This document shows positions 1-64,000 of a stretch of 64,000 bases of DNA, one piece after another (positions within the stretch are counted from its first letter, which is position 1; the number at the start of each line of letters is the position of its first letter). The position numbers and the translations under genes were made by a program. A model generated the notes under the pieces. The model had not been told where the DNA came from, searched no databases, and was given only the letters and a program-made list of their open reading frames with translations. The stretch comes from Candidatus Iainarchaeum sp. (GTDB lineage Archaea; B1Sed10-29; WALL01). The stretch lies in contig JAGMCR010000013.1 of assembly GCA_023129115.1 (NCBI GenBank), positions 26,726 through 90,725 of the forward strand. Direction: 5' to 3'.

Positions 1-2
1 AC

Positions 3-140
3 CCAGTTCCCTGCATACTGGTCACCGAAAGAAAAATTAAGCTCAAGAAGGGCTCACTTTACAACATAGCCCCCACAATTCTTGAGCTGATGGGCATCAA
101 AAAGCCGGGGAAAATGGCGGATAGCCTCGTTGTGCACTAA
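3..140 (+). CDS. gpmI: C-terminal fragment of a bacterial-type 2,3-BPG-independent phosphoglycerate mutase (partial, window edge)
   Basis: Manual translation gives PVPCILVTERKIKLKKGSLYNIAPTILELMGIKKPGKMADSLVVH*, matching the typical GpmI C-terminus (PVP..G.L.DIAPTIL.LMGI..P..M..SL). Confidence 0.75.
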   Translation, partial: PVPCILVTERKIKLKKGSLYNIAPTILELMGIKKPGKMADSLVVH

Positions 141-172
141 GCTTAAATACTTGGTTTTTGTTAGTTCGCTTA

Positions 173-1396
173 ATGAAATGTCTTTTTATAGTGGCGTCTG
201 GCGCGGGCGACCGCCCCATCAAGCGGCTGGGCAACAAGACGCCCTACCAATTGGCGCACACCCCCAACCTTGACCACTTGTCGGAAATCGGTGAGGACGG
301 GCTCATGGACCCGATTGCGCCAGGCATCTGGCCGGGCAGCGACACCAGCCACCTGCAATTATTTGGCTACGACCCACACGAGTACTACTTCGGCCGGGGC
401 CCAATCGAGGCACTTGGCGCGGGAATGGAACTGCAGGAGGGCGACATTGCGTTCCGCTGCAACTTCGCCACTGTCAAGGACGGCGTTATCGTGGACCGCC
501 GCGCGGGGCGAATCAAGGAAGGAACTGCCGAGCTCGCGCGGGCGCTGAACGAAATCGCCATCACAACTGTTCCCGGCGTCCAACTCATCTTCAAGGAGTC
601 GACCGAGCACCGCGCCGTCTTGGTCCTCCGCGGCACGAGCCTGTCCCCCCAAATAATCGACAACGACCCGCACGACGACGGCCTCCCCCCCACGAAAATC
701 ACTGCGCTGGAGCACACGGACGCAGCCATCCGCACGGCCAAGGCCTTGAGCGAGTTCATCGACAAGGCCCACAAAATCCTGCGCAGCCATCCCCTCAACC
801 GCGAGCGCGAGCTGCCGGCGAACTACATTCTTTGCCGCGGCGCGGGCGTCCTGAAGCGCCCGCCCACGTTCGAAGAAAAGTACGGGTTCAAGGGCGCCGT
901 AGTCGCCGCGTCGGGAATGATTATTGGCGTCGGGCGCCTCCTCGGCATGGACGTCATAATCCCGCCGGGCGCCACGGGCGGCTACGACACCGACTTGACC
1001 GCGAAGGCAGACGCCGCGCTCGAGGCGCTCAAAACCCACGACTACGTCTTCCTCCACATCAAGTGCACTGACCTCGCGGGCCACGACGGCGACCCCGAGA
1101 AAAAAATCGAGCTCATCGAAAAAGTTGATGAAATGGTCGGCTACATAACCCGTAACATTGACCTCGAGAACACGATTATTGCTTTCACGAGCGACCACTC
1201 GACGCCGTGCTCGGTCCGCAACCACTCGGCCGACCCCGTGCCCCTCGTAATCGCCGGGGGGGACGTGCGCTTCGACTACGTGAAGCACTTCGACGAGCTG
1301 AGCGCGACGCAGGGCGCGCTCTTCAAGATTTCCGGCAAGGACTTGTTCCCCATCCTCCTGGACTTCATGGGGCGGGCAAAGAAATACGGTGCCTAG
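173..1396 (+). CDS. apgM: Archaeal-type 2,3-BPG-independent phosphoglycerate mutase
   Basis: Motifs PGSDTSHL, GRGPIEALG, DRRAGRI, DLAGHDGD, SDHSTP and HSADPVP; ATG at 173. Confidence 0.9.
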   Translation: MKCLFIVASGAGDRPIKRLGNKTPYQLAHTPNLDHLSEIGEDGLMDPIAPGIWPGSDTSHLQLFGYDPHEYYFGRGPIEALGAGMELQEGDIAFRCNFATVKDGVIVDRRAGRIKEGTAELARALNEIAITTVPGVQLIFKESTEHRAVLVLRGTSLSPQIIDNDPHDDGLPPTKITALEHTDAAIRTAKALSEFIDKAHKILRSHPLNRERELPANYILCRGAGVLKRPPTFEEKYGFKGAVVAASGMIIGVGRLLGMDVIIPPGATGGYDTDLTAKADAALEALKTHDYVFLHIKCTDLAGHDGDPEKKIELIEKVDEMVGYITRNIDLENTIIAFTSDHSTPCSVRNHSADPVPLVIAGGDVRFDYVKHFDELSATQGALFKISGKDLFPILLDFMGRAKKYGA

Positions 1397-1397
1397 A

Positions 1398-1898
1398 ATG
1401 ACAAACTACAAGGGCCACTTCATTGGCGGGATGCTGGTCTGGCTGCTCTCGCTCGGGCTGTTCTGGCACCAGTACTCGTCCCTCCCGCTGCAGCAGCTCC
1501 TCCCGTTTGCGCTGACGACTTTCTTCATCTGCTTCCTTGGCTCGCTGCTGCCGGACACTGACACCCCCAAGTCAAAAATCGGCGGCCTCCTGCAGCTCAC
1601 AGTGATTGTGACAGCGCTTTTGTTCGGCTTCACGCGGTTCTTCCGCGACTTCAGCAACCCTGTCGCCAGCGCAATCAACACGGCAATCGTGGGGATAGCG
1701 GTCTTCATGGTTTTCGTGCTGGCCCGCCCGCGACACCGCGGCGCGACGCACACGCTCCGCGCCAATCTGATTTACGGCCTCGTCGTGTTCTTATTTTTCT
1801 TTTTGTCGGCGGGCCTTTACGACGCGGCGTTTTTTGGCGTGCTTGCGTTCCTTAGCTATTTTTCGCATCTCGTGCTTGACCGCCAGGTCACGTTCTGA
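1398..1898 (+). CDS. Membrane-bound metal-dependent hydrolase (YdjM-like)
   Basis: N-terminal His, LLPDTD, HRGATH and SHLVLD motifs with several TM helices. Confidence 0.8.
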   Translation: MTNYKGHFIGGMLVWLLSLGLFWHQYSSLPLQQLLPFALTTFFICFLGSLLPDTDTPKSKIGGLLQLTVIVTALLFGFTRFFRDFSNPVASAINTAIVGIAVFMVFVLARPRHRGATHTLRANLIYGLVVFLFFFLSAGLYDAAFFGVLAFLSYFSHLVLDRQVTF

Positions 1899-3044
1899 CT
1901 GCTTTATGCGCGCGGTGAGCTGCCTCATCACGAGCGGCGCGGTAAGCGTGGTAACAATCGAGAGGGCGACGAGCGCGGTTATCGTGGCGTTGTCCAGCAG
2001 CCCGAAGCCGAGCGCGGCGAACGCCGCGGCCAGCGTCGTGGAGAGCTGCGGCGTGGTCGCGAACCCCATCAGCAGGCTCTCGGTTTTACTGAAGTTCGTT
2101 AGCCTGCCAGCGACGTATCCGCTCACGACCTTCGAGACAATGAGCCCGAACACCACCAGCCCGACGAACAAGTAGCTCTCGGCCGACACCAGCACGCTCA
2201 AGTCCAGCTTGGTGCCAATCAAAATGAAGAAAGTCGGGATAAACAGTCCGTACGACAGCGTGCGTATTTTGACCATCAATCGCTCGTGGCGCACTGTTTC
2301 AGCAAGCAGCAGCCCAATGATGAACCCCGCGACAATGGAGTGCACGCCCAATGCCTCGAAATAAATCGCAGTGCCAACGAGTATCATGAAGAAGAACAGC
2401 AGGTCGCGCTCGAACTGGTCGCGCTCGCCAATCAGCTTGTGGTATGTTTTGCTTATTGTCGGCAGCGCGAGCTTCATCACTACTACGGACAGCAGCAGTA
2501 TCACGTAGTACGCGATTATCGGCAGCTGCGTCTTGGGCATCATTGTCTGAAGCGCCATCGACAAGAGCAGCAGCGACCCGAGGTCCTCAAAGATTGCGGC
2601 GGTCAGTATGTTCTGCCCCAGCTCTTTCTTTATCAGCCCGCTTTTCTCGAGCTGCGGGATAATGACTGCCACGGACGAAGAAATAAACACGATTCCGAGC
2701 ACGAGCGCGCTCATTATGCCGTACCCGAACACCGTCGCGATGCAGAACCCCGTGAGGAACGGCAGTATCGAGTTCAGCGTTATCAGGAGGAACGCGTTCC
2801 GCGTCAAGTACTTCTTGTGCTTGACGTTTACTTCCAGCCCAGCCATGAACATGAGGAAGATGACCCCAATTGCGGCGATGGCCTCAATCGTGGGGTCCGG
2901 GGTGAATATGTTGAGGGCGTACGGCCCAATCACTATTCCGGAAAGGATTAGTGCGGTGACGTACGGGATTTGGATTCTGCTGAGTAGCCCAGAGAACACG
3001 ACGCCGGCCGTAATCACGATGAGGAAGTTTATGAAGTCGGTCAT
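1791..3044 (-). CDS. Cation:proton antiporter (CPA2/KefB-like)
   Basis: About 12 TM segments; GIVIGP, FLMFMAGLE, AAIFEDL and FIPTFFILIG motifs; likely start MTDFINF. Confidence 0.85.
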   Translation of the reverse strand: MTDFINFLIVITAGVVFSGLLSRIQIPYVTALILSGIVIGPYALNIFTPDPTIEAIAAIGVIFLMFMAGLEVNVKHKKYLTRNAFLLITLNSILPFLTGFCIATVFGYGIMSALVLGIVFISSSVAVIIPQLEKSGLIKKELGQNILTAAIFEDLGSLLLLSMALQTMMPKTQLPIIAYYVILLLSVVVMKLALPTISKTYHKLIGERDQFERDLLFFFMILVGTAIYFEALGVHSIVAGFIIGLLLAETVRHERLMVKIRTLSYGLFIPTFFILIGTKLDLSVLVSAESYLFVGLVVFGLIVSKVVSGYVAGRLTNFSKTESLLMGFATTPQLSTTLAAAFAALGFGLLDNATITALVALSIVTTLTAPLVMRQLTARIKQSERDLAVKHEMRKIAKERKHAKKRRVVKARRQKEK

Positions 3045-4033
3045 CTCTTCAACCCCACTTTGTAGCCCCATCCTTTTACATGCACATTCTTCCCTGCCTT
3101 GAGTGCGTTAGAGTCTTTCCGCAGTACGGTGAAATACCTCTCTTTTTTCTTGAGGGATTCCTCGTGCACGAACCCTTGTTCCTCAAAGCTCTTGATGAGG
3201 TCCTTTATGGGCGTCTCTTTTGGGTCCCCGTGGTGCGTGAAGACGAATTTCCCGCCTTCCCTGAGCGCCTTTTTCAGTTCCCACACAAGCGAAACGTTTG
3301 CGGTTACCGCCGAGAGCCAGCCAATGGAGTCAATCATCAACGCCTTGTCGAACTCTTGTTTCCTGACTTCTTTCGGGAATGGCAGGCTTTCTTGGAGTAT
3401 CTGAAAAATATTGTTCACCTTGCCTTGCTTGAACTTGCCCTTGTACAAGTCCAGGTCGGCCTGAATGAACTCAACGTTCTTCATGTCCTTGTTGTGCTCT
3501 TTCGCTATCTTCAGCGGCTCTTCGTGCTTGTCGACGCCAACTACTCTCCCTTTTTCACCCACAATCTTCCCGACTTCTTTCGTGAGTATCCCTGTGCCGC
3601 TGCACAAGTCAAGGATTTTCTCGCCTTTTTCGATTGGGATTTCTTTCCACGCGTCCTTGAATTCTTCCAGCGCGAAATTCTTCCGGAAGAATGCCTCGAC
3701 AGGCGCCATGGAACCATAAATGACTGCCCCCGGCTCTTCGAACCTGTGCTCTTGGAAAGTCCTTACAAACTCTTCCACAACGCCCTGGAACTTCTTGTCT
3801 TTGATGAGCTCTTCTGTAACGTTATTGTATGTGTTCAGTCTGTACTGGTCAAGCAATACATACGTGGGGATGTTGACCTTCAATTCCTTGTCGCCAAACT
3901 TTATCTCCACAAGATTTTTCTCGTCGTTCAGCTCGCCGCTGTCCAGCAGTGAATCAGCGTAGTCCATTAGCTCAAAGCTCCCCACGTCCTCCAGGCCCTT
4001 GCGTATCTTCACGAGCTTTATCGGCCTTTTCAT
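3041..4033 (-). CDS. Class I SAM-dependent methyltransferase with an orphan N-terminal region
   Basis: KILDLCSGTG motif I, VVGVD and LREGGKFV. Confidence 0.75.
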   Translation of the reverse strand: MKRPIKLVKIRKGLEDVGSFELMDYADSLLDSGELNDEKNLVEIKFGDKELKVNIPTYVLLDQYRLNTYNNVTEELIKDKKFQGVVEEFVRTFQEHRFEEPGAVIYGSMAPVEAFFRKNFALEEFKDAWKEIPIEKGEKILDLCSGTGILTKEVGKIVGEKGRVVGVDKHEEPLKIAKEHNKDMKNVEFIQADLDLYKGKFKQGKVNNIFQILQESLPFPKEVRKQEFDKALMIDSIGWLSAVTANVSLVWELKKALREGGKFVFTHHGDPKETPIKDLIKSFEEQGFVHEESLKKKERYFTVLRKDSNALKAGKNVHVKGWGYKVGLKR

Positions 4034-4034
4034 C

Positions 4035-5318
4035 CTACGGCACCAGCCTGGTTTTGTCCCTCGGGAAAAGCACTGCCTCGCGCACGTTCGCCAGCCCCAG
4101 CAATTTCTGCACTAACCTGTCGACTCCAAGCCCAACGCCGCCGTGTGGCGGCATGCCGTACTTGAACGCGCTTAGGTAAAACCTAAAATCCTTGGGCTTT
4201 AATTTCAGCTTTTTCATCCGCGCCTCGAGCTCGCCGTGCCTGTGCTCCCTCTGCCCGCCGCTCGCCAATTCCAGCCCCAAATACCCCAAATCAAACGATT
4301 GCGAGAACTCGCCGTCTTCCATGATGTAAAACGGCTTTTCGGCGTGAGGGAACCCAGTGATGAAGTAAAACTCTTCGCCCACCAATTCGCCAAGCAATTT
4401 TTCTGCCTCGCTGTCCAGGTCGTTCCCAATTTCCTTGCCCTCCTTGGCCAGCATGTCCTTGGCCTCGGTGAACGTTATCCTCTTGAACGGCGTCTTTGGC
4501 ACCACAACGTCCTTGCCAAGCAACTCCAATTCTTCCGCCGCCTCTTTCTTGGTGTGCTTGATTGCGGCCGCAACCATTTCTTCGGTGGCGCGCATCACGT
4601 CTTCCTGTGACTCAATGAACGCCATCTCGAAGTCCAGCGAAATGAACTCGCTCACGTGCTTGGTGGTCGCGCTTGGTTCCGCGCGAAACGCCGGCGCAAT
4701 CTCATAGACCTTGTCCAGCCCCGTCGCCATCAAGGCCTGCTTGAACAATTGCGGGCTCTGCGTCAAGAAAGCTTTCTTGCCGAAGTAGTCGATTGGGAAC
4801 AGTGTCGCGCCGCCCTCGGCGCCGGCCTCCACTATTTTTGGGGTGTGCACTTCGACGAACCCCTCGCCCTCGAGGTATTCCCTTATGCCCGTGAGCAGCG
4901 AGTCGCGCACCGTGAACACTGCCGTCACGGCGGGCTGCCTGAGGTCCATGAACCGCGAGTCCAGCCGTGTCTCTAATTCGCTCGTGATTTTTCCCGAGAC
5001 GTCCATGGGGAGCGGCACTTCTGCCTTGGACAGTACCTCAATCGTGTCCGGTATGATTTCCCTGCCGCCGGGCGCGTCCTTGTTTTGCTTGAGCTCGCCC
5101 TTGACTGCAATCACGCTTTCCTTGGTGAGCTGCGCGGCCTCGTCGTAGATGACGCCGACTTTGGACTTTGGCATGGTCACTTGCACAGTGCCGTACCTGT
5201 CCCTTAATACAATAAACCCGATTTTCCCGAGCATCCGCAGCTGGTCGACCCAGCCCGCGACAGTAACCCCCCTGCCTTCCTGGCCCTCGAGCTCGTTGGT
5301 GTAGTGCGTACGCTTCAT
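4035..5318 (-). CDS. aspS: Archaeal-type aspartyl-tRNA synthetase
   Basis: OB domain (VAGWV..LRDR), TRLDSRFMDLR, QSPQLFKQ, FRAE and GMPPHGGVGLGVDRL. Confidence 0.95.
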   Translation of the reverse strand: MKRTHYTNELEGQEGRGVTVAGWVDQLRMLGKIGFIVLRDRYGTVQVTMPKSKVGVIYDEAAQLTKESVIAVKGELKQNKDAPGGREIIPDTIEVLSKAEVPLPMDVSGKITSELETRLDSRFMDLRQPAVTAVFTVRDSLLTGIREYLEGEGFVEVHTPKIVEAGAEGGATLFPIDYFGKKAFLTQSPQLFKQALMATGLDKVYEIAPAFRAEPSATTKHVSEFISLDFEMAFIESQEDVMRATEEMVAAAIKHTKKEAAEELELLGKDVVVPKTPFKRITFTEAKDMLAKEGKEIGNDLDSEAEKLLGELVGEEFYFITGFPHAEKPFYIMEDGEFSQSFDLGYLGLELASGGQREHRHGELEARMKKLKLKPKDFRFYLSAFKYGMPPHGGVGLGVDRLVQKLLGLANVREAVLFPRDKTRLVP

Positions 5319-5354
5319 GAAAGAGACTAAAACAAAGAGGGTTTTTATGGGTTT

Positions 5355-5849
5355 CTACTTGACCTCGAGCACGACTGCCTTGTCCATGATGGTGTTCGCG
5401 GCCTTTTGGAGGGTCTCGAGGTTGGTGATGAGCTTGTACTTGTCCTCGCGCGAGATAATGGCCTTGGTCTCCTCGCCACCGGGCTTGTAAACGATGTTTA
5501 TTCCCTGTATCCTCGCCGGCGCCACGAGGTCCCTCAGCGCGGTCTTGTCGTCCAGCGTGCTCACAACCCGGACCTTGCGGTTGAATTCCTTGCTGAGCAA
5601 GCGAATCACGCGCCCGCCCTTCCCCACGAGCGGCCCGACCTTGCCCTTCGTCGTAATCACCAGCAGCCCGTTGATGTCAAAAATCCTTTCGAAAGAAGCG
5701 CCGCGCACCAGGTCCCTCTGCTCAAGCTTCTGCAGCAGGCGCGCTAGCTGTATGTCGAGTTCGCCTATTTCCCCGTTACGCTGTTTCTCGGCGCACCCGT
5801 CACAAAGAATTCCACTCTTGACGCACTCCTCGCATAATGGGCCCTTCAT
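5355..5849 (-). CDS. NusA-like KH-domain protein with an N-terminal Zn motif
   Basis: CEECVKSGILCDGC and the KH loop LVGKGGRVIR. Confidence 0.75.
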   Translation of the reverse strand: MKGPLCEECVKSGILCDGCAEKQRNGEIGELDIQLARLLQKLEQRDLVRGASFERIFDINGLLVITTKGKVGPLVGKGGRVIRLLSKEFNRKVRVVSTLDDKTALRDLVAPARIQGINIVYKPGGEETKAIISREDKYKLITNLETLQKAANTIMDKAVVLEVK

Positions 5850-5864
5850 AGGGGGCTGCCCCCT

Positions 5865-6143
5865 TTACCTGCTGAGGGTGATTTCAATCGCCGAAACCCT
5901 GTTCGACTCGCCGCCGTCCGACGACAGCTCTTCCGTGCTGATGGATATGTCTTTGACCTTGGTGTCGGCCAGGAACCGGTGCCTCACGATTTCCGTCACG
6001 TCCACCGCGCGGCTAATCGCTTTCCCACGGGCTTTTACGGTCACTTCCTTCACGCCCGTGTTGAACTGCGTGACCACCGCAAGGACGTAGCTCATGACGC
6101 CCTTCTTGCCGATGAAGACCTGGTTCTCAGCGCTATCCGCCAT
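5865..6143 (-). CDS. albA: DNA/RNA-binding protein Alba
   Basis: [28 protein letters not shown] and VSAIEI. Confidence 0.95.
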
Positions 6144-6234
6144 CTGACACCCTCACCTACTATTGTAAACGCTCTGCTATAAAAAATTTACATCCAGCGC
6201 AATGCTTAAAAGCCCCGCACCCGTCTTTAGGGGC

Positions 6235-7896
6235 ATGGACTTCGCCGCCGTGGCAGAAACCCTTTCCACTCTCGAAGAGACGCCGTCCCGCCTCGAAATG
6301 ACCGAGATAGTGGCGTCCCTCCTCAAAAGCAGTGGCAGGGACCTCCGCACAGTAGTCCTCTTCATCCGGGGCCGCGTCTTCCCGCCGTGGGACCCCCGCG
6401 AAATTGGCGTCGCCCAAAAGTCCATGATAAAGTGCGTCTCCACAGCCACCGGCACCCCAGCAAAAAAAGTCGAGGAAACAATCGCGGCGCTCGGCGACAC
6501 CGGCCTCGCCGCCGAAGCACTCTTCACGAAAAAGCCGCAGACCACGCTCACCAAGAAAAAAATGTCCCTCGCCGAAATACATTCCTCGCTCGAAAAAATG
6601 GCTTCGTGGGAGGGCAAGGGCACCCAGGAAAAAAAGGGCAGGCACGTCATCGAGCTCCTCAACTCCGTTTCCCCGAACGAAGTAAAGTACCTTGTCCGCC
6701 TCGTGCTCGGCGAAATGCGCGTCGGCGTCGGCGAAGGAATCATGCGCGACGCCATTGCCAAGGCGTTCGGCGTCCCTGCCGCAGAAGCAGAGCGCGCGTT
6801 TTCACTAATCAACGACTACTCCGAGGTCGCCGAAATCGCGCGCACCAAGGGCGAGGCCGGGCTAAAGAAAATCGGCATTTTATTGTTCCGCCCGCTGCGG
6901 CCAATGCTCGCACAAACAGTGCACTCTGTCCAGGAGGCATTGGACAACGGTTGCAGGGCTTGGGAATATAAATACGATGGAATGAGAATACAGGCCCACA
7001 TCAAAAACGGCGAGGTCCGCGTCTTCACGCGCCGCCTCGACGACGTCACCCACCAGTTCCCGGACGTCGCCGAAGCCATCAAAAACACCGTAACCGCCAA
7101 GGAGGCAATCATCGAGGGCGAGACAGTCGCCGTCGACGAGTCCGAGCGCCCGCGCCCGTTCCAGTTCCTGTCGCGCCGCATCAAGCGCAAGTACAAAATC
7201 GACGAAATGGTGCGCGACATTCCCGTCATTACCTACTTGTTCGACTGCATGTACCTCGACGGCAAGAACCTCACCACCCAAAAAATGAAGGGGCGCCGCG
7301 CGGCGCTCAACAAAATTGTCACAGAAGGCAACCACGTGAAGTTCTCGAGGACGCTCATCACAAACTCTGCCGACAAGGCCGAGTCCTTCTACAAAGAATC
7401 ACTAAAACTCGGCCACGAGGGGGTGATGGCCAAGAACCTGGGCGCCGCGTACAAGCCGGGCTCGCGGGTCGGGTACATGTACAAATTAAAGCCCGTCACC
7501 GAGACCCTTGACTTGGTCATCGTGGCTGCGGAGTGGGGCGAGGGGCGGAGAGCCAACTGGCTCGGCTCTTACCTCCTGGCCTGCCGCGACCCGGACACGA
7601 ACGAGTTCCTCTCGATTGGCCGAATGGCGACTGGAGCCAAGGACGAGCAGCTCCAGTACCTCACTGACACGCTAAAGCCCACAATCGAGTTCCAGAAGGG
7701 CAAGTTCGTCAAGCTGAGGCCCACTCTCGTCGTCGAGGCCGGCTACCAGGAAATCCAGAAGTCGCCCACGTACGAGAGCGGCTACGCGCTGCGCTTCCCC
7801 CGCTTAATCACAATCCGCGAGGACCGCGCCCCCGAGGAATGCGACTCGCTGGACCGGGTTGCGTCTTTGCACGAGCGGTTCACTGCGAAGAAATAG
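6235..7896 (+). CDS. lig: ATP-dependent DNA ligase
   Basis: Adenylation motif EYKYDG, EGVMAK, KLKP and ALRFPR. Confidence 0.95.
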   Translation: MDFAAVAETLSTLEETPSRLEMTEIVASLLKSSGRDLRTVVLFIRGRVFPPWDPREIGVAQKSMIKCVSTATGTPAKKVEETIAALGDTGLAAEALFTKKPQTTLTKKKMSLAEIHSSLEKMASWEGKGTQEKKGRHVIELLNSVSPNEVKYLVRLVLGEMRVGVGEGIMRDAIAKAFGVPAAEAERAFSLINDYSEVAEIARTKGEAGLKKIGILLFRPLRPMLAQTVHSVQEALDNGCRAWEYKYDGMRIQAHIKNGEVRVFTRRLDDVTHQFPDVAEAIKNTVTAKEAIIEGETVAVDESERPRPFQFLSRRIKRKYKIDEMVRDIPVITYLFDCMYLDGKNLTTQKMKGRRAALNKIVTEGNHVKFSRTLITNSADKAESFYKESLKLGHEGVMAKNLGAAYKPGSRVGYMYKLKPVTETLDLVIVAAEWGEGRRANWLGSYLLACRDPDTNEFLSIGRMATGAKDEQLQYLTDTLKPTIEFQKGKFVKLRPTLVVEAGYQEIQKSPTYESGYALRFPRLITIREDRAPEECDSLDRVASLHERFTAKK

Positions 7897-8229
7897 CTAT
7901 GCCGTAATGGGGATGGGTATCGAGTCCTGGAGCGGTTCTTTGTAAATGGACAACAGCTTGAAGCCCACGACCAGGTTGTCCCCTTTTATGTTGTACTTTA
8001 GCTCTGCCGCTTTTATTCCTTCCAATGCTTTTTCTGTTTGTGCGGTTGTCAAGTCTACCCCAATCACTTCAGAAGCGTCAAATATTTCCAGCCCACTCAC
8101 TCTGTCTTTGTCGTCCATATCCACGACGAATATATCATCGGCCGAAACCAAGGAGTACTGTGATTTTCTCCCCTTCACGTTTAGCAGTAGTATGTCTTCG
8201 TCCTTGTTGTATACCCATTCCGCTTTCAT
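7897..8229 (-). CDS. DUF2283-like protein (putative antitoxin)
   Basis: YNKDEDILLL...VVDMDDKDRVSGLEIFDAS pattern; its start overlaps the upstream stop. Confidence 0.7.
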   Translation of the reverse strand: MKAEWVYNKDEDILLLNVKGRKSQYSLVSADDIFVVDMDDKDRVSGLEIFDASEVIGVDLTTAQTEKALEGIKAAELKYNIKGDNLVVGFKLLSIYKEPLQDSIPIPITA

Positions 8230-8585
8230 TTCTTCTTCGCCTCCGGTATCCGCCTTTTGTTGAACCGTGACTTCCGCTTCTTCTTCCGCAACCAATTATA
8301 CGAGATGACTATTAAATGGTTATCCCTGAATCTCACAACCACTCTTAAATCGTAAGTCCTGCTGCCATGGAACACAAGTAGCGTTCGTCCTTTTCTGGCT
8401 TTCTCCGCTTTTTTTAGCCCAGTGAGCCGGTTCTCAAAAAAGTCCAAAACTTTTTCCTTGGGTGGCCGCCCCTGCCTTTCCTCGATTTCGGTGACGTGTG
8501 GGGTGAACACTATAACGGATTGGCGTATCCTCTCCCGTGTTTCCTTGATGTCAAGGGGCTCTTTTTTCAGGGCATCAATTCTCAT
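8226..8585 (-). CDS. DUF4258/RelE-like small basic protein (putative toxin)
   Basis: FTPH motif, LRVVVRF..LIVIS beta strands, and pairing with the DUF2283-like gene. Confidence 0.5.
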   Translation of the reverse strand: MRIDALKKEPLDIKETRERIRQSVIVFTPHVTEIEERQGRPPKEKVLDFFENRLTGLKKAEKARKGRTLLVFHGSRTYDLRVVVRFRDNHLIVISYNWLRKKKRKSRFNKRRIPEAKKK

Positions 8586-8663
8586 CCCACTCTTTAGTAT
8601 GTCCGCTCAGTATAAAAACCGCTTCTGCTACGGCCTGCCGAGAAAAAAGAGTTGGGTGGGCCA

Positions 8664-8768
8664 CGCTTCCCCCGCTTAATCACAATCCGCGAGGACCGCG
8701 CGCCCGAGGAGTGCGACTCGCTGGACCGGGTTGCCGCTCTGCACGAGCGGTTCACCGCGAAGAAGTAG
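8664..8768 (+). repeat. Second copy of the last 105 nt of lig (7792-7896)
   Basis: Encodes RFPRLITIREDRAPEECDSLDRVAALHERFTAKK*; 7 differences, 6 synonymous. Confidence 0.95.
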
Positions 8769-9591
8769 GTGTTCTTGTCACTTCTTTCATCATGAAGGCG
8801 TCTATCGGGGCGTCGTGCGCGTAGTAGTCCCGCATTTCCCTCAGCTCTTTGTCCCTGATGTGGGGGTGCTTTGCCAGGTAATTGAAGAAGGTCAGGTACT
8901 CGTTTTCCGGGGTCACGTGCTTTATCCTGTTCCTGAACATTATGGTTAGGGCGTCCTGGAGAGCGTGTGCCGTTGGGTTTTTGGTCGCGAACTTAATCGC
9001 TGATTCTTTGTCCAGTATCCGTGTTTTCGTTTCTTTGGAGGCGGTTTTGACTTCTACTTTCAGTGATTTTTCTTCCATTTTCTGGTAATCCGAGTTAGGC
9101 ACTACGTTGATGTAGAAGTCAAGCTTCCTGGCCTTCAATAGGCGAAAAGTAACCCGCTTGGCTTTCAGCTTTTTCTCAATCTTTTTGATGTTGTCTTCGA
9201 CAGTCACGAGCTCCACGTTTTTGCCCATGCGGTACTCTGCATAGACAATGGTTGTTATAGGCCTGTTGACCAGGGCCAGGCCTTTTATTTCGTCCAATAG
9301 CTCAATCATGGCATTTGCTATTTCCGGCAGCTCCGCGCGTTCCAATGGCTTCCTGCCCGCTTTCTCTTTTTTGCGGATAACTGCTATTTGCCTATCCGTT
9401 AGTGCTTTCCTGGCTTCTTTGGTTATCTCGGTGTTTGGTGTCACAACAACGGTTTTCAATCTCTTAAACCGCTCAAGTTTTTTGGTTGCCCCGATGCCCA
9501 CGTAATTGTTAAATTTGACACTAGTGATATTGTTAGGGAGTCCTACCAGGTCGTCACTGTTTCGTATGTAGTCCATGCCAAGCCTCATCAA
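8752..9591 (-). CDS. Hypothetical protein (N-terminus weakly DUF1699-like)
   Basis: 279-aa ORF of lower GC with an AT-rich upstream region; family call is tentative. Confidence 0.65.
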   Translation of the reverse strand: MMRLGMDYIRNSDDLVGLPNNITSVKFNNYVGIGATKKLERFKRLKTVVVTPNTEITKEARKALTDRQIAVIRKKEKAGRKPLERAELPEIANAMIELLDEIKGLALVNRPITTIVYAEYRMGKNVELVTVEDNIKKIEKKLKAKRVTFRLLKARKLDFYINVVPNSDYQKMEEKSLKVEVKTASKETKTRILDKESAIKFATKNPTAHALQDALTIMFRNRIKHVTPENEYLTFFNYLAKHPHIRDKELREMRDYYAHDAPIDAFMMKEVTRTPTSSR

Positions 9592-9729
9592 TCATGATGT
9601 ATCACTATGCTCACTAGTATCACGATAGTCACTATTATGCAAATTTGCATATTTATGTATTTTTATAGAAATCCAATTTTATTTGGGTTAGGCACTATAT
9701 TTTTATAGTTGGGTGCCAGGAGTACACCC

Positions 9730-10665
9730 ATGGCCTACACACGCAAAAAGACGATCAAGGGCCACGAATACGCTTACATGGTCAAGAGCGTGAGGACCCC
9801 CAAAGGGCCGAGGCAGAAGGTAGTGGAGTACTTGGGCGCTGCCCAGAGCGGCGTGCTCGGGGCGGGTCGCCTGGGCGGGGTGAGGTTTGGCACTGGTTTT
9901 TCTGTGCCGGCTGATGAGGTCAGGGCGTTGGCCAGGGAGCAGGGTGCGTCCCTTGGGATGGCTGAAAAGGACTTCATGCTATCTGTTTTCTTGAAGTACT
10001 TGTACCTCGTTCCTGGCTCTGAAGTGCTGGTCTTCAAGGGCGGCACTGCCCTGTCAAAGGTTTACGTCAAGGGCTACCGATTGAGCGAGGACTTGGACTT
10101 CACTGCCATGATAAAGGACAAGAAAGCCGTCAGGGAACTCCTCCGCAGGGCCGCACGCGAGCTGGGGTTTGTCATCAAGCGCGAGAACATGACCTCGCGG
10201 AGTTACACGATACGCTTGGGTTTTGTGGGCATGCTGATGACGCCGAACAGCATCCACATTGACGTTGACTTCACGCGCACGCCAGTGCTGAAGCCCAAGC
10301 ACGTAAAAAAGAAGCTGCCGTACAAGGGGCTTGGGTATGCCACGATGGTTGTGTACGACCTGCGCGAGTTGTTTGCCGAAAAGGTTATGGCCTTATCGCA
10401 TCGTAAGAAGCCAAGGGACTTCTACGATATTTGGTACCTGTTCAAACACAAGCGCTTCAACCGCTCCGAGATAGCCAAAATCGTCAAGGCGAAGGGCCGA
10501 GAGTTTCCGCCCGGGCTTGATGTGCCAGGCATTTTCTCGGGGACTGACGCGGCCAGGCGGCAGTGGAAGAACAGGCTCGTGGAACTCATGCACGATGTGC
10601 CGGACTTTGACGTGGTCTTGGCAGAGCTGCGGCCCAAGCTAGAAGCCCTCGAGAAAGCCAAATAA
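9730..10665 (+). CDS. AbiEii/AbiGii-family nucleotidyltransferase toxin with an extra N-terminal module
   Basis: EKD, FKGGTAL, RLSEDLDF, EKVMAL and RDFYD motifs. Confidence 0.9.
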   Translation: MAYTRKKTIKGHEYAYMVKSVRTPKGPRQKVVEYLGAAQSGVLGAGRLGGVRFGTGFSVPADEVRALAREQGASLGMAEKDFMLSVFLKYLYLVPGSEVLVFKGGTALSKVYVKGYRLSEDLDFTAMIKDKKAVRELLRRAARELGFVIKRENMTSRSYTIRLGFVGMLMTPNSIHIDVDFTRTPVLKPKHVKKKLPYKGLGYATMVVYDLRELFAEKVMALSHRKKPRDFYDIWYLFKHKRFNRSEIAKIVKAKGREFPPGLDVPGIFSGTDAARRQWKNRLVELMHDVPDFDVVLAELRPKLEALEKAK

Positions 10666-11460
10666 CTGCTTGTCCTCGATGTTCTTGATTACCTTCCACT
10701 TCTTGTCTATGCCCCCCCTTCTTTCGGCAAAGGTGGAGAGGGGGACAGCTGTTGTGTCACGCTTTATGGCTTCGTGGAGGGGCTTCGTGGGCCTGACCCC
10801 CAGCTTGTCCATTACGTAGCCCAGGCGCTTTACCAGTGTCTTGTTGCGCATTTTGAGCGCGTATTCACAGAGCTTCTTGGCGTTGATTTCGCGCCTGGCG
10901 AAGTAGAGGGCCTTGGCGCACTCGGCGACGCCCAGGGAGTACTGTGGCTTGTCAAAGCAGTCCACAACAGTTTTTTCTTTCGACGCCATGTTGATGGCCG
11001 GGCCGCCCTTGAGCTCTACCTCTTCCCAACCAAAAAACTTGTGCTTGGACAGCGTGACGAACTTGTAGTCCACTCCATGGAACCGTGTTATGTCCTTTTT
11101 TTGTTTAGTGGTTGCTACGTAAACCGAAATAGGTATTTGCTCGGTGAATCCCCAGAAGTTCATGGCGCTCACATAGGACACGTAGTAAGGTGAGACCAAG
11201 TTAGGCACTATGAGCCACTGGTGCTCCCACCAACCTTCTTCACCCGCCTTTGTGGGTATGAGCACGTACTTGTCCCGTTCTAGCCTATCGAACCACCCCC
11301 CCTTTGTGAGGCGGTGCATCAAGTCCCTTGCCACGCGCTTCTTGCCACCCACTATTTTTCGCACGTCAGCCATGCTAACGACTGCCTTGCCCTCACGCTC
11401 TAGGCGCGACACTAGCCTAAAGCCCTTTTTGCCCAATGTCTTGCCTTTATTTTTTCTCAT
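10639..11460 (-). CDS. AbiEi-family type IV antitoxin / transcriptional regulator
   Basis: N-terminal wHTH, YYVSYVSAMNFWGFTEQIP, EKTVVDC and KRLGY. Confidence 0.88.
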   Translation of the reverse strand: MRKNKGKTLGKKGFRLVSRLEREGKAVVSMADVRKIVGGKKRVARDLMHRLTKGGWFDRLERDKYVLIPTKAGEEGWWEHQWLIVPNLVSPYYVSYVSAMNFWGFTEQIPISVYVATTKQKKDITRFHGVDYKFVTLSKHKFFGWEEVELKGGPAINMASKEKTVVDCFDKPQYSLGVAECAKALYFARREINAKKLCEYALKMRNKTLVKRLGYVMDKLGVRPTKPLHEAIKRDTTAVPLSTFAERRGGIDKKWKVIKNIEDKQLFGFLEGF

Positions 11461-11673
11461 TATAATCGCCTATTACGCGATTATCTATATAACAAAACAA
11501 GTATAAATACCTTGCTGTGGCACAGCCTAAAAGTAGCCCACACCCAAAAAAAGTGTTGACGCAGGGTTGGTGGGGGGCTATCCCATCAGTTAGGCACTAC
11601 ATTTTATTGGAATGCCCTCGGTATAAAAAGCGTCCACTCTACGGCTTGCCGAGAAAAAAATAATTAGCCTGGG

Positions 11674-12561
11674 CTACACTGCTTTGGTAGCCCAGTTGAT
11701 TATGTTCCTGAACAGGTCTTCCTGGTTCAGTTCAATCGGGTTGTACGCGAGGTAGACAATGCGGCCGCCCGTGGCCCCGGCGTCGTACGCGATGAATCCC
11801 GCGGTGCTCTGGCCCTTGCCGCTCCCGTCCGTCCACTCAATCCAAGCGACTTTGTTGCTTGCGTACGGCTCGTTCACCAGCGTCACGCCACTGAAGGACG
11901 CGTAGTTTGCAATATTGATTTTGAAGGGTGCAGTTATGCCGGCGCGTGTGAGAATTTGGTGCTTGTACTGCGTCGGCACGAACTGGACATCGCTCATGTC
12001 GCTCGGCAGCACAGTCACTGCGCCGATGGTGTTGCAGTTAGTGAAGGACGGGCACGCGGGCTCGAACTTGACTATCTTGGCCATGTCGTCCACGGCCCAC
12101 CCAAACGTGTACTCGCTTATGGAGCCGTCCGTGTTCATCTGGTTCAGGCCAGCGCCACGCACAATGATTAGCGCGCCGCCCGAGTTGACGTAGTCCGTGA
12201 TTTCGTTTCTTGCCTCGGTCGTCAGTGCCGTGCTGTCGCCGTAGAGAATCACGAGGTCGTAGTCATTGCTTGTTATCGCGCCCGCACGGATGTGCTGCTG
12301 CACGTTGTTGTCAATCACCGGCGTTATCTTGGTCACGCGGCTGCTTATGTCGGTGCCAAAAGTCTTGGCGGCGTCGTAGTCACTGGGGTTTGTGATGATG
12401 AGGGTCTGGACGCTCTCGCCCGCACAGAGGAAGCTCAGGAAGGAGGGGCATATCCCCATGAACTGGGTGGCGACCACCACCAGCACCAAGGCGACCAACA
12501 CTATTGGTATGGCCATCTCGGCGAACTGCTTTTGTCCTCCTCCGCGCGGATAGAACGCCAT
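11674..12561 (-). CDS. Membrane-anchored surface protein with a GATase-like domain (paralog 1)
   Basis: N-terminal TM; YDLVIL...ITDYVNSGGALIIV and GRIVYLAY...NIINW. Confidence 0.7.
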   Translation of the reverse strand: MAFYPRGGGQKQFAEMAIPIVLVALVLVVVATQFMGICPSFLSFLCAGESVQTLIITNPSDYDAAKTFGTDISSRVTKITPVIDNNVQQHIRAGAITSNDYDLVILYGDSTALTTEARNEITDYVNSGGALIIVRGAGLNQMNTDGSISEYTFGWAVDDMAKIVKFEPACPSFTNCNTIGAVTVLPSDMSDVQFVPTQYKHQILTRAGITAPFKINIANYASFSGVTLVNEPYASNKVAWIEWTDGSGKGQSTAGFIAYDAGATGGRIVYLAYNPIELNQEDLFRNIINWATKAV

Positions 12562-12573
12562 TTCTTTTTCACC

Positions 12574-13449
12574 TCACGCACTCTGGTACCCGGTGGCCCC
12601 GATGATGTAGGCAATCGTGTTGATGACGATGCCTTCCTCGACGTTCATGTCGATGTTCTCGGTCGTCGGGTTAAAGCTCATCCACACGACGCTTCCGCCT
12701 GCCACGTCGCCCATCTCGGCAACGCCGGGGTAGACGTCCCCGGTCTGGCCGGCCTTGACCTCTGCGCCGGACGGGAATCCGCCGATGTAGAGGATGTGCG
12801 AAGCCGTCACCGGGATGTTGGCCACGTTGATGCTGCCGTTGCCCGCGGTGAGGGGTGTGGCTGTGTCAACGTTCTTGGCGAGGCCGTTGTCGAACATGCC
12901 CTGCCTGATGTACATGGTTGGCGCGTAGACCTGCTCGTAGACCCCGGAGCAGTCGCCCAGCGGGCAGCTGACGGGCATGACGCTCGAGAGCTCTGCCCAC
13001 CGGCCGTTGGCCTGGGTGCCGCCCGTGCCAATCACGAGCATATTGCCTCCGCCGGCCACCCAGTTCTTGAGGATGACCTGCATTGACGGGGTCAGGTCGG
13101 TCGCGGTAAGCATAACGACGTCGTAGCCCTGGCTGTCGAGCCAGTCCGCAGAGCTGATTTTGTTGTACTGCGCGTCCGTCATTACTTCAACGTTCAGCGG
13201 GTTACCGAACACTTGCAGTGCCAGGTTCCCAGAGAGGTGCGCCCTCCAGTCGTTGGCCTCGCTGGCAGACTCTCCGATAATCAGCACGTTGACTGCAGAG
13301 CCGCCAAAGAGGTCGCCGAGAATTGGAACCCCGCGGACGAGGCTCGGGTTGAGAGCAATTACCCCTATAATAAGTAATAGAATAATCAAGACGGGAATAG
13401 CCGCCTCGAATTGTCGCTTGAATCCCTGTTCGTAATACTGTTGTGGCAT
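12574..13449 (-). CDS. Membrane-anchored surface protein with a GATase-like domain (paralog 2)
   Basis: N-terminal TM; YDVVML...LKNWVAGGGNMLVIG and GSVVWMSF. Confidence 0.7.
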   Translation of the reverse strand: MPQQYYEQGFKRQFEAAIPVLIILLLIIGVIALNPSLVRGVPILGDLFGGSAVNVLIIGESASEANDWRAHLSGNLALQVFGNPLNVEVMTDAQYNKISSADWLDSQGYDVVMLTATDLTPSMQVILKNWVAGGGNMLVIGTGGTQANGRWAELSSVMPVSCPLGDCSGVYEQVYAPTMYIRQGMFDNGLAKNVDTATPLTAGNGSINVANIPVTASHILYIGGFPSGAEVKAGQTGDVYPGVAEMGDVAGGSVVWMSFNPTTENIDMNVEEGIVINTIAYIIGATGYQSA

Positions 13450-13569
13450 ATGCCGCTCCTCCTGTTGAACACCATTATTCAGCCCCGCCTTTTAAAGCTT
13501 TCGCAGCCCCGGCACAGCTGCATAATTAGTTGACATAATCCCTTTTAAGCCTTTGCATAAATTGTCCCT

Positions 13570-13677
13570 AGTGGGGGACGAACAAAACGCAGTTGGTTAC
13601 TCGGCCCCTATGGCAAGCAAACTGGACTAGGGGGATGCCAATTGGCACCCCCCTTAGGCCGGCTCGAGTCCCCCACT
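13570..13677. repeat. MITE-like segment with 10-bp inverted ends and an internal family C palindrome
   Basis: AGTGGGGGAC at 13570 and GTCCCCCACT ending 13677; GGGGGATGCCAATTGGCACCCCC at about 13630. Confidence 0.55.
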
Positions 13678-13715
13678 CAGTAGAGCATGAACTCAATCAA
13701 GTTCTTCACGAACAC
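13677..13715 (-). repeat. Second copy of the last 39 nt of gene 13792-15786
   Basis: Both copies encode VFVKNLIEFMLY*; 5 differences, all synonymous. Confidence 0.92.
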
Positions 13716-13791
13716 AGCTTAAACTCAGCCCAAACCTGAGCTGGCGAGGTGGACTAAGGCGGCATCAGCAGATGCCGCGAATAGGCCTGCC
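13716..13791. repeat. Hairpin element, family B
   Basis: 13721-13763 matches 42007-42049 at 39 of 43 nt. Confidence 0.85.
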
Positions 13792-15786
13792 TCAATACAG
13801 CATAAATTCAATCAGGTTCTTCACGAACACTTCGTCTGTCTCTGGCGGGAACGCGTAATAGACGACCACGCCCCTGCCGAAGATGTGGCTCGCGAACTTC
13901 GGGTCCTTCACCGTAATCCCCGGCCACGTGTTCGCGTTCCGGTACGCCGGCGTCACGTGCAGCTGCACCACCTCGTGCGAGTTGACGTCGTTCGTCTCCA
14001 CCAGCACGAACGGGACAGGCAAGTCATTTTTCTTCAAGTCCTTCGCGCGCGTCACCCCTTGCACCAATGGGTGCTTGACGTCCGCTACCTGCATCACCGC
14101 CAGTGCCTCGCTCTCCGTCGCCGGGTCGAGCCGCACTTCCTGCGCAGCCTCAATCGCCGCTGCCGCCGAGTTCATTCCCTCGGCAAACCCATCGCCGCAC
14201 TTGAGCGACATGTCCCTGAGCCCGCGCGCAAGCGCCGCCCATTCGCTGCCCTGCGCAGTGCGGATGAAGTCCACCGCACCGTTCTCGTCCACAAGCGGCG
14301 ACGAATAAGCAATCAGCGTGTTCAATTCCTCGATGTGCCCGGTCTCCGCCGAAATGGCCTCGGCCACGTTCCCGACCTCATCCTCCTCGCACGAATTGTA
14401 CTCGTTAGCGTCACTCCGCAGCTTTGCCGCAGCGGCCTCGATGTCGGAGACCCTCGACCCCAGCAGCGAAATGTGGGAGTCATAGTTCGACTTCACGACC
14501 GCGTCTTCTTCACTCGCCCTCAGCGACTCAAGCGACGACTTCGCGCCCGCGACTTTCGTGGCAATGCCCTCAATCGCGGTTATCTCCATGCTTGTGGGCA
14601 CGCCATCAGGGATAACAACGGCCTCAATATCGTCGATGTACCCCTCCATCTTCGTTGCGGCAGAACTCACCGCGCTGGACGACTCGCCCCTCGCGTCCTT
14701 CTGCTGCGCCAGCGACTTCAGCGTCGTCACCACGCCGCCCAAATCAGTCTTGGCGCCGCTCTTCTCGTTCTCCAGGCCCGCGAGGCCCGCGTTAACGGCG
14801 GCAAGCGCCGCCGTGGGGCTGCACCCGCCCTCGCCGCCGAGCGCGTTGTGGCACACGACAAACCCTGCGTGCGCGCTCGCCAGGCCTTCCATGACAGTGT
14901 CAATCCCCGCGTAGTACCTGTCGAACTCTGCCACGGCATAATCGTCCGCCACGAAGCCGACGCCGAGCACGCTCTTGCCGAAGTCAATCCCGCCCTCGGT
15001 GCCCTCGGCAGTGATTTTTTCGTACTCGCCCCTTGCCCACGGGTTCGCCGTGGTCCTGAAGCCTTGCTCGTTGTCCCACCTGAAGTAAATGTCCTGGTAG
15101 CTCCCGCCCTCGCACGGGTAGCCCTTTGTGCCGCTCACGCCAAGCGTCCCGTCGAACGCGTCCGCGCAGATGCCCTCGATGTGCTCGAGCGCGCCGGCGA
15201 TTAGCGCTTCCTTTTTGATTGCGAACGCCTCGCTCGCCATGGCGTCGGACGGCGTGCTTACCTCGCTTTCCTTGACGCAGATTTCTTCTTCGTATTCCTG
15301 GATGCGCTTGCCGCCCTCGTCGCGCCACTCGGCGGTGTACTCCATGGTCCTGCACGTTTGGTCGCTCGACGAGCCGATTGTCCCGGCGTCTCCGACCCAG
15401 ACCAGTCTCCCCATGTCCTCGAACAAGTAGTTGTAGAACACCTTGAGCTTTTCCGTCGGTATTTCGCGCGCGTGCTCAACGATAATCAGTGAATAGTCCT
15501 GGATATTGCCCTTGGACACTTGGTCGACGCGCAGCTTCTGCACGGGCAGCTGGTACTGCGTCTCAATCATTCGTGCGAGCGTGTCGGGCGAGCCCATTCC
15601 CTCGTCGCCCCTGATAATCAGTATGGTCGGCTTCCCGAGCACGGAATAATAAATGTCGCAGTATCCCTGGCCGAGCGACGAGCAACCCACGAGCCCGGTC
15701 TTGGTCGCGACAATAAGCAGCGCGAAGACCAGCACTCCAATAGCAATCAAGTGGGGCAGGTTCTTCTGCAGGTCTTGGGACGCCAT
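13792..15786 (-). CDS. Membrane-anchored surface protein; GATase-like domain split by a large helical insertion (paralog 3)
   Basis: N-terminal TM; YSLIIVE...GRLVWVGDAG; C-terminal HPLVQG...GVVVYYAF; Ala-rich helical middle. Confidence 0.7.
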   Translation of the reverse strand: MASQDLQKNLPHLIAIGVLVFALLIVATKTGLVGCSSLGQGYCDIYYSVLGKPTILIIRGDEGMGSPDTLARMIETQYQLPVQKLRVDQVSKGNIQDYSLIIVEHAREIPTEKLKVFYNYLFEDMGRLVWVGDAGTIGSSSDQTCRTMEYTAEWRDEGGKRIQEYEEEICVKESEVSTPSDAMASEAFAIKKEALIAGALEHIEGICADAFDGTLGVSGTKGYPCEGGSYQDIYFRWDNEQGFRTTANPWARGEYEKITAEGTEGGIDFGKSVLGVGFVADDYAVAEFDRYYAGIDTVMEGLASAHAGFVVCHNALGGEGGCSPTAALAAVNAGLAGLENEKSGAKTDLGGVVTTLKSLAQQKDARGESSSAVSSAATKMEGYIDDIEAVVIPDGVPTSMEITAIEGIATKVAGAKSSLESLRASEEDAVVKSNYDSHISLLGSRVSDIEAAAAKLRSDANEYNSCEEDEVGNVAEAISAETGHIEELNTLIAYSSPLVDENGAVDFIRTAQGSEWAALARGLRDMSLKCGDGFAEGMNSAAAAIEAAQEVRLDPATESEALAVMQVADVKHPLVQGVTRAKDLKKNDLPVPFVLVETNDVNSHEVVQLHVTPAYRNANTWPGITVKDPKFASHIFGRGVVVYYAFPPETDEVFVKNLIEFMLY

Positions 15787-15811
15787 AGCAAAAGATTAGG
15801 GCGGCGAGTAT

Positions 15812-15919
15812 TTATATGTTTATCACGGTGCCCAGCCAGCCAAAAAGCCCAAGCCCAATAACCACTGCCATGCCGATAAACATTCCAGTAGCCATCAAAA
15901 GCTGCCTTCCACATCTCAT
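15812..15919 (-). CDS. Putative 35-aa single-TM peptide
   Basis: Manual translation MRCGRQLLMATGMFIGMAVVIGLGLFGWLGTVINI*; not in the ORF track. Confidence 0.4.
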   Translation of the reverse strand: MRCGRQLLMATGMFIGMAVVIGLGLFGWLGTVINI

Positions 15920-15957
15920 GCCAAAAGAAACAGCGCCCCGGCTTTTAATGCTTTTCC

Positions 15958-16725
15958 TCAAAGCGTGAACTTCGTGAGGATGTGCTTTTCCTTGGCCTGG
16001 ACCACTGCCTCTACCTCAATGTATTTCCCCAATCCGGACAATGCAATCCTCGGCCGCAGCAATTGGTCGAGCTGGAACACGCCCGCCGAGTTGTTCATCT
16101 TCACCAGAATCTTGACCGGCTTCTTCGTGCCCTTTTTTATACTAACATCATCAATGGCCTGCGCCGATACAGCATGAATGTCTTTCTTCCCCATGTCAAA
16201 CGGAATCCGGCTCCGCCCCTTGCTCATGTCCGTCGCGTCCGCGACGCGCACGACCCCAGCCTCGACGGTGAACGGCGCCAATTCCTTGCTGTAATGCGGC
16301 AGCGCGTGCAGTATCTCGGACTGCATCACGACCTGCTCCTCGACAGAATAGCCGCCCAGTAATTCCGGCAATAGCTGCGGCGCCAGAATGATGCTGAACA
16401 ATTCGTGGTTGTGCCGGTGCACGGTCATCCCGATGTCGTGCAGCGAGGCCGCCAAAACAACAACGACTTCTGCGTCATCAACCGTCATCTTATGGTTCTT
16501 CACAATACTCGGCTTCACGCCCCCTGCGACGAGCAGGCGCAGCATCTGCAGCGCGGCGTTCGCCACAATCTGTATGTGCACGGGCCCGTGGTCGTTGTAG
16601 CCAAGCCGGTCAATCGAGTTGACGTTCGAGCACTTCCACATCGCGGCGAGCCGCTTGCTCGCGCGGACTTTCTTGACCACCGACCCCAGTTTTTTGTTCC
16701 CCTTCACGGGAATGTTGAACCTCAT
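15958..16725 (-). CDS. HD-domain metal-dependent phosphohydrolase
   Basis: NDHGPVH, LHDIG, VADATD and GRSRIP; ATGA overlap with the upstream gene. Confidence 0.88.
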   Translation of the reverse strand: MRFNIPVKGNKKLGSVVKKVRASKRLAAMWKCSNVNSIDRLGYNDHGPVHIQIVANAALQMLRLLVAGGVKPSIVKNHKMTVDDAEVVVVLAASLHDIGMTVHRHNHELFSIILAPQLLPELLGGYSVEEQVVMQSEILHALPHYSKELAPFTVEAGVVRVADATDMSKGRSRIPFDMGKKDIHAVSAQAIDDVSIKKGTKKPVKILVKMNNSAGVFQLDQLLRPRIALSGLGKYIEVEAVVQAKEKHILTKFTL

Positions 16726-18005
16726 TTCTTCAGCCTCTTCATCAGCCCAAGCTTGGCACTGGGGTCGAACCCGCTCCGCAGCTTTTTCTTCTGCCACTGC
16801 TGCGCCAGCAGGACCACGGTGTGCGGCTCAATGCTCTCCCGCAGCACGATGCCCGGCCCGATGAACGAGTACTCCCCAATCTTTATCCCGGGATAAATGC
16901 TGCTGTTGATTCCGGTCTTGCAGTTCGCGCCCACGATGCACCCGAACTTGTTCGCCCCGGTGCCGACCTTCTCGCCGCCGACCTCCATGTACACCTCTTT
17001 CTCGTCGAACCGGAAGTTCGCCGTGACACACCCCGAGCCGAACATCGAGTTGTCCATCACGACAGAGTCGCCCACGTAATTGTTGTGGAACCAAACGTTG
17101 CAGCCCACGTAGCTCCGCGCGAGCTCGGTCGAAAAGCCGACCACGCTGTTGTCGTCGACGTGGCTCTCGCGCACCAATGCGTTGTTCGCGACGACCGCGT
17201 CCCTCCCGATGTACGAGTCAACAATGACCGCGTTCTCGAACACGCTCGCGCCGTCCTCAATAACCGTGTTGCCTTTTATCACCGCGCTGGCCGCGATGCT
17301 CGCCTTCTTCGAGACGCGCGGCTCCATCTTCGACAGGAAGTGCCTGCTCACCCCGAGGATGTGGAACGGGTACTTGATTGCGCCCCAGTACCCGGTGTAC
17401 GGCACAGCAACCACTTCTTTTTCGCCGCACATCTTCGTGAGCGCGACTTCGTACACGTCGTCCCTGCTGCTCGACGCGAACTCCAGGCACTCCACCAGGC
17501 CCTCGCCGCTCTTGTACTTGTGGAACACGACGTTCACTAGGTCGCTTGGCTCGTTGCCCTCGCCCGGCTTCTCCATTATCCCCGTTACCCTGCTTCCATC
17601 GGTCACGAGGTAGCCGCCAGGGAAATACTTGGTCACCTTCACAGCCAGAATTGCCGCGTCCCCCTTGGCCTTCTTGATGGACTCGTAGGCGCTTTCCTCG
17701 AACACGTCGTTCGCGCCGATGATTACGACTTCTCCCCTCAGGAACTTTTTCGCGGACAATACTGCGTCCGCCATTCCCCTAGGCTCTTCCTGGATTGCGT
17801 ACTCTGCCCTGTCCCCCACCACTTTTTTGATGTCCTCAATATTGAGGGGCGAGCATATGAGCACTGGCTTGCCCTCGGCGTATTTTTCGGCGAGCTCGAG
17901 CTGGCGCAGCACAAGCTCCTTGCCGCAGAACCTAAGCAGGCCCTTGTCCTTGGTAATCGGCATCATTCTCTTGCCGATTCCGCCGCACAGGAATATTGCT
18001 CTCAT
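16722..18005 (-). CDS. glmU: Bifunctional sugar-1-phosphate nucleotidylyltransferase/acetyltransferase (GlmU-like)
   Basis: LCGGIGKRMMP, EKP, hexapeptide repeats and HNNYVGDS. Confidence 0.8.
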   Translation of the reverse strand: MRAIFLCGGIGKRMMPITKDKGLLRFCGKELVLRQLELAEKYAEGKPVLICSPLNIEDIKKVVGDRAEYAIQEEPRGMADAVLSAKKFLRGEVVIIGANDVFEESAYESIKKAKGDAAILAVKVTKYFPGGYLVTDGSRVTGIMEKPGEGNEPSDLVNVVFHKYKSGEGLVECLEFASSSRDDVYEVALTKMCGEKEVVAVPYTGYWGAIKYPFHILGVSRHFLSKMEPRVSKKASIAASAVIKGNTVIEDGASVFENAVIVDSYIGRDAVVANNALVRESHVDDNSVVGFSTELARSYVGCNVWFHNNYVGDSVVMDNSMFGSGCVTANFRFDEKEVYMEVGGEKVGTGANKFGCIVGANCKTGINSSIYPGIKIGEYSFIGPGIVLRESIEPHTVVLLAQQWQKKKLRSGFDPSAKLGLMKRLKK

Positions 18006-18006
18006 T

Positions 18007-18111
18007 CAATCACCTTTTCCATCGACGCTTTTCCACTGTTCAGGGGTTGAGCAGGCAAGCGAAACCCCTGTAACAGAAAAAGGGTCGCCGCACAGGAATA
18101 TTGCTCTCATT
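18007..18111. repeat. Family A hairpin element plus a 26-nt duplicate of the glmU 5' end
   Basis: CGCCGCACAGGAATATTGCTCTCATT at 17981-18006 and 18086-18111; the insert shares both ends with the reverse complement of 54430-54487. Confidence 0.88.
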
Positions 18112-18133
18112 ATCGTCACCTTGTCATGCTTCT

Positions 18134-18229
18134 GGGGAGTGCCACGAGGACAAGCCGCAAGGGCTTGGGGGGAAAGGAATTGGGGGACGCCAGTTGGCGT
18201 CCCCCCAGATGCCGGTTGTGGCACCCCCC
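18134..18229. repeat. GC-rich structured element with a family C palindrome
   Basis: GGGGGACGCCAGTTGGCGTCCCCC at 18182-18205, inside outer inverted repeats GGGGAGTGCCAC / GTGGCACCCCCC. Confidence 0.7.
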
Positions 18230-18346
18230 CATAGGCCGATGCTACCGCCCCCGCGAAAGGATTGTTTCGCTATCCTGAGTCTCTCGCATTAGTTTTCCGC
18301 AAACCATTTATATATAGTTAGTGTATTTACCGCGGGTGCCTTTGCG

Positions 18347-20056
18347 ATGAACCGAACCATCATACTCGTCCTGCTCTTGCTTGCCGCCGCGTTCGCGGCA
18401 GAAATAGAGTTCGAGAAAGGCTCATGGCTGCTGGCCACGAACATTTTTGGGTCTGGGCCGGACGAAATCACGCCGGAGCTGAACTATAACGGCGACCTCA
18501 GGCTTACGCTGGACTCGACGGCCAAGAGCCGCGCGTTCTTCAAGATGATTACGGTGTTCAACACGCCCACCAACTTGTCCTACGACATCGAGTTCGAGGC
18601 GCGCGTGAACGCGCCCGGGATTGACCTGGACTACAGCAAGGACTTTGGCAGCGGCGAGCAGGAGGACAACGACGGGCCGAACCTGTTCGCCTTCGCGTAC
18701 GGCTTCGAGAACGCAACGCTCGAGGACCCGCCCATCAGCATCACGTCGCTTTCCTTTTACGACCGCAAGAAGTCACTGTGCCACTGGCACATGGAGTGCA
18801 ACTGGATGGGCGACCCCGACTCTGCCTACGGCTTCTACTGCTCGAGCGAGACGACGGCGTCGGGCTGGGTCTATGACGCCAAGACGTTCGGCACCGCAGT
18901 GAAGGTGAACGAGGTCGGCGCCGAGGCGTTCCAGGACAACGACTGGAAAATGATTCGCCTGAACATGGACGCGGGCGAGTGCGGGGGCAAGAACACGACG
19001 CTCATGATAATGGGGGTGGACCCGTTCGCGGACTACCCATACACGTGGGAGTTCAAGGACTTCCGCCTCGTGACCACCGAAACGATTGAGATGCCGCTCG
19101 ACTACATTTATGTCCTGGAGGACGGCGAGTACAGCCGGCTCCCCAAGCCCATCTACTGCGGCGACGGCGCCAAGGAAGGCACTGAAGAGTGCGACGGCGA
19201 CGACGGCGTCGAGCCCGGGTGGACGTGCACGTCGAGCTGCAAGCTCGAGAGCATCTGCGGCGACAACAAGATTGTCGGCGACGAGGTGTGCGACGGCTCG
19301 GCACGCACGCCGGGCTTTTCTTGCTCTTCGGACTGCAAGACGGAGACGCCAATTTGCGGCGACAACCTGATTGTGGCGGACGAGGTGTGCGACGGGACAG
19401 AGACCCTTCCCGGGTTCGCGTGCGCGGCGGACTGCAAGAGCATGTCCGCGGTGTGCGGGGACGGCGTCGTGGTCGGGGCCGAGGAGTGCGACGGCGTGAA
19501 CGGCACTGACGCGCAGCACGGGTGCACGCAGCAGTGCACGCTTTACCGGCTGCTGACCGAGGACGAGCAGGAGGCAGTCGACGCGTTCGTGTCGCTCATC
19601 GAGAGCACGGACCCCGGGCTGCCCGCGACCGCTAAGCTGAACATACCAAAGGGGCTTTACACTTCAAGGGACATCAAGGACCAGTTCATACTTGCGGGCA
19701 ACCCGCTGGACGCCAATGTCTCGTTCTGTGCCGTGGGCGTGACGGCGTGCGAGGCACGGTACATCTTTGTCGAGGACGCGATGGCGACTGCCACGCAATT
19801 CGAGCCCGTGGACGTGATGAAGGGCGTGGCCAAGGTGTACGAGACCGACGACAACGGCACCACGCACTACTACATTGGGTTCAAGGGCGGCGTGGGGTGG
19901 ATGCCGTACATCGAGATGGACACGACGATGTGGATAATCGTGGGCCTGCTCGTGTTCCTGGTGCTCGGCGCGGGCGTTGTCCTGCTGTTGATACTGGGCG
20001 GGTTCGCCTATATCTCGAAGCGGGGCGGCTTCCAGTTCCGAAGAATTTTTAAATAA
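18347..20056 (+). CDS. Secreted, C-terminally anchored protein with four Cys-rich (myxococcal-type) repeats
   Basis: Signal peptide; four CGD[GN]...E.CDG...C...C units; C-terminal TM with a basic tail. Confidence 0.85.
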   Translation: MNRTIILVLLLLAAAFAAEIEFEKGSWLLATNIFGSGPDEITPELNYNGDLRLTLDSTAKSRAFFKMITVFNTPTNLSYDIEFEARVNAPGIDLDYSKDFGSGEQEDNDGPNLFAFAYGFENATLEDPPISITSLSFYDRKKSLCHWHMECNWMGDPDSAYGFYCSSETTASGWVYDAKTFGTAVKVNEVGAEAFQDNDWKMIRLNMDAGECGGKNTTLMIMGVDPFADYPYTWEFKDFRLVTTETIEMPLDYIYVLEDGEYSRLPKPIYCGDGAKEGTEECDGDDGVEPGWTCTSSCKLESICGDNKIVGDEVCDGSARTPGFSCSSDCKTETPICGDNLIVADEVCDGTETLPGFACAADCKSMSAVCGDGVVVGAEECDGVNGTDAQHGCTQQCTLYRLLTEDEQEAVDAFVSLIESTDPGLPATAKLNIPKGLYTSRDIKDQFILAGNPLDANVSFCAVGVTACEARYIFVEDAMATATQFEPVDVMKGVAKVYETDDNGTTHYYIGFKGGVGWMPYIEMDTTMWIIVGLLVFLVLGAGVVLLLILGGFAYISKRGGFQFRRIFK

Positions 20057-20078
20057 AGCGTGCCATAAGTGAGGAGCG

Positions 20079-20243
20079 ATGAAGGTAAGCCAGGGACCAG
20101 CAGTGAGCGGGCCAATGAGCTCCGCCGGCCTAGTGCGCTATTTTGACACCTCGGGCGGCGGCCTCCAGATAACTCCCGAGCTCGTGCTCGGCCTCGCCAT
20201 GTTCTTCCTCATCACAGAGGCACTGATTTCGTACGTTTTTTAA
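20079..20243 (+). CDS. secG: Preprotein translocase subunit Sec61beta
   Basis: Manual translation includes PMSSAGLVRYFD...ITPELV followed by a TM; not in the ORF track. Confidence 0.88.
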   Translation: MKVSQGPAVSGPMSSAGLVRYFDTSGGGLQITPELVLGLAMFFLITEALISYVF

Positions 20244-20308
20244 ACTGGCTTTTTAGGCAAAAACCTTTTAAAGCTAGCCACCGTAATTTGTAACTATACA
20301 GTGAGTAC

Positions 20309-20882
20309 TATGAAGCGAGGTGTTCTGCTCACTCTTTTGCTGCTTGCAGCGGCTTCGGCCAGCCTGTTCGCTGTCGAGCACTCGCCGGGCCTCGTGGTGG
20401 GCGAGGACCAGGGCTACGTAATCACGCTCACCGACGCCAACAACGGCACCCCGGTTGAAGCGGCTTTGGTCGAGGCATACGGCGACGAGGGCGTCATCGC
20501 CCAAGGGGCCACCGGCGCCGACGGCAGCGTGCACTTCTTCCTGCACCCCGGGTCCCCGGGCTTCATCGCGTTCCGCGCGACTGCAGACGGCTACAACGAG
20601 TACGTCGTGGTGGAAGAAGTCACTGTGCCCGACGAGCCGGCGCCAGCCTACTCCACACCCACTCCAAAGCCGAACGTGGCCACCAACCCAATAACCGGCT
20701 TCATCACACTTAACCCCACCGAAAGCTCAATCTTTTACTTCGGGTTCGCCGCGGTAATCGCGTCCCTGTTCGGCGCGACCTACATCTTTTACCTGAACTA
20801 CATCATGGAAGAAGAAACAGAGGCCGCGTGGGACGTGACGCGCGTCATCGAGTCCGCGGCCGCGTGGCTGAAGGGCGACTAA
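20309..20882 (+). CDS. Secreted membrane-anchored protein with an Ig-like/CarboxypepD-like domain
   Basis: Signal peptide, TGADG.V.F, ATADGY, Pro/Thr linker, ITGF and TM. Confidence 0.7.
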
Positions 20883-21895
20883 GACGCCAGCTCGTACTCC
20901 CTTCCGGTCAGCTCGCCTTTTGCCTTAATCAATCCCAGCCGCGCCAAGTGGTTCATGTAGTTGCGGTAGCTCCTCTGGCTCGCCGGCTTCTTGTCGGCCT
21001 TCACGTATTTCTCCCACAATTCCTTGGTGCCGATTTTCTTGTGCTTTTCCATTAGCTGGTACAGCGCCTGCTCGTGCTCGTTCAGCTTCTTGAGCGCATC
21101 ACTCCTCCGCAGCATTCCCGTGGAGCCGAACGCTTTCTTGACGTCGTCGCCGGTGATTCTTTCCTGCTCCTTGTCCTCTGCCACGAGCGCCGCGCGCCGC
21201 AGCGTCTCAATCGCTATCCGCGCGTCGCCGTTCGAGAGGCGCGCAATCGTCTTCAAGTCGTTTTCCTTTGCCGCCCCGGGGACCAACCCGTACTTCGCGC
21301 GCACCTTGACTATCCCAAAGACTTCTTCGTCAGTGTACATCGGGAACTCGATTCCTTCGGCGTTGACCGAGCTCTTTATCCGGGGGTCCATGTCCACCAT
21401 TGCGTACGCGTCGTTCGACACCAGGACGAGCCCAACGCCGGAGCGGCTCAAGTCGTACAGCAATTCGCTCGTCTCCAGCGAGTCGACTTCGTCGAGGCAA
21501 ACGACGACCTGCTTCTTCGCCGCCTCTTTCTCCAGCAATTTCAGCAGGTCGGTCGCGGCCTGCCGGTAGTTGACATAGATGTCGAGCTGGCTAAGTATCT
21601 CGGTGAGCGCGGCGTGCGTTGTGTTCCTCTTCCAGCAGTTCACGTACGCCGTCCTCGCCCTCGAGGTGTGCCCCTCCAATTCCCGCAACAGCCACTGGAC
21701 CAGCAGCGTCTTGCCCGTTCCGCACGGGCCGTACAAGAACGCGTTCCTCGGCTTGCGGTTCACCGTCACGGGCCGCAGGCACTCGGCCAATTCCTGCTTC
21801 TGGCCGTCGCGGTGCGTCACGCTCTCGGGAATGAAGTACTCCAAGAGCGGCTGCTCGTCCCGAATCAATACAACTTTTTTGTCGAAAATGCTCAT
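20879..21895 (-). CDS. cdc6: Orc1/Cdc6 replication initiator family AAA+ ATPase
   Basis: Walker A GPCGTGKT, YVNC, Walker B LDEVD, GDARIAI and a C-terminal wH domain. Confidence 0.9.
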   Translation of the reverse strand: MSIFDKKVVLIRDEQPLLEYFIPESVTHRDGQKQELAECLRPVTVNRKPRNAFLYGPCGTGKTLLVQWLLRELEGHTSRARTAYVNCWKRNTTHAALTEILSQLDIYVNYRQAATDLLKLLEKEAAKKQVVVCLDEVDSLETSELLYDLSRSGVGLVLVSNDAYAMVDMDPRIKSSVNAEGIEFPMYTDEEVFGIVKVRAKYGLVPGAAKENDLKTIARLSNGDARIAIETLRRAALVAEDKEQERITGDDVKKAFGSTGMLRRSDALKKLNEHEQALYQLMEKHKKIGTKELWEKYVKADKKPASQRSYRNYMNHLARLGLIKAKGELTGREYELAS

Positions 21896-22368
21896 AGCTC
21901 CACCACGTAATGCCTTTTTTCGCCTTCGCGCACTTTTTCCCACTTGATGCCCTTGATTTTGCTTAGTATCGACTCCAGCCGGAGCGGGTTCACGTCGCCG
22001 TATTTCTTGCCGTGGAACATGCCGCTCATTTCACTGACTTCTTTCAGCACGACTTTTTTCATGCCGCTCTCCCTCGCGCCTTTGATGAAGTGCTCCAACA
22101 CTTTGTAGCCTATTCCTTCGCCCTCGGGGTCAACCAGCAAGTCGGTAATGATGGTTGCCTTCCCATCACGCAATTCAACTTTGTGGCCTACCATCACATG
22201 GCCGATGGGGCTCCCCCCCACCCGGATGTGGTAGAAGACAGAGTCAAAGCCAACGCCGCCGTAACTGTCTTTGTACGTATACGGCTTCCCTTCAAGGCTA
22301 CTGGACCTGCATAGCGCAAGCGTCTTCCCACCGTGCTTTCCAATAGCTTCTTCAGGTGCCTTAGGCAT
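21892..22368 (-). CDS. Orphan GNAT-fold protein
   Basis: Motif A-like LLVDPEGEGIGYKVLEHFIKGARESGMKKVVL. Confidence 0.55.
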   Translation of the reverse strand: MPKAPEEAIGKHGGKTLALCRSSSLEGKPYTYKDSYGGVGFDSVFYHIRVGGSPIGHVMVGHKVELRDGKATIITDLLVDPEGEGIGYKVLEHFIKGARESGMKKVVLKEVSEMSGMFHGKKYGDVNPLRLESILSKIKGIKWEKVREGEKRHYVVEL

Positions 22369-22403
22369 GTCGGAACTTATTCATTGCCGAGAATAAAAGC
22401 CTT

Positions 22404-22655
22404 TCACTTCTTTCGTTTCGCCAGGCGCTCAAAACCCAGTGAAATTGTTTTGTCAATGCTGCTCAGCTTTTCGTTCATGTTCCAAAGGAAGCTGAGAACG
22501 AGAATAAGTAGGGATAATTGAAGCCCCAGCCCTATTTCAATAGGTGTCAGGGAATGGCCTTGGGGGGAGTTAATAATCTGCCATATGAGCCACAAGAATA
22601 TGATGATGGCGATTATCCGAAGGACTTCGTCCATGCGTATTTTGGTTTTTCCCAT
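22404..22655 (-). CDS. Small two-TM hypothetical protein
   Basis: Two hydrophobic segments and a basic tail. Confidence 0.55.
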   Translation of the reverse strand: MGKTKIRMDEVLRIIAIIIFLWLIWQIINSPQGHSLTPIEIGLGLQLSLLILVLSFLWNMNEKLSSIDKTISLGFERLAKRKK

Positions 22656-22741
22656 TATCCCACCGTCAACAAGTACAGGAACAGCAGAACGGCGATTACA
22701 GCAATAACAACCACGACGGTGTTGAGAAGCTCTTTTTTCAT
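22655..22741 (-). CDS. Putative 28-aa single-TM peptide
   Basis: MKKELLNTVVVVIAVIAVLLFLYLLTVG*; TAATG coupling to the next gene. Confidence 0.5.
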   Translation of the reverse strand: MKKELLNTVVVVIAVIAVLLFLYLLTVG

Positions 22742-22908
22742 GAAATCATCTTCCGCGCCCGTGGCTTATAAATCTTTTGTTCGGCCATTGGCTTGTCTTA
22801 ATTGCTGCTGTGGTTTAATAAACGGGGAGTATACAACTTGCCGAGATAAGTTACCTTTTTATACCTTTTCGCCAGAATCATGGGCACAACCACACCAGGT
22901 GTTAGAAA

Positions 22909-23292
22909 ATGGTTGATTACACAACAATAAAGTCGACTGAAATCAAGTACGGAAACAACAACTTCCTGGAAGTTGCACGAAAGGAGATCGAGGGCAACGA
23001 GTTCATCTCGCTGTCCAAGGGCTATTTCCTCCCGAACGGGAACAAGCGCTACAAGAGTGGCATCGGGTTCCCGGACGAGAACGCACTGCCCCAGCAGCTC
23101 GCAGACGCCATCCTGCAGATGGCTTCCACCACGAAGACCATCAAGGAAACCGCAAAAGAGCTCGCTGCAGAAACAACGGAAGTAGCTGAAGCGGCGCCCG
23201 CCGAAGAAAAGAAGGAAGAGGCGCCCGCCGAGGAAGCCCCCGAAGAGGAGGCTCCTGCCGAAGAGGCCCCGGCCGAAGAGGCTTCGGAATAA
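22909..23292 (+). CDS. PC4/Whirly-like small nucleic-acid-binding protein with an acidic EEAPA-repeat tail
   Basis: NNFLEVARK...FISLSKGY..GNKRYK..I.FP core followed by EEAPA repeats. Confidence 0.6.
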   Translation: MVDYTTIKSTEIKYGNNNFLEVARKEIEGNEFISLSKGYFLPNGNKRYKSGIGFPDENALPQQLADAILQMASTTKTIKETAKELAAETTEVAEAAPAEEKKEEAPAEEAPEEEAPAEEAPAEEASE

Positions 23293-23360
23293 GATACCGG
23301 TACCGGTCGAGGTGCCAGGGGACTCCGGCTTTGGTCGGAGCCAATCTGCGCCTCGGCTCC

Positions 23361-24722
23361 CTATTTTTTTGCCAGGAATGGGTTCTTCCTCACCAGCGTC
23401 TTGTACACATTCCACCAGCCGTCAGCGTCACTCAGGTGCCTCCCGGCCTCGGCTTCCTTTCCCTTCTTCTCGTGCTTCAGCTTTGCCTTGGCCTTGCCCG
23501 TCGGCACCTCGAACTTCGTGGGGTGCCCCCACGTCGTCTGGCCGTGGTACTCCCTCTTCCCCTTCAGCGAATGCCTTGCCTTCTCATAGCTAAGCTTTGC
23601 CCACGCGTGATGCATGTGTGTAAACCACGCCTTCAGCATTTCCTCTCCCGCCTTCTCGACCTTCCGCGCCTCGTAATCATCCCTGGACTCGCCCTCCTCC
23701 CGCGGCACGATTTTGTAGACCTTTTTCATGTGCTCGAGCGCGTCCTTCCGCGCTGCGTCAAACGGCAGCTCGTAGTCCTCAAGCCTCACGGCCTCGCCCT
23801 GCTGCTTCCGCTCCGCCAGGTCAAACATGGCGTATACCAGGTGATTCACCCCGGGCACGACGCTGTGCAGCGGCCACCCGACTTCTAACCACGCAGTGCT
23901 TCCTGCAGTCGCGGCGTGGACGCCGGGCTCGGACTTCCTCAGCTCGTAAAGCTCCCTCAGCACATCGGAAAAGTTTTTTTGGGTCTTTTTTATCTCTCTC
24001 TCGTGCTCCGGTGTCCCAATCTTCCCGAGCAGCTTTATGTCGCGGTCCAGCCGCGCCAGGTCGCTCTCAATCGAGTGCTCGGTGAACGCCTCGCACACCC
24101 GCCGCGTCTTGCCGTAGTCAAGCTCGCCCCGATGCTTCAGCGCAAGCGCCCTCATGAAGTCGCCCCGCCGCGACGCGACGACCTGCTCCGGAACAGTCTC
24201 CTTGTTCCCGACCGGCAAAAACGCGTACGACAAGGCAATCAAGTCACCCTTCAGCGTCTCGTACCCCACCCTCTTTGCCTTAGGCTTGCCCTTGTTCCAC
24301 TCCACCGCAAAGTCATTCAGGGCGTCCTTCCGAATCTTCTGGCGATTCTCGTACAGGTAGCCCACCATTTTCTGCATCCGCTTCACGCGGCTGCCAATGA
24401 ACGTCTGCCGCAGCTGCATGTTGAAGTGGTGAGCGATTGCGCCCGCGAGCACGTTCTTCTTGAAGCTCTTCCGCTTCCGAATTGTGTCCACGATTGCCTC
24501 GGCCTCGTGGCTTCGCCGTCCCTTCAGCAGGGGGTGCCGCGGCGCCAGCACGCGCGAGAAGTCAAGGAACTGGCCCCAGTATTCTCCGTCCCTGGCACCG
24601 TCGCGCTGCTCCCGCTTATGTATCCACTCGCGGATGCTGCCGTCCCTGATTTGCCCTGGCTTCCTGGCGATTTCGCCGAAAAAGTCGAACTTCCGCCTGA
24701 ATTCCAGCTCCATCTTGGGCAT
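23361..24722 (-). CDS. Basic helical orphan protein
   Basis: Long ORF divergent from the HerA-like gene; no recognised motif. Confidence 0.7.
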   Translation of the reverse strand: MPKMELEFRRKFDFFGEIARKPGQIRDGSIREWIHKREQRDGARDGEYWGQFLDFSRVLAPRHPLLKGRRSHEAEAIVDTIRKRKSFKKNVLAGAIAHHFNMQLRQTFIGSRVKRMQKMVGYLYENRQKIRKDALNDFAVEWNKGKPKAKRVGYETLKGDLIALSYAFLPVGNKETVPEQVVASRRGDFMRALALKHRGELDYGKTRRVCEAFTEHSIESDLARLDRDIKLLGKIGTPEHEREIKKTQKNFSDVLRELYELRKSEPGVHAATAGSTAWLEVGWPLHSVVPGVNHLVYAMFDLAERKQQGEAVRLEDYELPFDAARKDALEHMKKVYKIVPREEGESRDDYEARKVEKAGEEMLKAWFTHMHHAWAKLSYEKARHSLKGKREYHGQTTWGHPTKFEVPTGKAKAKLKHEKKGKEAEAGRHLSDADGWWNVYKTLVRKNPFLAKK

Positions 24723-24758
24723 CACCTATTTATACGCTTATTCCGTATATAATCCTGC

Positions 24759-27122
24759 ATGGAATTCAAGCCAAGGGTCAACTCCCCCCTGGACGCGCTG
24801 GAAGACGCCGCAGGCCGCAGCATTTTCGTGGGCCGCAGCCAGGCCCTCCACCGCAAGTACGGCCGCGAGGGCGCCCTGCTGCTGGGCAAAGTCGCGGAAC
24901 AGGAAAAATACGGCGAGTTCGTCTACCTCGACGCATTGATGCCCCACACCATTTTCGTGTGCGGTTCAAAAGGCTCTGGCAAAAGCTATTCGATATCAAT
25001 CATCGCCGAGGAATTGATTTACAAGAACCCAAATGTCGCAGTCGTAATCATCGACCCCATCGGCATCTTTTGGTCCATGAAGTACCCAAACCAGGAAGAG
25101 TCCGAGCTCGACGAATTGATTCGCATGGGCCTCGCGCCGCGCGGCGTCGCCGAGACGCGAGTCTTCGTCCCGTACGGTGTCCGCAACACTTTGCCGCGCG
25201 ACACCTACGACAAGACGTACGCACTGCGCCCCGCCGACTTGAACGTGGACGACTGGTGCATCACTTTCGACATCGACCGGTTCTCCCCAACCGGCCTGCT
25301 CCTCGAAAAAACGCTCGAAAAAGTGTTCAACGGCTACAAGACCACGGACAAAAAGCACGTGAACCCCAACCCGGACTACGGCCTCGAAGAAATAATCAAC
25401 TGCCTCAACAACGACGCAGAGCTTTCCTCGAAGACCAAGGGCTTCAAGACGGACTCGCGCCGCGCGCTGACGTCCCGCTTCGAGTCGGCAAAGTCGTGGG
25501 GCATTTTTTCCGCGAGCGGCACTCCGCTCGTCGAATTGTGCCAGGAGGGCAAGGTCTCTGTAATCGACGTCTCGTTCCTTGACGAAAAAGTCAACGCGCT
25601 CGTCATCGGGCTGCTCGCGCGAAAGATTCTTAACGCGCGCAAGCTCGCGACGCGCAAGACCGCGATGAAGCGGCTCGCCGTGTCCATGGAGGAAGTCCTG
25701 GAGACCGGCATCCCGCCGACGTGGCTGTTCATCGACGAGGCCCACACCCTGATTCCCTCGGGCTCGCAGAAGACCGCCGCCTCGGACGCGCTCATTGAGT
25801 ACGTGAAGCAGGGCCGCCGCCCGGGATGCTCGCTCGTGATGGCGACGCAGCAGCCCGCCGCGCTCGACACCAAAGTCCTCTCGCAGCTCGACCTGCTGGT
25901 CTGCCACAAGCTCACGTTCGACGACGACATCAAGGCCGTGTTCAAGCGAATGCCCGCGGGCATCCCCAAGGAGTATTCCGCCCGATTCATCAAGACGCTC
26001 CCAATCGGGTATTGCTTGATTGGCGACAGGAGCGACCACACGAACAGGGTGTTCGCCGCCAAAATGCGGCCGCGGTTCTCGCAGCACGAGGGCCGCGAGA
26101 CGCGGAGCGTCGACTTCGAGGAGACCCTGTCCGCGGAACAGGTGGAAGAGCTTGTCGTAAAGATGGTCAAGAAGCAATTGGTCGACTTCGGCCGCGTGAA
26201 CCTTTCCAAAATAGACCAATTGGCCCGCACCATCAACAAGCGCTACGGCACCAAAGTCTCTGCCAAGTCAGTGGTCAAGGCAATCGAGGGCGCGGCGGTG
26301 GACAACGAGCAGCTCGTGCTGAAGGAAATCCTTGAGCAGGAGCAGGCCGCGGCCGAGGACTTGCCTGAAGAGCCGGCGCCCGAGGCGCCGAGCGGCGAGA
26401 ACCTGCTGGCGTTCACTTCCCAAATCAGCGCGGAGCGGGCGAAGGGCCTGGCATTGAAGCAGCGCAAGGCGAAATTATTCGGCTTGTTCGGGGACGAGGA
26501 GTCCTTGAAGGACCTGCGCATCGAGTACTGGCCGGTGTACAAGGTGGAGTACGACTATTACCAGGGCAAGGGCTTCAAGCGCTTGGTGTGCTACGTGGAC
26601 GGCATGAACGGCGAATTGTTGAGCGTCGGCAGGGCGGGGATGGCCTCGACGCGCGGCGTGGGCCGCTTGACCACAATGAACAAGAGCAAGCGCAAGATAA
26701 TCGCGGCCCTGCGCAAGGGCAAGCAGGCGAGCGCGAAGGGAATCGCGGGCGTCGCCGAAATCACCGAGACGACCGCGCGGGCGAACGCGGAGGAATTGGC
26801 CGAGGACGGCCTGCTCTCTTATCGCGACGACGGCCGCGCCCGGACTTACGTGCTGAAGGAGCAGTTCGACCTGCCGCAGAAAATCAATGTGCCGGAGTAC
26901 ACTACTCTTGAGTCGCAATTAACGATGGGCGAGGCGAGCGGGTTTGTCCCCACGCCCCGCATCACACAGGAGTCTGTTTCCGACATCCCCGCGATTTTCG
27001 GCGAAGTAAAAATCAAGTCTGTTTCTTTCGTGTACCGCCCGGTCTACCACGCCTCGTTTGCCTCCACGAAGGGCCCCCGCGACGTCTACATAGACGGCAT
27101 TGACGGGGCGGTGGCAAGATGA
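24759..27122 (+). CDS. HerA/FtsK-superfamily ATPase (DUF87-like) with a C-terminal HTH-containing extension
   Basis: Walker A GSKGSGKS, IIDPIG, Walker B LFIDEAH, GRRPG and ATQQP. Confidence 0.9.
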   Translation: MEFKPRVNSPLDALEDAAGRSIFVGRSQALHRKYGREGALLLGKVAEQEKYGEFVYLDALMPHTIFVCGSKGSGKSYSISIIAEELIYKNPNVAVVIIDPIGIFWSMKYPNQEESELDELIRMGLAPRGVAETRVFVPYGVRNTLPRDTYDKTYALRPADLNVDDWCITFDIDRFSPTGLLLEKTLEKVFNGYKTTDKKHVNPNPDYGLEEIINCLNNDAELSSKTKGFKTDSRRALTSRFESAKSWGIFSASGTPLVELCQEGKVSVIDVSFLDEKVNALVIGLLARKILNARKLATRKTAMKRLAVSMEEVLETGIPPTWLFIDEAHTLIPSGSQKTAASDALIEYVKQGRRPGCSLVMATQQPAALDTKVLSQLDLLVCHKLTFDDDIKAVFKRMPAGIPKEYSARFIKTLPIGYCLIGDRSDHTNRVFAAKMRPRFSQHEGRETRSVDFEETLSAEQVEELVVKMVKKQLVDFGRVNLSKIDQLARTINKRYGTKVSAKSVVKAIEGAAVDNEQLVLKEILEQEQAAAEDLPEEPAPEAPSGENLLAFTSQISAERAKGLALKQRKAKLFGLFGDEESLKDLRIEYWPVYKVEYDYYQGKGFKRLVCYVDGMNGELLSVGRAGMASTRGVGRLTTMNKSKRKIIAALRKGKQASAKGIAGVAEITETTARANAEELAEDGLLSYRDDGRARTYVLKEQFDLPQKINVPEYTTLESQLTMGEASGFVPTPRITQESVSDIPAIFGEVKIKSVSFVYRPVYHASFASTKGPRDVYIDGIDGAVAR

Positions 27123-28162
27123 TGCGGGAGCTGGCGAGGCAGCATTACATTGAGACCATGAGGCGGCTCCCGAAGTATGAGGGCGTCGGCGAGAGCTTCC
27201 ACGACAGGGAGGCGGAGCGCTACGCAGACTTTTACACGCTCGGCCCCCGGCAGGGCGCGACCCTGGCGAACCTGCGGGAGCACGGCAGCGAAGAGCACCC
27301 CGAGGGCCTGAACGAGAAGAGGGTCACCGAGTGGCTCGCCTCAAAGTTCGTGGATGAGCAGGCCATGGCGCTGAGGCTTGTGCCGGGCCTTGCCCCGGAC
27401 CCCGAGTTCAAGAAGATGGCCGACGTCATGGCGCACTGCCGCGAAATCATCAGGAACAAGTTCGGCGAGGGCACCAAGGAGTTCAAGAGCTTCCGGCTCA
27501 AGCACCTCCGCAACACGCTGGTTGACTATACCAACATGTACTTGTACGGCCCGAGGGGCAAGGTCGACCGGGGCTGGCTCAAGAGCAGGATTGAAAGGTT
27601 CGACTACTTGTGGGCAGTGCCCGGCTGGGACCCGCACCCCGAGTTCGCGGGCGTGGGCGAGCCAATCAGGCGGCTTCGGGAGAGGCAGGAACAGGCCGGC
27701 GCAACGCTCGATGAGCCACTGGCGCCAAGGGCTTCGTCGCTGCTCCGCGCCGTCAAGCCCGGGGAAACAACTCCTACTCCAACACCAGAACTGGGGGTGT
27801 CGCCAGAACAGTCTCCGACGCCAACCGGGGGGACGCCAAAACCGGGGACGCCTGCTCCAACGCAAGAACCGGGGGTGTCGCCAGAATCGGCGACACCCCC
27901 AATTGCTGAGGCTGGGGAACCCGAGAAGCCAATTCCCGTGCTGAAGCAGGAAGAGGAAGAAGACGTGCTTTCCCTGCTGAAAAAGGAGACCCAAAATGAC
28001 CTGCTCATCCACGCCCGCACCCTGGCCATGCTCAAGCCAGGAAAAAAGGTGACCATGGGAGACGTGGACCTATTGTCGTCTAAGATTATGGACCGCGGCA
28101 TTGGCTACGAGGACGCGAAGAAGATAGCCAGGAAAATCATGGAGCAGGCAAGGCAGGGGTAG
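27119..28162 (+). CDS. Orphan modular protein 1 (Pro/Thr linker, shared C-terminal helical domain)
   Basis: ATGA overlap with the ATPase; C-terminus resembles those of 29161 and 31194. Confidence 0.75.
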   Translation: MMRELARQHYIETMRRLPKYEGVGESFHDREAERYADFYTLGPRQGATLANLREHGSEEHPEGLNEKRVTEWLASKFVDEQAMALRLVPGLAPDPEFKKMADVMAHCREIIRNKFGEGTKEFKSFRLKHLRNTLVDYTNMYLYGPRGKVDRGWLKSRIERFDYLWAVPGWDPHPEFAGVGEPIRRLRERQEQAGATLDEPLAPRASSLLRAVKPGETTPTPTPELGVSPEQSPTPTGGTPKPGTPAPTQEPGVSPESATPPIAEAGEPEKPIPVLKQEEEEDVLSLLKKETQNDLLIHARTLAMLKPGKKVTMGDVDLLSSKIMDRGIGYEDAKKIARKIMEQARQG

Positions 28163-28167
28163 TTGCC

Positions 28168-29094
28168 ATGAAGGCGAAGAGCAGCAGGCACAGGGTTGAG
28201 GAAGGCATTCGCGGCTCCCCCAAGAACCGGACTGAGCAGGTCGTCCATTTCCTGGAGCCAGGCAAGGACCTCCACATCAAGGACATAACCCAAGAGGCCT
28301 ACAAATATTTCGACATTGACCGCAAGCAGGTCCTGTCCACACTCATGCAGGGGGCAAAGGGGCCCGGCGCTTTTTTCGAGAGGATTAAGCCCGCCCATTA
28401 CCGCCTGACGCCCCTGGGCAAAGAGCTCCAGAAGCTGGTCGAGCTGCCGCCCATGCGCGAGCTCCCGCCCGAGCCAGAGCCCGAGCCGCCGAAGAGCATT
28501 GAGGAAGCGCTGGAAGAGGAGTACTTCAGCATCACGGGCAAGAACCGCTCCAGCAAGCGCGTGCAGGATTCGGCAAAGCGCTTCAGGAACCTTTTTTTGA
28601 CGGGCGTGTGGGCAACCGCGGAAAGCGAGGCGCCCAAGGGCTCGACCAGCGGCGTGGTGCGCAGGAAGAGGAGGCGCATCCTGTCCTGGATTAGCACCCA
28701 CAAGCGGAACGCTTCGGAGCTCGCGAGGCTTGTGCAGGGCGAGCGCGAGTTTATGTACCCCGAGCTCATGAAGGACGCCAAGCCACACCCCGAGCTCGCG
28801 GAAAAAATGACTGTGCCAGTGAAAAAGCAGGCTGTCGAGCGCTGGGACTTGGGTGCGAAGTACGACGACGCCATTTTCGCGGTGTGCAGGGAAAGGGAGT
28901 GCACGCCCCAGTTCCAGGACCCGCGCTTCACGGCGAGCGACACCAGCCGCCACCTATTGCTGGCCATGCTGGTGAGGGACGCCCGGGAAGAGGTCGAGTC
29001 ATGGGAAAACCCACCCAAGGCCTACGAAAAGGACAAGCTCGGCTATCTGAGGAAAATTGTCGAGAACTGGGTCAAAAACAAGCACAAGGGTTGA
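28168..29094 (+). CDS. Orphan modular protein 2 (N-terminal wHTH-like domain)
   Basis: FFERIKPAHYRLTPLG wing motif, similar to LFERPDYVYFLTPRG in 31194. Confidence 0.75.
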   Translation: MKAKSSRHRVEEGIRGSPKNRTEQVVHFLEPGKDLHIKDITQEAYKYFDIDRKQVLSTLMQGAKGPGAFFERIKPAHYRLTPLGKELQKLVELPPMRELPPEPEPEPPKSIEEALEEEYFSITGKNRSSKRVQDSAKRFRNLFLTGVWATAESEAPKGSTSGVVRRKRRRILSWISTHKRNASELARLVQGEREFMYPELMKDAKPHPELAEKMTVPVKKQAVERWDLGAKYDDAIFAVCRERECTPQFQDPRFTASDTSRHLLLAMLVRDAREEVESWENPPKAYEKDKLGYLRKIVENWVKNKHKG

Positions 29095-29097
29095 TTC

Positions 29098-29160
29098 TGT
29101 CTAGACGTTTAGATTAAAACCCTACTATTTTATAAACTGTCTAGACATTTAAATTAATTA
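29098..29160 (+). promoter_or_regulatory. Promoter with a TATA box flanked by two TGTCTAGAC[AG] palindromes
   Basis: TGTCTAGACG at 29098, TTTATAAA, then TGTCTAGACA at 29138. Confidence 0.75.
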
Positions 29161-31128
29161 ATGGAGAAGCGCGGCAGGAAGAAGGGCTACAGGTACACGA
29201 AGTACGACCCCAAGCGCTATTACTCTCCTGGCGACGCCCGCATCGAGGTTTGGAAGCGCATCGAGAAAAAGGAGTTTGAGAAGGGCTTCTTCTCGTACAA
29301 GGAGAACCGTGTGCTCGCCATCCAGATGCTCGTCGCGAAGCTCGTGCGGGACAAGGGCCTCCAGGTAAGCGAAATCACGAGGGACCACTTCAGGGAACAC
29401 GGCATGGACTGCCTGATTACTTATTTCAAGTCCAAGGAAAAGGCGCTCCGCGCCGCGGGGTTTTCCGACGAGTTAATCACGACCAAGCCGGCGGAGCACG
29501 ACGTCAGGGACATTCGGAGGGCCGTCCGGCTCATCAAGGGCGTGAAGGCCTCGGAAGACATTGACGACACCTTGGACGGGCTGCACCGCAAAGTCTTCGG
29601 CAATGTGCCCAAAAAGATTGGCTACCGCTATCTCCTGAAACTCGCGGAGGAGCACACCGGAATTAAATACCGCACGCTTTACCAGCTCTTCAACCCGAAT
29701 TACGCGCGCTTCAAGAAGTACAGCCCCCGGCTCCGGGAGGAAATCCACGCCATCCGCGAGCAGTGGGGCCTCGAGGGAGAGACGGAGCCGGGCGAAGTGA
29801 AGCGCCCGGTGCACGTCCCGGGAGAAAGCCCGTTCAAGATGAGGGGCCTGACCGCCGAGGAAAAAACGCTCCTGCAGGACATACGCACGGGCTTCAGGAA
29901 CTGGGACTTGACCTTCCTCTCGAGGAAGAAAAAGATTCCTGGCAATGTATGGACTGTCCTGATACTCCCCGAGGTCAGGAAGCTTTCGAAAGAGCTGCTC
30001 AAGAAAAGCCCTGAGCACGAGCCCAGGCTGCTGAGGATGCTCCGCAGGATGTACAAGCGCTCAAGCCACCGCACGCGGGGCGACAAGCTCCTCGAGAGAG
30101 TCAAGGAGTCCCTCGAGAGGGAAATGCTCCTCGGCGGGCCAGAGACAGGAAAAACGCGGGAGCTCCGGCTGCCGGCAGGCGTGCTGGACAAGCTGCTCCC
30201 GTTCATGACACCGAACCGCCGCCTCCAGGAAGTGCTCGAGGAGGCACAGCAGTACTTTCCCGAGTTGAGTTTCCCCCAGGCCGAGGCCGCGGTCTATCTC
30301 GACAGGAGCAGTATTGACCCCCACATCAACCTGTCTTTCTTTGGCGGCGATTACGTGCGGACCAAGAAGGGCGAGGAGGCAGCGGCGTCCATTCTCCTGC
30401 CGCCGAAGCTTGGGACCCCGGCGAGGGAAGGGCTCGACCAAAAGCGCCTGCAGGAAGAGTCGGCCCGCGAGGAAGTGGAGCGGCTGAAGCGCGTGGCCGA
30501 AGAGGAATTGACCCCGGAGGAGAAAGAAGAACTGTTTGCCGACAAGGCACTGGAGGACTTCACCAGCGCCACCGGCGTCAAGGGCATGGTCGCCCAGCGG
30601 TTCAGGAACTATGTCAGGGCAGGCCCAGAGCATGATGTCAAGACACCGTCGGAGCACGCCACGAAGGAAGAGTTCAGGCTGCTGGGGCAGGAGATCCCCA
30701 AAGCCGGAATCGGCTTCAAGCAATGGCAAATCAAGCAGTGGCTCTCGAGGTACCTTGCGCACCCCGAGCTCAAGAAGTACCGGCGGGAGGACGAGCCGCT
30801 CCATGAAGTCGAGGAAGAGCCGCCCGAGATTCCGGTCCCAAAGACCAAAAAAAGGAAGAAAATCGGGCCGCCAGAGCCAAAGAAAGAAGAAGAGCCCCCG
30901 AAGCCCGCCGGCCGGCCCAGGGAGGTAAAGTCCCTGCTCGAGGGCCTCTCGGCGGCGGACCGGAAGAACTTTGACAGCCAGGCCCGCGGCCTCCTCAGGC
31001 AATGCGGTGGAGACGCCAGAAAGGCGACGGACCTGCTGGCCCAGAGCGTTTCGCGCCTGGGCTACGGCCCCCGCGAGGCCAGCAGGATAGCAGCCAAAAT
31101 AGTCGAAATAGAGAAAAAACTCTACTAA
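29161..31128 (+). CDS. Orphan modular protein 3
   Basis: N-terminal ~200 aa paralogous to 31194 (KLVRD.GLQVSE.T.DHF, YRTLYQLFNP.Y). Confidence 0.8.
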   Translation: MEKRGRKKGYRYTKYDPKRYYSPGDARIEVWKRIEKKEFEKGFFSYKENRVLAIQMLVAKLVRDKGLQVSEITRDHFREHGMDCLITYFKSKEKALRAAGFSDELITTKPAEHDVRDIRRAVRLIKGVKASEDIDDTLDGLHRKVFGNVPKKIGYRYLLKLAEEHTGIKYRTLYQLFNPNYARFKKYSPRLREEIHAIREQWGLEGETEPGEVKRPVHVPGESPFKMRGLTAEEKTLLQDIRTGFRNWDLTFLSRKKKIPGNVWTVLILPEVRKLSKELLKKSPEHEPRLLRMLRRMYKRSSHRTRGDKLLERVKESLEREMLLGGPETGKTRELRLPAGVLDKLLPFMTPNRRLQEVLEEAQQYFPELSFPQAEAAVYLDRSSIDPHINLSFFGGDYVRTKKGEEAAASILLPPKLGTPAREGLDQKRLQEESAREEVERLKRVAEEELTPEEKEELFADKALEDFTSATGVKGMVAQRFRNYVRAGPEHDVKTPSEHATKEEFRLLGQEIPKAGIGFKQWQIKQWLSRYLAHPELKKYRREDEPLHEVEEEPPEIPVPKTKKRKKIGPPEPKKEEEPPKPAGRPREVKSLLEGLSAADRKNFDSQARGLLRQCGGDARKATDLLAQSVSRLGYGPREASRIAAKIVEIEKKLY

Positions 31129-31131
31129 TTC

Positions 31132-31193
31132 TGTCTAGACGTTACGATTAATACCACTAGCTTTATATAATGTCTAGACGTTACGATTAATCA
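31132..31193 (+). promoter_or_regulatory. Promoter with a TATA box flanked by two identical 21-nt operator-like repeats
   Basis: TGTCTAGACGTTACGATTAAT at 31132-31152 and 31171-31191 around TTTATATAA. Confidence 0.8.
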
Positions 31194-34100
31194 ATGCCCA
31201 AGGGTTTGGAGGAAAGGAAGCTCGGCCGCAAGCCCGGCTTTAAGTTCCCGAAGGTCGAGCCGGACAAGCTGCGGCCAATAATCAAGGATTATCTTGAGAA
31301 GAAAAGGGATTCGCTCGCGGACGGCTTCTGGACGCACGAGGACCAGGCGGCGACTGCGGTGCGCATGATGGTCGGGAAGCTCGTGCGGGACCGCGGCCTG
31401 CAGGTGAGCGAAGTCACTCAAGACCATTTCCCTGAGTTTGGCATGGGGAGCGCGCTTAGGGTTTTCGGCTCGAAGGAAAACGCGCTCAAGGCCGCGGGGT
31501 TTTCTGACGAGCTAATCAATACAAAGCCGGCGGAGCACGATGTCGCGAGCATTCGAAACGCGGTCCGCTTGATTGAGGGCGTCAAGGGCCCGGGGGACAT
31601 TGACGAGGCTTTGCACAACTTGCACCGCAGGGTGTTCGGTGATTCTCCCAAGCGGGTCAGCTATCGTTATTTGCTGAAGCTCGCGGAAGAATACACGGAC
31701 ATCAATTATCGCACGCTTTACCAGCTCTTCAACCCGAAGTATTCCCGGTTCAAGGATTTCGACAAGGGCCTCAAGGACGGCATAAAAGCAATCCGCAGGC
31801 ACTGGCGCATCGGGGAAAAAGTGGCGGTGAAGCGTGAAGTGTACTCGCCGCTTGACCGCGGTTTGCTGGAGAAGCGAAAGCGGGCGAGTGCCGACGAGCG
31901 AAAGGCGGCTCACTGGTTTAACGTTAATCTCAAGGATGCTAGTACTGCTTCCGTCGGGGGGCTGAGGCGCGGCCTCACGGTATTGCCGCTGCTTTCGCAC
32001 GAGGTGCGTGTGGCAATCCTCGCGCGCCTTAAGCCTGAGAACTATGACTATCGCGTGTCTTTCAGGAAAGGCGTCGTGGGGTTGACTACGAAGGAGCGGG
32101 AGGCGATAAGGCCGCACGTGCCCCCCGGGCTCAAGGAGCTTTTTGACGAAATCCCGCTTGGCGGAGTGGACCTGGAGCTGCCTTCGGCAAAGGCGGCTGA
32201 GGAAGACTTGTGGGAGAAGCAGAGGGAGCTCCAGAGGCTGGAGACCCAGAAACTGATTGAGGAGTGGAAGGAAGAGCTGCTGGAAGAGGGGGAGAGGCAA
32301 TTGCGGGAGAAGGCGAGGGACGAGCAGGACTACCAGAAAATGCGTAGGGCAGAGGAAGAAAAGCTGGAGAGGCAGCGCAAGGCGGAGACGTGGAGGCGCT
32401 TGCTGAAGGAGAAGAGGGCGGAGCAGGAAAGGGAGGGGAGGGAGAAGGCGCTTGAGGAAAAGAAGAGGCAGCGCCAGGAAATGAAGCAGAAGCTGTTCGA
32501 GGAAAAAGAGGAAAAGAAGCGCTTGGGGATGGAGGCGAAGCGGCTCAAGAAGCAAAAGGAAGAGCAGGAGCGCGAGGCGCAGAAGGAATGGGAAAAGCAG
32601 CAAAAAGAATTGCAGAAACAGAAAGAAGCCGCGGAAGTTGTCGAGAAAGGCGTTGCCTTCTTGGAGGAGTCGGCTGAGGGAGAGGGTTGGTTCGTTAGTT
32701 CTAAGGAGCGTGTGGACCGGGTCCCGCTTTCGTTCTTGTCGGGGGAGCTAGACAAGCCTGGCCCGAGACTAGGGAAGTATTTTGATGGCATGTCCTCCGA
32801 GCAGCTGGAGCGCGTGAAGGCGGCTGCAGACAAAAACGCGGCAAAGCAGGCGGCGAAGAAGGCGGTGAAGCAAAGGGCGGTGGAAGAGCAGGAGCTGGCG
32901 AGGCGGGAGGCCTGGGCGAAGAGACAGGCGGAAATGGAGAAGGCTCGGGCGAAGAGAAAAGAGGAAGTGGAGAAGGCTCTGGAAGCGAAAGCCGGGGAGG
33001 AAGCGAGGCTAATCAAGGAGCTCACCGAAGCCAGCGCCCCAGACCTCCCTGCCATGACACATACCCAGAAGATTTACGAGTTCGGCCGCACGCACAAGGG
33101 CTTCAGGACAAACGAATTGATGGCGTGGCTGGAGGCACGCGATCCAACCATCTCGCGCAATCGCCATGGCGTGTACTATGCTATTGGGCGAATGTACAGG
33201 AACAAAAAAGAGCTGTCCAAGACGGACAGCGTCTACACTTTTACTCCGGAGGGGGAGCGCAGCATCAAGCTCCACGAGGGCCTCAAGGGGAAGAGAACCC
33301 CAGAGACCATGGCCGAAAGAATCTTCTCTTTGGTAGAGCCGGGAGTGGGGTATTCAAGCCACTGGCTTATCGAGAACCTGTCCAAGCATTACAAGGAAGA
33401 CAAGGACCTGGACTCCAAGACGTTCAGCACCAAGATTCACGCCAGCCTGCACACCGGCCTTCTCTTCGAAAGGCCGGACTATGTTTATTTCCTGACGCCC
33501 AGGGGGGTCGAGAACAGGAAGCCGATTGCGTCCGTCCATGACCTCAAGGAAGCGCTGGGCGAGCCCCCCGCAGAAATTGCCGGCGAGGCCGTTGAGCTGG
33601 AGATTGGCGGCAAGCCCAGAAGGGTCGTGCTCACCCCCAAAGAAAAGGAGATCCTGGGCAAGCTCCGTGGCGGCTTCGAGAAAAAGACTTTGCGCTTTGT
33701 CGCCACCGAAAGGTTCCTCCAGGCTTACGGCAATTTGATAGTGCCGGAGGTGGAAAAGCTGGCACTGAAGTTCCTCAGGGACAACCCGACTGCCGGGGCA
33801 CTTGAGACCCTGCGCGTTATAGTGGGCACCATGTACGCGGACCCCAAGACGGCGAGTGCCGGCAGGATTATCAGCAACGTAAGGGCAGAGCTCGCCAAGG
33901 AAGGCATTGAAGTAAAAGAGCCAGCCCCGCAGAAGGCGGTTGCGCCCGAGGGGCCCAGCGCCACGGAGGAAGAGCTCTGGGCGGAAATAATTGCGCGGCA
34001 GAAAGAAGAGGAGAAACAAAAGAAGAAAGAAGAGCCAAAAAAGCCTTCAGGCGCGGGGAAGCCGGGCAGGGCAAAATTCGGGGAAGAGCGCCCGCCCGTG

Positions 34101-34283
34101 TCGCTGAAGGACTTGCCGGCCACAGAACAGTACAACCTCGCTGTCCAGGCCCGCAACCTGCGCAAGAAGTTCAGCCCCAGCCAAGCCGTGCGATTCCTGG
34201 CCGAGCAGATAGAGGCCAAGGGCTACGGCAAGGCCGACGCAGTAAGAATAGCAAAGGAAATCCTGGAGAAAGAAAAGCAATAG
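31194..34283 (+). CDS. Orphan modular protein 4 (coiled coil, one GEGW-HTH repeat, two wHTH-like domains)
   Basis: E/K/R-rich coil; AFLEESAEGEGW unit; YTFTPEG and YFLTPRG wing motifs. Confidence 0.8.
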   Translation: MPKGLEERKLGRKPGFKFPKVEPDKLRPIIKDYLEKKRDSLADGFWTHEDQAATAVRMMVGKLVRDRGLQVSEVTQDHFPEFGMGSALRVFGSKENALKAAGFSDELINTKPAEHDVASIRNAVRLIEGVKGPGDIDEALHNLHRRVFGDSPKRVSYRYLLKLAEEYTDINYRTLYQLFNPKYSRFKDFDKGLKDGIKAIRRHWRIGEKVAVKREVYSPLDRGLLEKRKRASADERKAAHWFNVNLKDASTASVGGLRRGLTVLPLLSHEVRVAILARLKPENYDYRVSFRKGVVGLTTKEREAIRPHVPPGLKELFDEIPLGGVDLELPSAKAAEEDLWEKQRELQRLETQKLIEEWKEELLEEGERQLREKARDEQDYQKMRRAEEEKLERQRKAETWRRLLKEKRAEQEREGREKALEEKKRQRQEMKQKLFEEKEEKKRLGMEAKRLKKQKEEQEREAQKEWEKQQKELQKQKEAAEVVEKGVAFLEESAEGEGWFVSSKERVDRVPLSFLSGELDKPGPRLGKYFDGMSSEQLERVKAAADKNAAKQAAKKAVKQRAVEEQELARREAWAKRQAEMEKARAKRKEEVEKALEAKAGEEARLIKELTEASAPDLPAMTHTQKIYEFGRTHKGFRTNELMAWLEARDPTISRNRHGVYYAIGRMYRNKKELSKTDSVYTFTPEGERSIKLHEGLKGKRTPETMAERIFSLVEPGVGYSSHWLIENLSKHYKEDKDLDSKTFSTKIHASLHTGLLFERPDYVYFLTPRGVENRKPIASVHDLKEALGEPPAEIAGEAVELEIGGKPRRVVLTPKEKEILGKLRGGFEKKTLRFVATERFLQAYGNLIVPEVEKLALKFLRDNPTAGALETLRVIVGTMYADPKTASAGRIISNVRAELAKEGIEVKEPAPQKAVAPEGPSATEEELWAEIIARQKEEEKQKKKEEPKKPSGAGKPGRAKFGEERPPVSLKDLPATEQYNLAVQARNLRKKFSPSQAVRFLAEQIEAKGYGKADAVRIAKEILEKEKQ

Positions 34284-34352
34284 TAGTTTCATCCGTATTC
34301 AATATCTCCCGCAAACAAAGGTCTTTATAAACTACTCCTGCGTTTATTGCGT

Positions 34353-37300
34353 ATGCCCAAGCGCGGAAAGAAAAAGCGTGGCTCCAGGTTCAGCGTCGAC
34401 AAGGCGGTTGTCCATCTCGAGAGCCGCATCGATTCCGGCGAGGGCTGGCCGCTCACACAAGGGAGGAGGCGGCCTGATGGCTTGCCGGCCTCTTTTTTGG
34501 GCAAGAAGTTTGGCGTTAGCACGGCCACGGTTTTACGCCACTTCGAAGGCATCAGCGCCGGGCACAAGAAGCGCCTTGCAACAACAGTCAAGAAAAACGC
34601 AGCAATCCAGGCAGCGAAGCGCGAGAGCGGCGAAGTAGGCAAGCTCTTCAAGAGGAGGGGGGACGCAATCCTCCACATAGAGCAGCTCGTCCAGTCCGGC
34701 GAGGGCTGGCCGATTACCGATGGCGTACCAAGTAAGTATGGCATACCAATCCACGGGCTGGCGAGGCGCTTTGGAGTCGCCCCCGAGACTGTGAGGGCGT
34801 GGTTCGATACAATGTCTGCCACGCACACAAAACAAATCAAGGCAGCAGTGAAGAAAAACGAAAGAATCCAAAAAAAGAAGCGCGAGACCGAAGGCCAGGC
34901 GACGGCGTGGACAAAGAAAAATCTTGACGCCGCCCTTAATCACTTGGACGGGCTCGTCCAGTCCGGCGAGGGCTGGCCGTTGGGCAAGGGCAGGAGGCGC
35001 GCCGATGGGGCGCCGCTCACTCTCCTGGCAGCGCAGCTTGGCTATTCCCACAAGGGGGTGACTCACTGGTTTGACAACATCACTCCCAGGCACGCGGCTC
35101 GCTTGGCAAAGATTGTCGCGAAAAACAATGCCGTCCAAGAAAAAAAGAAGGCGGCCGGCGAGCCCAGGCTGTCGGCAGCGGGGATAAACTGCGAGGCTGC
35201 CCTGTCCCATTTGGAGTCGCTTGTTAAGTCTGGTGCCGGGTGGAGCCTGCACTACGTAAGGCGCTCCGACAGCGTGCCGACCAGTATTGTGGCCAATCAC
35301 TTGGGGGTTTCTTATTCGACGGCCATGCGCTTGTTTGAGAAGCTTCACCCCAGCCACGAGAAGCGCGTGAAGAAAGTCGTGAATGCAAACAAGCGGCTGC
35401 AGAAGAAGCTGGAAAAGCTCTATGGGCCGCTTAATCCCAAAACTCGGGCGCAGCTCGAAAAGGCCCTCGGCCACTTGGACTCGCTTGTGAAGTCGGGCGA
35501 GGGGTGGGAGCTGGCCGGCGGCAGGCCGCCGAAGCATGGTGTCCCCTACGGCGTTTTGGCCGATAAGTTCAACATGACGAACGCAGGCGTGCGCGTGTGG
35601 TTCACCAATATGGGGAGCGTCCACGCGAAGCGGCTGAAAAAGATTGTTGCGGCGAATGACCGGATTCGGAAGAAAAAACTGGGGACCGAGGGGGTCTCGC
35701 GGGCGGAGGCGGTAATGCGGCGGGAGGCCGCCATCGAGCACCTTGAAGAGCGCGTCAATTCCGGGGAGGGCTGGTCTATTAAGGGGCGGAGGACGGCTGA
35801 CGCGATTCCTTTCACGCTTTTGGGCAAGAAGTTCAACAGGCGCGCCAATATTGTTGCGGCATGGTTCAAGAACATGCCTGCAGGCCACAAGAAGCGCGTG
35901 GAAAGGGTGCTCAGGAAGAACGCTAAGCTGTGGGAGAGGACGGGAGAATCCACGTTGCACAAGAACCGCGGGCAAGCAATTTCTTATCTCGAGTCCCGCG
36001 TGGAGTCGGGCGAGGGCTGGGACACTGCCTATGTCAAGCATGCGCTGGGCGTTCCCCTCCAGCTTTTGGTCGAGCACTTTAAGACAAGCGTGACCACGCC
36101 GGGGAAGTGGTTCGCGGACGTGCCGGCTGCCCACAAGAAGCGCATCAAGAAGGTCGTGAAAGAGAATGATGCGCTTCAGTACGAAAACGTGGATACTGTC
36201 GGCCGCTGGGCACAGGACAGGCACGAGGCGTTGTCCCACTTGGAGAATCGTGTGAAGTCCGGCGAGGGCTGGCCGTTGCGCGGCAGGAAGTGGGGCAAGC
36301 CCCCGTATACTCTATTGGCGGAGCATTTCAATGTCGCCTCGCCCACTGTAAAGCGTTGGTTCGAAAAAATTGGTGAATCGCACCACGCGCGCCTCAACAA
36401 AGTGTTGACGGAGAACACAGTTCTCCAAAAGAAAAAGGGGGAGGGTGTGCTCTCCCCACAAGAATTGAGGAAGCTTGAGAAATCACTCGCCTTCCTCGAG
36501 GGCCGTGTTGGGTCGGGCGAGGGCTGGTCCAGGCGCTACGGCCGCAGGCACCCCGACCGCTTGCCGGTCATGCTTCTGGCCGACGGGCTTAATGCAAGCA
36601 AGGAGAAGGTCAAGCAGTGGTTCTCGAAGGCCACTCCAGGCCATGTAGAGCGCTTGGCGAAAGTCGTTGAGGCGAACGACGAGCTCCAGGACGCGAAGCC
36701 CCCACAGAAGTCCAGCACGTCCAGTGTCGTGGTACTCAAGAAAATCAACGCGGCCATGGGCCGCCTAGACGAATTGCTGGAGGAGGGCGGGTGGCGCCCC
36801 TCTTGGCGCGCGGACGGTGTGCCTGTTTCCGTCATCGCGAAGGAGATGAAGAAGAGTGGCCCAACAGTGAGGTACTGGCTGGAGAGGATGACCGAGGAAC
36901 AAAAGGCGCGGTTGACCGCACAAGTGAAAAAGAATGCTGGGATTCAGGCCGCGAGAGCTGAAGAATCGAAGAGGCAGGCAGAAGAAATCAAAAAGGCGAA
37001 GGCGGCCGAGCGCGGGAGGCAGAAGCAAGCCGAGCGGCTTGCGGAGAGGGAGAAAAAGATTGATGATTCACTTGACCACTTGAAAACATTGCTTGGGGGG
37101 GATGGCTGGTCGCTGAAGCACGGAAGAAACCGGGTGGACCGGGCGCCGGTTCGCATTATGGGCAAGCTTCACGGCGTCAGCCGGCTGACCGCCGCCTCGT
37201 GGATGAACAACGCGACCGAAGAGCAGAAGCAGCGGCTCGCGGTTCTCGTGGGGGAGAATGACGCAATCCAGGCGGCGAAGCAGCCGCCGAGACAGCCCCG

Positions 37301-38201
37301 CGCGCCAGCGAAGCGGCGGCCGCCGAAGAAGGAAACCTTGGTTCCCCTGCCGCCAGAGCAGCGGCGGCCTCCGAGGGACGACTTGGAGAGGCTGCTTTAC
37401 CACATGGCTGACGAGGAAGGCAATCCAACAGAGCCTTCCTACATGGAGCTCGCGATGAAGGCCAGGATGAAGCCGTTCGAGGCGCTTGGCGTCCTCACGA
37501 GGGAAAGAGGCGATGTGGGCGCGCTCGTCAAGAAGGGCCGGGCCCGTGGCACTTACACGTTTTCCAGGAAGGGCGCCGAGGTGTGGAAGAAGCTGTTGCC
37601 GCCGGGCGAGGAGCGGATTGGCGCGCCTGCTGCAAAGCCCGCGCGGGAAGAGAAAGTGGTGGAAGTAGAGCCCGAGGGCGGGAAAAAGCCGCCTGGCCCG
37701 CGCGTACTTGGCGTCAAGAACTACCGCGATGCTTACCGGGTTCTCCAGGAGCTCGTGGATTCTGGCGAGGGCTGGGGGCACACTGCCAATGGAAAGATGC
37801 CGTTCATGGCTGTCCTGGCCAGGCGCACGGGCCAGTCATTGGATAAGGTGCGGAAGTGGTTCAGTAAAATGTCGCTGGAACGGGAAAGTGAGCTGGCGTA
37901 CCTCATGAAGAAGAACGATGCAATCCAGCTGGAGAAGTACTGGGGCGAGGACGTGCCGGACCGCAAGAAACTCAGCGCCGAGTTCACTGAGGTCACTGGG
38001 CTTGGCGGCGCTCTTGCCGACCGGTTCGTTGACTACGTCTTGTTTGGTGTTGCCGAAACTGCTAGGCGCGAGCTCACGGGTGGGAAGCTAAAGAACGTGG
38101 GCGAGGGAACATTCAGCTTAGGGAAGAGGCAGATAGAGGGCTGGATAGACAAGATAATGAGCCAGCACTCCACGCTAAAGAAGTACAAGCGGAAGCGTTA
38201 G
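34353..38201 (+). CDS. Orphan protein with 12 ~85-aa SGEGW helix-turn-helix repeats
   Basis: Consensus A..HLE..V.SGEGW-x-P...LA..F.V....V..WF......H..RL...V..N...Q; TATA box at about 34324. Confidence 0.85.
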   Translation: MPKRGKKKRGSRFSVDKAVVHLESRIDSGEGWPLTQGRRRPDGLPASFLGKKFGVSTATVLRHFEGISAGHKKRLATTVKKNAAIQAAKRESGEVGKLFKRRGDAILHIEQLVQSGEGWPITDGVPSKYGIPIHGLARRFGVAPETVRAWFDTMSATHTKQIKAAVKKNERIQKKKRETEGQATAWTKKNLDAALNHLDGLVQSGEGWPLGKGRRRADGAPLTLLAAQLGYSHKGVTHWFDNITPRHAARLAKIVAKNNAVQEKKKAAGEPRLSAAGINCEAALSHLESLVKSGAGWSLHYVRRSDSVPTSIVANHLGVSYSTAMRLFEKLHPSHEKRVKKVVNANKRLQKKLEKLYGPLNPKTRAQLEKALGHLDSLVKSGEGWELAGGRPPKHGVPYGVLADKFNMTNAGVRVWFTNMGSVHAKRLKKIVAANDRIRKKKLGTEGVSRAEAVMRREAAIEHLEERVNSGEGWSIKGRRTADAIPFTLLGKKFNRRANIVAAWFKNMPAGHKKRVERVLRKNAKLWERTGESTLHKNRGQAISYLESRVESGEGWDTAYVKHALGVPLQLLVEHFKTSVTTPGKWFADVPAAHKKRIKKVVKENDALQYENVDTVGRWAQDRHEALSHLENRVKSGEGWPLRGRKWGKPPYTLLAEHFNVASPTVKRWFEKIGESHHARLNKVLTENTVLQKKKGEGVLSPQELRKLEKSLAFLEGRVGSGEGWSRRYGRRHPDRLPVMLLADGLNASKEKVKQWFSKATPGHVERLAKVVEANDELQDAKPPQKSSTSSVVVLKKINAAMGRLDELLEEGGWRPSWRADGVPVSVIAKEMKKSGPTVRYWLERMTEEQKARLTAQVKKNAGIQAARAEESKRQAEEIKKAKAAERGRQKQAERLAEREKKIDDSLDHLKTLLGGDGWSLKHGRNRVDRAPVRIMGKLHGVSRLTAASWMNNATEEQKQRLAVLVGENDAIQAAKQPPRQPRAPAKRRPPKKETLVPLPPEQRRPPRDDLERLLYHMADEEGNPTEPSYMELAMKARMKPFEALGVLTRERGDVGALVKKGRARGTYTFSRKGAEVWKKLLPPGEERIGAPAAKPAREEKVVEVEPEGGKKPPGPRVLGVKNYRDAYRVLQELVDSGEGWGHTANGKMPFMAVLARRTGQSLDKVRKWFSKMSLERESELAYLMKKNDAIQLEKYWGEDVPDRKKLSAEFTEVTGLGGALADRFVDYVLFGVAETARRELTGGKLKNVGEGTFSLGKRQIEGWIDKIMSQHSTLKKYKRKR

Positions 38202-38485
38202 TGGCTCGCGACGTCCCAGACCGAGATGTACTTGCCCTCGCGCTCCGGCGCAGGGGGTATGGGGGCGGACTCCTTCTTTTGTTGGTAGTCACGTATGTGC
38301 ACTGTATACTCTGCGATGCTGTCGCGTATTTTAATTATGCCGGTCCCGTCGTCGATTATCTCGACTTCGTCGCCGAGCATTCCCCTTACGACTAATAAGT
38401 CTTCGTTGTAAGCCCACCCATATTTTTCCATGGATGTTAGCTTTGCTGACGCCACTAGGCGTGTCTCAAAACTTCCAAGAGACAT
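38198..38485 (-). CDS. Hypothetical protein
   Basis: 95-aa ORF with an upstream TATA-like element. Confidence 0.5.
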   Translation of the reverse strand: MSLGSFETRLVASAKLTSMEKYGWAYNEDLLVVRGMLGDEVEIIDDGTGIIKIRDSIAEYTVHIRDYQQKKESAPIPPAPEREGKYISVWDVASH

Positions 38486-38572
38486 GTTCCCACCATACCC
38501 AACCCTTAAAAGCAGGTTTTCGTTTATAAAGGTTGCCCTAATTATTGCAATCTAGGCAACAAACTACATTGG

Positions 38573-38596
38573 GGGGGACGCCAATTGGCGTCCCCC
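38573..38596. repeat. Family C perfect 24-bp palindrome
   Basis: GGGGGACGCCAATTGGCGTCCCCC. Confidence 0.85.
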
Positions 38597-38641
38597 AAGC
38601 CTGTCGTAAAACGAGCCGGTTTTGGGGGCGTATGGTTGTTG

Positions 38642-39037
38642 TCAGCTTAACACAACTGTTTTGCAGTTCTTAATCCCGTTTATGGCGCTGATTTCGCCAG
38701 CCAGTTTTTTGATTTGCCTGGCCTCCCCCCTGGCAATCAAGACCTCAACGCAGTCGTCGTGGCTGACGTGGGCGTGCATGGTGGATATAACACAGTCGAA
38801 ATGGTGCTGGATTTCCACAAGCTTGTGGTTCACGCCCCTGACCCCATGGTCGTACTGGAAAGAGATTGTTGCTATCCGTGTCCCCCCCTCCTGCCACGCC
38901 TTGTCCACAATGAAGCCTGTTAGCGCGTCGCCAACCGCCTTGGACCTGTTGAAGTATCCCATGCCCCTGATGGTCTCGTCGAACTTCTTGACCAATTTCC
39001 CGGGCAGGGAAACGCCAAACCTTACTACGTCACTCAA
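38642..39037 (-). CDS. nikR: Nickel-responsive regulator NikR
   Basis: RHH region RFGVSL..NRSKAV; Ni ligands QH and HAHVSHDDCVE. Confidence 0.92.
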   Translation of the reverse strand: MSDVVRFGVSLPGKLVKKFDETIRGMGYFNRSKAVGDALTGFIVDKAWQEGGTRIATISFQYDHGVRGVNHKLVEIQHHFDCVISTMHAHVSHDDCVEVLIARGEARQIKKLAGEISAINGIKNCKTVVLS

Positions 39038-39097
39038 GAAAAATCACCTCTGTGTTATCTTTGGTTTGAGAATGTGTCACTTTCAATAACCTTATAA

Positions 39098-39124
39098 GTA
39101 ACACCTTTATAAAATTTGTGTTAT
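39098..39124. promoter_or_regulatory. Putative NikR operator overlapping a TATA box
   Basis: Inverted repeat GTAACAC-N13-GTGTTAT; the spacer contains TTTATAAA. Confidence 0.6.
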
Positions 39125-39141
39125 TAAAAGGGTGTGACAAA

Positions 39142-39423
39142 ATGTGGCTGGTGACAACACTCATTGCGGCGTTGGCAGTGACTGCGGCATGGTTCGTGGC
39201 CCCCAAAAAATATAAGCTGGGCATACCAAGCCTTATGCTGTGGGGGGCGGGGGCAATGATAATGGTCGACCATGTGCTGGGGTATGAGGGCGGGGCATTC
39301 CTGGAACTGCAGACAGAGGGCCTAATCCCAAATGGGATAGTGCTTGGAATTGTTATGCTCATACCTGTATTCGCAATATGGGAGATTGTGCTTTTGATTG
39401 ACAGGGTTAAAGGAAAAATTTAA
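39142..39423 (+). CDS. Small three-TM membrane protein A
   Basis: LMLWGAG.M.MVDH; paralog of the next gene. Confidence 0.75.
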   Translation: MWLVTTLIAALAVTAAWFVAPKKYKLGIPSLMLWGAGAMIMVDHVLGYEGGAFLELQTEGLIPNGIVLGIVMLIPVFAIWEIVLLIDRVKGKI

Positions 39424-39438
39424 GTAGGGTGATAAAAA

Positions 39439-39765
39439 GTGGCTTGTTTTCTTGTGCCTATGGCGGTGGCAATAATAACAACTGCCTTGAGGAAAAAAAT
39501 CCCGAGAGAGTACAAAATTAATTGGCTAAATATGATGCTGTGGGGTGGAGTGGTAATGCTGGCAGTCGAGCATATAGCCCACCAGGAGGTTGTGCCATAC
39601 CCCCCCTTCCTGACTGCGGGGCTTGGGCATGCCCTCCCGGAGATGCTGGCAGTTGGGGGCCCAATGACTATAGCCATATTCGGTGTTTGGAGCATAATGG
39701 TGATAACGCAGTATGTAGCAGCGCATACGGCAAAGTCCGGGTCTAAGGCACGGACAGCGGCATAG
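39439..39765 (+). CDS. Small three-TM membrane protein B
   Basis: MACFLVP, MMLWGG..LAVEHIAH.EVVPYPPFLTA. Confidence 0.8.
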   Translation: MACFLVPMAVAIITTALRKKIPREYKINWLNMMLWGGVVMLAVEHIAHQEVVPYPPFLTAGLGHALPEMLAVGGPMTIAIFGVWSIMVITQYVAAHTAKSGSKARTAA

Positions 39766-39809
39766 GGGCACCTGGTTCTAGGGATGCCTCTCGACGGGAA
39801 ACGCCATAG

Positions 39810-40205
39810 GTGATAATTGTGATTGTGACTGATACAAAGCCGTTTGGAATGATAAAAGCAGGGCTGAAAAAAGGCGACGAGGTCTCTGTAGTTAGCTGTA
39901 ACCAGTGCGCAAGGCTGTGCGGAACAGGCGGCAAAGAAGGCCTGGATGAGATGAAGGAAAAGCTGGGGGAGGGGGGGTACGGGGCATGTGACGAATTCCT
40001 TTTTGCCCCGGTATGCGACGAAAGCTTATGTAGAAAGATACTCAAGCCAAAAGGAAGCGTGATTCTGGTGCTTGCTTGTGAGGCAGGCGTTTCCAGCATA
40101 AAACGGGTGTTCAAGACAAAAAAAGTAATTAGTGCCTTGAACACAACTGGCTTAGGGGCATTTGATGAGGATGGATGCATATTCATGGTTAGGGAGTTTA
40201 AGTAA
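39810..40205 (+). CDS. Cys-rich protein resembling the N-terminal domain of MetV
   Basis: C..C...CGTGG, LVLAC.AG and ALNT. Confidence 0.6.
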   Translation: MIIVIVTDTKPFGMIKAGLKKGDEVSVVSCNQCARLCGTGGKEGLDEMKEKLGEGGYGACDEFLFAPVCDESLCRKILKPKGSVILVLACEAGVSSIKRVFKTKKVISALNTTGLGAFDEDGCIFMVREFK

Positions 40206-40230
40206 CTCATTATCCCAGTAAAAATAATCC

Positions 40231-40296
40231 CCGGGCGCAAGGCCGCCCGGCGGCAGGGGGGGGCTGCGCCCTCAGGGGGCTGTGGTGCGGGGGAAG
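40231..40296 (-). repeat. tRNA 3'-end remnant with CCA, followed by a family B-like hairpin
   Basis: Minus strand CTTCCCCCGCACCA (40283-40296); GGCGCAAGGCCGCCCGG is shared with ~42046 and ~42126. Confidence 0.65.
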
Positions 40297-40331
40297 AGAA
40301 ACATGACTGGTCAAGACACGAATCCTTTACA

Positions 40332-40555
40332 TCACAATAAATCAATAAATCTTTCTTTTGTCAGGCCTGCTTGATGGATCATTCCCAACAAAGTGCCTTT
40401 TGATATTTCTTTATGATTTGGAACAGTTAATCTCCTGTGGGGTGGTTTTTCGTTACGAAGAATAAAGTGACCCCAGTCTGGTGGTCCAAGTCATAACCGA
40501 CTTTAGCAAGCGCTTTCATCACTTGTTTCCCAGAAACAACCGGCAGTTTAGGCAT
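40332..40555 (-). pseudogene. hicA: HicA toxin with a 1-nt deletion frameshift
   Basis: MPKLPVVSGKQVMKAL..HQTG then, in a shifted frame, HFILRNEKPPHRRLTVPNHKEISKGTLLGMIHQAGL. Confidence 0.85.
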
Positions 40556-40760
40556 GGACTTCAACAACTTCTTCATCTATTGAGGGGGGTATCGGCTCAC
40601 CATGTTTTTCCAAACTCTCAATATACCCATCTATGGCATCTTTGACGTTTTCCACAGCTTCTTCCCTGGTCTTGCCTTGAGTAATACACCCTGGTAAAGA
40701 CGGAACACTAGCCACAAACCAACCTTTTTCGTCTTCCTCAATCTCAACCCTAAACTTCAT
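40548..40760 (-). CDS. hicB: HicB-family antitoxin
   Basis: ASVPSLPGCITQGKTREEAVENVKDAI. Confidence 0.92.
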   Translation of the reverse strand: MKFRVEIEEDEKGWFVASVPSLPGCITQGKTREEAVENVKDAIDGYIESLEKHGEPIPPSIDEEVVEVHA

Positions 40761-40908
40761 AATGCATTAGATAAGCGTTCTTATTTATATGGCTATCCCA
40801 CACCAAGTCGCAATAACTATTGGGTGCTGGGGAAGCGGGAACTAAAACTGATGGTGGATAGCGGGTTTCCAGTTATAGTGCTTCCGTAACACTTATTATA
40901 AAAGGTGA

Positions 40909-41346
40909 TTATTGGACTGCGTTTTTCACCTTTTCAAAGAATTCCTCAGCATTTGCCAGAGCTTGTTCTGCCTCGCTTTCTGATACAGTTCTTGGTCTTT
41001 CATATATTGCGATGTGGCGGCGCTTCCGTATCTTATCAAATAACCTTACGAGGGTTGCATCAAATAAGTCCGGAAAACAAAACATAAAATGTACCACAGA
41101 TAGGTGTTTGTAAGTGCCTTTTGGCCTATACCCTTTGTGGAACATGAATGCTCTGGCTGCTTGCAGCATTGCATTGTATGCGATAGCAAGAGACCAATCA
41201 TAATCCTCTTTTTCGAGATTATCTCCAGCAGACTTCAGATCTCTTTCCGCAAGCTCAAGATTGACCAATGCGTCTCTCTTGTTTGGCTCTGTTTTTGATA
41301 TCTCACCGTTTTCCAATAGCTTGTCTAAATTCATTTTCTCCCCCAT
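40909..41346 (-). CDS. HEPN-domain protein
   Basis: AYNAMLQAARA, H..V and RKRRHIAIY. Confidence 0.85.
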   Translation of the reverse strand: MGEKMNLDKLLENGEISKTEPNKRDALVNLELAERDLKSAGDNLEKEDYDWSLAIAYNAMLQAARAFMFHKGYRPKGTYKHLSVVHFMFCFPDLFDATLVRLFDKIRKRRHIAIYERPRTVSESEAEQALANAEEFFEKVKNAVQ

Positions 41347-41893
41347 TGATCATTATGACTTTATGTTCTGCAATGTCAATCAGTAATGAAATTCCTTGTT
41401 TTGCTTTCTGTTGGAATTCTTTTTCTTTCCACAATATGTAATTCAGTTCCCTGCTTGTTTTTTTCTCGAATTCCATCACAACCTTGTGCAACTCATCTTC
41501 TGAAATGTTTCCAACAACGAGTAAATCAATGTCGCTGGTTTGTTTTTCGACTCCTTGCGCAAAACTGCCATAAATCAAGGCATATTTTATGGTATCGTAA
41601 TCTTTCATCTTTTCCTTCAGCAGAGTTCCGAGGCTTATCGTCTTGATAAAAATATTTTTCAAGTCCTCAAAAATGGGCGAAGTCTTGTTGGCTTTGAATA
41701 ATGACAGATTTCCCTGACTTCTATACGTAACTAAACCAACTGCATCAAGATTCGCCACTTCCTTCCTTACATAAATCGGAGATACATCAATCATCCTTGC
41801 CAACTCACGTAGATGAAACTCTTTTTCGGGATTGAATAGGAATATTTCCAATAGTTTCACTCTTGTCTCGGATTTGAATAGCTTCCCAATCAT
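41303..41893 (-). CDS. HTH plus minimal nucleotidyltransferase (MNT)
   Basis: FHLRELAR wHTH and YGSFAQG...SDIDLLVVG. Confidence 0.88.
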   Translation of the reverse strand: MIGKLFKSETRVKLLEIFLFNPEKEFHLRELARMIDVSPIYVRKEVANLDAVGLVTYRSQGNLSLFKANKTSPIFEDLKNIFIKTISLGTLLKEKMKDYDTIKYALIYGSFAQGVEKQTSDIDLLVVGNISEDELHKVVMEFEKKTSRELNYILWKEKEFQQKAKQGISLLIDIAEHKVIMINGGENEFRQAIGKR

Positions 41894-41979
41894 GTATCCT
41901 TATTGTATACAATCGTATATAAATAGTTTACGGTAGAATCATTTTAACGGTGATTAGTCATCAACCCTCAAAATATGAG

Positions 41980-42231
41980 TGCGGGGGAAGGGATTCGCCC
42001 CGCCTGAAACTCAGCCCAGACCTGAGCTGGCGAGGTAGGCTAGGGCGGCGCAAGGCCGCCCGGAGACAAACGGGCGCGGAGGGATTCATCCCAGCTTAAA
42101 CTAAGCTGGCACGTTAGACGAGGGCGGCGCAAGGCCGCCCGGGCGGCACCCTAGTACCGTATTACTGAGGGGGGTGCGGCTTCCCAGGGTAGCCAGGGGG
42201 GAGCTGCGCTCCCCCCTAAGGACGCTGAGAG
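41980..42231 (-). repeat. Tandem array of tRNA 3'-end copies separated by family B hairpin elements
   Basis: tRNA tails at 41980-41996 and 42071-42087 (the latter identical to the tRNA-Arg 3' end); GGGCGGCGCAAGGCCGCCC hairpin occurs twice. Confidence 0.85.
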
Positions 42232-42306
42232 CGGGCGCGGAGGGATTCGAACCCCCGATCCTCGGCTTAGAAGGCCGATGCCCTATCCAAGCTAGGCTAC
42301 GCGCCC
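42232..42306 (-). tRNA. tRNA-Arg(UCU)
   Basis: Cloverleaf GGGCGCG...TCGGC-CT-TCT-AA-GCCGA...GTTCGAATC...CGCGCCCG; CCA not encoded. Confidence 0.95.
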
Positions 42307-42343
42307 ACGAGTGAGATTTTAGCAAAAGGGGATATAAAAATCC

Positions 42344-43978
42344 CTACATTCTTCTCGGCGCCTCGATGCCGAGCAATCGCAGCGTGTTCTCCAGCACAAC
42401 GCTCGCCGCCCCGACCAACGCAAGCAGCGCCGCCTCGTCCTTGGACCCGATTACCTGCTGCTTCGTGTAAAACCCGCTGAACGCGTCCGCCAATGAATAA
42501 GCATAAAGCGCCAGCACGTGCGGCGAATATTCTTTCGCGGCCTCAGCAACAACCTCGTCGAACCGGCTCAGCTCGTAGACCAGCTCCGGCGCGCCAACAA
42601 CTCCGGGCTTGCCCTTCTTGCCAGCCTTGTCGAGAATGCTGTGGCACCGCACGTTCGCGTACTGTATGTAAGGGGCAGTCTCTCCCTCGAACGACAAGCT
42701 CTTTTCCCAGTCGAACACAATCGTCTTCGTGTTCGACACCTTTAGCATGGAATACTTAATCGCGCCAATGCCCACTGCGCGCGCGACGCCTTCCTTGTCC
42801 TCCAAGTCCGGATTCTTTTCCTGCACTTCCTTGAGCGCCCTTTCCTTCGCTTCCTTGGAAAAGTCCTCGTATAGGATTACCTCGCCCTCGCGGCTCTTCA
42901 TCTTCCCGCTCTTCAGCACCACCAATTCGTACGCGAGGTGGAAGCACTTCTCTCCCTGCCTGAACCCCCACTTCTTCAGTGTCTCGAAAAGCATCTGGAA
43001 GTGGAACTTCTGCTCGCTCCCAACCACGTAAACGCTGCGGTCCGGGTCGTAGTCCCCGAACTTGTGCTTCGCGAGCGCCAAATCCGAAGTAGAGTACAGT
43101 GTCGTCCCGTCGCTCCGCTGCAGCAGGTTCACCCCCGCCGGCGAGTTGTCGACAATGACCGCGCCGTCGTCCACCTTGGCAACGCCCTTGCCAATCAGTT
43201 CCTTCACGATTTCCTTTGTCTCGCCCTTAATGTCCGACTCGTAGTACCACTTGTCGAAGTCCGCGCCGAGCTCTTCGTAAATCTTCTTGAACTCGTCAAG
43301 GCTCCACTCCCTGGTCTCGTTCATGAGCTTTATGGCTTCCGCGTCGCCCGAGTCCATCTTCTGCAACAGCTCCCGCACTTCTTTGTCGCCCTCGGGATTC
43401 TCCCTCAGCTTCTTGCTCGCCTCGGCGTAAATCTCGCCGAGCCACTTACCCTTGTTCTCGGGCGGCTCTTCGCCGGCGTGGAACTTCTGCAGCGCCCACA
43501 GCGTCTTCGCCACGTGCAATCCAAGGTCGTTGATGTAATTGACGCGAATCACTTTGTGGCCGGCGTGCTCGAGGATGTTGGACAGCGCAATCCCCAGTGC
43601 AGTGTTCCGCAAATGCCCGATGTGAAAGGCCTTGTGCGTGTTCGGCTCGGAGTACTCGACCATTACGCTTTCGGCCTGCTTCCCCTTGCCGTAGTTATTT
43701 TTTTCAGAAAGTATTTTTTCGACTAATTGCTTCGAGTAATCCTCAGAAGGAAAAAAATTGACGTACGGCCCAATCGCCTTCGCAGTGAACAGCGGCGACT
43801 TGATTTTCCCCGCGACTTCCTTCGCCTTTTCCGCTGGATTCCCGCCGAGCTCGAACGCGACGCGGCTGGCGAAAAACCCCATTTCCGGCTTCGGCGCAGG
43901 GCCAAGGCTCTCGGGGGATACCGGCTTCCCAGTGGCATCGGACAAGAGCCTTGCTGCCTCGGCCTTGAGTTCAAGCAT
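42344..43978 (-). CDS. argS: Arginyl-tRNA synthetase
   Basis: PNTHKAFHIGHLRN, YVVGSEQ, KMKSREG and PYIQYA. Confidence 0.95.
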   Translation of the reverse strand: MLELKAEAARLLSDATGKPVSPESLGPAPKPEMGFFASRVAFELGGNPAEKAKEVAGKIKSPLFTAKAIGPYVNFFPSEDYSKQLVEKILSEKNNYGKGKQAESVMVEYSEPNTHKAFHIGHLRNTALGIALSNILEHAGHKVIRVNYINDLGLHVAKTLWALQKFHAGEEPPENKGKWLGEIYAEASKKLRENPEGDKEVRELLQKMDSGDAEAIKLMNETREWSLDEFKKIYEELGADFDKWYYESDIKGETKEIVKELIGKGVAKVDDGAVIVDNSPAGVNLLQRSDGTTLYSTSDLALAKHKFGDYDPDRSVYVVGSEQKFHFQMLFETLKKWGFRQGEKCFHLAYELVVLKSGKMKSREGEVILYEDFSKEAKERALKEVQEKNPDLEDKEGVARAVGIGAIKYSMLKVSNTKTIVFDWEKSLSFEGETAPYIQYANVRCHSILDKAGKKGKPGVVGAPELVYELSRFDEVVAEAAKEYSPHVLALYAYSLADAFSGFYTKQQVIGSKDEAALLALVGAASVVLENTLRLLGIEAPRRM

Positions 43979-43981
43979 ACT

Positions 43982-45208
43982 CTAAGACTTCGTTTCCTTC
44001 TTTTTTAATGGTTTCGAGGGGTTGCCCGGGAACCCAAGCACTTTCTTCAATCCAATGCTGTCCCCTACCGAAATGCTCCCGCCGCCGCTTTTGTACGCGT
44101 CGCGCCACGGCGTCCCCTTCAATGCCTCGAGCGCAGCCTTGTCGGTCGCAAGAACTTCCCCGCCGCACTCCGCAAGCATCTTTTCCGCGTCGGGCTCCAG
44201 CGCCCCCACAACTTCTGTCGCCGCCTTTATCGCTGGAATGATTTCGCCAAACGCCTGCATCAGCAGCTTCTTCGTCTCCTGCTCGTCACGGTTGTACCCC
44301 GACGGCAGGCCCACGCAAACGCCGAGCGCTGCCGCCTGCAGCCCAAGCACCACGCCGGCCTTCGCCTTCACCAGCTCCAGCGCGTCGCAGTTCTTCTTGT
44401 GGGGCATTACGCTGCTCCCCGTGCACACGGCGTCCTTGAACGACACCATGCCAAGGAGGTAAAGCAGCAGCAGGTCCTGAGCCAGCTTACTTAGGTCAAG
44501 CCCTACTGCTGCCAGTGCATTCAGGGCAAGGAAAGTGTTTTTGCCGCGCGAGGCCACGGCACTAAGCGTGTTCCAGTGCACCCCGGAAAACCCGAGCTCT
44601 TCCGCCAGCATCTCGCGGTCCACCGGGAACACCGACCCGAAGCCCGCGCACGCGCCGAGCGGGCACTTGTCAATCACCTTAATCGTTGCACTAATGTACT
44701 CGCAGTCGTTCACCAGCGACTCCGCGTGGCTGCACCCCCAGTGCTCCAGCGTCGTCGGCATCGCCTTCTGCATGTGCGTGAATCCGGGCATGGGGAGGGG
44801 CGGGAGGGATTGCAGTGCCCCCGCCAGCTCCTCCATGGCCTTACTCGTTTCCACCAAGCTATCCTTGCTGTACATCAGCATGTCAGTGGCAACCAAGTCG
44901 TTCCGCGAGCGCGCAGTATGAAGCTTTTTCCCCGCCGGCGTCTCCTTCGTGACAAACGCCTCGACGTTCGCGTGCACGTCCTCGAGCGACGGGTCCAGCT
45001 CCATTGACTTCGCCTTCTCCAGCGCCGCCAGCAACTCCGCCAATTCCGCTTCGCTGACCACGCCAATCTTGTGCAGCATCTTGGCGTGCGCCATTCCCGC
45101 GGCTATGTCGTACTGCAAAAGCCCCTTGTCGAGCGCAACGTCCTTGCCGCTCGTGAATTCCTCAATAGTCTTCGAGACGTCCTCGCCGCTCTTGCTCCAC
45201 ACCTTCAC
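43982..45208 (-). CDS. argH: Argininosuccinate lyase
   Basis: HTARSRND, PGFTHMQ, GSSVMPHKKN and PSGYNRD; GTG start overlaps the argG stop. Confidence 0.92.
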   Translation of the reverse strand: MKVWSKSGEDVSKTIEEFTSGKDVALDKGLLQYDIAAGMAHAKMLHKIGVVSEAELAELLAALEKAKSMELDPSLEDVHANVEAFVTKETPAGKKLHTARSRNDLVATDMLMYSKDSLVETSKAMEELAGALQSLPPLPMPGFTHMQKAMPTTLEHWGCSHAESLVNDCEYISATIKVIDKCPLGACAGFGSVFPVDREMLAEELGFSGVHWNTLSAVASRGKNTFLALNALAAVGLDLSKLAQDLLLLYLLGMVSFKDAVCTGSSVMPHKKNCDALELVKAKAGVVLGLQAAALGVCVGLPSGYNRDEQETKKLLMQAFGEIIPAIKAATEVVGALEPDAEKMLAECGGEVLATDKAALEALKGTPWRDAYKSGGGSISVGDSIGLKKVLGFPGNPSKPLKKKETKS

Positions 45209-46434
45209 GCCATCACCTTCTTCGCGGTCACTGTGTTCAGCCCCCACAGCTTGATGAACCCGTGCGAGTGAAGCTGGTCGAACCCGCTGTCCGACGAGTA
45301 CGTAATCAGGTTGTGGTCGTAAATCGCGTTGCCGCTCTTTCTGCCGACTACTTTTGCGTGGCCCTTGAACAGCTTCAGCGTCACTTCGCCGGTCACTTTT
45401 TTCTGGGACTCGTCGATGAACGCGTTCATCGCGTCCATCACTGGGTTGAACCACAGCCCATAGTAGACCGTCTCGGCCCAGTGCTTGTCGACGAACGGCT
45501 TGAACTGGTTCTCTTCCTTTGTGAAGACAAACTTCTCCAGGTCCTTGTGCGCGTTAAGCAGGAGTGTCGAGCCCGGGCACTCGTACACCTCGCGGCTCTT
45601 CAGCCCGATTGTCCGGTCCTCCATCGCGTCGATTATCCCAATGCCGTGCTTCGCGCCGAGCGCGTTCAATTCCTCGAGCAGCCCCACGCCACCAATCGGC
45701 TTGCCCCCCTCGAACTTGACAGTGACCGTCTCGGCAACGTCGGGCGCGTCCTCCGGCAGCGCCACCCAGTCAAAGACGTCTTCCGGCGGCTCCAGCGACG
45801 GATCCTCCAGCGGCCCGCACTCGCTTGACTTGCCCCAGATGTTGCTGTCGACCGAGTAGGGGCTGTGCGCCTTCACCGGCAAGTGGATGCCCTGGCCCTC
45901 GGCCCACGCGATTTCTTCGTCGCGGCCCAGGTTCCAGTCGCGCACGGGCGCGATTATTTTCGCGTCCGGCATCAATGAATGCGTGCAGATGTCGAAGCGC
46001 ACCTGGTCGTTCCCCTTTCCTGTGCAGCCGTGCGCCAGCGCGTCCGCCCCCTCTTTTTTCGCGGCCTCGACCAATTTCTCGACAATAATCGGCCGTCCCA
46101 GCGCCGTGGAATTTGGGTAGCTCCCCTGGTACAGGCAGTTCGCCTTCACGGCCTGCCAGCAAGGCCCTTCCACGAACTCTTCGGTCGCGTCGAAGAAGTA
46201 GTGCTTCGCGCCCAGTGACTCCGCCTTTTCCTTTGCCTTTTCCCAGCCGCTGCCGTTGTACTCGTCCTGCCCGAGCCCAACCGTGACCGCGACGACTTCC
46301 GCGCCGCACACTTCCTGGATTAGCGGAATCATGACGCTGGTGTCCACTCCCCCGCTGTACGCGAGGACCACTTTCTCCACGCCATCGTACTGGCCAACAT
46401 CAATCTTTGACTTTATTTTTTCGACTAAATCCAT
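45205..46434 (-). CDS. argG: Argininosuccinate synthase
   Basis: LAYSGGVDTS, HGCTGKGNDQVRF and KSREVYE. Confidence 0.95.
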   Translation of the reverse strand: MDLVEKIKSKIDVGQYDGVEKVVLAYSGGVDTSVMIPLIQEVCGAEVVAVTVGLGQDEYNGSGWEKAKEKAESLGAKHYFFDATEEFVEGPCWQAVKANCLYQGSYPNSTALGRPIIVEKLVEAAKKEGADALAHGCTGKGNDQVRFDICTHSLMPDAKIIAPVRDWNLGRDEEIAWAEGQGIHLPVKAHSPYSVDSNIWGKSSECGPLEDPSLEPPEDVFDWVALPEDAPDVAETVTVKFEGGKPIGGVGLLEELNALGAKHGIGIIDAMEDRTIGLKSREVYECPGSTLLLNAHKDLEKFVFTKEENQFKPFVDKHWAETVYYGLWFNPVMDAMNAFIDESQKKVTGEVTLKLFKGHAKVVGRKSGNAIYDHNLITYSSDSGFDQLHSHGFIKLWGLNTVTAKKVMA

Positions 46435-46582
46435 TTTGTCCACCCCACACACTACATAGAACAAGGGGCGCTTCAGCGCCTCTCTGCAATCGGACTGAGG
46501 GAGCCCATGCCCATAATTGTCCCGAAAGCCTTATATATCATTTTCGGCATAAATGACGCAGAACAAACAAATGGTGTTTTAA

Positions 46583-47206
46583 ATGAAACAAAGTGTGACT
46601 CGGCAGGTTTTCGCTGCCCTGGACGCGAACCCGTACATGAAGCAGGCGATTAAGTACGGGATTGCGAACCATTCGGCGATTGCGAAGAAACTGGGCGTCA
46701 AGGGGAGCCAGGCCGCCGTCAAGGCGGCGGTCCGCCGGTACGCGGAGCAATTGGACTACCACGACTATTCAAAGGGCCTGAAGAAATTGTTTTCGGCGAC
46801 GCGATTGGTGCTGAAGAGCGACGTGGCGGTTTTAATCCTCCGGCCTTCGCTTGACTCTTTGCTCGCCGCCCAAAAGGTCTCAAAAATACTTGGCACTGAG
46901 TTTTCGATGATTAGCTCTGCGAGCGCCATTACCTTGATAATCAACCAGAAGAACTTGGGGGCGGTAAAGAAGGCAATCGGCGCGAAGAACGTGATTGGCT
47001 CAGCCAAAAACCAGTATATCCTGCTGCTTACGTCGCCGGAGGGGATTGAGTCCACGCCTGGCTGGGTTGCCTTCCTGACCGAGCTCTTGGCGCGCGACGG
47101 CATTAACATTAGGGAGTATTACTCCTGCTACACAGACACAGTGTTTGTCCTGGACAAGAAGGACGCCTTGAAGGCGTACGAGCTCCTGGACAGTGTTCTG
47201 GGATAG
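46583..47206 (+). CDS. HTH plus ACT-domain protein, putative amino-acid-sensing regulator
   Basis: NHSAIAKKL..AAVKAAVRRY; C-terminal ACT region TPGWVAFLTELLARDGINI..SCYTD. Confidence 0.75.
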   Translation: MKQSVTRQVFAALDANPYMKQAIKYGIANHSAIAKKLGVKGSQAAVKAAVRRYAEQLDYHDYSKGLKKLFSATRLVLKSDVAVLILRPSLDSLLAAQKVSKILGTEFSMISSASAITLIINQKNLGAVKKAIGAKNVIGSAKNQYILLLTSPEGIESTPGWVAFLTELLARDGINIREYYSCYTDTVFVLDKKDALKAYELLDSVLG

Positions 47207-47208
47207 CT

Positions 47209-47505
47209 TTATTCTTGGACGGTGAGCTTGCCGAATCTTCCGGTGCTCAGCTGCTTGTCGCCCTGGTATTCGCCGACCCAGCCGTTCTCGATGACGATTT
47301 TGTCGCCTTTCTTGACTTTTCCGATGTCATCGTTCCAAAGAGTAATCTTGACTTCGCCTGTGTCGTCTTTTGCCGTGGCGCTGCACACAGTGCCGTTCCC
47401 GCGGGCGTTGCTCCACTCTCTCGCCTCGTCCAAATCGACGATTTCCAGCTCGATGCGGTCGCACGCCTGCCTTACCTGTAGTTCGTTAACTTTCATGGTA
47501 ACCAC
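47209..47505 (-). CDS. ssb: Single OB-fold ssDNA-binding protein
   Basis: DDTGEVKITLWN..IENGWVGEYQG..QLSTGRFG. Confidence 0.88.
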   Translation of the reverse strand: MVTMKVNELQVRQACDRIELEIVDLDEAREWSNARGNGTVCSATAKDDTGEVKITLWNDDIGKVKKGDKIVIENGWVGEYQGDKQLSTGRFGKLTVQE

Positions 47506-47562
47506 CAGAGGCGGGTATTGTGAGGGTTATGGTTTAAATACTTTTGTATGGTAACCCCTTGT

Positions 47563-48024
47563 ATGCTAGTCAAAGACATCATGACCAAGGACCCCAAGAC
47601 CATTCCAGTGGACGCCACAATCCACGACATCGTCGAATTGTTCAGGAAGCACCGCATCCGCGGGGCCCCAGTCGTTAAGAAGCACCGCTTGGTTGGCATC
47701 GTCACTGAATACGACTTGCTGGACTTCATGGAACTCCACGAGTTCGGCGGAAAGCTCTGGCTCCCCGCGCCGTTCGACTTCATCGAGGCCGTCCTCGACG
47801 CGAAGCAAGAGGTCTACGAGGTCAAGAAAGAGTTCGAGAAGCTCCGCAACGCCACGGCAGAAAAAGTCATGAGCACCGACGTAGTCACAGTCGCGCCGAC
47901 TGCACACGTCTCCGAAGTCGCGGACTTAATGACCGAAGGCAACCTCACCCACGTCCCCGTGGTCGAAGACGACAAATTGGTGGGGCTCGTCACGCGAAGC
48001 GACTTGATAAAGAGCCTATTGTGA
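47563..48024 (+). CDS. CBS-domain pair protein
   Basis: VKDIMT, PVV..LVGIVTEYDL and LVGLVTRSDL. Confidence 0.9.
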   Translation: MLVKDIMTKDPKTIPVDATIHDIVELFRKHRIRGAPVVKKHRLVGIVTEYDLLDFMELHEFGGKLWLPAPFDFIEAVLDAKQEVYEVKKEFEKLRNATAEKVMSTDVVTVAPTAHVSEVADLMTEGNLTHVPVVEDDKLVGLVTRSDLIKSLL

Positions 48025-48028
48025 TTTC

Positions 48029-48385
48029 ATGAGGCTAATCAAGTCTTCTGAGGGCTCGTGGGTCAATGGAGAAGGCGAGTTCAACTACCGCAAAAAAGTC
48101 CGGATGGACAGCGTGCCACAGCCAGTAAACCTAGTCCAAGACGTAGTGATCCCGGCGGGCGGCACAGTCAAGGCCCACGCGCACCGCCAGACAAGCGAAA
48201 TCTTTTACGTGACACGCGGCACACTGAAAATCACTGTCGAAGGAAAAGAGTTCGGCCTTGTCCCCGGCGACATAGTGCTTGTCGACACCGGGGAAGAGCA
48301 CGCGTTCGCCAACGAGTCCGGCACAGGCGCCGGGCTGCTTGTGCTGAAAATAAACTACACAAAAGGCGACTCGTTGCTCGGCTAA
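48029..48385 (+). CDS. Cupin-domain protein
   Basis: HAH...EIFYV..G and GEEH. Confidence 0.88.
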   Translation: MRLIKSSEGSWVNGEGEFNYRKKVRMDSVPQPVNLVQDVVIPAGGTVKAHAHRQTSEIFYVTRGTLKITVEGKEFGLVPGDIVLVDTGEEHAFANESGTGAGLLVLKINYTKGDSLLG

Positions 48386-49005
48386 ACCGCGCCGATTAAC
48401 GTGGCAACAACAACCATTGCCAGCCACGCCGCAATCGGTATCGACAGGTTGTCGTCAATCATTGTCAAGTACGCTTCCGCGAGCATTCCCACGACAGCGC
48501 CCACGGCCGCGATTATCATTGCCTCGGTCGTCGGCAGCAATAGCTTCAATACAAACGCGGCGCCGAAGAACGCTGCGCCGAACCCGACGACGCTTCCCTC
48601 GTAGCTCTTTGTCTGCGTGCGCGGCAGCCTCTTGCGCCCGATTTTTCTGCCGAGCCCCGTGCAAATCGAGTCGCCGATTGCGACAATCAGCATCGCCGCG
48701 ACGACGAATTCCTTGGCTATCCCGAGGTACAGCGACGCGACAAAGATGGACAGCACCCCAAGGAAGTACCACGTGACGCCGGACGCGGGCGGCTTGCCCT
48801 TGCGCTCGGTATTGTCCACGAGCCACGAAAAGAACGGAATCTTTTTCCCGCGCTTTATGCGGCTGGAGAGCACGAACGTGAGGAACGAGCATATCGCGAG
48901 GAACGCGAACCCCTCCTCTGTTGTGGACAGGTGGACAATGGAGGCGAAGAACAGCCCCGAGAACAGGTGCAGTGCCTGCCGCCTTGTCTCTAGGTCAATA
49001 ATCAT
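48382..49005 (-). CDS. Dolichol/phytol kinase - CTP transferase family membrane protein
   Basis: RQALH, GDS...GRKIG, KSYEGS and DDNLSIP. Confidence 0.88.
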   Translation of the reverse strand: MIIDLETRRQALHLFSGLFFASIVHLSTTEEGFAFLAICSFLTFVLSSRIKRGKKIPFFSWLVDNTERKGKPPASGVTWYFLGVLSIFVASLYLGIAKEFVVAAMLIVAIGDSICTGLGRKIGRKRLPRTQTKSYEGSVVGFGAAFFGAAFVLKLLLPTTEAMIIAAVGAVVGMLAEAYLTMIDDNLSIPIAAWLAMVVVATLIGAV

Positions 49006-49078
49006 GCAACCCGGATTAGCCTCGCCCCTGCTTTTATACCTAATGGTTTATATTCCAGGGTTGCCAAAATTATGCACA

Positions 49079-49843
49079 ATGCCGAAAGAAGTGCACCACA
49101 CGATGAGCATGAAGAAGTTTTTGAAGCTCAGCTTTATCCCCGAAACTCTGAGGAACCACCACCTCGGGCGGAATAAGGTTAATCCAAACGACAAGGTGGG
49201 GGAGTATCCGCTTGCCGTCGTCAAGAAGCTTCGCAAGGACATAGCCGAGGCCCTTGTGACGGCGCCGGGAAAAGGCATGGACGCCAAGCAGTCATATCTA
49301 GCGGAGACAAAGCCCCACATCGATGGCCTCATCAAGGAAAAGTCCGCGAGGGGCGAAATCGAGCTAACGCCCGAAGGGCCAGAAGAGCCTGAAGCAACTT
49401 CTGTTTACGAAGGGGAGGAGGAAACGCAGCCGCCGGTTTACGTGAAGGATGAAGAGGCGCAACCGCTTCCTGAAGAGGCTAAGCCCAAGTTGCCTCCGCC
49501 GCCCCCCGGTTTCATGCCGATTAGTGCCATTACAGAAAATCTTAGTAGACTAGTTGACGTAATTCATGCCAGTGCCCTTAATTCTCAGAGGGCACGTGTT
49601 GTCAGTGAGTTGGGACAAATAGTAAGAAAGTACGAGCGGAGAGGAAAGCACATAGACCTTGACTTGTTCACTAATGAGCTACTGAGTTCTCGACTTAATA
49701 GATATTTTCCAGCGATAGACATGCACAGCGAGAGGACGTTCTTTCCGGAAGAGCCCCCTTTTGGCGTTCCTGAAGGCGAGAACTACCAGCTCAAATTGCG
49801 CGAGGCGCTGAGGGAGCACTTCAAGGAATACCTCACGACATAA
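49079..49843 (+). CDS. Orphan protein with a Pro/Glu-rich linker
   Basis: 3' part of the 48617 ORF; the 5' part is antisense to the kinase gene; TATA-like element upstream. Confidence 0.6.
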   Translation: MPKEVHHTMSMKKFLKLSFIPETLRNHHLGRNKVNPNDKVGEYPLAVVKKLRKDIAEALVTAPGKGMDAKQSYLAETKPHIDGLIKEKSARGEIELTPEGPEEPEATSVYEGEEETQPPVYVKDEEAQPLPEEAKPKLPPPPPGFMPISAITENLSRLVDVIHASALNSQRARVVSELGQIVRKYERRGKHIDLDLFTNELLSSRLNRYFPAIDMHSERTFFPEEPPFGVPEGENYQLKLREALREHFKEYLTT

Positions 49844-49888
49844 GGTAACCTTTTTAAAACCCAAAACCTCAATTGTCCCCCACACGGG

Positions 49889-50001
49889 GGGCGTGTAGCT
49901 TAGCCTGGTTTAGAGCGCCGGTCTTATATGGCAGCGTTCCAGACATTCGGCCGTGTGCCGGAGACAACCGGAGGTCCCGAGTTCGAATCTCGGCACGCCC
50001 A
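49889..50001 (+). tRNA. tRNA-Ile(UAU) with a 37-nt intron at 37/38 (49929-49965)
   Basis: GGGCGTG/CACGCCC acceptor stem; CCGGT-CT-TAT-A[intron]A-ACCGG; GTTCGAATC; relaxed BHB motif. Confidence 0.88.
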
Positions 50002-50062
50002 TCCCGGGATGGGCGGCGTTGCAGCACGCTCATCCGCAAAACCCCTTCGCGAGGGATTAACA

Positions 50063-51187
50063 ATGGCAAAGAAAGCAACAAAAAAGAAGACAAAGAAAAA
50101 GCCGGCGAAGCACGCCCACACGCCAAAGCCAAAGGGCTTATTGGAAGGGTTCACCAGCACAAAAATGACTTCCAGCATGTGGAACTGGGCAATAGTCCTC
50201 GTCGCGGCCATCCTCATCATTGGCATGGCGTTGACGGCAGCTCGGTTCGCCACGGAAGGCGGCATTGCTACTGTGGTGGAGGTCCCCAAGCTTGTGTACA
50301 CCGGGCCCAAGGGCATGAGCGACGCCGAAGTAATAGCGATTTCAGAGGACTTCATCACCAACAACCTGGTCCCGCCAGGAATTGAGGTCACTGTGAACAG
50401 CGTCGAGGAAGAGTCCGGCGTCTACAAGCTGAACATCACCCTGTCCTCGGACGAGGGCGACAACAACGTCCTTGGCTACCTGACGAAGGACGGCGAATTG
50501 TTCTTCTACGGCGTGTCCGAAGTCGAGCCGGAAGAAGAAGCGCCCGAGCCGACGCCCGTGCCGGTGAAGGCCGGGTTCGACGCGCCCGACCAGGAAAAGC
50601 CCGAGGTAAAGTTCTTTGTAATGAGCTTCTGCCCGTTCGGCCAGCAGGCCGAAAAGGGCCTAGAGCCCGTGTACCAATTGCTCGGCGACTCTGTCGACTG
50701 GTCACCGCACTTCGTGATTTACGAGGACTACCGCGGTGGCGGCGAGGACTACTGCATTGACGACGGCAAGCTGTGCTCGATGCACGGCATCGACGAGTTG
50801 AACGAGAACATCCGCCAGGCCTGCATAGGCCGCGACTACGGCAGCGACACACTGTGGACGTACCTGAAGTACGTGTTCGACAACTGCAAGCTCGGCAACA
50901 TCAACACGTGCTGGCTCAAGGCTGCCGAAGCGGCGAACGTTGACTCGGACGCAGTGAGTGCGTGCCAGGAAGCCGACGGCGTTGCGTTGATGGCTGCGGA
51001 GAGGGCGCTTAATGTCGAGTACGAAGTGCGCGGCTCACCTGCTGTGTTCGTCAACGGCGAGAAGTTCAACGGCGGCAGAGCCCCCGAGGACTACAAGGGA
51101 GCAATCTGCACCGGATTCGAAGACGCCCCGACAGGCTGCGAGGAATCACTCGGCGCGGCCACCGGCAGCGCAAGCGGCTCTTGTTGA
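50063..51187 (+). CDS. Membrane-anchored DsbA/thioredoxin-like protein
   Basis: TM segment, FVMSFCPFG, CSMHG..E and VRGSPAVFVNG. Confidence 0.8.
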   Translation: MAKKATKKKTKKKPAKHAHTPKPKGLLEGFTSTKMTSSMWNWAIVLVAAILIIGMALTAARFATEGGIATVVEVPKLVYTGPKGMSDAEVIAISEDFITNNLVPPGIEVTVNSVEEESGVYKLNITLSSDEGDNNVLGYLTKDGELFFYGVSEVEPEEEAPEPTPVPVKAGFDAPDQEKPEVKFFVMSFCPFGQQAEKGLEPVYQLLGDSVDWSPHFVIYEDYRGGGEDYCIDDGKLCSMHGIDELNENIRQACIGRDYGSDTLWTYLKYVFDNCKLGNINTCWLKAAEAANVDSDAVSACQEADGVALMAAERALNVEYEVRGSPAVFVNGEKFNGGRAPEDYKGAICTGFEDAPTGCEESLGAATGSASGSC

Positions 51188-51372
51188 AAAGCTTTAGAAA
51201 CCCGGGCAGCCCTGCGCTGCCCCGTTACTTATTTTTAGCTTTACTAAGTTTAGCAAATATGGTGGTTAATTTGAAAACGCGGTAAAATGTTTCCATAGTG
51301 TATAGGGGGATAAAATTATCATATTTTATACCCATATACCGGTATACATATATATGAGTTATACCCCAATAT

Positions 51373-52842
51373 ATGGGTATGAATGAGCAGGAAGTCTTGA
51401 AACGCCTTTACGAGCATAACCCTTGGTGGAAGGGCTCAAGAGTAGCTATACAACCATATCACACGAGATATTTTCATGTGATAAAAAAAGCTGAGCTTCT
51501 TAAAAGCAACAAAAAAATAGCCACGATTTATGGCCCTAGACAAGTGGGAAAAACAGAGCTTTTGAAGCAACTCGTTGACTATTTGTTGGGGCAAAAGGTA
51601 AAACCACAGAATATCCTGTTTGTAGAGTTAGATGATGTACTATTGGGAAAACATACAGATGATATCATCCTAGATTGTTTGGAAGTTTATTCGAAAAATA
51701 TTCTTCAGACATCATTCCGTGAGTCCAAAGAAGAGGTATACATCTTCTTGGACGAAGTGCAGGGTGTTGAAAAGTGGAGCGAGATTTTAAAAAACTACCA
51801 TCATCTAAACTATAAAATAAAGTTCTTCGTTACTGGGTCTTCTAGTGCGGGGATAAGGAAGGGGCTATCTGAATCTCTGCTTGGGCGAACAGAGCCATAC
51901 TTGATACTGCCATTAAAATTCTCCGAATTTATTCCATTCAAAAGACCAAAGGACAAAGAACGGTTTTTGTCGATTAGTCTAAGCATGAGGTCTCATTTCG
52001 GAATGAGTCTCAAGAAAAAGAATGCCAAGATGCTGTATGATGGTTTAGAGCAATATCGTTTAAGTTTAGCTGGAGACGAAAATACTATAGAAACGTTGCT
52101 TAGGGAATATTTGATAAAAGGGGGTTATATTGGGGTAGTCAAAGAAACAGACTGGAATAAATGCACAACAGACTTGAAAAATTATACGCAACTAACAATC
52201 TATAACGATATCATGCAGGCCTTTGGTATCCGCAACCCCCGTGAGTTTGACCAACTGCTCGCGTTAATAGCGGCTGAATCATCTCAAATAATGAGTGAAA
52301 ATGGGCTTTCTAAAAATCTAAGCATTAAAATAGACACTCTTTCAAGATACTTGGATCTACTTGAAGATGTTTTCTTGGTCTCTTCCTGTGAGCTCTATGC
52401 GAAAAGCCGGGCAAAGAGGATTAGAAATGCCAAAAAGCTTTATATAAACGATATTGGGATTAGAAACGCCTTGTTGCACTCCCTGGGCCCCCACTTACTG
52501 GGGGATGGGGCAGAGATTGGAAAGATAGTGGAGACAGTGGTACACAATCATCTAAAGCGACTTGCTTTTGCGTTTACTAGGGACACGGCAAACACTTGTT
52601 TTTATGGGAAAAACAATCGGGGAAAAGAAGTGGACAATATTTTTGCTTACGGAAAAATGGCAATCCCTATTGAAGTAAAATACCGGGAAACAATTAAAAG
52701 CGGGGATGAAGAGCCAGTAAGCGAATTTTTGGAGGAAACAAAAGGCAAGATTGGCATCATCATCACAAAAAATACGTTGGCAGTCAACCAAAAAACAGGG
52801 ATAGTGCAAATACCTCTGTGGATGTTCCTGTTCCTTGTCTGA
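51373..52842 (+). CDS. AAA_14 plus DUF4143 ATPase (low GC)
   Basis: NPWW, GPRQVGKT, FLDEVQ, TGSS, KLYIND.G and EVD..IEVK. Confidence 0.9.
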   Translation: MGMNEQEVLKRLYEHNPWWKGSRVAIQPYHTRYFHVIKKAELLKSNKKIATIYGPRQVGKTELLKQLVDYLLGQKVKPQNILFVELDDVLLGKHTDDIILDCLEVYSKNILQTSFRESKEEVYIFLDEVQGVEKWSEILKNYHHLNYKIKFFVTGSSSAGIRKGLSESLLGRTEPYLILPLKFSEFIPFKRPKDKERFLSISLSMRSHFGMSLKKKNAKMLYDGLEQYRLSLAGDENTIETLLREYLIKGGYIGVVKETDWNKCTTDLKNYTQLTIYNDIMQAFGIRNPREFDQLLALIAAESSQIMSENGLSKNLSIKIDTLSRYLDLLEDVFLVSSCELYAKSRAKRIRNAKKLYINDIGIRNALLHSLGPHLLGDGAEIGKIVETVVHNHLKRLAFAFTRDTANTCFYGKNNRGKEVDNIFAYGKMAIPIEVKYRETIKSGDEEPVSEFLEETKGKIGIIITKNTLAVNQKTGIVQIPLWMFLFLV

Positions 52843-52909
52843 GGTGAAACCCGGCTAAAACTCAGCTAAACCGAACAACAACCAAACATCTTGTGGAGAT
52901 GTCCGGTAT

Positions 52910-52969
52910 CCGGCGGGATGCACAGACTCACTCGGCGACGCGACAGGGGCCGCAACCGGCTCTTGCTAG
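52910..52969 (+). repeat. Diverged second copy of the last 20 codons of the DsbA-like gene
   Basis: PAGCTDSLGDATGAATGSC* versus PTGCEESLGAATGSASGSC* (51128-51187); both are followed by a GGCAGC..GCTGCC hairpin. Confidence 0.85.
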
Positions 52970-53006
52970 AAACAAATCCCGGCAGCCTTTCCGGCTGCCG
53001 TTCTGC

Positions 53007-54344
53007 TTATTTTTTCTTCTGTTTTGCTTTTGCCATCGATTCTCTGAAGAACGTGTGAAGTTCCGGCTCTTTTTTGCCCGTCATGACGTGGATGCATTCC
53101 CCCAGCACGGGGTTTTTCCCTTTTACTCTCTCAGCAATCTCGTTAGCCGCTCCACTGACGTCCCCCCTTTTTGCAGCCGTTTCCAAAAGCCCGTTTACTT
53201 CGTCCCGGCTTATTTTGGCTTGGGCATAAGCCTTTGCCAAAAGGAAGCCAAGATTGTGTTCAAACGAGAAGTGGGGTGCGAGGTACCTACTGCTTTCAAG
53301 CCAGTCTTTATGCTGCTCATGGAAAGAAAACGATTCATGGAATGAGTCCATTAGCAATTTCTGCCATTCCAGTTCTTCAGGCCGGGTGCATGCCTTTTCT
53401 ATTGCCCCATCAATGCCCTCTAAGAATTCGCGCTGTTTTGGTTTTGCGTGCTCTTTTTCGTGAATTAAGGTCCTCTCAATTGAACCGGGGGCATAGTGGA
53501 ATCCGTGCTTCTCCCGTTCCTTTCTTTGTTTTTGTTTTATCTCTTTGCATTTCTTTTCGATAGTGTGGATATCCCGAAAATGGTCTGTTACTACCTTAAG
53601 ATAGTCGTAGGCCCTCCAACGCTTCGAAAGCGCGTATGCCTTTGGCAGTTCGGGCGATTCAAATACTCTTCCCTTTGAAGGATTGTCCGGTTCCTGCTCG
53701 GGGGCGATAAATATAAGTTGTTTGTTTTCCCGATATTTTTTGTGTGCTTCTTGCATCATTTTATTCTTTAGTTTTTCCAATGTCCGCCTATTCTTTGCAG
53801 GGATGTTAACGTCATCCACAACATTAAAAACGAAGTCCATAAGCACCCCAATACTTTCTTTATTGGTTGCGGAACTAGAGTGGAGTGGCATCAACATAAC
53901 GTCGTTTGGCAGGCTTACTCGCTGCCCAATTACTTTTTTCAAATCCTCCCTATTCTTGAGGAACCACACGCGATTCATTTTCTCGAGCATGCCTTCGTAT
54001 GGCTTCCAAGAGTCTGGATGCTTTTGTTTCACGATTTGTCTCAGGTCCTCCTTCTGGATTGCCTCGTAAATCCTGCCGGTCTTTTCCTTCAGTGGCCTCC
54101 TCAGGCAACTATACGCCGGGATTTTGTCCAGTGCCTGGTTTATGAAGTCCACCATCCCCAGCAAGTCCGCTTTTTTGGTGGAAACAAGAGCATCATACCG
54201 GGATTTTCCCACCCGCTTTTTTACGACGAAACGCTTGTACACATCCATCTCGCGCTGAAGTCTCGGGACTACCCTATTCAGCGAGTTCAAGAGGGCAAAC
54301 TCGTTCTCGACACGCCGAGCCCTCGTTTCCTTCTTGGGAGGCAT
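53007..54344 (-). CDS. Orphan protein with an HExxH motif
   Basis: LIHEKEH with downstream HESF; likely start MPPKK. Confidence 0.65.
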   Translation of the reverse strand: MPPKKETRARRVENEFALLNSLNRVVPRLQREMDVYKRFVVKKRVGKSRYDALVSTKKADLLGMVDFINQALDKIPAYSCLRRPLKEKTGRIYEAIQKEDLRQIVKQKHPDSWKPYEGMLEKMNRVWFLKNREDLKKVIGQRVSLPNDVMLMPLHSSSATNKESIGVLMDFVFNVVDDVNIPAKNRRTLEKLKNKMMQEAHKKYRENKQLIFIAPEQEPDNPSKGRVFESPELPKAYALSKRWRAYDYLKVVTDHFRDIHTIEKKCKEIKQKQRKEREKHGFHYAPGSIERTLIHEKEHAKPKQREFLEGIDGAIEKACTRPEELEWQKLLMDSFHESFSFHEQHKDWLESSRYLAPHFSFEHNLGFLLAKAYAQAKISRDEVNGLLETAAKRGDVSGAANEIAERVKGKNPVLGECIHVMTGKKEPELHTFFRESMAKAKQKKK

Positions 54345-54399
54345 CGAAAAAATTAGGGGCAAGAGCCAATAAAAAGGTTAGTCGCAATCCCACTCGATC

Positions 54400-54487
54400 C
54401 TTACAAACAACTAACACGTGGTCCTTCTCAGCCCTTTTTCTGTTACTCGCTAGCGCTCGCTCGGTGGAAAAGCGCTGGCGGAAAAAC
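54400..54487 (-). repeat. Second copy of the fibrillarin 3' end (54400-54429) plus a family A element (54430-54487)
   Basis: EKDHVLVVCK is encoded twice with 5 synonymous differences. Confidence 0.88.
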
Positions 54488-55132
54488 TTAGTTCTTACAA
54501 ACTACTAGCACATGGTCTTTTTCGAACGGCTCGAGCGGAATCACTTCAAGCACTTCAATTCCCGCTTCTTTTATCACGTTGATTTCTTTTTTGAACACTT
54601 GCTTCGGCTCCATCGACACGTCCACGCTCCGCGCCTTGATGCACAGCAAGCCGTAGCCCTTCACGAGCGCCATGTTCTTCACAAAAATAGCTGCCTGCCT
54701 CGGCTGCGCAACGTCCTGGTAAACCACTGACACTCCGTCCAAGTAATCCGCGTACTCCTCCGGGTGGTTCGCGTCCGCGAGCACGGGAACCATGTTCTCG
54801 CGCCGCTCGCAAAGCGGCAACAACTTCTCGAAAGCCCTCTGCGAAATCTCGACGCAAACGACAACCCCTTTCTCGACAACGTCGCTCACGTGCGACGGCG
54901 TCGTGCCCTGTGCCGCGCCGAGGTACAGCACCCCCGTGCCAGCGTCGAAAGGAAAGTTCTTCAATCCATTCATAATCGCCGCGGCCAGCTTGGATCGGTT
55001 CGGGTCCCACTGCCGCAGCTCGCCTGAGTTGTACTTCACGAGTTTTTCGCCGTACACGCGCTGCCCCGGGTCAAGGGACAAGGTATACAATTGCTTGCCG
55101 CCGCGGAACACGTTGTGGAAGAGCTTCTTCAT
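54488..55132 (-). CDS. flpA: Fibrillarin-like rRNA/tRNA 2'-O-methyltransferase
   Basis: VYGE, WDPNRSKLAAA, VLYLGAAQGTTPSHVSD and YQDVAQP. Confidence 0.95.
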   Translation of the reverse strand: MKKLFHNVFRGGKQLYTLSLDPGQRVYGEKLVKYNSGELRQWDPNRSKLAAAIMNGLKNFPFDAGTGVLYLGAAQGTTPSHVSDVVEKGVVVCVEISQRAFEKLLPLCERRENMVPVLADANHPEEYADYLDGVSVVYQDVAQPRQAAIFVKNMALVKGYGLLCIKARSVDVSMEPKQVFKKEINVIKEAGIEVLEVIPLEPFEKDHVLVVCKN

Positions 55133-55929
55133 TTAAGCGCGCTCGTAATCTTCTTTTCCAGTTCTTCATTCAGTGACTTGTCCAGGCCGTGATTGAAAAA
55201 GTCCATTCGCGCCGCAATCGCGAGCTTCCCCGCGACGAGCCGCGAGATCTTGCCCTTCTTGTTCTTTGGCGCCTGCATCACGTGCGGGTAAGCAAAAATC
55301 AGGCCGTGCTTAGGCGGCTTCACGCCCTTCCTGATGTGCGCGAAGAGCGCCTTTTCCGCACCCAATACCTGAATAGTTGACGCCGGCATTTCCGCGAGCC
55401 GCTCCAGCGACCCCGCCTTGGCAAGCAGCCGCGCCGACAGCAGCCCCCCCGCAATCGAGTGCATGTTGGGGCAGATTTCCGCGGTGGCCTCGTCTATGTA
55501 CTGCGCCAGTTCCTCGCGCTCGTTGTGCGCGTGTGCCGCGAGCGAGGCGAACTTTGCCAGGCTGTCCAGGTCAGTGTCGCTGACTTCGGCGCCCATGGTC
55601 TGCTCGGCAATCAGCTCGACTTTCTTGGCCTGGTCCTCGGGCAGGTACTTCATGAGCGCTTCCTTGCGCATGTCCCTCCGCGACTTTAGCACAGTGATTA
55701 TCTCGAGGTAAGTGTCAATGCTCTTCACGAGCTTCGCGAGCTCGGGGTAATGAATTGAGTACCAGTGCCGCACCCTCTCGGTCATCAGGTTTGCGACGTC
55801 GTCGAGCTCGTCGATGGCCTCGACTGCCTGTATCACCAGGTAGTCCCTCCCCGACTTCTTTTCCCTCACTTTTTCCTTGGCCAGGGCCAGGGCTTTTCTG
55901 CGCATTTGACGGGCGTCCATGTGAATCAC
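55129..55929 (-). CDS. nop5: Nop5/Nop56 C/D-box RNP subunit (short form)
   Basis: WYSIHYPEL, PASTIQVLGAEKALF and PPKHGLIF. Confidence 0.92.
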   Translation of the reverse strand: MIHMDARQMRRKALALAKEKVREKKSGRDYLVIQAVEAIDELDDVANLMTERVRHWYSIHYPELAKLVKSIDTYLEIITVLKSRRDMRKEALMKYLPEDQAKKVELIAEQTMGAEVSDTDLDSLAKFASLAAHAHNEREELAQYIDEATAEICPNMHSIAGGLLSARLLAKAGSLERLAEMPASTIQVLGAEKALFAHIRKGVKPPKHGLIFAYPHVMQAPKNKKGKISRLVAGKLAIAARMDFFNHGLDKSLNEELEKKITSALK

Positions 55930-55979
55930 CGTATTATTGTTGAGTGGGTATATAAAAACGTGGCCGCAGTAATAAGCTC

Positions 55980-56675
55980 ATGCCTTCTTTCAAGCGCAGG
56001 AGGAAGCTGTCGAGGGAAGAAGCCAAGTGTGTCAGCGACACCAGAAAACAACTTGAAGCCATGCAAGTCCACCCCAAGCTGGAAGGCGCCCTGAAAAAAG
56101 CCATCCGGAAAGCAAAGGAACTGGAGAGCCGTTCTTTCACTGGCAATAAGGACGAGAGGCTAACAGAATTGACTAGGTCGTACATGTCACTCCAGCTCCT
56201 CACGGAATCTGAGCCCCATCTTGTTGACTTGTGGAGTGGGGTTGACGAGATAAAGCTCGACCCCAGTTTGTTCGCCCTCCACACGGAGGAAGGGCCGGAA
56301 GTCGGCGGCGCCCTTATTGCGAAACGGGTCGTGAAGAACGGGAAAAACGTTTTGCACCTTTCTCCCTCGGTACGAGAGTCAATGAAACCAGAGGGGAAGG
56401 AAAGCCTTCTGTCAGCGCCCACACCATTGGCTGAGGGGGAAGCCGCCTTGTTCCACACTCACCCCAGTGGGGCTCTTTGGCTTTCTTTCCATGATGTTCT
56501 TGGCTTTAGGCTGCCGTACAGGCCCCATGTCGTCGTTGGAAAAGGCAAGGCAAGCCTCTATATCTCCAAGGAGCTCGCCGCTTTGACGAACCTTAAGACC
56601 GTTGGCGAGGACGAGCTTTTTGGCGAAAACTCTATGCTGATTGGTGCCAAGAACTTAATTCTGAGAAAGGAATAG
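55980..56675 (+). CDS. Orphan JAB/MPN-domain protein
   Basis: EVGG...FHTHPSG...LSFHD matches the JAMM motif. Confidence 0.65.
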   Translation: MPSFKRRRKLSREEAKCVSDTRKQLEAMQVHPKLEGALKKAIRKAKELESRSFTGNKDERLTELTRSYMSLQLLTESEPHLVDLWSGVDEIKLDPSLFALHTEEGPEVGGALIAKRVVKNGKNVLHLSPSVRESMKPEGKESLLSAPTPLAEGEAALFHTHPSGALWLSFHDVLGFRLPYRPHVVVGKGKASLYISKELAALTNLKTVGEDELFGENSMLIGAKNLILRKE

Positions 56676-56712
56676 CTAATTATATAAAAGCGTGGCGATT
56701 AAACCAACACGC

Positions 56713-58164
56713 ATGGGCCACTACGAAACACTGCAGGAATTGCTGCTGAAGAGGGCGATTGTTTACCCGAACAGCGAGCCGCACGGCCCTGTCGCGGGCT
56801 TCTATGACTACGGCAGCGTCGGCTCAGAGATAAAGCGCCGCCTCGAAGGCGAGTGGCGCTCGTTCTTCCTCTCGCTCGGCGACAACTTCCACGAAATCGA
56901 CTCCTGCCTGATTATGCCCCAGAGCGTGTTCAAGGCGTCTGGCCACTTGGAGCACTTCAAAGACCCTGCTGCCGTGTGCGGCAAGTGCGGCACAAAAAGG
57001 AAGGCCGACGAGCTCATGGAAGAGGCACTGGGCGAAAAGTTCGAGGGATTGTCTGCCCAGGAATTGGACGAATTAATCAAGAAGCACAAGCTCGTGTGCC
57101 CCAAGTGCAAGTCCAAGTTCAAGGGCATAGAGCCCTTTACATTAATGTTCCCGCTGGAGGCCGGCGCCGCGGAAAACAAGGCCGCTGTCTACCTCCGCCC
57201 CGAGACCGCGCAGGGCCCGTTCACCGCGTTCAAGCGCGAGTTCCGCGCCAACCGCGAGAGGCTCCCGCTCGGCCTGGCAATCATCGGCAAGGCGTTCCGC
57301 AACGAAATCTCGCCAAGGCAATTGACAATCCGCACGCGGGAGTTCACCCAGGCCGAACTGCAAATCTTTTTCGACCCGAAGGCCGCGCCGGAAGTCGACT
57401 ACAAGTCAATAAAGAAAAAGAAAGTATTGTTCGCGCTCCCCGGCAAGAAAGAAAAATCAATGGCCATCGACGAGGTAAAGAAGGCGACCAAGATGCCCGA
57501 GTTCATGCTGTACTACCTGGCGAAGGACTGGGAGTGGATGGAGTACCTCGGCCTCGGGAAATGCCTCCGCCTCGCGCAATTGTCGGAAGAGGAAAAAGCG
57601 TTTTACAACAAGTACCATCTCGACCTCGAAATCAAGATGCCTTCTTTTGACAAGTGGGTCGAGGTCGCGGGGTTCCACTACCGGACTGACCACGACCTGA
57701 AGGGCCACCAAAAGGTGAGTGGCCAGAAAATGCTTGTGCCCGGGAAGGACTACAACCCGCATGTGCTCGAGCTCTCGTTCGGCGTTGACCGCCTCGTGTT
57801 CGCCTTGCTCGACACTTCCCTCAAAGAAGGCAAGGAGGGCTGGTATTTCGCCCTTCCACCGCGGCTGGCGCCGTTCGACGCGGGCGTGTATCCCTTGGTC
57901 AACAAAGAGTCCCTGCCCGAAAAGGCGCGTGCCATACTGCAAACGCTCCGCGGCGACGGCATCAAAGTGTTCTTCGACGGCGGCGGCTCAATCGGCCGGC
58001 GCTACGCGCGTGCCGACGAAATCGGCGTTCCGTTCGGAATAACTATTGACTTCGATTCTTTGAAGGACAAGTCCGTGACCGTGCGCGACCGCGACACGCA
58101 GAAGCAGGACCGCGTGAAAATCAGTGATTTGAGTGGCTATTTATGGAAAAGGAAATCCGTTTGA
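56713..58164 (+). CDS. glyS: Glycyl-tRNA synthetase (alpha2 type)
   Basis: GFYDYG, LRPETAQG, FRNEISPR, REFTQAE and SIGRRYARADEIG. Confidence 0.95.
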   Translation: MGHYETLQELLLKRAIVYPNSEPHGPVAGFYDYGSVGSEIKRRLEGEWRSFFLSLGDNFHEIDSCLIMPQSVFKASGHLEHFKDPAAVCGKCGTKRKADELMEEALGEKFEGLSAQELDELIKKHKLVCPKCKSKFKGIEPFTLMFPLEAGAAENKAAVYLRPETAQGPFTAFKREFRANRERLPLGLAIIGKAFRNEISPRQLTIRTREFTQAELQIFFDPKAAPEVDYKSIKKKKVLFALPGKKEKSMAIDEVKKATKMPEFMLYYLAKDWEWMEYLGLGKCLRLAQLSEEEKAFYNKYHLDLEIKMPSFDKWVEVAGFHYRTDHDLKGHQKVSGQKMLVPGKDYNPHVLELSFGVDRLVFALLDTSLKEGKEGWYFALPPRLAPFDAGVYPLVNKESLPEKARAILQTLRGDGIKVFFDGGGSIGRRYARADEIGVPFGITIDFDSLKDKSVTVRDRDTQKQDRVKISDLSGYLWKRKSV

Positions 58165-58676
58165 GTGACGGCCGAACCGTTCTCGTGCGGGACATGCGTG
58201 CCGACGAAGACGTTTTTGAGCTGTCGAGTTTCATCAACGAATTAATTGAGGAAGGCGCGTTTCTTACTGAAGACACTCCTGTTCCACCTGAAAGAGAGGG
58301 GGACTGGGTGCGCGGCAAGATGAAGGAAGTCGAAGAGGGTCGCTGCATGATTTGGTGTGTTTTCCTTGACGGCAAGCGTGTTGGGGGGGGTGAGATTCGG
58401 CGCCCGAAGAACGCGGAGCGCAACGCGGCCAGTATGGGCATTGCGCTTTTGAAGGATGTGCGCGGCCAAGGCCTCGGCCATCGACTTATGTCAATGCTTA
58501 TTGAGGAAGCAAAGAAGCAGTGGCAGCCCGCAGTAATCTATTTGTTTCGGTTCGACGCGAACGAGGCGGCAAAAAATCTTTACGAAAAATTGGGGTTCGT
58601 TGAGTGCGGGAGAATCCCGAACGCGCTCTCCCACGGCGGCAAGCAAATGGACAAAGTGTTCATGGTGCTGAAATAG
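58143..58676 (+). CDS. GNAT-family acetyltransferase
   Basis: RGQGLG and N.AA.NLYEKLGF. Confidence 0.88.
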   Translation: MEKEIRLSDGRTVLVRDMRADEDVFELSSFINELIEEGAFLTEDTPVPPEREGDWVRGKMKEVEEGRCMIWCVFLDGKRVGGGEIRRPKNAERNAASMGIALLKDVRGQGLGHRLMSMLIEEAKKQWQPAVIYLFRFDANEAAKNLYEKLGFVECGRIPNALSHGGKQMDKVFMVLK

Positions 58677-58719
58677 CTTTTTATTCCTGCTTGGTATAAT
58701 AGGAAACAGGTGGTTTTGA

Positions 58720-59127
58720 ATGGGAAAAAGATCGGCACACAGCGCACAGAAAAGTCGGCCTGAGATTAGGCCCAGAAGGGGAATGAACAAGCTTGACGAC
58801 CTCAGCGTCAAGGCAAAGGGATTGGGCAGCTCGAACATTGTTCAGGTGCGCAAGATAACCCAAAAGCTTCAGGAGCTCGTGGAGGACGAAAAAATCAACG
58901 GAAAAGAGCACTCTGTTTTGATTGCCCCGCTCATGAAAAACATTGCAAAGCCCACTCTTGACATGGAAGTTCGCAAGGACACGCTTACCTTGGCCCTAAA
59001 GCTTTCGGAGCAGGGCGCATTGACAGAACAGCAGACGATTGACTTGACTGCTGCGGCCCGGAAAGGAATGAAGTTTGCGGGCGGCCACAAGCAATTCTTC
59101 CAAGATGCACTCGACTTATTGGAGTAA
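58720..59127 (+). CDS. Orphan helical protein
   Basis: 135-aa ORF filling the gap in the operon; basic N-terminus. Confidence 0.6.
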   Translation: MGKRSAHSAQKSRPEIRPRRGMNKLDDLSVKAKGLGSSNIVQVRKITQKLQELVEDEKINGKEHSVLIAPLMKNIAKPTLDMEVRKDTLTLALKLSEQGALTEQQTIDLTAAARKGMKFAGGHKQFFQDALDLLE

Positions 59128-59130
59128 ACA

Positions 59131-59937
59131 ATGATTAAAGTCGGCACAGCAGGAACGCCGAACTCGGCGGAAAAAAGGACGTCGTTCCACGGCGTGACGC
59201 GCATTCGCGAGCTTGGCCTGGACGCGATGGAGGTCGAGTTCACTTACGGCGTGCGGATGGGCAACGCCACCGCGAGGCAGCTGAAGAAGCACGCCGAAGA
59301 AAACAACGTCTCCCTCTCCGTGCACGGGCCGTACTACATAAACCTCAACGCGCGCGAGGCAAAGAAGCGCAAGGACTCCGAGAGGCGCATCCTCGAGTCC
59401 TGCGAAAAAGGCGCGTTGATGGGCGCGCGGAACATTTGCTTCCACCCAGGGTTTTACCTAAAGCAGGACCCCGACCTCGTCTACGCGAACGTGTACGACG
59501 AGTTAATGGCGCTCACCGAGATAATCGAGAAAAAAGAGTTGGGCGTCCGGCTCTGCCCCGAGACCACGGGCAAGCCCACGCAGTTTGGCTCGTGGGAAGA
59601 ATTAATGCGCCTCTGCAGCGACGTGCCGGGGCTCGGCATGACCTTTGACTTTTCCCACGTCTATGCCCGCGAGGCGGGCAAGGGGGACTTCGACGAGGCC
59701 CTGAAGGCAATGAAGAAAGAGCTGGGCGCGAGTTTTCTCCACGACCTGCACATGCACTTCTCGGGAATCATCTATACAGAAAAGGGCGAGCGCAGCCACT
59801 GCGACATGGACGACTGCGGCGAGCCCGGGTTCAAGCCAATCACCGACTCAATGAAGAAGTGGCACCTCGGCGGGACAGCGATTTGCGAGTCCCCCAACCT
59901 CGAGACGGACGCGCTGAAGCTCAAGAAGATGCTTTGA
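59131..59937 (+). CDS. nfo: Endonuclease IV (AP endonuclease family 2)
   Basis: HGPYYINLN, FHPG, ETTGK, DFSH, HMHFSG and ICESP. Confidence 0.92.
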   Translation: MIKVGTAGTPNSAEKRTSFHGVTRIRELGLDAMEVEFTYGVRMGNATARQLKKHAEENNVSLSVHGPYYINLNAREAKKRKDSERRILESCEKGALMGARNICFHPGFYLKQDPDLVYANVYDELMALTEIIEKKELGVRLCPETTGKPTQFGSWEELMRLCSDVPGLGMTFDFSHVYAREAGKGDFDEALKAMKKELGASFLHDLHMHFSGIIYTEKGERSHCDMDDCGEPGFKPITDSMKKWHLGGTAICESPNLETDALKLKKML

Positions 59938-59938
59938 T

Positions 59939-60937
59939 TTACTTGCGCAGAGAGTGTTTTTGTTTCTTTAGTAGGTCTCTGGCTATTTTTCCGCCTTGTT
60001 GCGAGTGCATGCATTCCGAGTAACGTATTCTTCCTTGTTCTGGTTTATCATACTCATACAAGTGACCAAGTCTGCCCGTTAAGTAGTTAATCACCTTCTG
60101 CTCTTTCACTGTCTTGCTGGTCTTCCCGTCATAGTAGGCATCATTAAACACATAGTTTAAATGTATGTTGTAGTACTGTCCCGCCCTTGTACGTTTCCCA
60201 ACCTTGTTTGGGGTAAACTCCGCGAGTTTTTCATTGTGCACCTCAAGTCGTGCATCTCCCTCAACCGTGCTTTGGGCAAACTCCGTGACTTTTTCATTGT
60301 GCTCGTCGAGTGCCTTGGTCAGGGGGGCTATGCCAAACCCCGCTTTTTCCATGCTTTGGCGCGCAATCTCTTCCGCGAGCTGTTCCCTCGTCTCGACACC
60401 ACCCCGGATTTGCCGAGGGAATTGCCTTTCCACCTCGTGGCCGAGCTCGTGCGCCAGGAAATCCAAAAACAGTAGTTCAGTCTGCTCTGCTTTCCCGGTG
60501 CCTTCGATATCAAAGTCTTCAGCGAGCCTCTGGGCTTGGGTGAGGTCGACTCGGACGGCTGTGCCCTCCTTTGGCTCTTCGCCCCCGTGGACAATCTGCC
60601 CGTTGCTGTAGACAGCCAAGCGGCTGCCCTCCGCCCTCGCCTTCCCGGGACTGGTAGTAGTGGAGACCCCCCCGCGGAAAGACAAGACAAGAATCGCGGG
60701 CTCCTTCAGCTCGGCGCCGTGCTCCCTGCCAATCTCGAAGACCGAAGAAATGACTTTCTTGAGTTTTTCGTCCAGCTTCCCGGTGGAGACCTTTTTTTCA
60801 TAAAACTCTTTGGCCTGCCTGTCCCACTCGCCCATCTTATGCTGGATGGCATCCTCCATTTCCGGAGTTACTTCTCCCGCTTCCACTAGCAGCCTGTCGA
60901 GCTCAAGAGGCGTCAGCTTTTTCAGGTCTATGGCCAT
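59939..60937 (-). CDS. Orphan zincin-like protein
   Basis: LAHELGH followed by EQLAE. Confidence 0.65.
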   Translation of the reverse strand: MAIDLKKLTPLELDRLLVEAGEVTPEMEDAIQHKMGEWDRQAKEFYEKKVSTGKLDEKLKKVISSVFEIGREHGAELKEPAILVLSFRGGVSTTTSPGKARAEGSRLAVYSNGQIVHGGEEPKEGTAVRVDLTQAQRLAEDFDIEGTGKAEQTELLFLDFLAHELGHEVERQFPRQIRGGVETREQLAEEIARQSMEKAGFGIAPLTKALDEHNEKVTEFAQSTVEGDARLEVHNEKLAEFTPNKVGKRTRAGQYYNIHLNYVFNDAYYDGKTSKTVKEQKVINYLTGRLGHLYEYDKPEQGRIRYSECMHSQQGGKIARDLLKKQKHSLRK

Positions 60938-60980
60938 TAGCTATTCTTTAGGCACTCACGGCTTAAAAGCGTTAGCTGCC

Positions 60981-60999
60981 CAAGAAGATGCTGGAGTAA
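60981..60999 (+). repeat. Short copy of the nfo 3' end (KKMLE*)
   Basis: CAAGAAGATGCTGGAGTAA, located between two cargo units. Confidence 0.55.
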
Positions 61000-61042
61000 G
61001 CCCGAAAAACTTAAATATAGGGTATACCATAGTATCCCCCAG

Positions 61043-61243
61043 GTGATACAAATGGAAACTGTGCCGGCAAAGCTTACTCAACGGCTTGTTATGGAGCTTG
61101 ACGAGCTAGTGAAGGAGGGTTGGTACGCGAACCGGTCTGAGGCTGTCCGGGATGCTGTGCGGGAGCTGGTTGAAAAGATGCGGGTGGAGCTGCTGGAAGA
61201 GGCAATAAAGAAGGATATTGAATGGGGACTGTATGGCAAGTAA
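61043..61243 (+). CDS. Ribbon-helix-helix (CopG-like) antitoxin
   Basis: LDELVKEGWYANRSEAVRDAVR. Confidence 0.85.
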   Translation: MIQMETVPAKLTQRLVMELDELVKEGWYANRSEAVRDAVRELVEKMRVELLEEAIKKDIEWGLYGK

Positions 61244-61742
61244 GCTCACCGCAGTTTCCGACACTGGCCCTGTTATCCACCTTTGGGAAGTGGGCTGCCT
61301 AAAAGCGTTTAAGGTGTGTGGCCGGCTTTTTGTGCCGACGGCAGTGGAGTCGGAGCTGGGGAAAAAAGGTGGGGCCAAAAGGGTTCCCGGGCTAAAAGTC
61401 GTGGGGCTGACGAGGAAGGAGAAGGACTTGTCCGCGTATGTCTCACTGAAGTATGGCTTGGGGATGGGCGAGTCAGAAGCAATCACGCTCTGCAAGTCAA
61501 GAAAAATAAAGATGTTTTTCACCGATGACCTTGGGGCACGGCTGGTGGCCGAAAGGGAAAATATTGAGGCCCACGGGAGTGTTGGGATATTGTTGAGGGC
61601 GTTCAGGGAAGGCATACTGGGCGAGGAGGAAGCAATAAAAGCCCTCGACGGCCTTGCCGGCAAGTCCACGCTCTTCATAACTTACCCGCTTGTCGAGGAA
61701 GCCATACGCGCGGTCAAAAAATATTCGAGACAGACGCTTTGA
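61233..61742 (+). CDS. PIN-domain toxin (DUF3368-like)
   Basis: VSDTGP, AVESEL, GESEAI, TDDLGAR and GSVGIL. Confidence 0.85.
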   Translation: MASKLTAVSDTGPVIHLWEVGCLKAFKVCGRLFVPTAVESELGKKGGAKRVPGLKVVGLTRKEKDLSAYVSLKYGLGMGESEAITLCKSRKIKMFFTDDLGARLVAERENIEAHGSVGILLRAFREGILGEEEAIKALDGLAGKSTLFITYPLVEEAIRAVKKYSRQTL

Positions 61743-61765
61743 AGCTCAAGAAGATGCTGAAATGA
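61725..61765 (+). repeat. Copy of the nfo 3' end (ETDALKLKKMLK*)
   Basis: 4 synonymous differences from 59900-59937; its stop overlaps the ATG of the next gene. Confidence 0.9.
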
Positions 61766-62250
61766 TTGAGACGACCATTGAGGACATCATGGCCAAAGCG
61801 AGGGAGCTGCAGGCACAGGGAAAGGACTGGCATTTCCACATGCTTATCCCGGGCTGCGGGTTCAACAAAAAGAGGGACAGGCACGCGTTCGTCCTCGAGG
61901 ACGAAACCGACGGCGTCGCCTACGTAAATTATTCGGGCCACTGGCAAAAGGAGCAGGGCAAAGAATTGGTCAGCATGCTCCACGGCAAAAAAATCGTGGC
62001 CGAGTCAACAGAACAAATCGCTGACGAGACCATTAACAAAATCCTTGCGCGGGCGAAAGAATTGAACGAGCAAGGCGTCCACTGGCACCACCACATGCTC
62101 TTCCCCAATTGTATTTACAGCAAGCACCCCGGGAAATGGGTGATTATTTTTGAGGACCCGGACGGAGGAACACTTGAATCAGTAAGCGACGACGAGCCCA
62201 AGGAAAGCCTTAGGCAGATTGAAGTGCTTTACTACGCGCAGAAGGCCTAA
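61762..62250 (+). CDS. Hypothetical protein with two internal His/Cys repeats
   Basis: WHFHMLIPGC and WHHHMLFPNC in duplicated halves. Confidence 0.75.
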   Translation: MIETTIEDIMAKARELQAQGKDWHFHMLIPGCGFNKKRDRHAFVLEDETDGVAYVNYSGHWQKEQGKELVSMLHGKKIVAESTEQIADETINKILARAKELNEQGVHWHHHMLFPNCIYSKHPGKWVIIFEDPDGGTLESVSDDEPKESLRQIEVLYYAQKA

Positions 62251-62897
62251 GCTTTTTCCGCGATACACGCGTAAGCAATATCAGTCAAGCCCCTAAACCT
62301 TGTGTTGAAGCCGAGCTCTTTGAGCGATTCCTCAAGCCACTCTTTCTCAATTCGCCACGACACGAATCCTTCCCGCGTGTGGACCCGGTCACAGTCTTCA
62401 TCGGTGCTTGTTATGGCCCACCCGCACTGCCCGTAAAACTTCTTTCTTTCTTCCAGCGAGCCAGGGAGGTAACTGGTTATCACGATTTTTTTCTTTGTCA
62501 CCCTCGCCATTTCCTTCAACGCTTTTTCCGTGTCGAGAATGTTCCCAAGCGTGTTGAACATGCACAAAGTGTAATCAAAAGAACCGTCAGCGAATGGCAT
62601 TTCCTTGACGTTTGCCTCTATCACCGCCACGTTGTAAATCCCAGCAAGGCCCAGGTTCGCGGCGTTCAAAAGAGGCTTGCTCACGTCGATTCCTATCCCT
62701 TTTTTCAGCCTCGGGGACAAGAGCTTCAAGTGTTTTCCCCTCCCCGAGCCAACGTCGAGAAGAGTCACGCCTTCCTCAATGGCTTCATCCAGCAGCTCTT
62801 CCTCTGCCTTCCAGTACAGGAGGATTTTCTCGGTGGCGCAAGCAGGATCAACAATCAGTCCCCCGCCGCTGTTGTAAAACTCCTCCACAGTATCCAT
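62247..62897 (-). CDS. Class I SAM-dependent methyltransferase
   Basis: LLDVGSGRG, GIDVS and MPFADGSFD. Confidence 0.85.
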   Translation of the reverse strand: MDTVEEFYNSGGGLIVDPACATEKILLYWKAEEELLDEAIEEGVTLLDVGSGRGKHLKLLSPRLKKGIGIDVSKPLLNAANLGLAGIYNVAVIEANVKEMPFADGSFDYTLCMFNTLGNILDTEKALKEMARVTKKKIVITSYLPGSLEERKKFYGQCGWAITSTDEDCDRVHTREGFVSWRIEKEWLEESLKELGFNTRFRGLTDIAYACIAEKA

Positions 62898-62929
62898 TGC
62901 AGAAGCTATAGGCTTTCATCCATAAAACT

Positions 62930-63760
62930 TTAGCTGCTCTTGCTCCCCATGAACAGCGAGAGGGCTATGCCTGTAATGAACGCCACGAGCGACTCCAGCG
63001 CGAAATACGCCGTGGAAAGCAGTTCTTCAAGCGAGTGGCCCACCCAGTAGTGCCCCAGAATCACAGACATGACGTACGCGAACACGAACGCCGCGCCCAA
63101 ATACAGCAGCCCCTGTTTTGGGTCGGGATAATTCTTGAGCGTGTAGCCAATCACGCCGATTGTAAACAAAGCGAACATAATCATCCCGATTTCAATTGTC
63201 GGCGCGCTCACGGTCACAGACGAAAACACGCCGAACTCGGCGATGAGGATATACGTTATTATCGTCAGCAGGACGCTCTGCTTCTTTATGAGGTTCTGCA
63301 GCGAGCTCTTCTTCTCGAGCTCTTCCTTCTTTTCCTCGAGCTCTTCCTTCGCCTCGTCCAGCTTCTTCTTTTCTTCCTGGAGCAATTGCTTGTGGTACAC
63401 CAGCATTTTTTCCTCGCGAATCTTTGCGATGCTCGCGTTTTTCGTCGCCTCGCGGTACAGGGAATAAAGCGCCACCACGACTCCCGCGAACCCGACGCCC
63501 ACGCCAATTAGCCCTAGTATAACATACAATGGCTCCGCGCCCGCCATCTTCGCGATGAACGTCATCACCACCGCGTAAAACGCGCTGGCAACAATCGCGA
63601 CAACCACGACGTACTTCAGCACGCGCAGCACGTAGTAGCTGATTTTGTTAAGCAGAATCAATCCCACGTAGAACAGGATGAGCCCAATCACTATCGCGCC
63701 CACGTCGCCGCCCATCACGAGCGCGGGAAGTGACTGGAGGTAGGCCTCCGCGAACTCCAT
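62930..63760 (-). CDS. Multi-TM membrane protein with a central coiled coil (start uncertain)
   Basis: About 7 TM segments and an E/K-rich coil. Confidence 0.7.
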   Translation of the reverse strand: MEFAEAYLQSLPALVMGGDVGAIVIGLILFYVGLILLNKISYYVLRVLKYVVVVAIVASAFYAVVMTFIAKMAGAEPLYVILGLIGVGVGFAGVVVALYSLYREATKNASIAKIREEKMLVYHKQLLQEEKKKLDEAKEELEEKKEELEKKSSLQNLIKKQSVLLTIITYILIAEFGVFSSVTVSAPTIEIGMIMFALFTIGVIGYTLKNYPDPKQGLLYLGAAFVFAYVMSVILGHYWVGHSLEELLSTAYFALESLVAFITGIALSLFMGSKSS

Positions 63761-63780
63761 CACACCCCCGGGAATCATTT

Positions 63781-64000
63781 TCACACCGTCTCCAGCTTGA
63801 ACGTCACGCCGCATCCCCGCAGCGTCTCCTGGATTTGCTCCCCGATGCCCAGCACGTCGTCGATGGGCACGTCGCGGCTCCAGTCGTACACGTAGTCGTA
63901 GTTGCCGCTCATGGGCCTGAACCCCATGGACATCAGCCGCTCCGTGACCTCGGACACGGGCTTGCCCTCGGTGCTGAACCAGACCACGAGATACGTCTTC
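63781..64000 (-). CDS. Small archaeal hypothetical protein (5' end beyond the window)
   Basis: KTYLVVWFSTEGKPVSEV..GF.P..GNYDYVYDW. Confidence 0.65.
   Translation of the reverse strand, partial: KTYLVVWFSTEGKPVSEVTERLMSMGFRPMSGNYDYVYDWSRDVPIDDVLGIGEQIQETLRGCGVTFKLETV

Follow-up and report, generated by a model that had tools for sequence, protein, structure and literature searches.

Duplicated gene ends flanking inserted DNA in the compact genome of an uncultured DPANN-type archaeon

When an element integrates into the 3' end of a gene, the usual outcome is an element-borne, synonymously recoded version of that gene end, as for phage 21 and e14 at icd. REP/BIME, BOX and MITE-like repeats, in turn, are short, modular, multi-copy, hairpin-forming and intergenic. 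Arrays of orphan 3' ends and immunity genes at Rhs, CDI and T6SS loci have been proposed to arise via homology-facilitated illegitimate recombination (Kirchberger et al. 2017, PMC5361080); the reference list of that paper includes de Vries and Wackernagel 2002 and Prudhomme et al. 2002. Furuta, Abe and Kobayashi (2010, PMC2853133), citing Nobusato et al. 2000, described insertion with long target duplication. In the accessible part of their paper the cases are bacterial restriction-modification genes with near-identical repeats, no archaeal case survived the screen, and a cycle of invasion, amplification through the repeats and release is proposed. Related to these are integrative elements and tandem accretion at tRNA genes, with the tycheposons of Prochlorococcus (bioRxiv 10.1101/2020.12.28.424599) as an example.

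Although the tiny, packed genomes of DPANN archaea encode few known mobile-element enzymes, their gene content varies strongly from one to another. Here we analyse a stretch of 64,000 nucleotides, the window, from the metagenome bin of an uncultured DPANN-type archaeon with a very compact genome (G000, 88.6% complete). A congeneric genome, collinear at about 80% identity (G002, 84% complete), served for comparison. Gene identities in the window are based on Pfam, and 40 of its open reading frames were scanned. Loci elsewhere in G000 are named by contig prefix (C1, C9, C12, C18).

Repeated gene ends in the window and across the genome

Duplicated gene ends flanking inserted DNA are confirmed as an observation: all seven loci at which the first-pass annotation had seen repeated termini were recovered where it had placed them. 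The longest repeat belongs to the ATP-dependent DNA ligase gene lig (6202-7896, plus strand; Pfam DNA_ligase_A_N/M/C). Its final 105 nt (copy A, 7792-7896) recur as a relic tail (copy B, 8664-8768, plus strand) with 98/105 identity, the copies differing by six synonymous changes and one non-synonymous change. Between them lies a first insert of 767 nt (7897-8663, minus strand, GC 0.47), which carries a DUF2283 gene and one small ORF, is absent in G002 and is terminated by the 43-nt motif X1 (8606-8648). Behind copy B follows a second insert (8769-11659) with an orphan 279-aa gene and an AbiEii/AbiEi pair, terminated by motif X2 (11617-11659).

At three minus-strand loci the inserted DNA consists of a small hairpin element. 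The tail of gene 13792-15786 (locus 13676-13830) comprises a relic (13676-13715), a 75-nt H element (13716-13790) and the working tail (13791-13830), with 35/40 identical positions between the tails. The glmU-like gene is duplicated at its 5' end (locus 17981-18111), where that end (17981-18006) and its relic (18086-18111) are identical at 26/26 positions and enclose a 79-nt F element (18007-18085). For fibrillarin (54392-54523), a 56-nt F element (54430-54485) separates the relic (54392-54429) from the working tail (54486-54523), which agree at 29/38 positions.

Larger cargo is found at the remaining loci. The tRNA-Arg(tct) locus (40283-42306, minus strand) contains the tRNA (42231-42306) and a relic Arg tail (42071-42092), with a repeat of 17/17 (42232-42248 against 42071-42087). 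A composite hairpin unit with H1 (42091-42147) separates the tRNA from the relic Arg tail; beyond that tail come H2 (42008-42066) and two tRNA-Leu-like relics (41983-42008 and 40283-40302), which bracket low-GC cargo with MNT/HEPN and HicB. The DsbA-like locus (51146-53014, plus strand) shows a tail with terminator hairpin at about 51146-51236 and a relic tail with hairpin at about 52925-53014, identical at 34/45 positions in the coding part; the cargo (51373-52842, plus strand) is an AAA_14/DUF4143 ATPase. At nfo (59899-62935, plus strand), the tail (59899-59937) is followed by a 3-kb G000-specific insertion containing two more tail copies, one matching at 33/39 positions (61724-61762) and one short (about 60981-61001), together with an orphan 332-aa gene, an RHH/DUF3368 pair and a methyltransferase. 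Three of the nine window insertions are without flank duplication.

The pattern extends beyond the window. For 1019 roughly called G000 genes we counted how often the 36 nt at the 3' end reappear with at least 26/36 matches no more than 6 kb downstream. This was the case for 12/1019 tails, compared with 1/1019 interior 36-mers, 0/1019 reverse complements and 2/1019 gene heads. The tails exceed all three controls; 5' ends show no enrichment (3/1018 vs 1/1018). About 10 of the 12 recurring tails held up when inspected; C1 46816 and C18 7362 look like low-complexity matches. The density in G000 amounts to about ten protein-gene ends plus a dozen tRNA ends in 1.25 Mb. In G002 long tail duplications are not in excess, whatever the threshold (0/837 at 26/36 or better). 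Either the process therefore does not extend to the whole genus, or its relics do not last long.

Allelic copies, empty sites and joints

How did the two copies of a gene end come to differ? Over seven pairs with at least 85% identity, 29 differences are synonymous and one is non-synonymous (P = 5e-12 against in-place duplication followed by neutral decay of the relic). Including all nine differing pairs among the ten examined, the numbers are 41 and 10 (P = 2e-10), and the loci that hold only a hairpin follow suit, with 5:0 for gene 13792 and 6:0 for C9 44538. Such a bias implies that both copies evolved as working gene ends: the two tails are alleles, both shaped by protein-level selection. 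It also bears out the earlier suggestion that both copies were once functional alleles. The strong bias reported for lig, gene 13792, fibrillarin and nfo holds up as well, though the exact ratio of 20 synonymous among 21 substitutions does not: a recount without stop codons gives 20 synonymous and three non-synonymous. Among the 10 best pairs, 8 lose their homology 0-2 nt beyond the stop codon, and in three pairs the stop codon itself differs (e.g. TGA vs TAG).

These numbers weigh against a transposition-like insertion with long, variable target duplication, in which hairpin elements and cassettes would land directly after a gene end, repair of widely staggered breaks would duplicate the target in place, and the copies would diverge later. 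Repeats made from one target should be identical at birth; the pairs at C18 49480 (57/57) and glmU (26/26) are compatible with this, as are several tRNA ends of 14-39 nt, while the diverged pairs are not, the hairpin-only loci 13792 and C9 44538 included. A precedent exists in bacterial restriction-modification genes, where, in the accessible text of PMC2853133, repeats exceed 30 bp and mobility genes are missing. Overall, we regard in-place duplication as quite unlikely.

Which of the two tails is the resident one was addressed with G002 as outgroup at sites where working copy and relic differ. The result is 36:24:14, where 36 counts agreement of G002 with the working copy, which runs on from its gene without a break, and 24 counts agreement with the relic. 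The DsbA-like pair is a mosaic in which the coding part of copy A and the flank of copy B resemble G002, and C9 44538 is a triple repeat of period 113 with mosaic tails whose last copy matches G002. The outgroup split, the DsbA-like mosaic and the tRNA-Leu-like relics at tRNA-Arg together indicate that tails can travel with the incoming DNA and that crossovers vary. The earlier idea that the old tail is left behind is therefore not general.

Comparison with relatives, as the first-pass annotation had proposed, revealed empty or differently filled sites. G002 lacks 7898-11651, 38551-42229, 51237-54491 and 59938-62935, with the flanks abutting, and the C9 44538 site is likewise empty there. In one metagenome relative lig is directly followed by the neighbour gene with no insert, and two others carry different cargo at the same position. 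The repeats of lig (105 nt), nfo (39 nt) and C9 44538 (48 nt) exceed 30 bp, have no mobility gene and are single-copy in G002. The comparison with G002 supports the inserts as real gains relative to a collinear congener.

At lig, insert 1 closes with a form of motif X peculiar to it, to which the opening bases of the 3' end of the neighbour gene are attached. The corresponding stretch in relatives is ..GGGCC..ACGCTTTGG, and the joint GGGCCA|CGCTTCC would share a microhomology of 5 nt (CGCTT); this is the only joint so reconstructed, with relatives standing in for the true donor. It would fit a homologous anchor combined with a microhomology joint. No donor genome, circle or empty-site reads were seen among the k=31 contigs of one study.

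Since G000 is a metagenome bin and its congener has no long duplications, alleles of co-existing strains could have been chained into one contig. Support from reads comes from these k=31 contigs rather than raw reads and covers loci up to 22899. The whole 13792 repeat lies within one contig (8672-18054) of the probable source run, and a 673-nt contig of a second run from the same study (13264-13936) covers it without a difference. At lig the contigs break at a 38-nt stretch common to both copies, which leaves the original assembly as the basis for the tandem order; the three lig pieces have equal depth (18.3, 20.3, 17.6), and one low-coverage contig connects 8663 back to 7792. Spanning of the junctions is thus established for 13792, in two runs, and not for the tandem order at lig. 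No alternative path has more than 5 nt in common with the joints, which is not enough to produce a false join, and the repeats obey a biological rule in their stop-codon ends and synonymous differences. An assembly artefact is very improbable.

Hairpin elements and recombinases

The hairpins at the junctions turned out to be two discrete repeat families, H with about 56 and F with about 28 copies in G000, found only in this genus (3/61 genomes searched). They sit exactly between gene end and relic and also behind tRNA genes, where 22/56 H copies are located. The right end of H abuts the relic to the base at many independent loci, next to ends of many different tRNAs and protein genes, and its left end lies 0-9 nt past the gene end. 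Hairpin 2 of H shows stem covariation with compensatory changes. Rfam gave no match at the three H and two F copies that the window contains. The hairpin families are a second phenomenon mixed into the finding of duplicated ends. That conserved hairpins hint at a dedicated end-processing step, as had been suggested, is not yet backed by evidence.

Flank duplications accompany 27/56 H copies in G000, vs 2/56 in each of two controls, and range from 3-5 nt up to 50 nt; G002 has 35 H copies, with duplications at 10/33. At one G002 insertion whose site is empty in G000, the duplication measures only 3-5 nt. The defined ends of H and F, their excess of flank duplications and this single insertion speak for the in-place duplication discussed above. 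Against it stands the lack of a transposase candidate, and none of the four TnpB-like genes is near H. As candidate MITE- or REP-like elements, H and F are short, multi-copy and structured, but G000 has no PF01797 (TnpA/RAYT) match that would provide a cognate transposase, and the target duplications have no fixed short length.

The first-pass annotation had also stated that the window encodes no recombinase, and this stands: searches of the window's contig yielded no recombinase family, and the 40 reading frames scanned showed no recombinase domain. Taken genome-wide, the term integrase-free does not hold. A search of the whole G000 genome with PF00589 and PF16795 gave a sole match, a tyrosine integrase of 389 aa (C12:78360-79529) located 75 nt behind a perfect 24-nt tRNA-Thr end, inside an att array with nine copies of that end and inverted-repeat arms. 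Searches detected no Y1 transposase, SSV-type integrase, serine recombinase, IS110, reverse transcriptase or Cas1 in G000, and at 88.6% completeness a recombinase could be absent from the assembly. An integron cassette array does not fit: the contig has no integrase, the inserts sit at many gene ends, and the cargo inserts have no common terminal hairpin.

Could the loci then reflect classical site-specific integration, with decayed or non-autonomous elements carrying replacement 3' ends, integrases acting in trans or lost, and repeated integration building tandem arrays? Direct repeats with the 3' end of the target gene, as expected of attL and attR, are present, and recoded, element-borne ends are what phage 21 and e14 at icd lead one to expect. 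The C12 integrase lies within its tRNA-Thr array, where H abuts tRNA relics; H copies frequently follow tRNA genes; imperfect T-loop-like bases are seen left of the identical block in the tRNA relics; and the tRNA-Leu-like relics at tRNA-Arg point to ends that travelled with the insert. Yet one integrase faces at least ten protein-gene targets plus a dozen tRNA targets, and the left borders of the protein-gene repeats have no common core as far as inspection by eye can tell. Repeat lengths vary from 3-5 nt to 105 nt, inserts of 56-79 nt are too small for decayed elements with both ends so precise, and the H core pattern has 0 matches in 2.9 million viral contigs. G002, for all its H copies with duplicated flanks, has no tyrosine recombinase match in its 84% complete assembly. 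Site-specific integration is a possible but rather unlikely account of the whole.

A candidate mechanism and its relation to known systems

The explanation we consider best, at about even confidence, is gene-end-anchored recombination that adds DNA from related lineages with no need for an integrase. The donor DNA would contain its lineage's version of a conserved gene and, behind it, cargo or a small hairpin element belonging to that lineage; homology between the two gene ends would let it recombine into the resident chromosome. On the other side, a stretch of short homology or microhomology lying a few dozen bases upstream of the resident stop codon would provide the joint. As an alternative, the DNA might arrive as a circle and integrate through one crossover inside the gene tail. 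Both routes would leave a tandem of two alleles, each made of a gene tail and its flank, with both neighbour genes intact, and later unequal crossing-over between the repeats would reshuffle and multiply the units. Since selection would purge all events that harm a neighbour, the duplications that persist would mostly be short ends. We infer the related donors, the circular or unequal-crossover step and the filter of selection; the DsbA-like mosaic, the mosaic triple repeat at C9 44538 and the contig joining 8663 to 7792 count as support for reciprocal or unequal exchange.

The original proposal, a homologous anchor with a non-homologous second joint akin to homology-facilitated illegitimate recombination, is partly supported, by the inserts as gains, the allelic tails, the window in which no recombinase was found and the candidate lig joint; the old tail as a general rule is not, and the genome is not integrase-free. 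The window insertions that have no duplication (3/9), the missing excess of tail duplications in G002 and the classical integrase att pattern at tRNA genes are points against the mechanism.

The precision of the H borders also counts against it, since random illegitimate joints predict no such precision, and points to an element-specific step. One unlikely idea is that H, and perhaps F, are cis-acting ends of a recombinase-independent DNA gain driven by host enzymes. Donor DNA would be cut, or end, exactly at the foot of hairpin 2, and hairpin-ended fragments (gene tail, optional cargo and H) would be stitched in via gene-end homology, with the other tail copy left beside the hairpin.

Gene-gain hot spots follow one another along the window, in a genome that has hardly any spare DNA. 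The window indicates where and how DNA enters, namely at gene ends, presumably from related lineages and with an allelic second end as scar, and this scar lets events be counted and ordered. What is unusual is how densely the duplicated ends occur, and that they are linked to two unnamed hairpin repeats which are restricted to the genus and have exact borders. Should the process prove integrase-independent, it would extend ideas from bacterial toxin loci and restriction-modification genes to archaeal housekeeping genes and offer a practical marker of recent gene gain in metagenome-assembled genomes. In concept the acquisition route is not undescribed, as the first-pass annotation had thought possible: the accessible texts of PMC5361080 and PMC2853133 document the concept in bacteria.

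Set beside the known systems as far as their accessible texts describe them, the duplicated ends resemble the Rhs/CDI/T6SS arrays, whose scheme of a conserved upstream anchor, added new DNA, a previous 3' end displaced downstream and arrays without integrase may apply here too. In contrast, the putative anchors in G000 are archaeal housekeeping genes (ligase, fibrillarin, endonuclease IV), the displaced pieces measure only 20-105 nt, the cargo consists of toxin-antitoxin pairs, methyltransferases, an ATPase, orphans or a lone 60-nt hairpin element, and the relic is not always the resident allele. With the restriction-modification insertions of PMC2853133 they have in common inserts without mobility genes and direct repeats above 30 bp that are single-copy in a relative, several overlapping 3' ends; they differ in the synonymous divergence of many pairs, which are allelic, and in how often the cargo is a small hairpin element.

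H and F resemble REP/BIME, BOX and MITE-like repeats in being short, modular, multi-copy and intergenic with compensatory stem changes, but they have neither terminal inverted repeats with a fixed short duplication nor RAYT/TnpA, and they stand exactly behind gene ends with a duplicated end of variable length. Integrative elements with replacement gene ends (phage 21, e14) and tycheposons, judged by the portions available, share the recoded functional 3'-end repeats and the cargo arrays between partial tRNA ends in a streamlined genome, and the tRNA-Thr array of G000 is of this integrative-element or tandem-accretion kind. What sets the window apart from them is the lack of an integrase within it and a single one in the genome, many protein-gene targets, variable repeat length and inserts down to 56 nt.

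Duplicated gene ends and their divergence

The seven duplicated gene ends proposed by the first-pass annotation are all present in the window. The 3' end of the ATP-dependent DNA ligase gene lig (6202..7896, + strand) recurs with 98/105 matches, its working copy, contiguous with the gene (copy A, 7792-7896), being separated by 767 nt of cargo (insert 1) from a second, detached copy or relic (copy B, 8664-8768). Hairpin elements of 75 and 56 nt separate working copy and relic in the tail of gene 13792-15786 (- strand; 13791-13830 and 13676-13715, 35/40) and in the fibrillarin tail (54486-54523 and 54392-54429, 29/38), and one of 79 nt lies between two copies (26/26) of the first 26 nt of a glmU-like gene (working 17981-18006, second 18086-18111). 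At tRNA-Arg(tct) a composite hairpin unit stands between the 3' end (42232-42248) and its second copy (42071-42087, 17/17), with two more tRNA-like ends at 41983-42008 and 40283-40302. The tail and terminator hairpin of a DsbA-like gene (working ~51146-51236, second 52925-53014; 34/45 in the coding part) enclose about 1.7 kb with an ATPase gene, and the nfo tail (59899-59937) recurs at 61724-61762 (33/39) and at about 60981-61001, with cargo between.

The source assembly (G000) comprises 1.25 Mb in 19 contigs, with a completeness of 88.6% and 1184 genes by rough calls. Related archaeal genomes are small (0.3-1.3 Mb) and the host is a DPANN-type organism; the runs in which the sequence was found are cold-seep metagenomes of a single study. 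Pfam confirms the gene names and the cargo, which includes DUF2283, AbiEii/AbiEi, HEPN with nucleotidyltransferase, HicB, RHH, methyltransferases, GNAT and an AAA_14/DUF4143 ATPase.

The window also holds an ORF of 1284 aa (34347-38201, + strand) with at least eight repeats of ~255-265 nt, each with a conserved terminal ...SGEGW motif. It is adjoined by two paralogues (29161-31128 and 31194-34283), each with two copies of a 28-nt motif (ATTCTGTCTAGACGTT...) ahead of it. Rfam adds a second tRNA at 49889-50001 (+ strand, 58.7 bits), missed by ARAGORN, which probably contains an intron because it is 113 nt long. It overlaps the annotated start (49928) of the DsbA-like ORF, whose true start probably lies further downstream.

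Do gene tails recur beyond the window? For the 1019 genes that encode 100 aa or more and have sufficient flank, the last 36 nt were compared, ungapped, with the 6 kb downstream. Tails recurred in 12 cases at 26/36 or better and in 9 at 28/36 or better, against 1 and 1 for an interior 36-mer of the same genes, 2 and 1 for the gene head and none at either threshold for the reverse complement of the tail. About 10 of the 12 are convincing on alignment, six of them on the window's own contig, and two resemble low-complexity matches. Gene 5' ends are not enriched (3 versus 1 of 1018). In 8 of the 10 best pairs the homology ends 0-2 nt past the stop codon, which itself differs between the copies in three pairs.

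The differences between copies are strongly biased. Seven differing pairs of at least 85% identity hold 29 synonymous and 1 non-synonymous nucleotide differences (stop codons excluded). Under in-place duplication, with the working copy taking synonymous changes only and the relic drifting freely, ~37% would be synonymous, and the observed ratio has P = 5e-12; all 9 differing pairs of the 10 examined give 41:10 (P = 2e-10). The bias is also found at loci with a hairpin only (5:0 at 13792, 6:0 at C9 44538, a site on another contig). For four of the window's loci a count of 20 of 21 had been put forward; the count obtained here is 20:3, and the argument stands that both copies were once functional gene ends.

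To assess the assembly, k=31 Logan contigs from three runs of one study were consulted for positions 2900-22899. In the probable source run a single contig (8672-18054) spans the entire 13792 repeat, and a 673-nt contig of a second run covers 13264-13936 with zero differences. At lig, contigs stop in the 38 nt common to both copies and depths are equal (18.3, 20.3 and 17.6), which fits the tandem order and equally an 872-nt circle beside a chromosome that has only copy B. A 296-nt contig from the low-coverage run X3 (3x) joins 8549-8663 to 7792-7972, that is, the end of insert 1 to copy A; it may represent this circle, the unit repeated in tandem or an effect of low coverage on the graph. At k=31 neither an empty-site joint nor an excision joint was visible. 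That the repeats are purely assembly artefacts is unlikely, since no alternative path has more than 5 nt in common with the joints and the repeats obey the coding rule.

Hairpin families and recombinases

One repeat family, H, includes the 75-nt insert at 13792 and two units next to tRNA-Arg; it is built from a GC-rich hairpin, a near-invariant CTAACGTGCC and a second hairpin of 7 bp whose loop has 3 nt. In this second hairpin compensatory changes are seen across 18 copies (AU/GC 12:6, GC/CG 14:4, GC/UA 11:6). nhmmer finds 56 copies in G000, and a covariance model detects 49, 35 and 6 copies in the three genomes of the genus, and none in the 58 other archaea searched. The exact core pattern occurs in 17 stretches in genomes of three records among 185,579 species; a search of viral_contigs for a parent element gave no match to it. 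Rfam assigned the hairpin elements to no family, either in a gathering-threshold scan of the whole window or in a permissive scan of 41900-42320, and matched only tRNAs. Near-identical intergenic GC-rich palindromes of the GGGGGACGCCAGTTGGCGTCCCCCC type (18180-18206, 38572-38598 and 13629-13654) are like the first hairpin of some H copies.

H follows gene ends closely, its left end coming 0-9 nt after them. Where a gene lies in the 400 nt upstream (49 copies), 40 copies share its orientation, and 22 of 56 stand behind tRNA genes. For 27 of 56 copies, the sequence just after H is a repeat of one that occurs in the 200 nt before it (2/56 in each of the shuffled and reverse-complement controls), and the relic begins 0-1 nt beyond the final paired base of the second hairpin. 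A second family, F, has 28 copies, among them the fibrillarin and glmU inserts; it is also found where a protein gene and a tRNA have duplicated 5' ends. In the congeneric genome G002, flank repeats are found at 10 of 33 H copies. One H copy there sits between convergent genes that abut in G000 and shows a duplication of only 3-5 nt; the duplication length is therefore very variable. Transposition-like insertion with a variable target duplication may account for the identical pairs and for how H and F first arrived, but leaves the diverged pairs unexplained.

Integrase-driven insertion is a serious rival at the tRNA loci and is also possible at the remaining ones. Contrary to the idea of an integrase-free genome, G000 encodes one tyrosine integrase, and only one (C12:78360-79529), a protein of 389 aa with a zinc ribbon at its C-terminus. 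Its gene follows, at a distance of 75 nt, a 24-nt sequence that matches the tRNA-Thr 3' end perfectly. The surrounding 24 kb downstream of tRNA-Thr(cgt) (C12:74872-99214) form an array in which this tRNA 3' end occurs 9 times; inverted-repeat arms accompany several of the copies, and H directly precedes two or three. This array is a case of classical tandem integration. PF00589, the tyrosine recombinase family, has no match in G002, G003 and G004 (three of the five family members searched, 84-98% complete), so that XerA is apparently absent from them; G002, at 84% completeness, holds 35 H copies.

Searches of G000 for an SSV-type integrase, Y1 transposase, serine recombinase and IS110 transposase gave no matches, and one DDE fragment stayed below threshold. 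Retro-insertion and a casposon were rejected on the lack of RVT_1 (reverse transcriptase) and Cas1 matches in G000, respectively. We also discarded the idea that H and relic form scaffold and guide of a TnpB guide RNA: none of the four TnpB-like (Cas12f1-like_TNB) genes (C3:10561, C3:79611, C3:102282 and C13:134192), which sit on contigs other than that of the window and come with no Y1 transposase anywhere in the assembly, lies near H, and contig C3 has zero H copies.

Empty sites, joints and mosaic tails

G002 shares ~80% nucleotide identity with G000 and is collinear with the window. Its lig stop lies ~15 nt from the convergent neighbour gene, nfo abuts the next gene (42674/42673), the DsbA-like and fibrillarin genes are ~10 nt apart, and the tRNA-Arg flank measures 74 nt versus 3.7 kb in the window. 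Given these short or abutting flanks, 7898-11651, 38551-42229, 51237-54491 and 59938-62935 are gains in G000 or losses in G002. Three of nine G000-specific inserts in the window (3045-4038, 21897-22837 and 23308-24719) lack a flank repeat longer than 6-9 nt.

Among four metagenome relatives, the lig flank is empty in one, holds an unrelated 1.7-kb insert in another and measures 0.48 kb in a third, while the fourth contig ends too early. Because relatives hold an empty site or other inserts, the space behind lig is a hot spot whose cargo varies among lineages. No second lig tail was found in these four (best matches 15-21/36). The search for metagenome relatives of lig turned up no close strain, the best reaching 87% amino-acid identity over part of the protein.

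Both inserts at lig end in a related 43-nt motif (8606-8648 and 11617-11659), beyond which insert 1 has bases resembling the 3' end of the neighbour gene, in relatives ..GGGCC..ACGCTTTGG. The joint GGGCCA|CGCTTCC would then share CGCTT with lig at position -105. On this inference, which draws on relatives rather than the donor, the incoming DNA began in lig, continued through cargo of its own and extended into the first bases of the neighbour gene; microhomology then joined it to the resident lig. This matches the homologous anchor and non-homologous far joint that the first-pass annotation had suggested. Its further claim that the old tail is left behind does not hold everywhere, as two loci illustrate.

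In the DsbA-like pair the working copy resembles G002 in its coding part and the relic does so in the hairpin after the stop, a mosaic that fits a reciprocal crossover near the stop codon. At tRNA-Arg(tct), the tails beside the hairpin unit H2 and at 40283 match a tRNA-Leu end best (14 of 16-17), not the resident tRNA, and so travelled with the insert. The stretch 40200-42000 is a low-GC (0.42) island with genes for a HicB-like antitoxin, HEPN and nucleotidyltransferase; tRNA-Leu-like 3' ends lie on its flanks despite its site at a tRNA-Arg gene.

Deciding which copy is native by polarisation against G002 proved uninformative. Of 13 pairs examined, the 11 with an ortholog gave 36 differing sites shared with the working copy, 24 with the relic and 14 with neither, a weak signal as the copies mostly resemble one another more than they resemble G002.

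Repeats may also recombine after arrival. At C9 44538 three tails and two nearly identical H copies follow one another with a period of 113; the tail in the middle is a mosaic of the two beside it, and the last one matches G002 in its right part, a pattern that looks like unequal crossing-over between repeats. Three tail copies are likewise present at C9 62222. A different arrangement is observed at C18:48739-49515 (site C18 49480), where an identical 57-nt repeat, made up of gene tail and TATA-like box, lies on both sides of a gene for 141 aa that is homologous to, but diverged from, the gene that follows; a small gene is present there in two tandem versions, with a promoter copy for each.

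Proposed additive stacking and known parallels

The best-supported account is an additive stacking of allelic segments, each a gene end plus its flank, from related lineages. An incoming segment would be anchored in a conserved gene end, and its second joint would form through short homology or microhomology, or else a circle would enter by a single crossover. Unequal crossing-over between the repeats might follow, with selection as a filter in a genome whose neighbouring genes lie 2-15 nt apart. In G002 long tail repeats show no excess at any threshold (0/837 at 26/36 or better), which counts against the generality of the process.

A literature search for DPANN integrated elements yielded nothing specific among the entries listed. 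A parallel comes from bacterial restriction-modification genes, for which one study describes insertion with long target duplication, lacking mobility genes and often overlapping a gene 3' end (PMC2853133). The study proposes a cycle in which the insert invades, is amplified by way of its repeats and is released, and it states that its screen left no archaeal case (PMC2853133). New with respect to such parallels are the host, a DPANN archaeon, the housekeeping genes that serve as anchors, the density of events, the clear allelic divergence of the copies, and two unnamed hairpin repeat families with exact borders.

Follow-up and report, generated by a model that had tools for sequence, protein, structure and literature searches.

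The locus and its ATPase

The genome of an Iainarchaeum-like DPANN archaeon (1.25-Mb assembly, 88.6% complete, GC 56%) carries a cassette of five plus-strand genes at positions 27119-38201 of the window, i.e. the whole stretch of 64,000 nucleotides that was analysed. The cassette lies directly 3' of a gene coding for a HerA/FtsK-superfamily ATPase (24759-27122, plus strand, 787 aa; ORF, Pfam DUF87/HerA_C and motifs) and occupies about 11 kb or 0.9% of the assembly. It consists of gene 1 (27119-28162, 347 aa), gene 2 (28168-29094, 308 aa), gene 3 (29161-31128, 655 aa), gene 4 (31194-34283, 1029 aa) and gene 5 (34347 or 34353 to 38201, 1284 or 1282 aa). A preliminary description had reported five co-oriented genes following the ATPase, the first through an ATGA overlap; the ORFs and the overlap of the ATPase stop with the gene 1 start, read at 27119-27122, were both confirmed. 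The far edge of the cassette is marked by a conserved and convergent 95-aa gene (38198-38485, minus strand) without Pfam match. A Cdc6/Orc1 gene is located 3 kb upstream of the ATPase/cassette locus, and a HEPN/nucleotidyltransferase pair and a tRNA-Arg 3-4 kb downstream of the cassette. The GC3 of the cassette genes (0.75-0.83) is like that of the ATPase gene (0.84), so that they look native. Four of the five cassette proteins have a pI of 9.4-10.2.

The ATPase contains Walker A (GSKGSGKS, aa 69-76) and Walker B (LFIDEAH, aa 323-329) motifs and scores above the Pfam cut-offs for DUF87 (PF01935; 59.3 bits, cut-off 23.2) and HerA_C (22.6 bits, cut-off 22), which places it in the HerA/FtsK superfamily. 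Solved HerA chains match the C-terminal part of its motor (E 5e-10 to 1e-6), from which it differs by an additional C-terminal extension of ~330 aa with a winged helix (winged-helix-like region at aa ~640-705). Three more precise assignments were rejected. The models of the double-strand-break repair helicase HerA (NF040819 and NF040937) gave 46.3 and 47.2 bits for cut-offs of 970 and 800. The anti-phage HerA models of the Sir2-HerA and DUF4297-HerA systems (NF042943/NF042944) gave 40.5/42.9 bits for cut-offs of 800/850; PADLOC HerA models match the C-terminal half of the motor only, and no Sir2 or DUF4297 effector family was found in the five downstream proteins. The type IV secretion and Ced ATPases VirB4, CedB and CedD gave 15-31 bits for cut-offs of 590-700. 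NurA (PF09376), the nuclease partner of the repair helicase, had no match in the 88.6%-complete assembly or among the window neighbours scanned. The ATPase belongs to a separate clade, which is conserved in genomes labelled Iainarchaeum or Micrarchaeota and whose members frequently carry an intein at the P-loop. It was found in 72 of the 101 relatives searched and in 28/30 same-class genomes, with 61-88% identity in the five family relatives. This conserved, intein-bearing and uncharacterised clade is worth studying in its own right, as a DPANN core gene.

Symbiosis is frequent among DPANN archaea, and the neighbouring HerA/FtsK/VirB4-superfamily protein had raised the idea that the cassette proteins are effectors sent into a host cell by the ATPase, in which case the C-terminal module common to several of them could serve as a signal. 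This idea was not borne out and is considered very improbable. No hydrophobic segment was found in the ATPase or the five cassette proteins, no signal peptide or membrane segment was seen in the latter, and the window neighbours scanned include no membrane or channel genes. Besides, the ATPase is no secretion-type orthologue by the scores given above and is a conserved single gene in lineages devoid of the cassette.

Module composition of the cassette proteins

The preliminary description proposed that the five proteins reuse the same modules, and profile-profile alignment found the similarities significant. The hhalign P values range from 1e-8 to 2e-4, compared to 0.076-0.56 for nine cross-module and reversed control comparisons. 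The N-terminal domain, module (b) or M1, is common to genes 3 and 4 with 53% identity over 220 aa (E 9e-66). The C-terminal module (a) is well supported between gene 4 (with its orthologue) and gene 3 (probability 95.7%, P 1e-8) and weaker in gene 1 (P 2.2e-4 and 3.5e-4), which was the best non-seed match among 10,055 six-frame ORFs of the genome, at E 0.058 and over the last ~30 aa only. Module (c) links genes 3 and 4 (P 1.4e-7) and ranked first genome-wide (E 0.0032; next match E 2.4). Module (d) is shared by genes 3 and 5 (P 2.1e-7) and in part by the gene 2 group (P 1.2e-5 with gene 5, P 8.4e-5 with gene 3), and also ranked first genome-wide (E 0.0022/0.0032). The proposed winged helices stood only in part: that of gene 2 matches the second one of gene 4 (P 2.7e-6), but the first one of gene 4 is of a different type and the putative one of gene 5 matches none of the other proposed copies (P 0.03-0.25). 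The only hints of a winged-helix family are a match to Mrr_N in G2_596 (E 8e-4) and several sub-threshold wHTH matches in G4_1424. Finally, the GEGW helix-turn-helix (HTH) repeat reported once in gene 4 is indeed present there and common to gene 5 (E 4e-8), where its abundance had been understated since the protein carries 12 of them.

Gene 1 codes for an orphan N-terminal region of ~200 aa, without relative even in the congener G002, followed by a Pro/Thr/Glu-rich linker and module (a) (27992-28159). In gene 2, a winged helix (28201-28461) and a PEPEPEP linker precede a segment resembling module (d) (28489-28767); the C-terminal domain is common to a 427-aa protein of G002, G2_427 (38% identity, E 2e-32). 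Gene 3 begins with M1 (29161-29820), in which a HEAR-like repeat (29284-29466) is combined with an HTH-like YRTLYQLFNP segment and a basic tail, RGRKKG; modules (c) (29842-30015), (d) (30556-30804) and (a) (30937-31125) follow. The product of gene 4 consists of M1 (31218-31850), a module common to G2_427 (31881-32153), a Lys/Glu-rich and probably coiled-coil stretch (32196-32618), one GEGW-HTH (32619-32867), the two unlike winged helices (33051-33308 and 33309-33578), module (c) (33579-33803) and module (a) (34086-34280). Gene 5, read from the ATG at 34353, codes for 1282 aa with a net charge of +104. Eleven GEGW-HTH repeats stand in tandem (34377-37301) and are followed by a possible winged helix (37419-37661), the twelfth repeat (37704-37952) and module (d) (37959-38198). 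The repeat is predicted to fold into four helices (pLDDT 82.7), of which those at 38-45, 49-57 and 61-82 form the three-helix arrangement of an HTH. As whole-protein scores summed over repeats, gene 5 exceeds the Pfam cut-offs of HTH_Tnp_4 (45.6 bits for 27), HTH_23 (35.7 for 24.6), Homeodomain (33 for 22.9), HTH_72 and others.

The proteins had been called orphans, which holds for four of them, including gene 1, without any Pfam, NCBIfam, PADLOC or PHROG match; the fifth matches HTH families only. With the same four resources, the cassette proteins matched no phage or defence family and none of catalytic or membrane type, and no nuclease, integrase or transposase domain was found. Fold searches gave no significant match (best Foldseek E 0.8-0.9; best VIA Z 4.8, under the noise level of that tool). 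The recognisable modules are of DNA-binding types, i.e. HEAR-like repeat, homeodomain/transposase-like HTH and winged helix. Together with the pI values and the re-sorting of modules within one genus, they support the earlier notion of a recombining family of basic DNA-binding proteins.

Promoters, distribution and turnover

The 20-bp motif TGTCTAGACRTTWMRATTAA at the promoters of genes 3 and 4 is new here. It occurs four times in the whole 1.25-Mb assembly, each copy flanking the TATA box of one of these two genes, and the next-best site has 4 mismatches; 0.01 copies were expected in the window. In the motif, an AT-rich half comes after the 8-bp palindrome GTCTAGAC, and each promoter has two direct copies on the plus strand. 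Upstream of gene 3, the first putative operator (TGTCTAGACGTTTAGATTAA, 29098-29117) ends 10 nt before TTTTATAAA (29128-29136), which we take to be the TATA box by archaeal promoter consensus, and the second (TGTCTAGACATTTAAATTAA, 29138-29157) fills the gap between TATA box and start codon. This TATA box stands ~25 nt before the ATG, so that the mRNA would be near-leaderless. Upstream of gene 4, copy 1 (TGTCTAGACGTTACGATTAA, 31132-31151) is followed by the TATA box TTTATATAA (31162-31170) and by copy 2 (31171-31190), which follows the TATA box without a gap and leaves 3 nt to the ATG. The two promoters can be aligned over 69 nt, and the locus is a clear example of promoter-plus-domain duplication. 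Gene 5 has a TATA box without operator (CTTTATAAA, 34323-34331, plus strand), bringing to three of five the cassette genes with their own; putative TATA boxes of the ATPase gene are located at 24728-24735 and 24745-24752 (plus strand).

A relaxed form of the motif matched twice in the genome of G002 and three times in that of G004, and all five sites are inside the cassette locus; the arrangement is thus conserved and locus-exclusive in two relatives. Two observations speak against the main reading given below: one site in G004 precedes a gene without M1, and in G005 the M1 helix is kept and the motif much changed. Since two genes sit behind a motif confined to this locus in the genome, the cluster appears to be self-controlling.

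Cassette relatives are present in 5/5 family genomes and in none of the 55 other relatives with P0004, and no BLAST match was obtained in 12 ATPase loci outside the family. The GEGW unit was found by word-index searches in three proteins, all of this archaeal family. The cassette sits as an insertion between the class-wide ATPase and the conserved 95-aa gene, whose homologue directly adjoins the ATPase in four of the five same-order genomes fetched outside the cassette family. The link to the ATPase therefore looks positional, with at most the first two genes co-transcribed with it. The preliminary description had cautioned so, and the class-wide occurrence of the ATPase, the restriction of cassette relatives to one family and the TATA boxes of three genes bear it out.

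Against this stands the first gene, whose ATGA overlap in the present genome (G000) and 1-nt overlap in G002 suggest translational coupling to the ATPase, despite unrelated N-termini. The cassette proteins could accordingly be ATPase adaptors or substrates docking on the hexameric motor via the common C-terminal module, for example to bring it onto DNA close to Cdc6/Orc1, where it would act in segregation or translocation. The adjacency of ATPase and cassette in all five family genomes, the occurrence of the module in 3/5 proteins, the ATPase's own winged helix and the nearby Cdc6/Orc1 gene would agree with such a partnership. We nevertheless hold it to be unlikely. The ATPase is common in the class beyond the cassette family, and in the 12 loci from outside the family it is followed by different genes (95-aa gene, methyltransferases, Na/H exchanger, ~1050-aa proteins). 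Within the family, the 95-aa gene in G003 and an opposite-strand gene in G005 stand between ATPase and cassette, and the C-termini of the G003, G004 and G005 proteins have no significant match to module (a) (P 0.05-0.85). Three cassette genes, moreover, have their own TATA boxes.

The cassette evolves rapidly at a chromosomal position that is fixed in four genera. Between the congeners G000 and G002, identity is 88% for the ATPase and 47% for the best cassette orthologue (the value of the full-length gene 4 orthologue), and the first gene is replaced. Six flanking genes share 72-96% identity, compared to 47% or less for the cassette, and modules are re-sorted even between these two species of one genus. 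Turnover at this very high pace is less expected of plain housekeeping chromatin than of proteins with a conflict-driven role. The cassette might then be a selfish element, domesticated or in decay, or a system directed against mobile elements, diversified by an arms race and with DNA-binding heads from the homing-endonuclease, transposase and restriction-enzyme pool. The resemblance of its modules to HEAR/HNH_repeat, transposase HTHs and Mrr_N and the HEPN/nucleotidyltransferase pair and tRNA-Arg downstream point the same way, and addiction and restriction-control modules are typically under tight autoregulation through an operator of their own. This origin is still regarded as rather unlikely: no catalytic domain, be it nuclease, integrase, transposase or other, turned up, the PADLOC search of the cassette proteins returned no defence family and neither PADLOC nor PHROG matched four of the five, the N-terminal-domain profile (A1) has no relative in viral contigs, and both the fixed position and the native-looking GC3 argue against it.

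Proposed role and comparison with known systems

The cassette is, on a narrow balance of probability, an autoregulated and lineage-specific set of DNA-architectural or regulatory proteins, as judged from sequence. The five genes would encode cytoplasmic, mostly basic and multi-domain DNA-binding proteins of one Iainarchaeum-like DPANN family, in which some eight small helical modules may have been duplicated and re-sorted. Genes 3 and 4 would each be expressed from their own near-leaderless TATA promoter clamped by two direct operator copies. A locus-encoded protein may bind these putative operators and shut its own promoter by filling the TATA-to-start space; as a guess, the likeliest candidate is the N-terminal domain common to genes 3 and 4, with its RGRK tail, HEAR-like repeat and HTH. 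The remaining modules, from the 12 homeodomain-like HTH repeats and the winged helices to the Lys/Glu-rich stretch and the C-terminal helical hairpin, could provide broad DNA binding. The set would then comprise nucleoid-architectural or silencer-like proteins under tight self-limitation. The preliminary description had also considered a defence or chromatin system; of these, we favour, by inference, a chromatin-like or silencer-like role.

A bolder version of this role, which is unlikely, would be an archaeal DNA-coating or silencing system of a kind not seen before. The 12-headed array of +104 charge and its multi-headed, Lys/Glu-rich and probably coiled-coil partners would form polymers on DNA that is AT-rich or foreign, in a dose capped by a private two-site operator clamp read by a HEAR-derived regulator; the shuffling would be the trace of a mobile-element arms race in a genome-reduced DPANN lineage. 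DPANN genomes are tiny, yet ~11 kb are given here to five unannotated proteins changing faster than anything nearby. The cassette now has a concrete and testable anatomy, DNA-binding arrays built from a small module set, and the putative operator offers a handle for gel-shift and footprint work. If the proteins organise or silence DNA, they would be a new kind of archaeal chromatin protein, and also illustrate the recycling of homing-endonuclease and transposase DNA-binding heads.

Known systems resemble the cassette in parts. For the homing-endonuclease-associated repeat (HEAR; HNH_repeat, PF18780), residues 42-102 of the gene 3 protein match the 60-aa repeat GYW..KENR...DF...GL..LL......AL.EAGY with an HMM of 27 repeat units (E 4e-9, Z = 100,000). 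The A1 profile retrieved 659 proteins at E <= 1e-3, mostly multi-repeat and matched at profile positions ~50-150, the centre of M1; three of the ten proteins scanned carry PF18780 (best 9.7e-36). The family model itself gave 19.2 bits for the G004 homologue and no match at E <= 0.1 for genes 3 and 4, below the Pfam threshold of 26 bits. In contrast with HNH_repeat arrays, the cassette domain has one copy with no nuclease attached, joined to an HTH-like half specific to the family and to a basic tail. The GEGW repeat shares with homeodomain-like and transposase HTHs the ..TV..WF.. recognition-helix signature, a helical model and a weak engrailed match (E 0.047), but is an 83-88-aa unit enlarged by a GEGW loop and an additional long helix at the N-terminus, and is present 12 times in one polypeptide.

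Two further likenesses would be limited to the mode of action. In restriction-modification systems, controller (C) proteins use private operators, with palindromic repeated sites overlapping their own promoter, and so do autorepressor antitoxins. The motif described here likewise overlaps the promoters of genes 3 and 4 and occurs nowhere else in the genome, although the cassette has no recognisable enzyme or toxin partner. Xenogeneic silencers and nucleoid proteins (H-NS, Lsr2, MvaT, Rok) are basic proteins in which oligomerising helices are joined to DNA-binding heads; they favour AT-rich DNA and often regulate their own expression. No nucleoid or silencer family (H-NS, Lsr2, Alba, histone) is among the Pfam or NCBIfam matches at E <= 0.1, and the analogy is suggested by an operator with an AT-rich half in a 56% GC genome. 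In contrast with these silencers, the cassette proteins are 3-10 times larger and multi-headed.

A cassette of shared modules

Downstream of a 787-residue HerA/FtsK-superfamily ATPase (24759-27122, + strand) lie five genes of the same strand, referred to here by their start coordinates: 27119 (27119-28162, 347 aa), 28168 (28168-29094, 308 aa), 29161 (29161-31128, 655 aa), 31194 (31194-34283, 1029 aa) and 34353 (34353-38201, 1282 aa from the ATG or 1284 from an upstream TTG). The start of 27119 and the stop codon of the ATPase overlap as ATGA. Four of the five proteins of this cassette have no match in Pfam, NCBIfam, PADLOC or PHROGs, and 34353 matches helix-turn-helix families only. The pI is 9.4-10.2 in four of the five, the 34353 protein bears a net charge of +104, and neither a hydrophobic segment nor a catalytic domain was seen in any cassette protein. 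Export as effectors, a role contemplated in the preliminary description, is hard to credit for such proteins. With a GC3 of 0.75-0.83, near the 0.84 of the ATPase, the cassette genes look compositionally native.

The sharing of modules among these proteins, claimed in the same description, is significant in BLAST, in profile-profile comparison and in a search of the organism's own genome. By all-against-all BLAST, the N-terminal domain common to 29161 and 31194 (M1) is 53% identical over 220 aa (E 9e-66), and the remaining common pieces have E values of 4e-8 to 2e-3. Profile-profile comparison, set beforehand as the decisive check, gave significant matches for the C-terminal helical module (a), the LT..EK module (c) and the F...TG module (d). 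P was 1.4e-7 for (c), 2.1e-7 for (d) between 29161 and 34353, 1.2e-5 and 8.4e-5 for (d) in the 28168 group, 1e-8 for (a) between 31194 and 29161, and 2.2e-4 and 3.5e-4 for (a) of 27119; in nine controls, cross-module or reversed, it was 0.076-0.56. Each module was also searched against the organism's own assembly, translated in six frames into 10,055 ORFs. The predicted partner was every time the top non-self match, at E 0.002-0.003 for both (c) and (d), and in (a) 27119 came first at E 0.058, the background starting at E 1-3. The proposed sharing of winged helices is only partly borne out: the copy in 28168 matches the second one of 31194 (P 2.7e-6), but the first copy of 31194 is of a different type and that of 34353 matches nothing. 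The GEGW unit, a helix-turn-helix repeat, is found twelve times in the 34353 protein, with single copies in 31194 and in its orthologue; no tandem repeat was seen at the DNA level in the twelve-repeat gene.

Six genomes are known to have the cassette. Genes of its type occupy the equivalent place in all five family relatives (G001-G005), and their number and composition vary from genome to genome. In G004 the locus lies on two contigs that overlap by 41 identical residues, and in G003 the order is ATPase, a conserved 95-aa gene, then cassette. Comparison of the genome studied here (G000) with that of its congener G002 shows 72-96% identity for six flanking genes (88% for the ATPase); the closest cassette pair, 31194 and a 1060-aa protein, reaches 47%, and 28168 aligns at 38% identity with part of a 427-aa protein, in which a piece of 31194 is fused to the C-terminal half of 28168. 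For the N-terminus of 27119, G002 offers no counterpart, and the N-terminal domain that G003, G004 and G005 have in common in their position-1 genes does not match 27119 either. Relatives of 29161 were found in four of the five family genomes and in none of 55 other relatives; the protein matches only three entries of a 5.8-billion-protein index and has no usable match in the protein atlas. The M1 profile recovered three loci from genome contigs, all in genomes already in the comparison set, and no relative from metagenome or viral contigs. Most of the locus is covered, at ≥ 99% identity, by contigs of two other runs in the same study; this demonstrates recurrence of the sequence and nothing more. 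The accessible portions of the literature on DPANN HerA, the homing endonuclease associated repeat and Iainarchaeum yielded no description of the cluster or of the ATPase clade. Judged from sequence comparison, the cassette encodes soluble basic proteins assembled from DNA-binding-type modules, a set that is restricted to one family and quickly re-sorted. That it represents a conflict-type or domesticated selfish module is rather unlikely.

The ATPase and the surrounding genes

The ATPase matches DUF87 at 59.3 bits (cut-off 23.2) and HerA_C at 22.6 (cut-off 22), with the Walker A motif GSKGSGKS and the Walker B motif LFIDEAH. It is 61-88% identical across all five same-family genomes and was detected at E ≤ 1e-10 in 28 of 30 genomes of the class (mostly full-length, 45-60% identity) and in 72 of 101 relatives. 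Orthology to the repair HerA, anti-phage HerA, VirB4 or Ced ATPases was ruled out (15-47 bits versus 590-970), and NurA was not found in the G000 assembly (1.25 Mb, 19 contigs, 88.6% complete). Among the ORFs of ≥ 90 aa at 12 ATPase loci of other families, none matches any of 20 cassette proteins. The 95-aa gene directly adjoins the ATPase in three of five same-order genomes and is separated from it by one gene in a fourth; other downstream neighbours of the ATPase are methyltransferases, a Na/H exchanger and proteins of about 1050 aa without Pfam match. A class-wide ATPase, a cassette confined to one family and a 95-aa gene abutting the ATPase elsewhere together indicate that the cassette is a one-family-specific insertion between these two genes. 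The ATPase would thus be a bystander, and the earlier caution that its link to the cassette may be positional is borne out by its class-wide presence and by the absence of the cassette from the 12 loci. Functional coupling of the cassette to the ATPase is quite improbable; a complex predicted for the ATPase and the C-terminal module scored 0.00 and, run without controls, speaks neither for nor against it.

In the genome of G004 the ATPase gene (contig C6:1385-5491, locus L021) is interrupted near the P-loop, at query residues ~50-77, inside one long open frame. The same interruption occurs in five other genomes (G023, G024, G027, G028 and G095). Intein and LAGLIDADG Pfam domains are present in database homologues of this kind, and the interruption points to a gene under strong conservation that is probably essential. 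The 95-aa protein (38198-38485, - strand) has no Pfam family and its relatives begin MGLG.F..+L.ASAK..S.EKYG; in other families of the order its gene is convergent with the ATPase and adjoins it, and may be the true conserved neighbour. In three further families (L028:4683-7847, L030:4555-7743, L032:4327-7446), a co-oriented gene 3' of the ATPase codes for a low-charge protein of about 1050 aa whose N-terminus is hydrophobic and which has practically no Pfam match.

Upstream of the ATPase lie a Cdc6/Orc1-like gene, a GNAT gene, a conserved gene encoding 127 aa and, divergent from the ATPase, a gene for a 454-aa basic protein. The surroundings of the Cdc6/Orc1-like gene showed no origin-type repeats. 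The 454-aa protein (23361-24725, - strand) has no Pfam match; homologues stand at the equivalent position in G001, G003, G004, G006 and G011 and are absent from G002. The 127-aa protein (22909-23292, + strand), also without Pfam match, is 96% identical in G002 over its first 92 aa and is found in G003 and G006; its C-terminal Glu/Ala/Pro repeat derives from a 15/30-nt tandem repeat at 23215-23283. A 569-aa protein (18347-20056, + strand) contains three DUF4215 repeats (E 5.9e-12). Downstream of the cassette, the convergent 95-aa gene is followed by a low-GC stretch (38486-42306, 0.41-0.51) reaching towards an arginyl-tRNA synthetase gene. This stretch holds small ORFs without Pfam match (39030-40345, - strand), a HEPN (40909-41346) and nucleotidyltransferase (41303-41893) pair and a tRNA-Arg(TCT) (42231-42306), and could represent a small island that inserted next to the tRNA. 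A 113-nt tRNA at 49889-50001, detected by Rfam (58.7 bits) and missed by ARAGORN, is probably an intron-containing archaeal tRNA, which fits an archaeon. Homologues of the ATPase and of M1 are labelled Candidatus Iainarchaeum or Diapherotrites archaeon. A run search for the locus returned cold-seep metagenomes only, with no RNA run among those listed.

Promoters and a putative operator

The gaps upstream of 29161 (66 nt) and 31194 (65 nt) are near-copies of each other. Each contains a TATA box on the + strand (TTTTATAAA at 29128-29136 and TTTATATAA at 31162-31170, respectively) flanked by two direct copies of the putative operator TGTCTAGACRTTWMRATTAA, at 29098-29117 and 29138-29157 for 29161 and at 31132-31151 and 31171-31190 for 31194 (+ strand). 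The downstream copy occupies the space between TATA box and ATG. The 8-bp palindrome GTCTAGAC occurs four times in the whole assembly, versus about 18 expected from base composition, and all four are operator sites; the best further match to the 20-mer has four mismatches. Within the window the motif was found four times against 0.01 expected. The relaxed pattern YCTAGAYRN6YTAA occurs twice in the whole genome of G002 and three times in that of G004, all five in the homologous locus, and is absent from the whole genomes of G001, G003 and G005; diverged variants were recognized by eye upstream of the M1-bearing genes of G001 and G005. Both G000 promoters align with the G002 promoter across all 69 nt. 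A TATA box also precedes 34353, here without the operator motif; in front of 27119 and 28168 there is too little space for a promoter. In metagenome contigs at least 117 stretches show the two-operator pattern; at the 80 of these loci that were retrieved, neither the ATPase nor any of the 20 cassette proteins has a relative. From these alignments and counts, both M1 paralogues have a conserved, genome-unique two-site element around their core promoters.

In the proposed working, a cassette protein would bind the operator sites and block assembly of the pre-initiation complex, resulting in negative autoregulation. The likeliest binder would be M1, because it duplicates together with the operator and both travel together: an exact or variant operator precedes all six M1-bearing genes. 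The remaining heads would bind DNA broadly, so that the set could serve as chromatin proteins of an architectural or silencer-like kind, the dose of which has to be kept limited. As a whole, an autoregulated, DNA-binding, architectural or silencer-like set with a positional link to the ATPase is the reading we favour by a little; within it, the DNA binding and the positional link stand on much firmer ground than the cellular role.

Resemblance of the modules to known domains

Cassette proteins of relatives give sub-threshold Mrr_N and winged-helix matches. A Pfam scan of seven C-termini returned no match; against the PDB, profile search with module (a) retrieved de novo designed helical repeats, driven by composition, and the helix-hairpin-helix repeats of topoisomerase V (E 0.4-2), a weak lead to a possible helix-hairpin-helix nature. 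The GEGW unit is predicted as four helices (pLDDT 82.7) and holds a homeodomain-like ..V..WF.. helix; its profile matches engrailed in the PDB at E 0.047, and the whole 34353 protein exceeds several helix-turn-helix cut-offs. Foldseek gave no match at E ≤ 0.001 for the GEGW or M1 model, nor did the M1 profile match any PDB entry below E 0.1. The M1 model is all-helical (pLDDT 76.3, pTM 0.47), and its second half bears a weak, non-significant likeness to Myb/SANT/Tc3-type DNA-binding bundles (Z ≤ 4.8); in a wide search the top hit, the NgTRF Myb domain (Z 4.8, rmsd 4.1, 65 aligned), lies under the stated noise level for helical models. Conservation is highest in the stretch ..TL..L.NP.Y..F; the M1 helix reads YRTLYQLFNP in 29161, with FKTLQALLNP as its counterpart in the homologue from G004. 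The N-terminal tail KRGRK/KRGRP is, in our view, reminiscent of an AT-hook core.

Among 1.84 billion representatives, the M1 profile has five full-length members, all from the cassette's archaeal family. Its centre matches 659 further proteins at E ≤ 1e-3, each several times over; they consist of a 60-aa repeat in arrays. Proteins P0129-P0273 form a large set with 4-11 copies of a 60-aa GYW..KENR repeat, in some cases behind an AbrB/MazE-like N-terminus; detected weakly or not at all by Pfam HNH_repeat, it may be an under-described branch of that repeat. HNH_repeat, the homing-endonuclease-associated repeat, was found in three of ten repeat-array proteins scanned (best E 9.7e-36), and an HMM built from 27 repeat units matches residues 42-102 of 29161 at E 4e-9.
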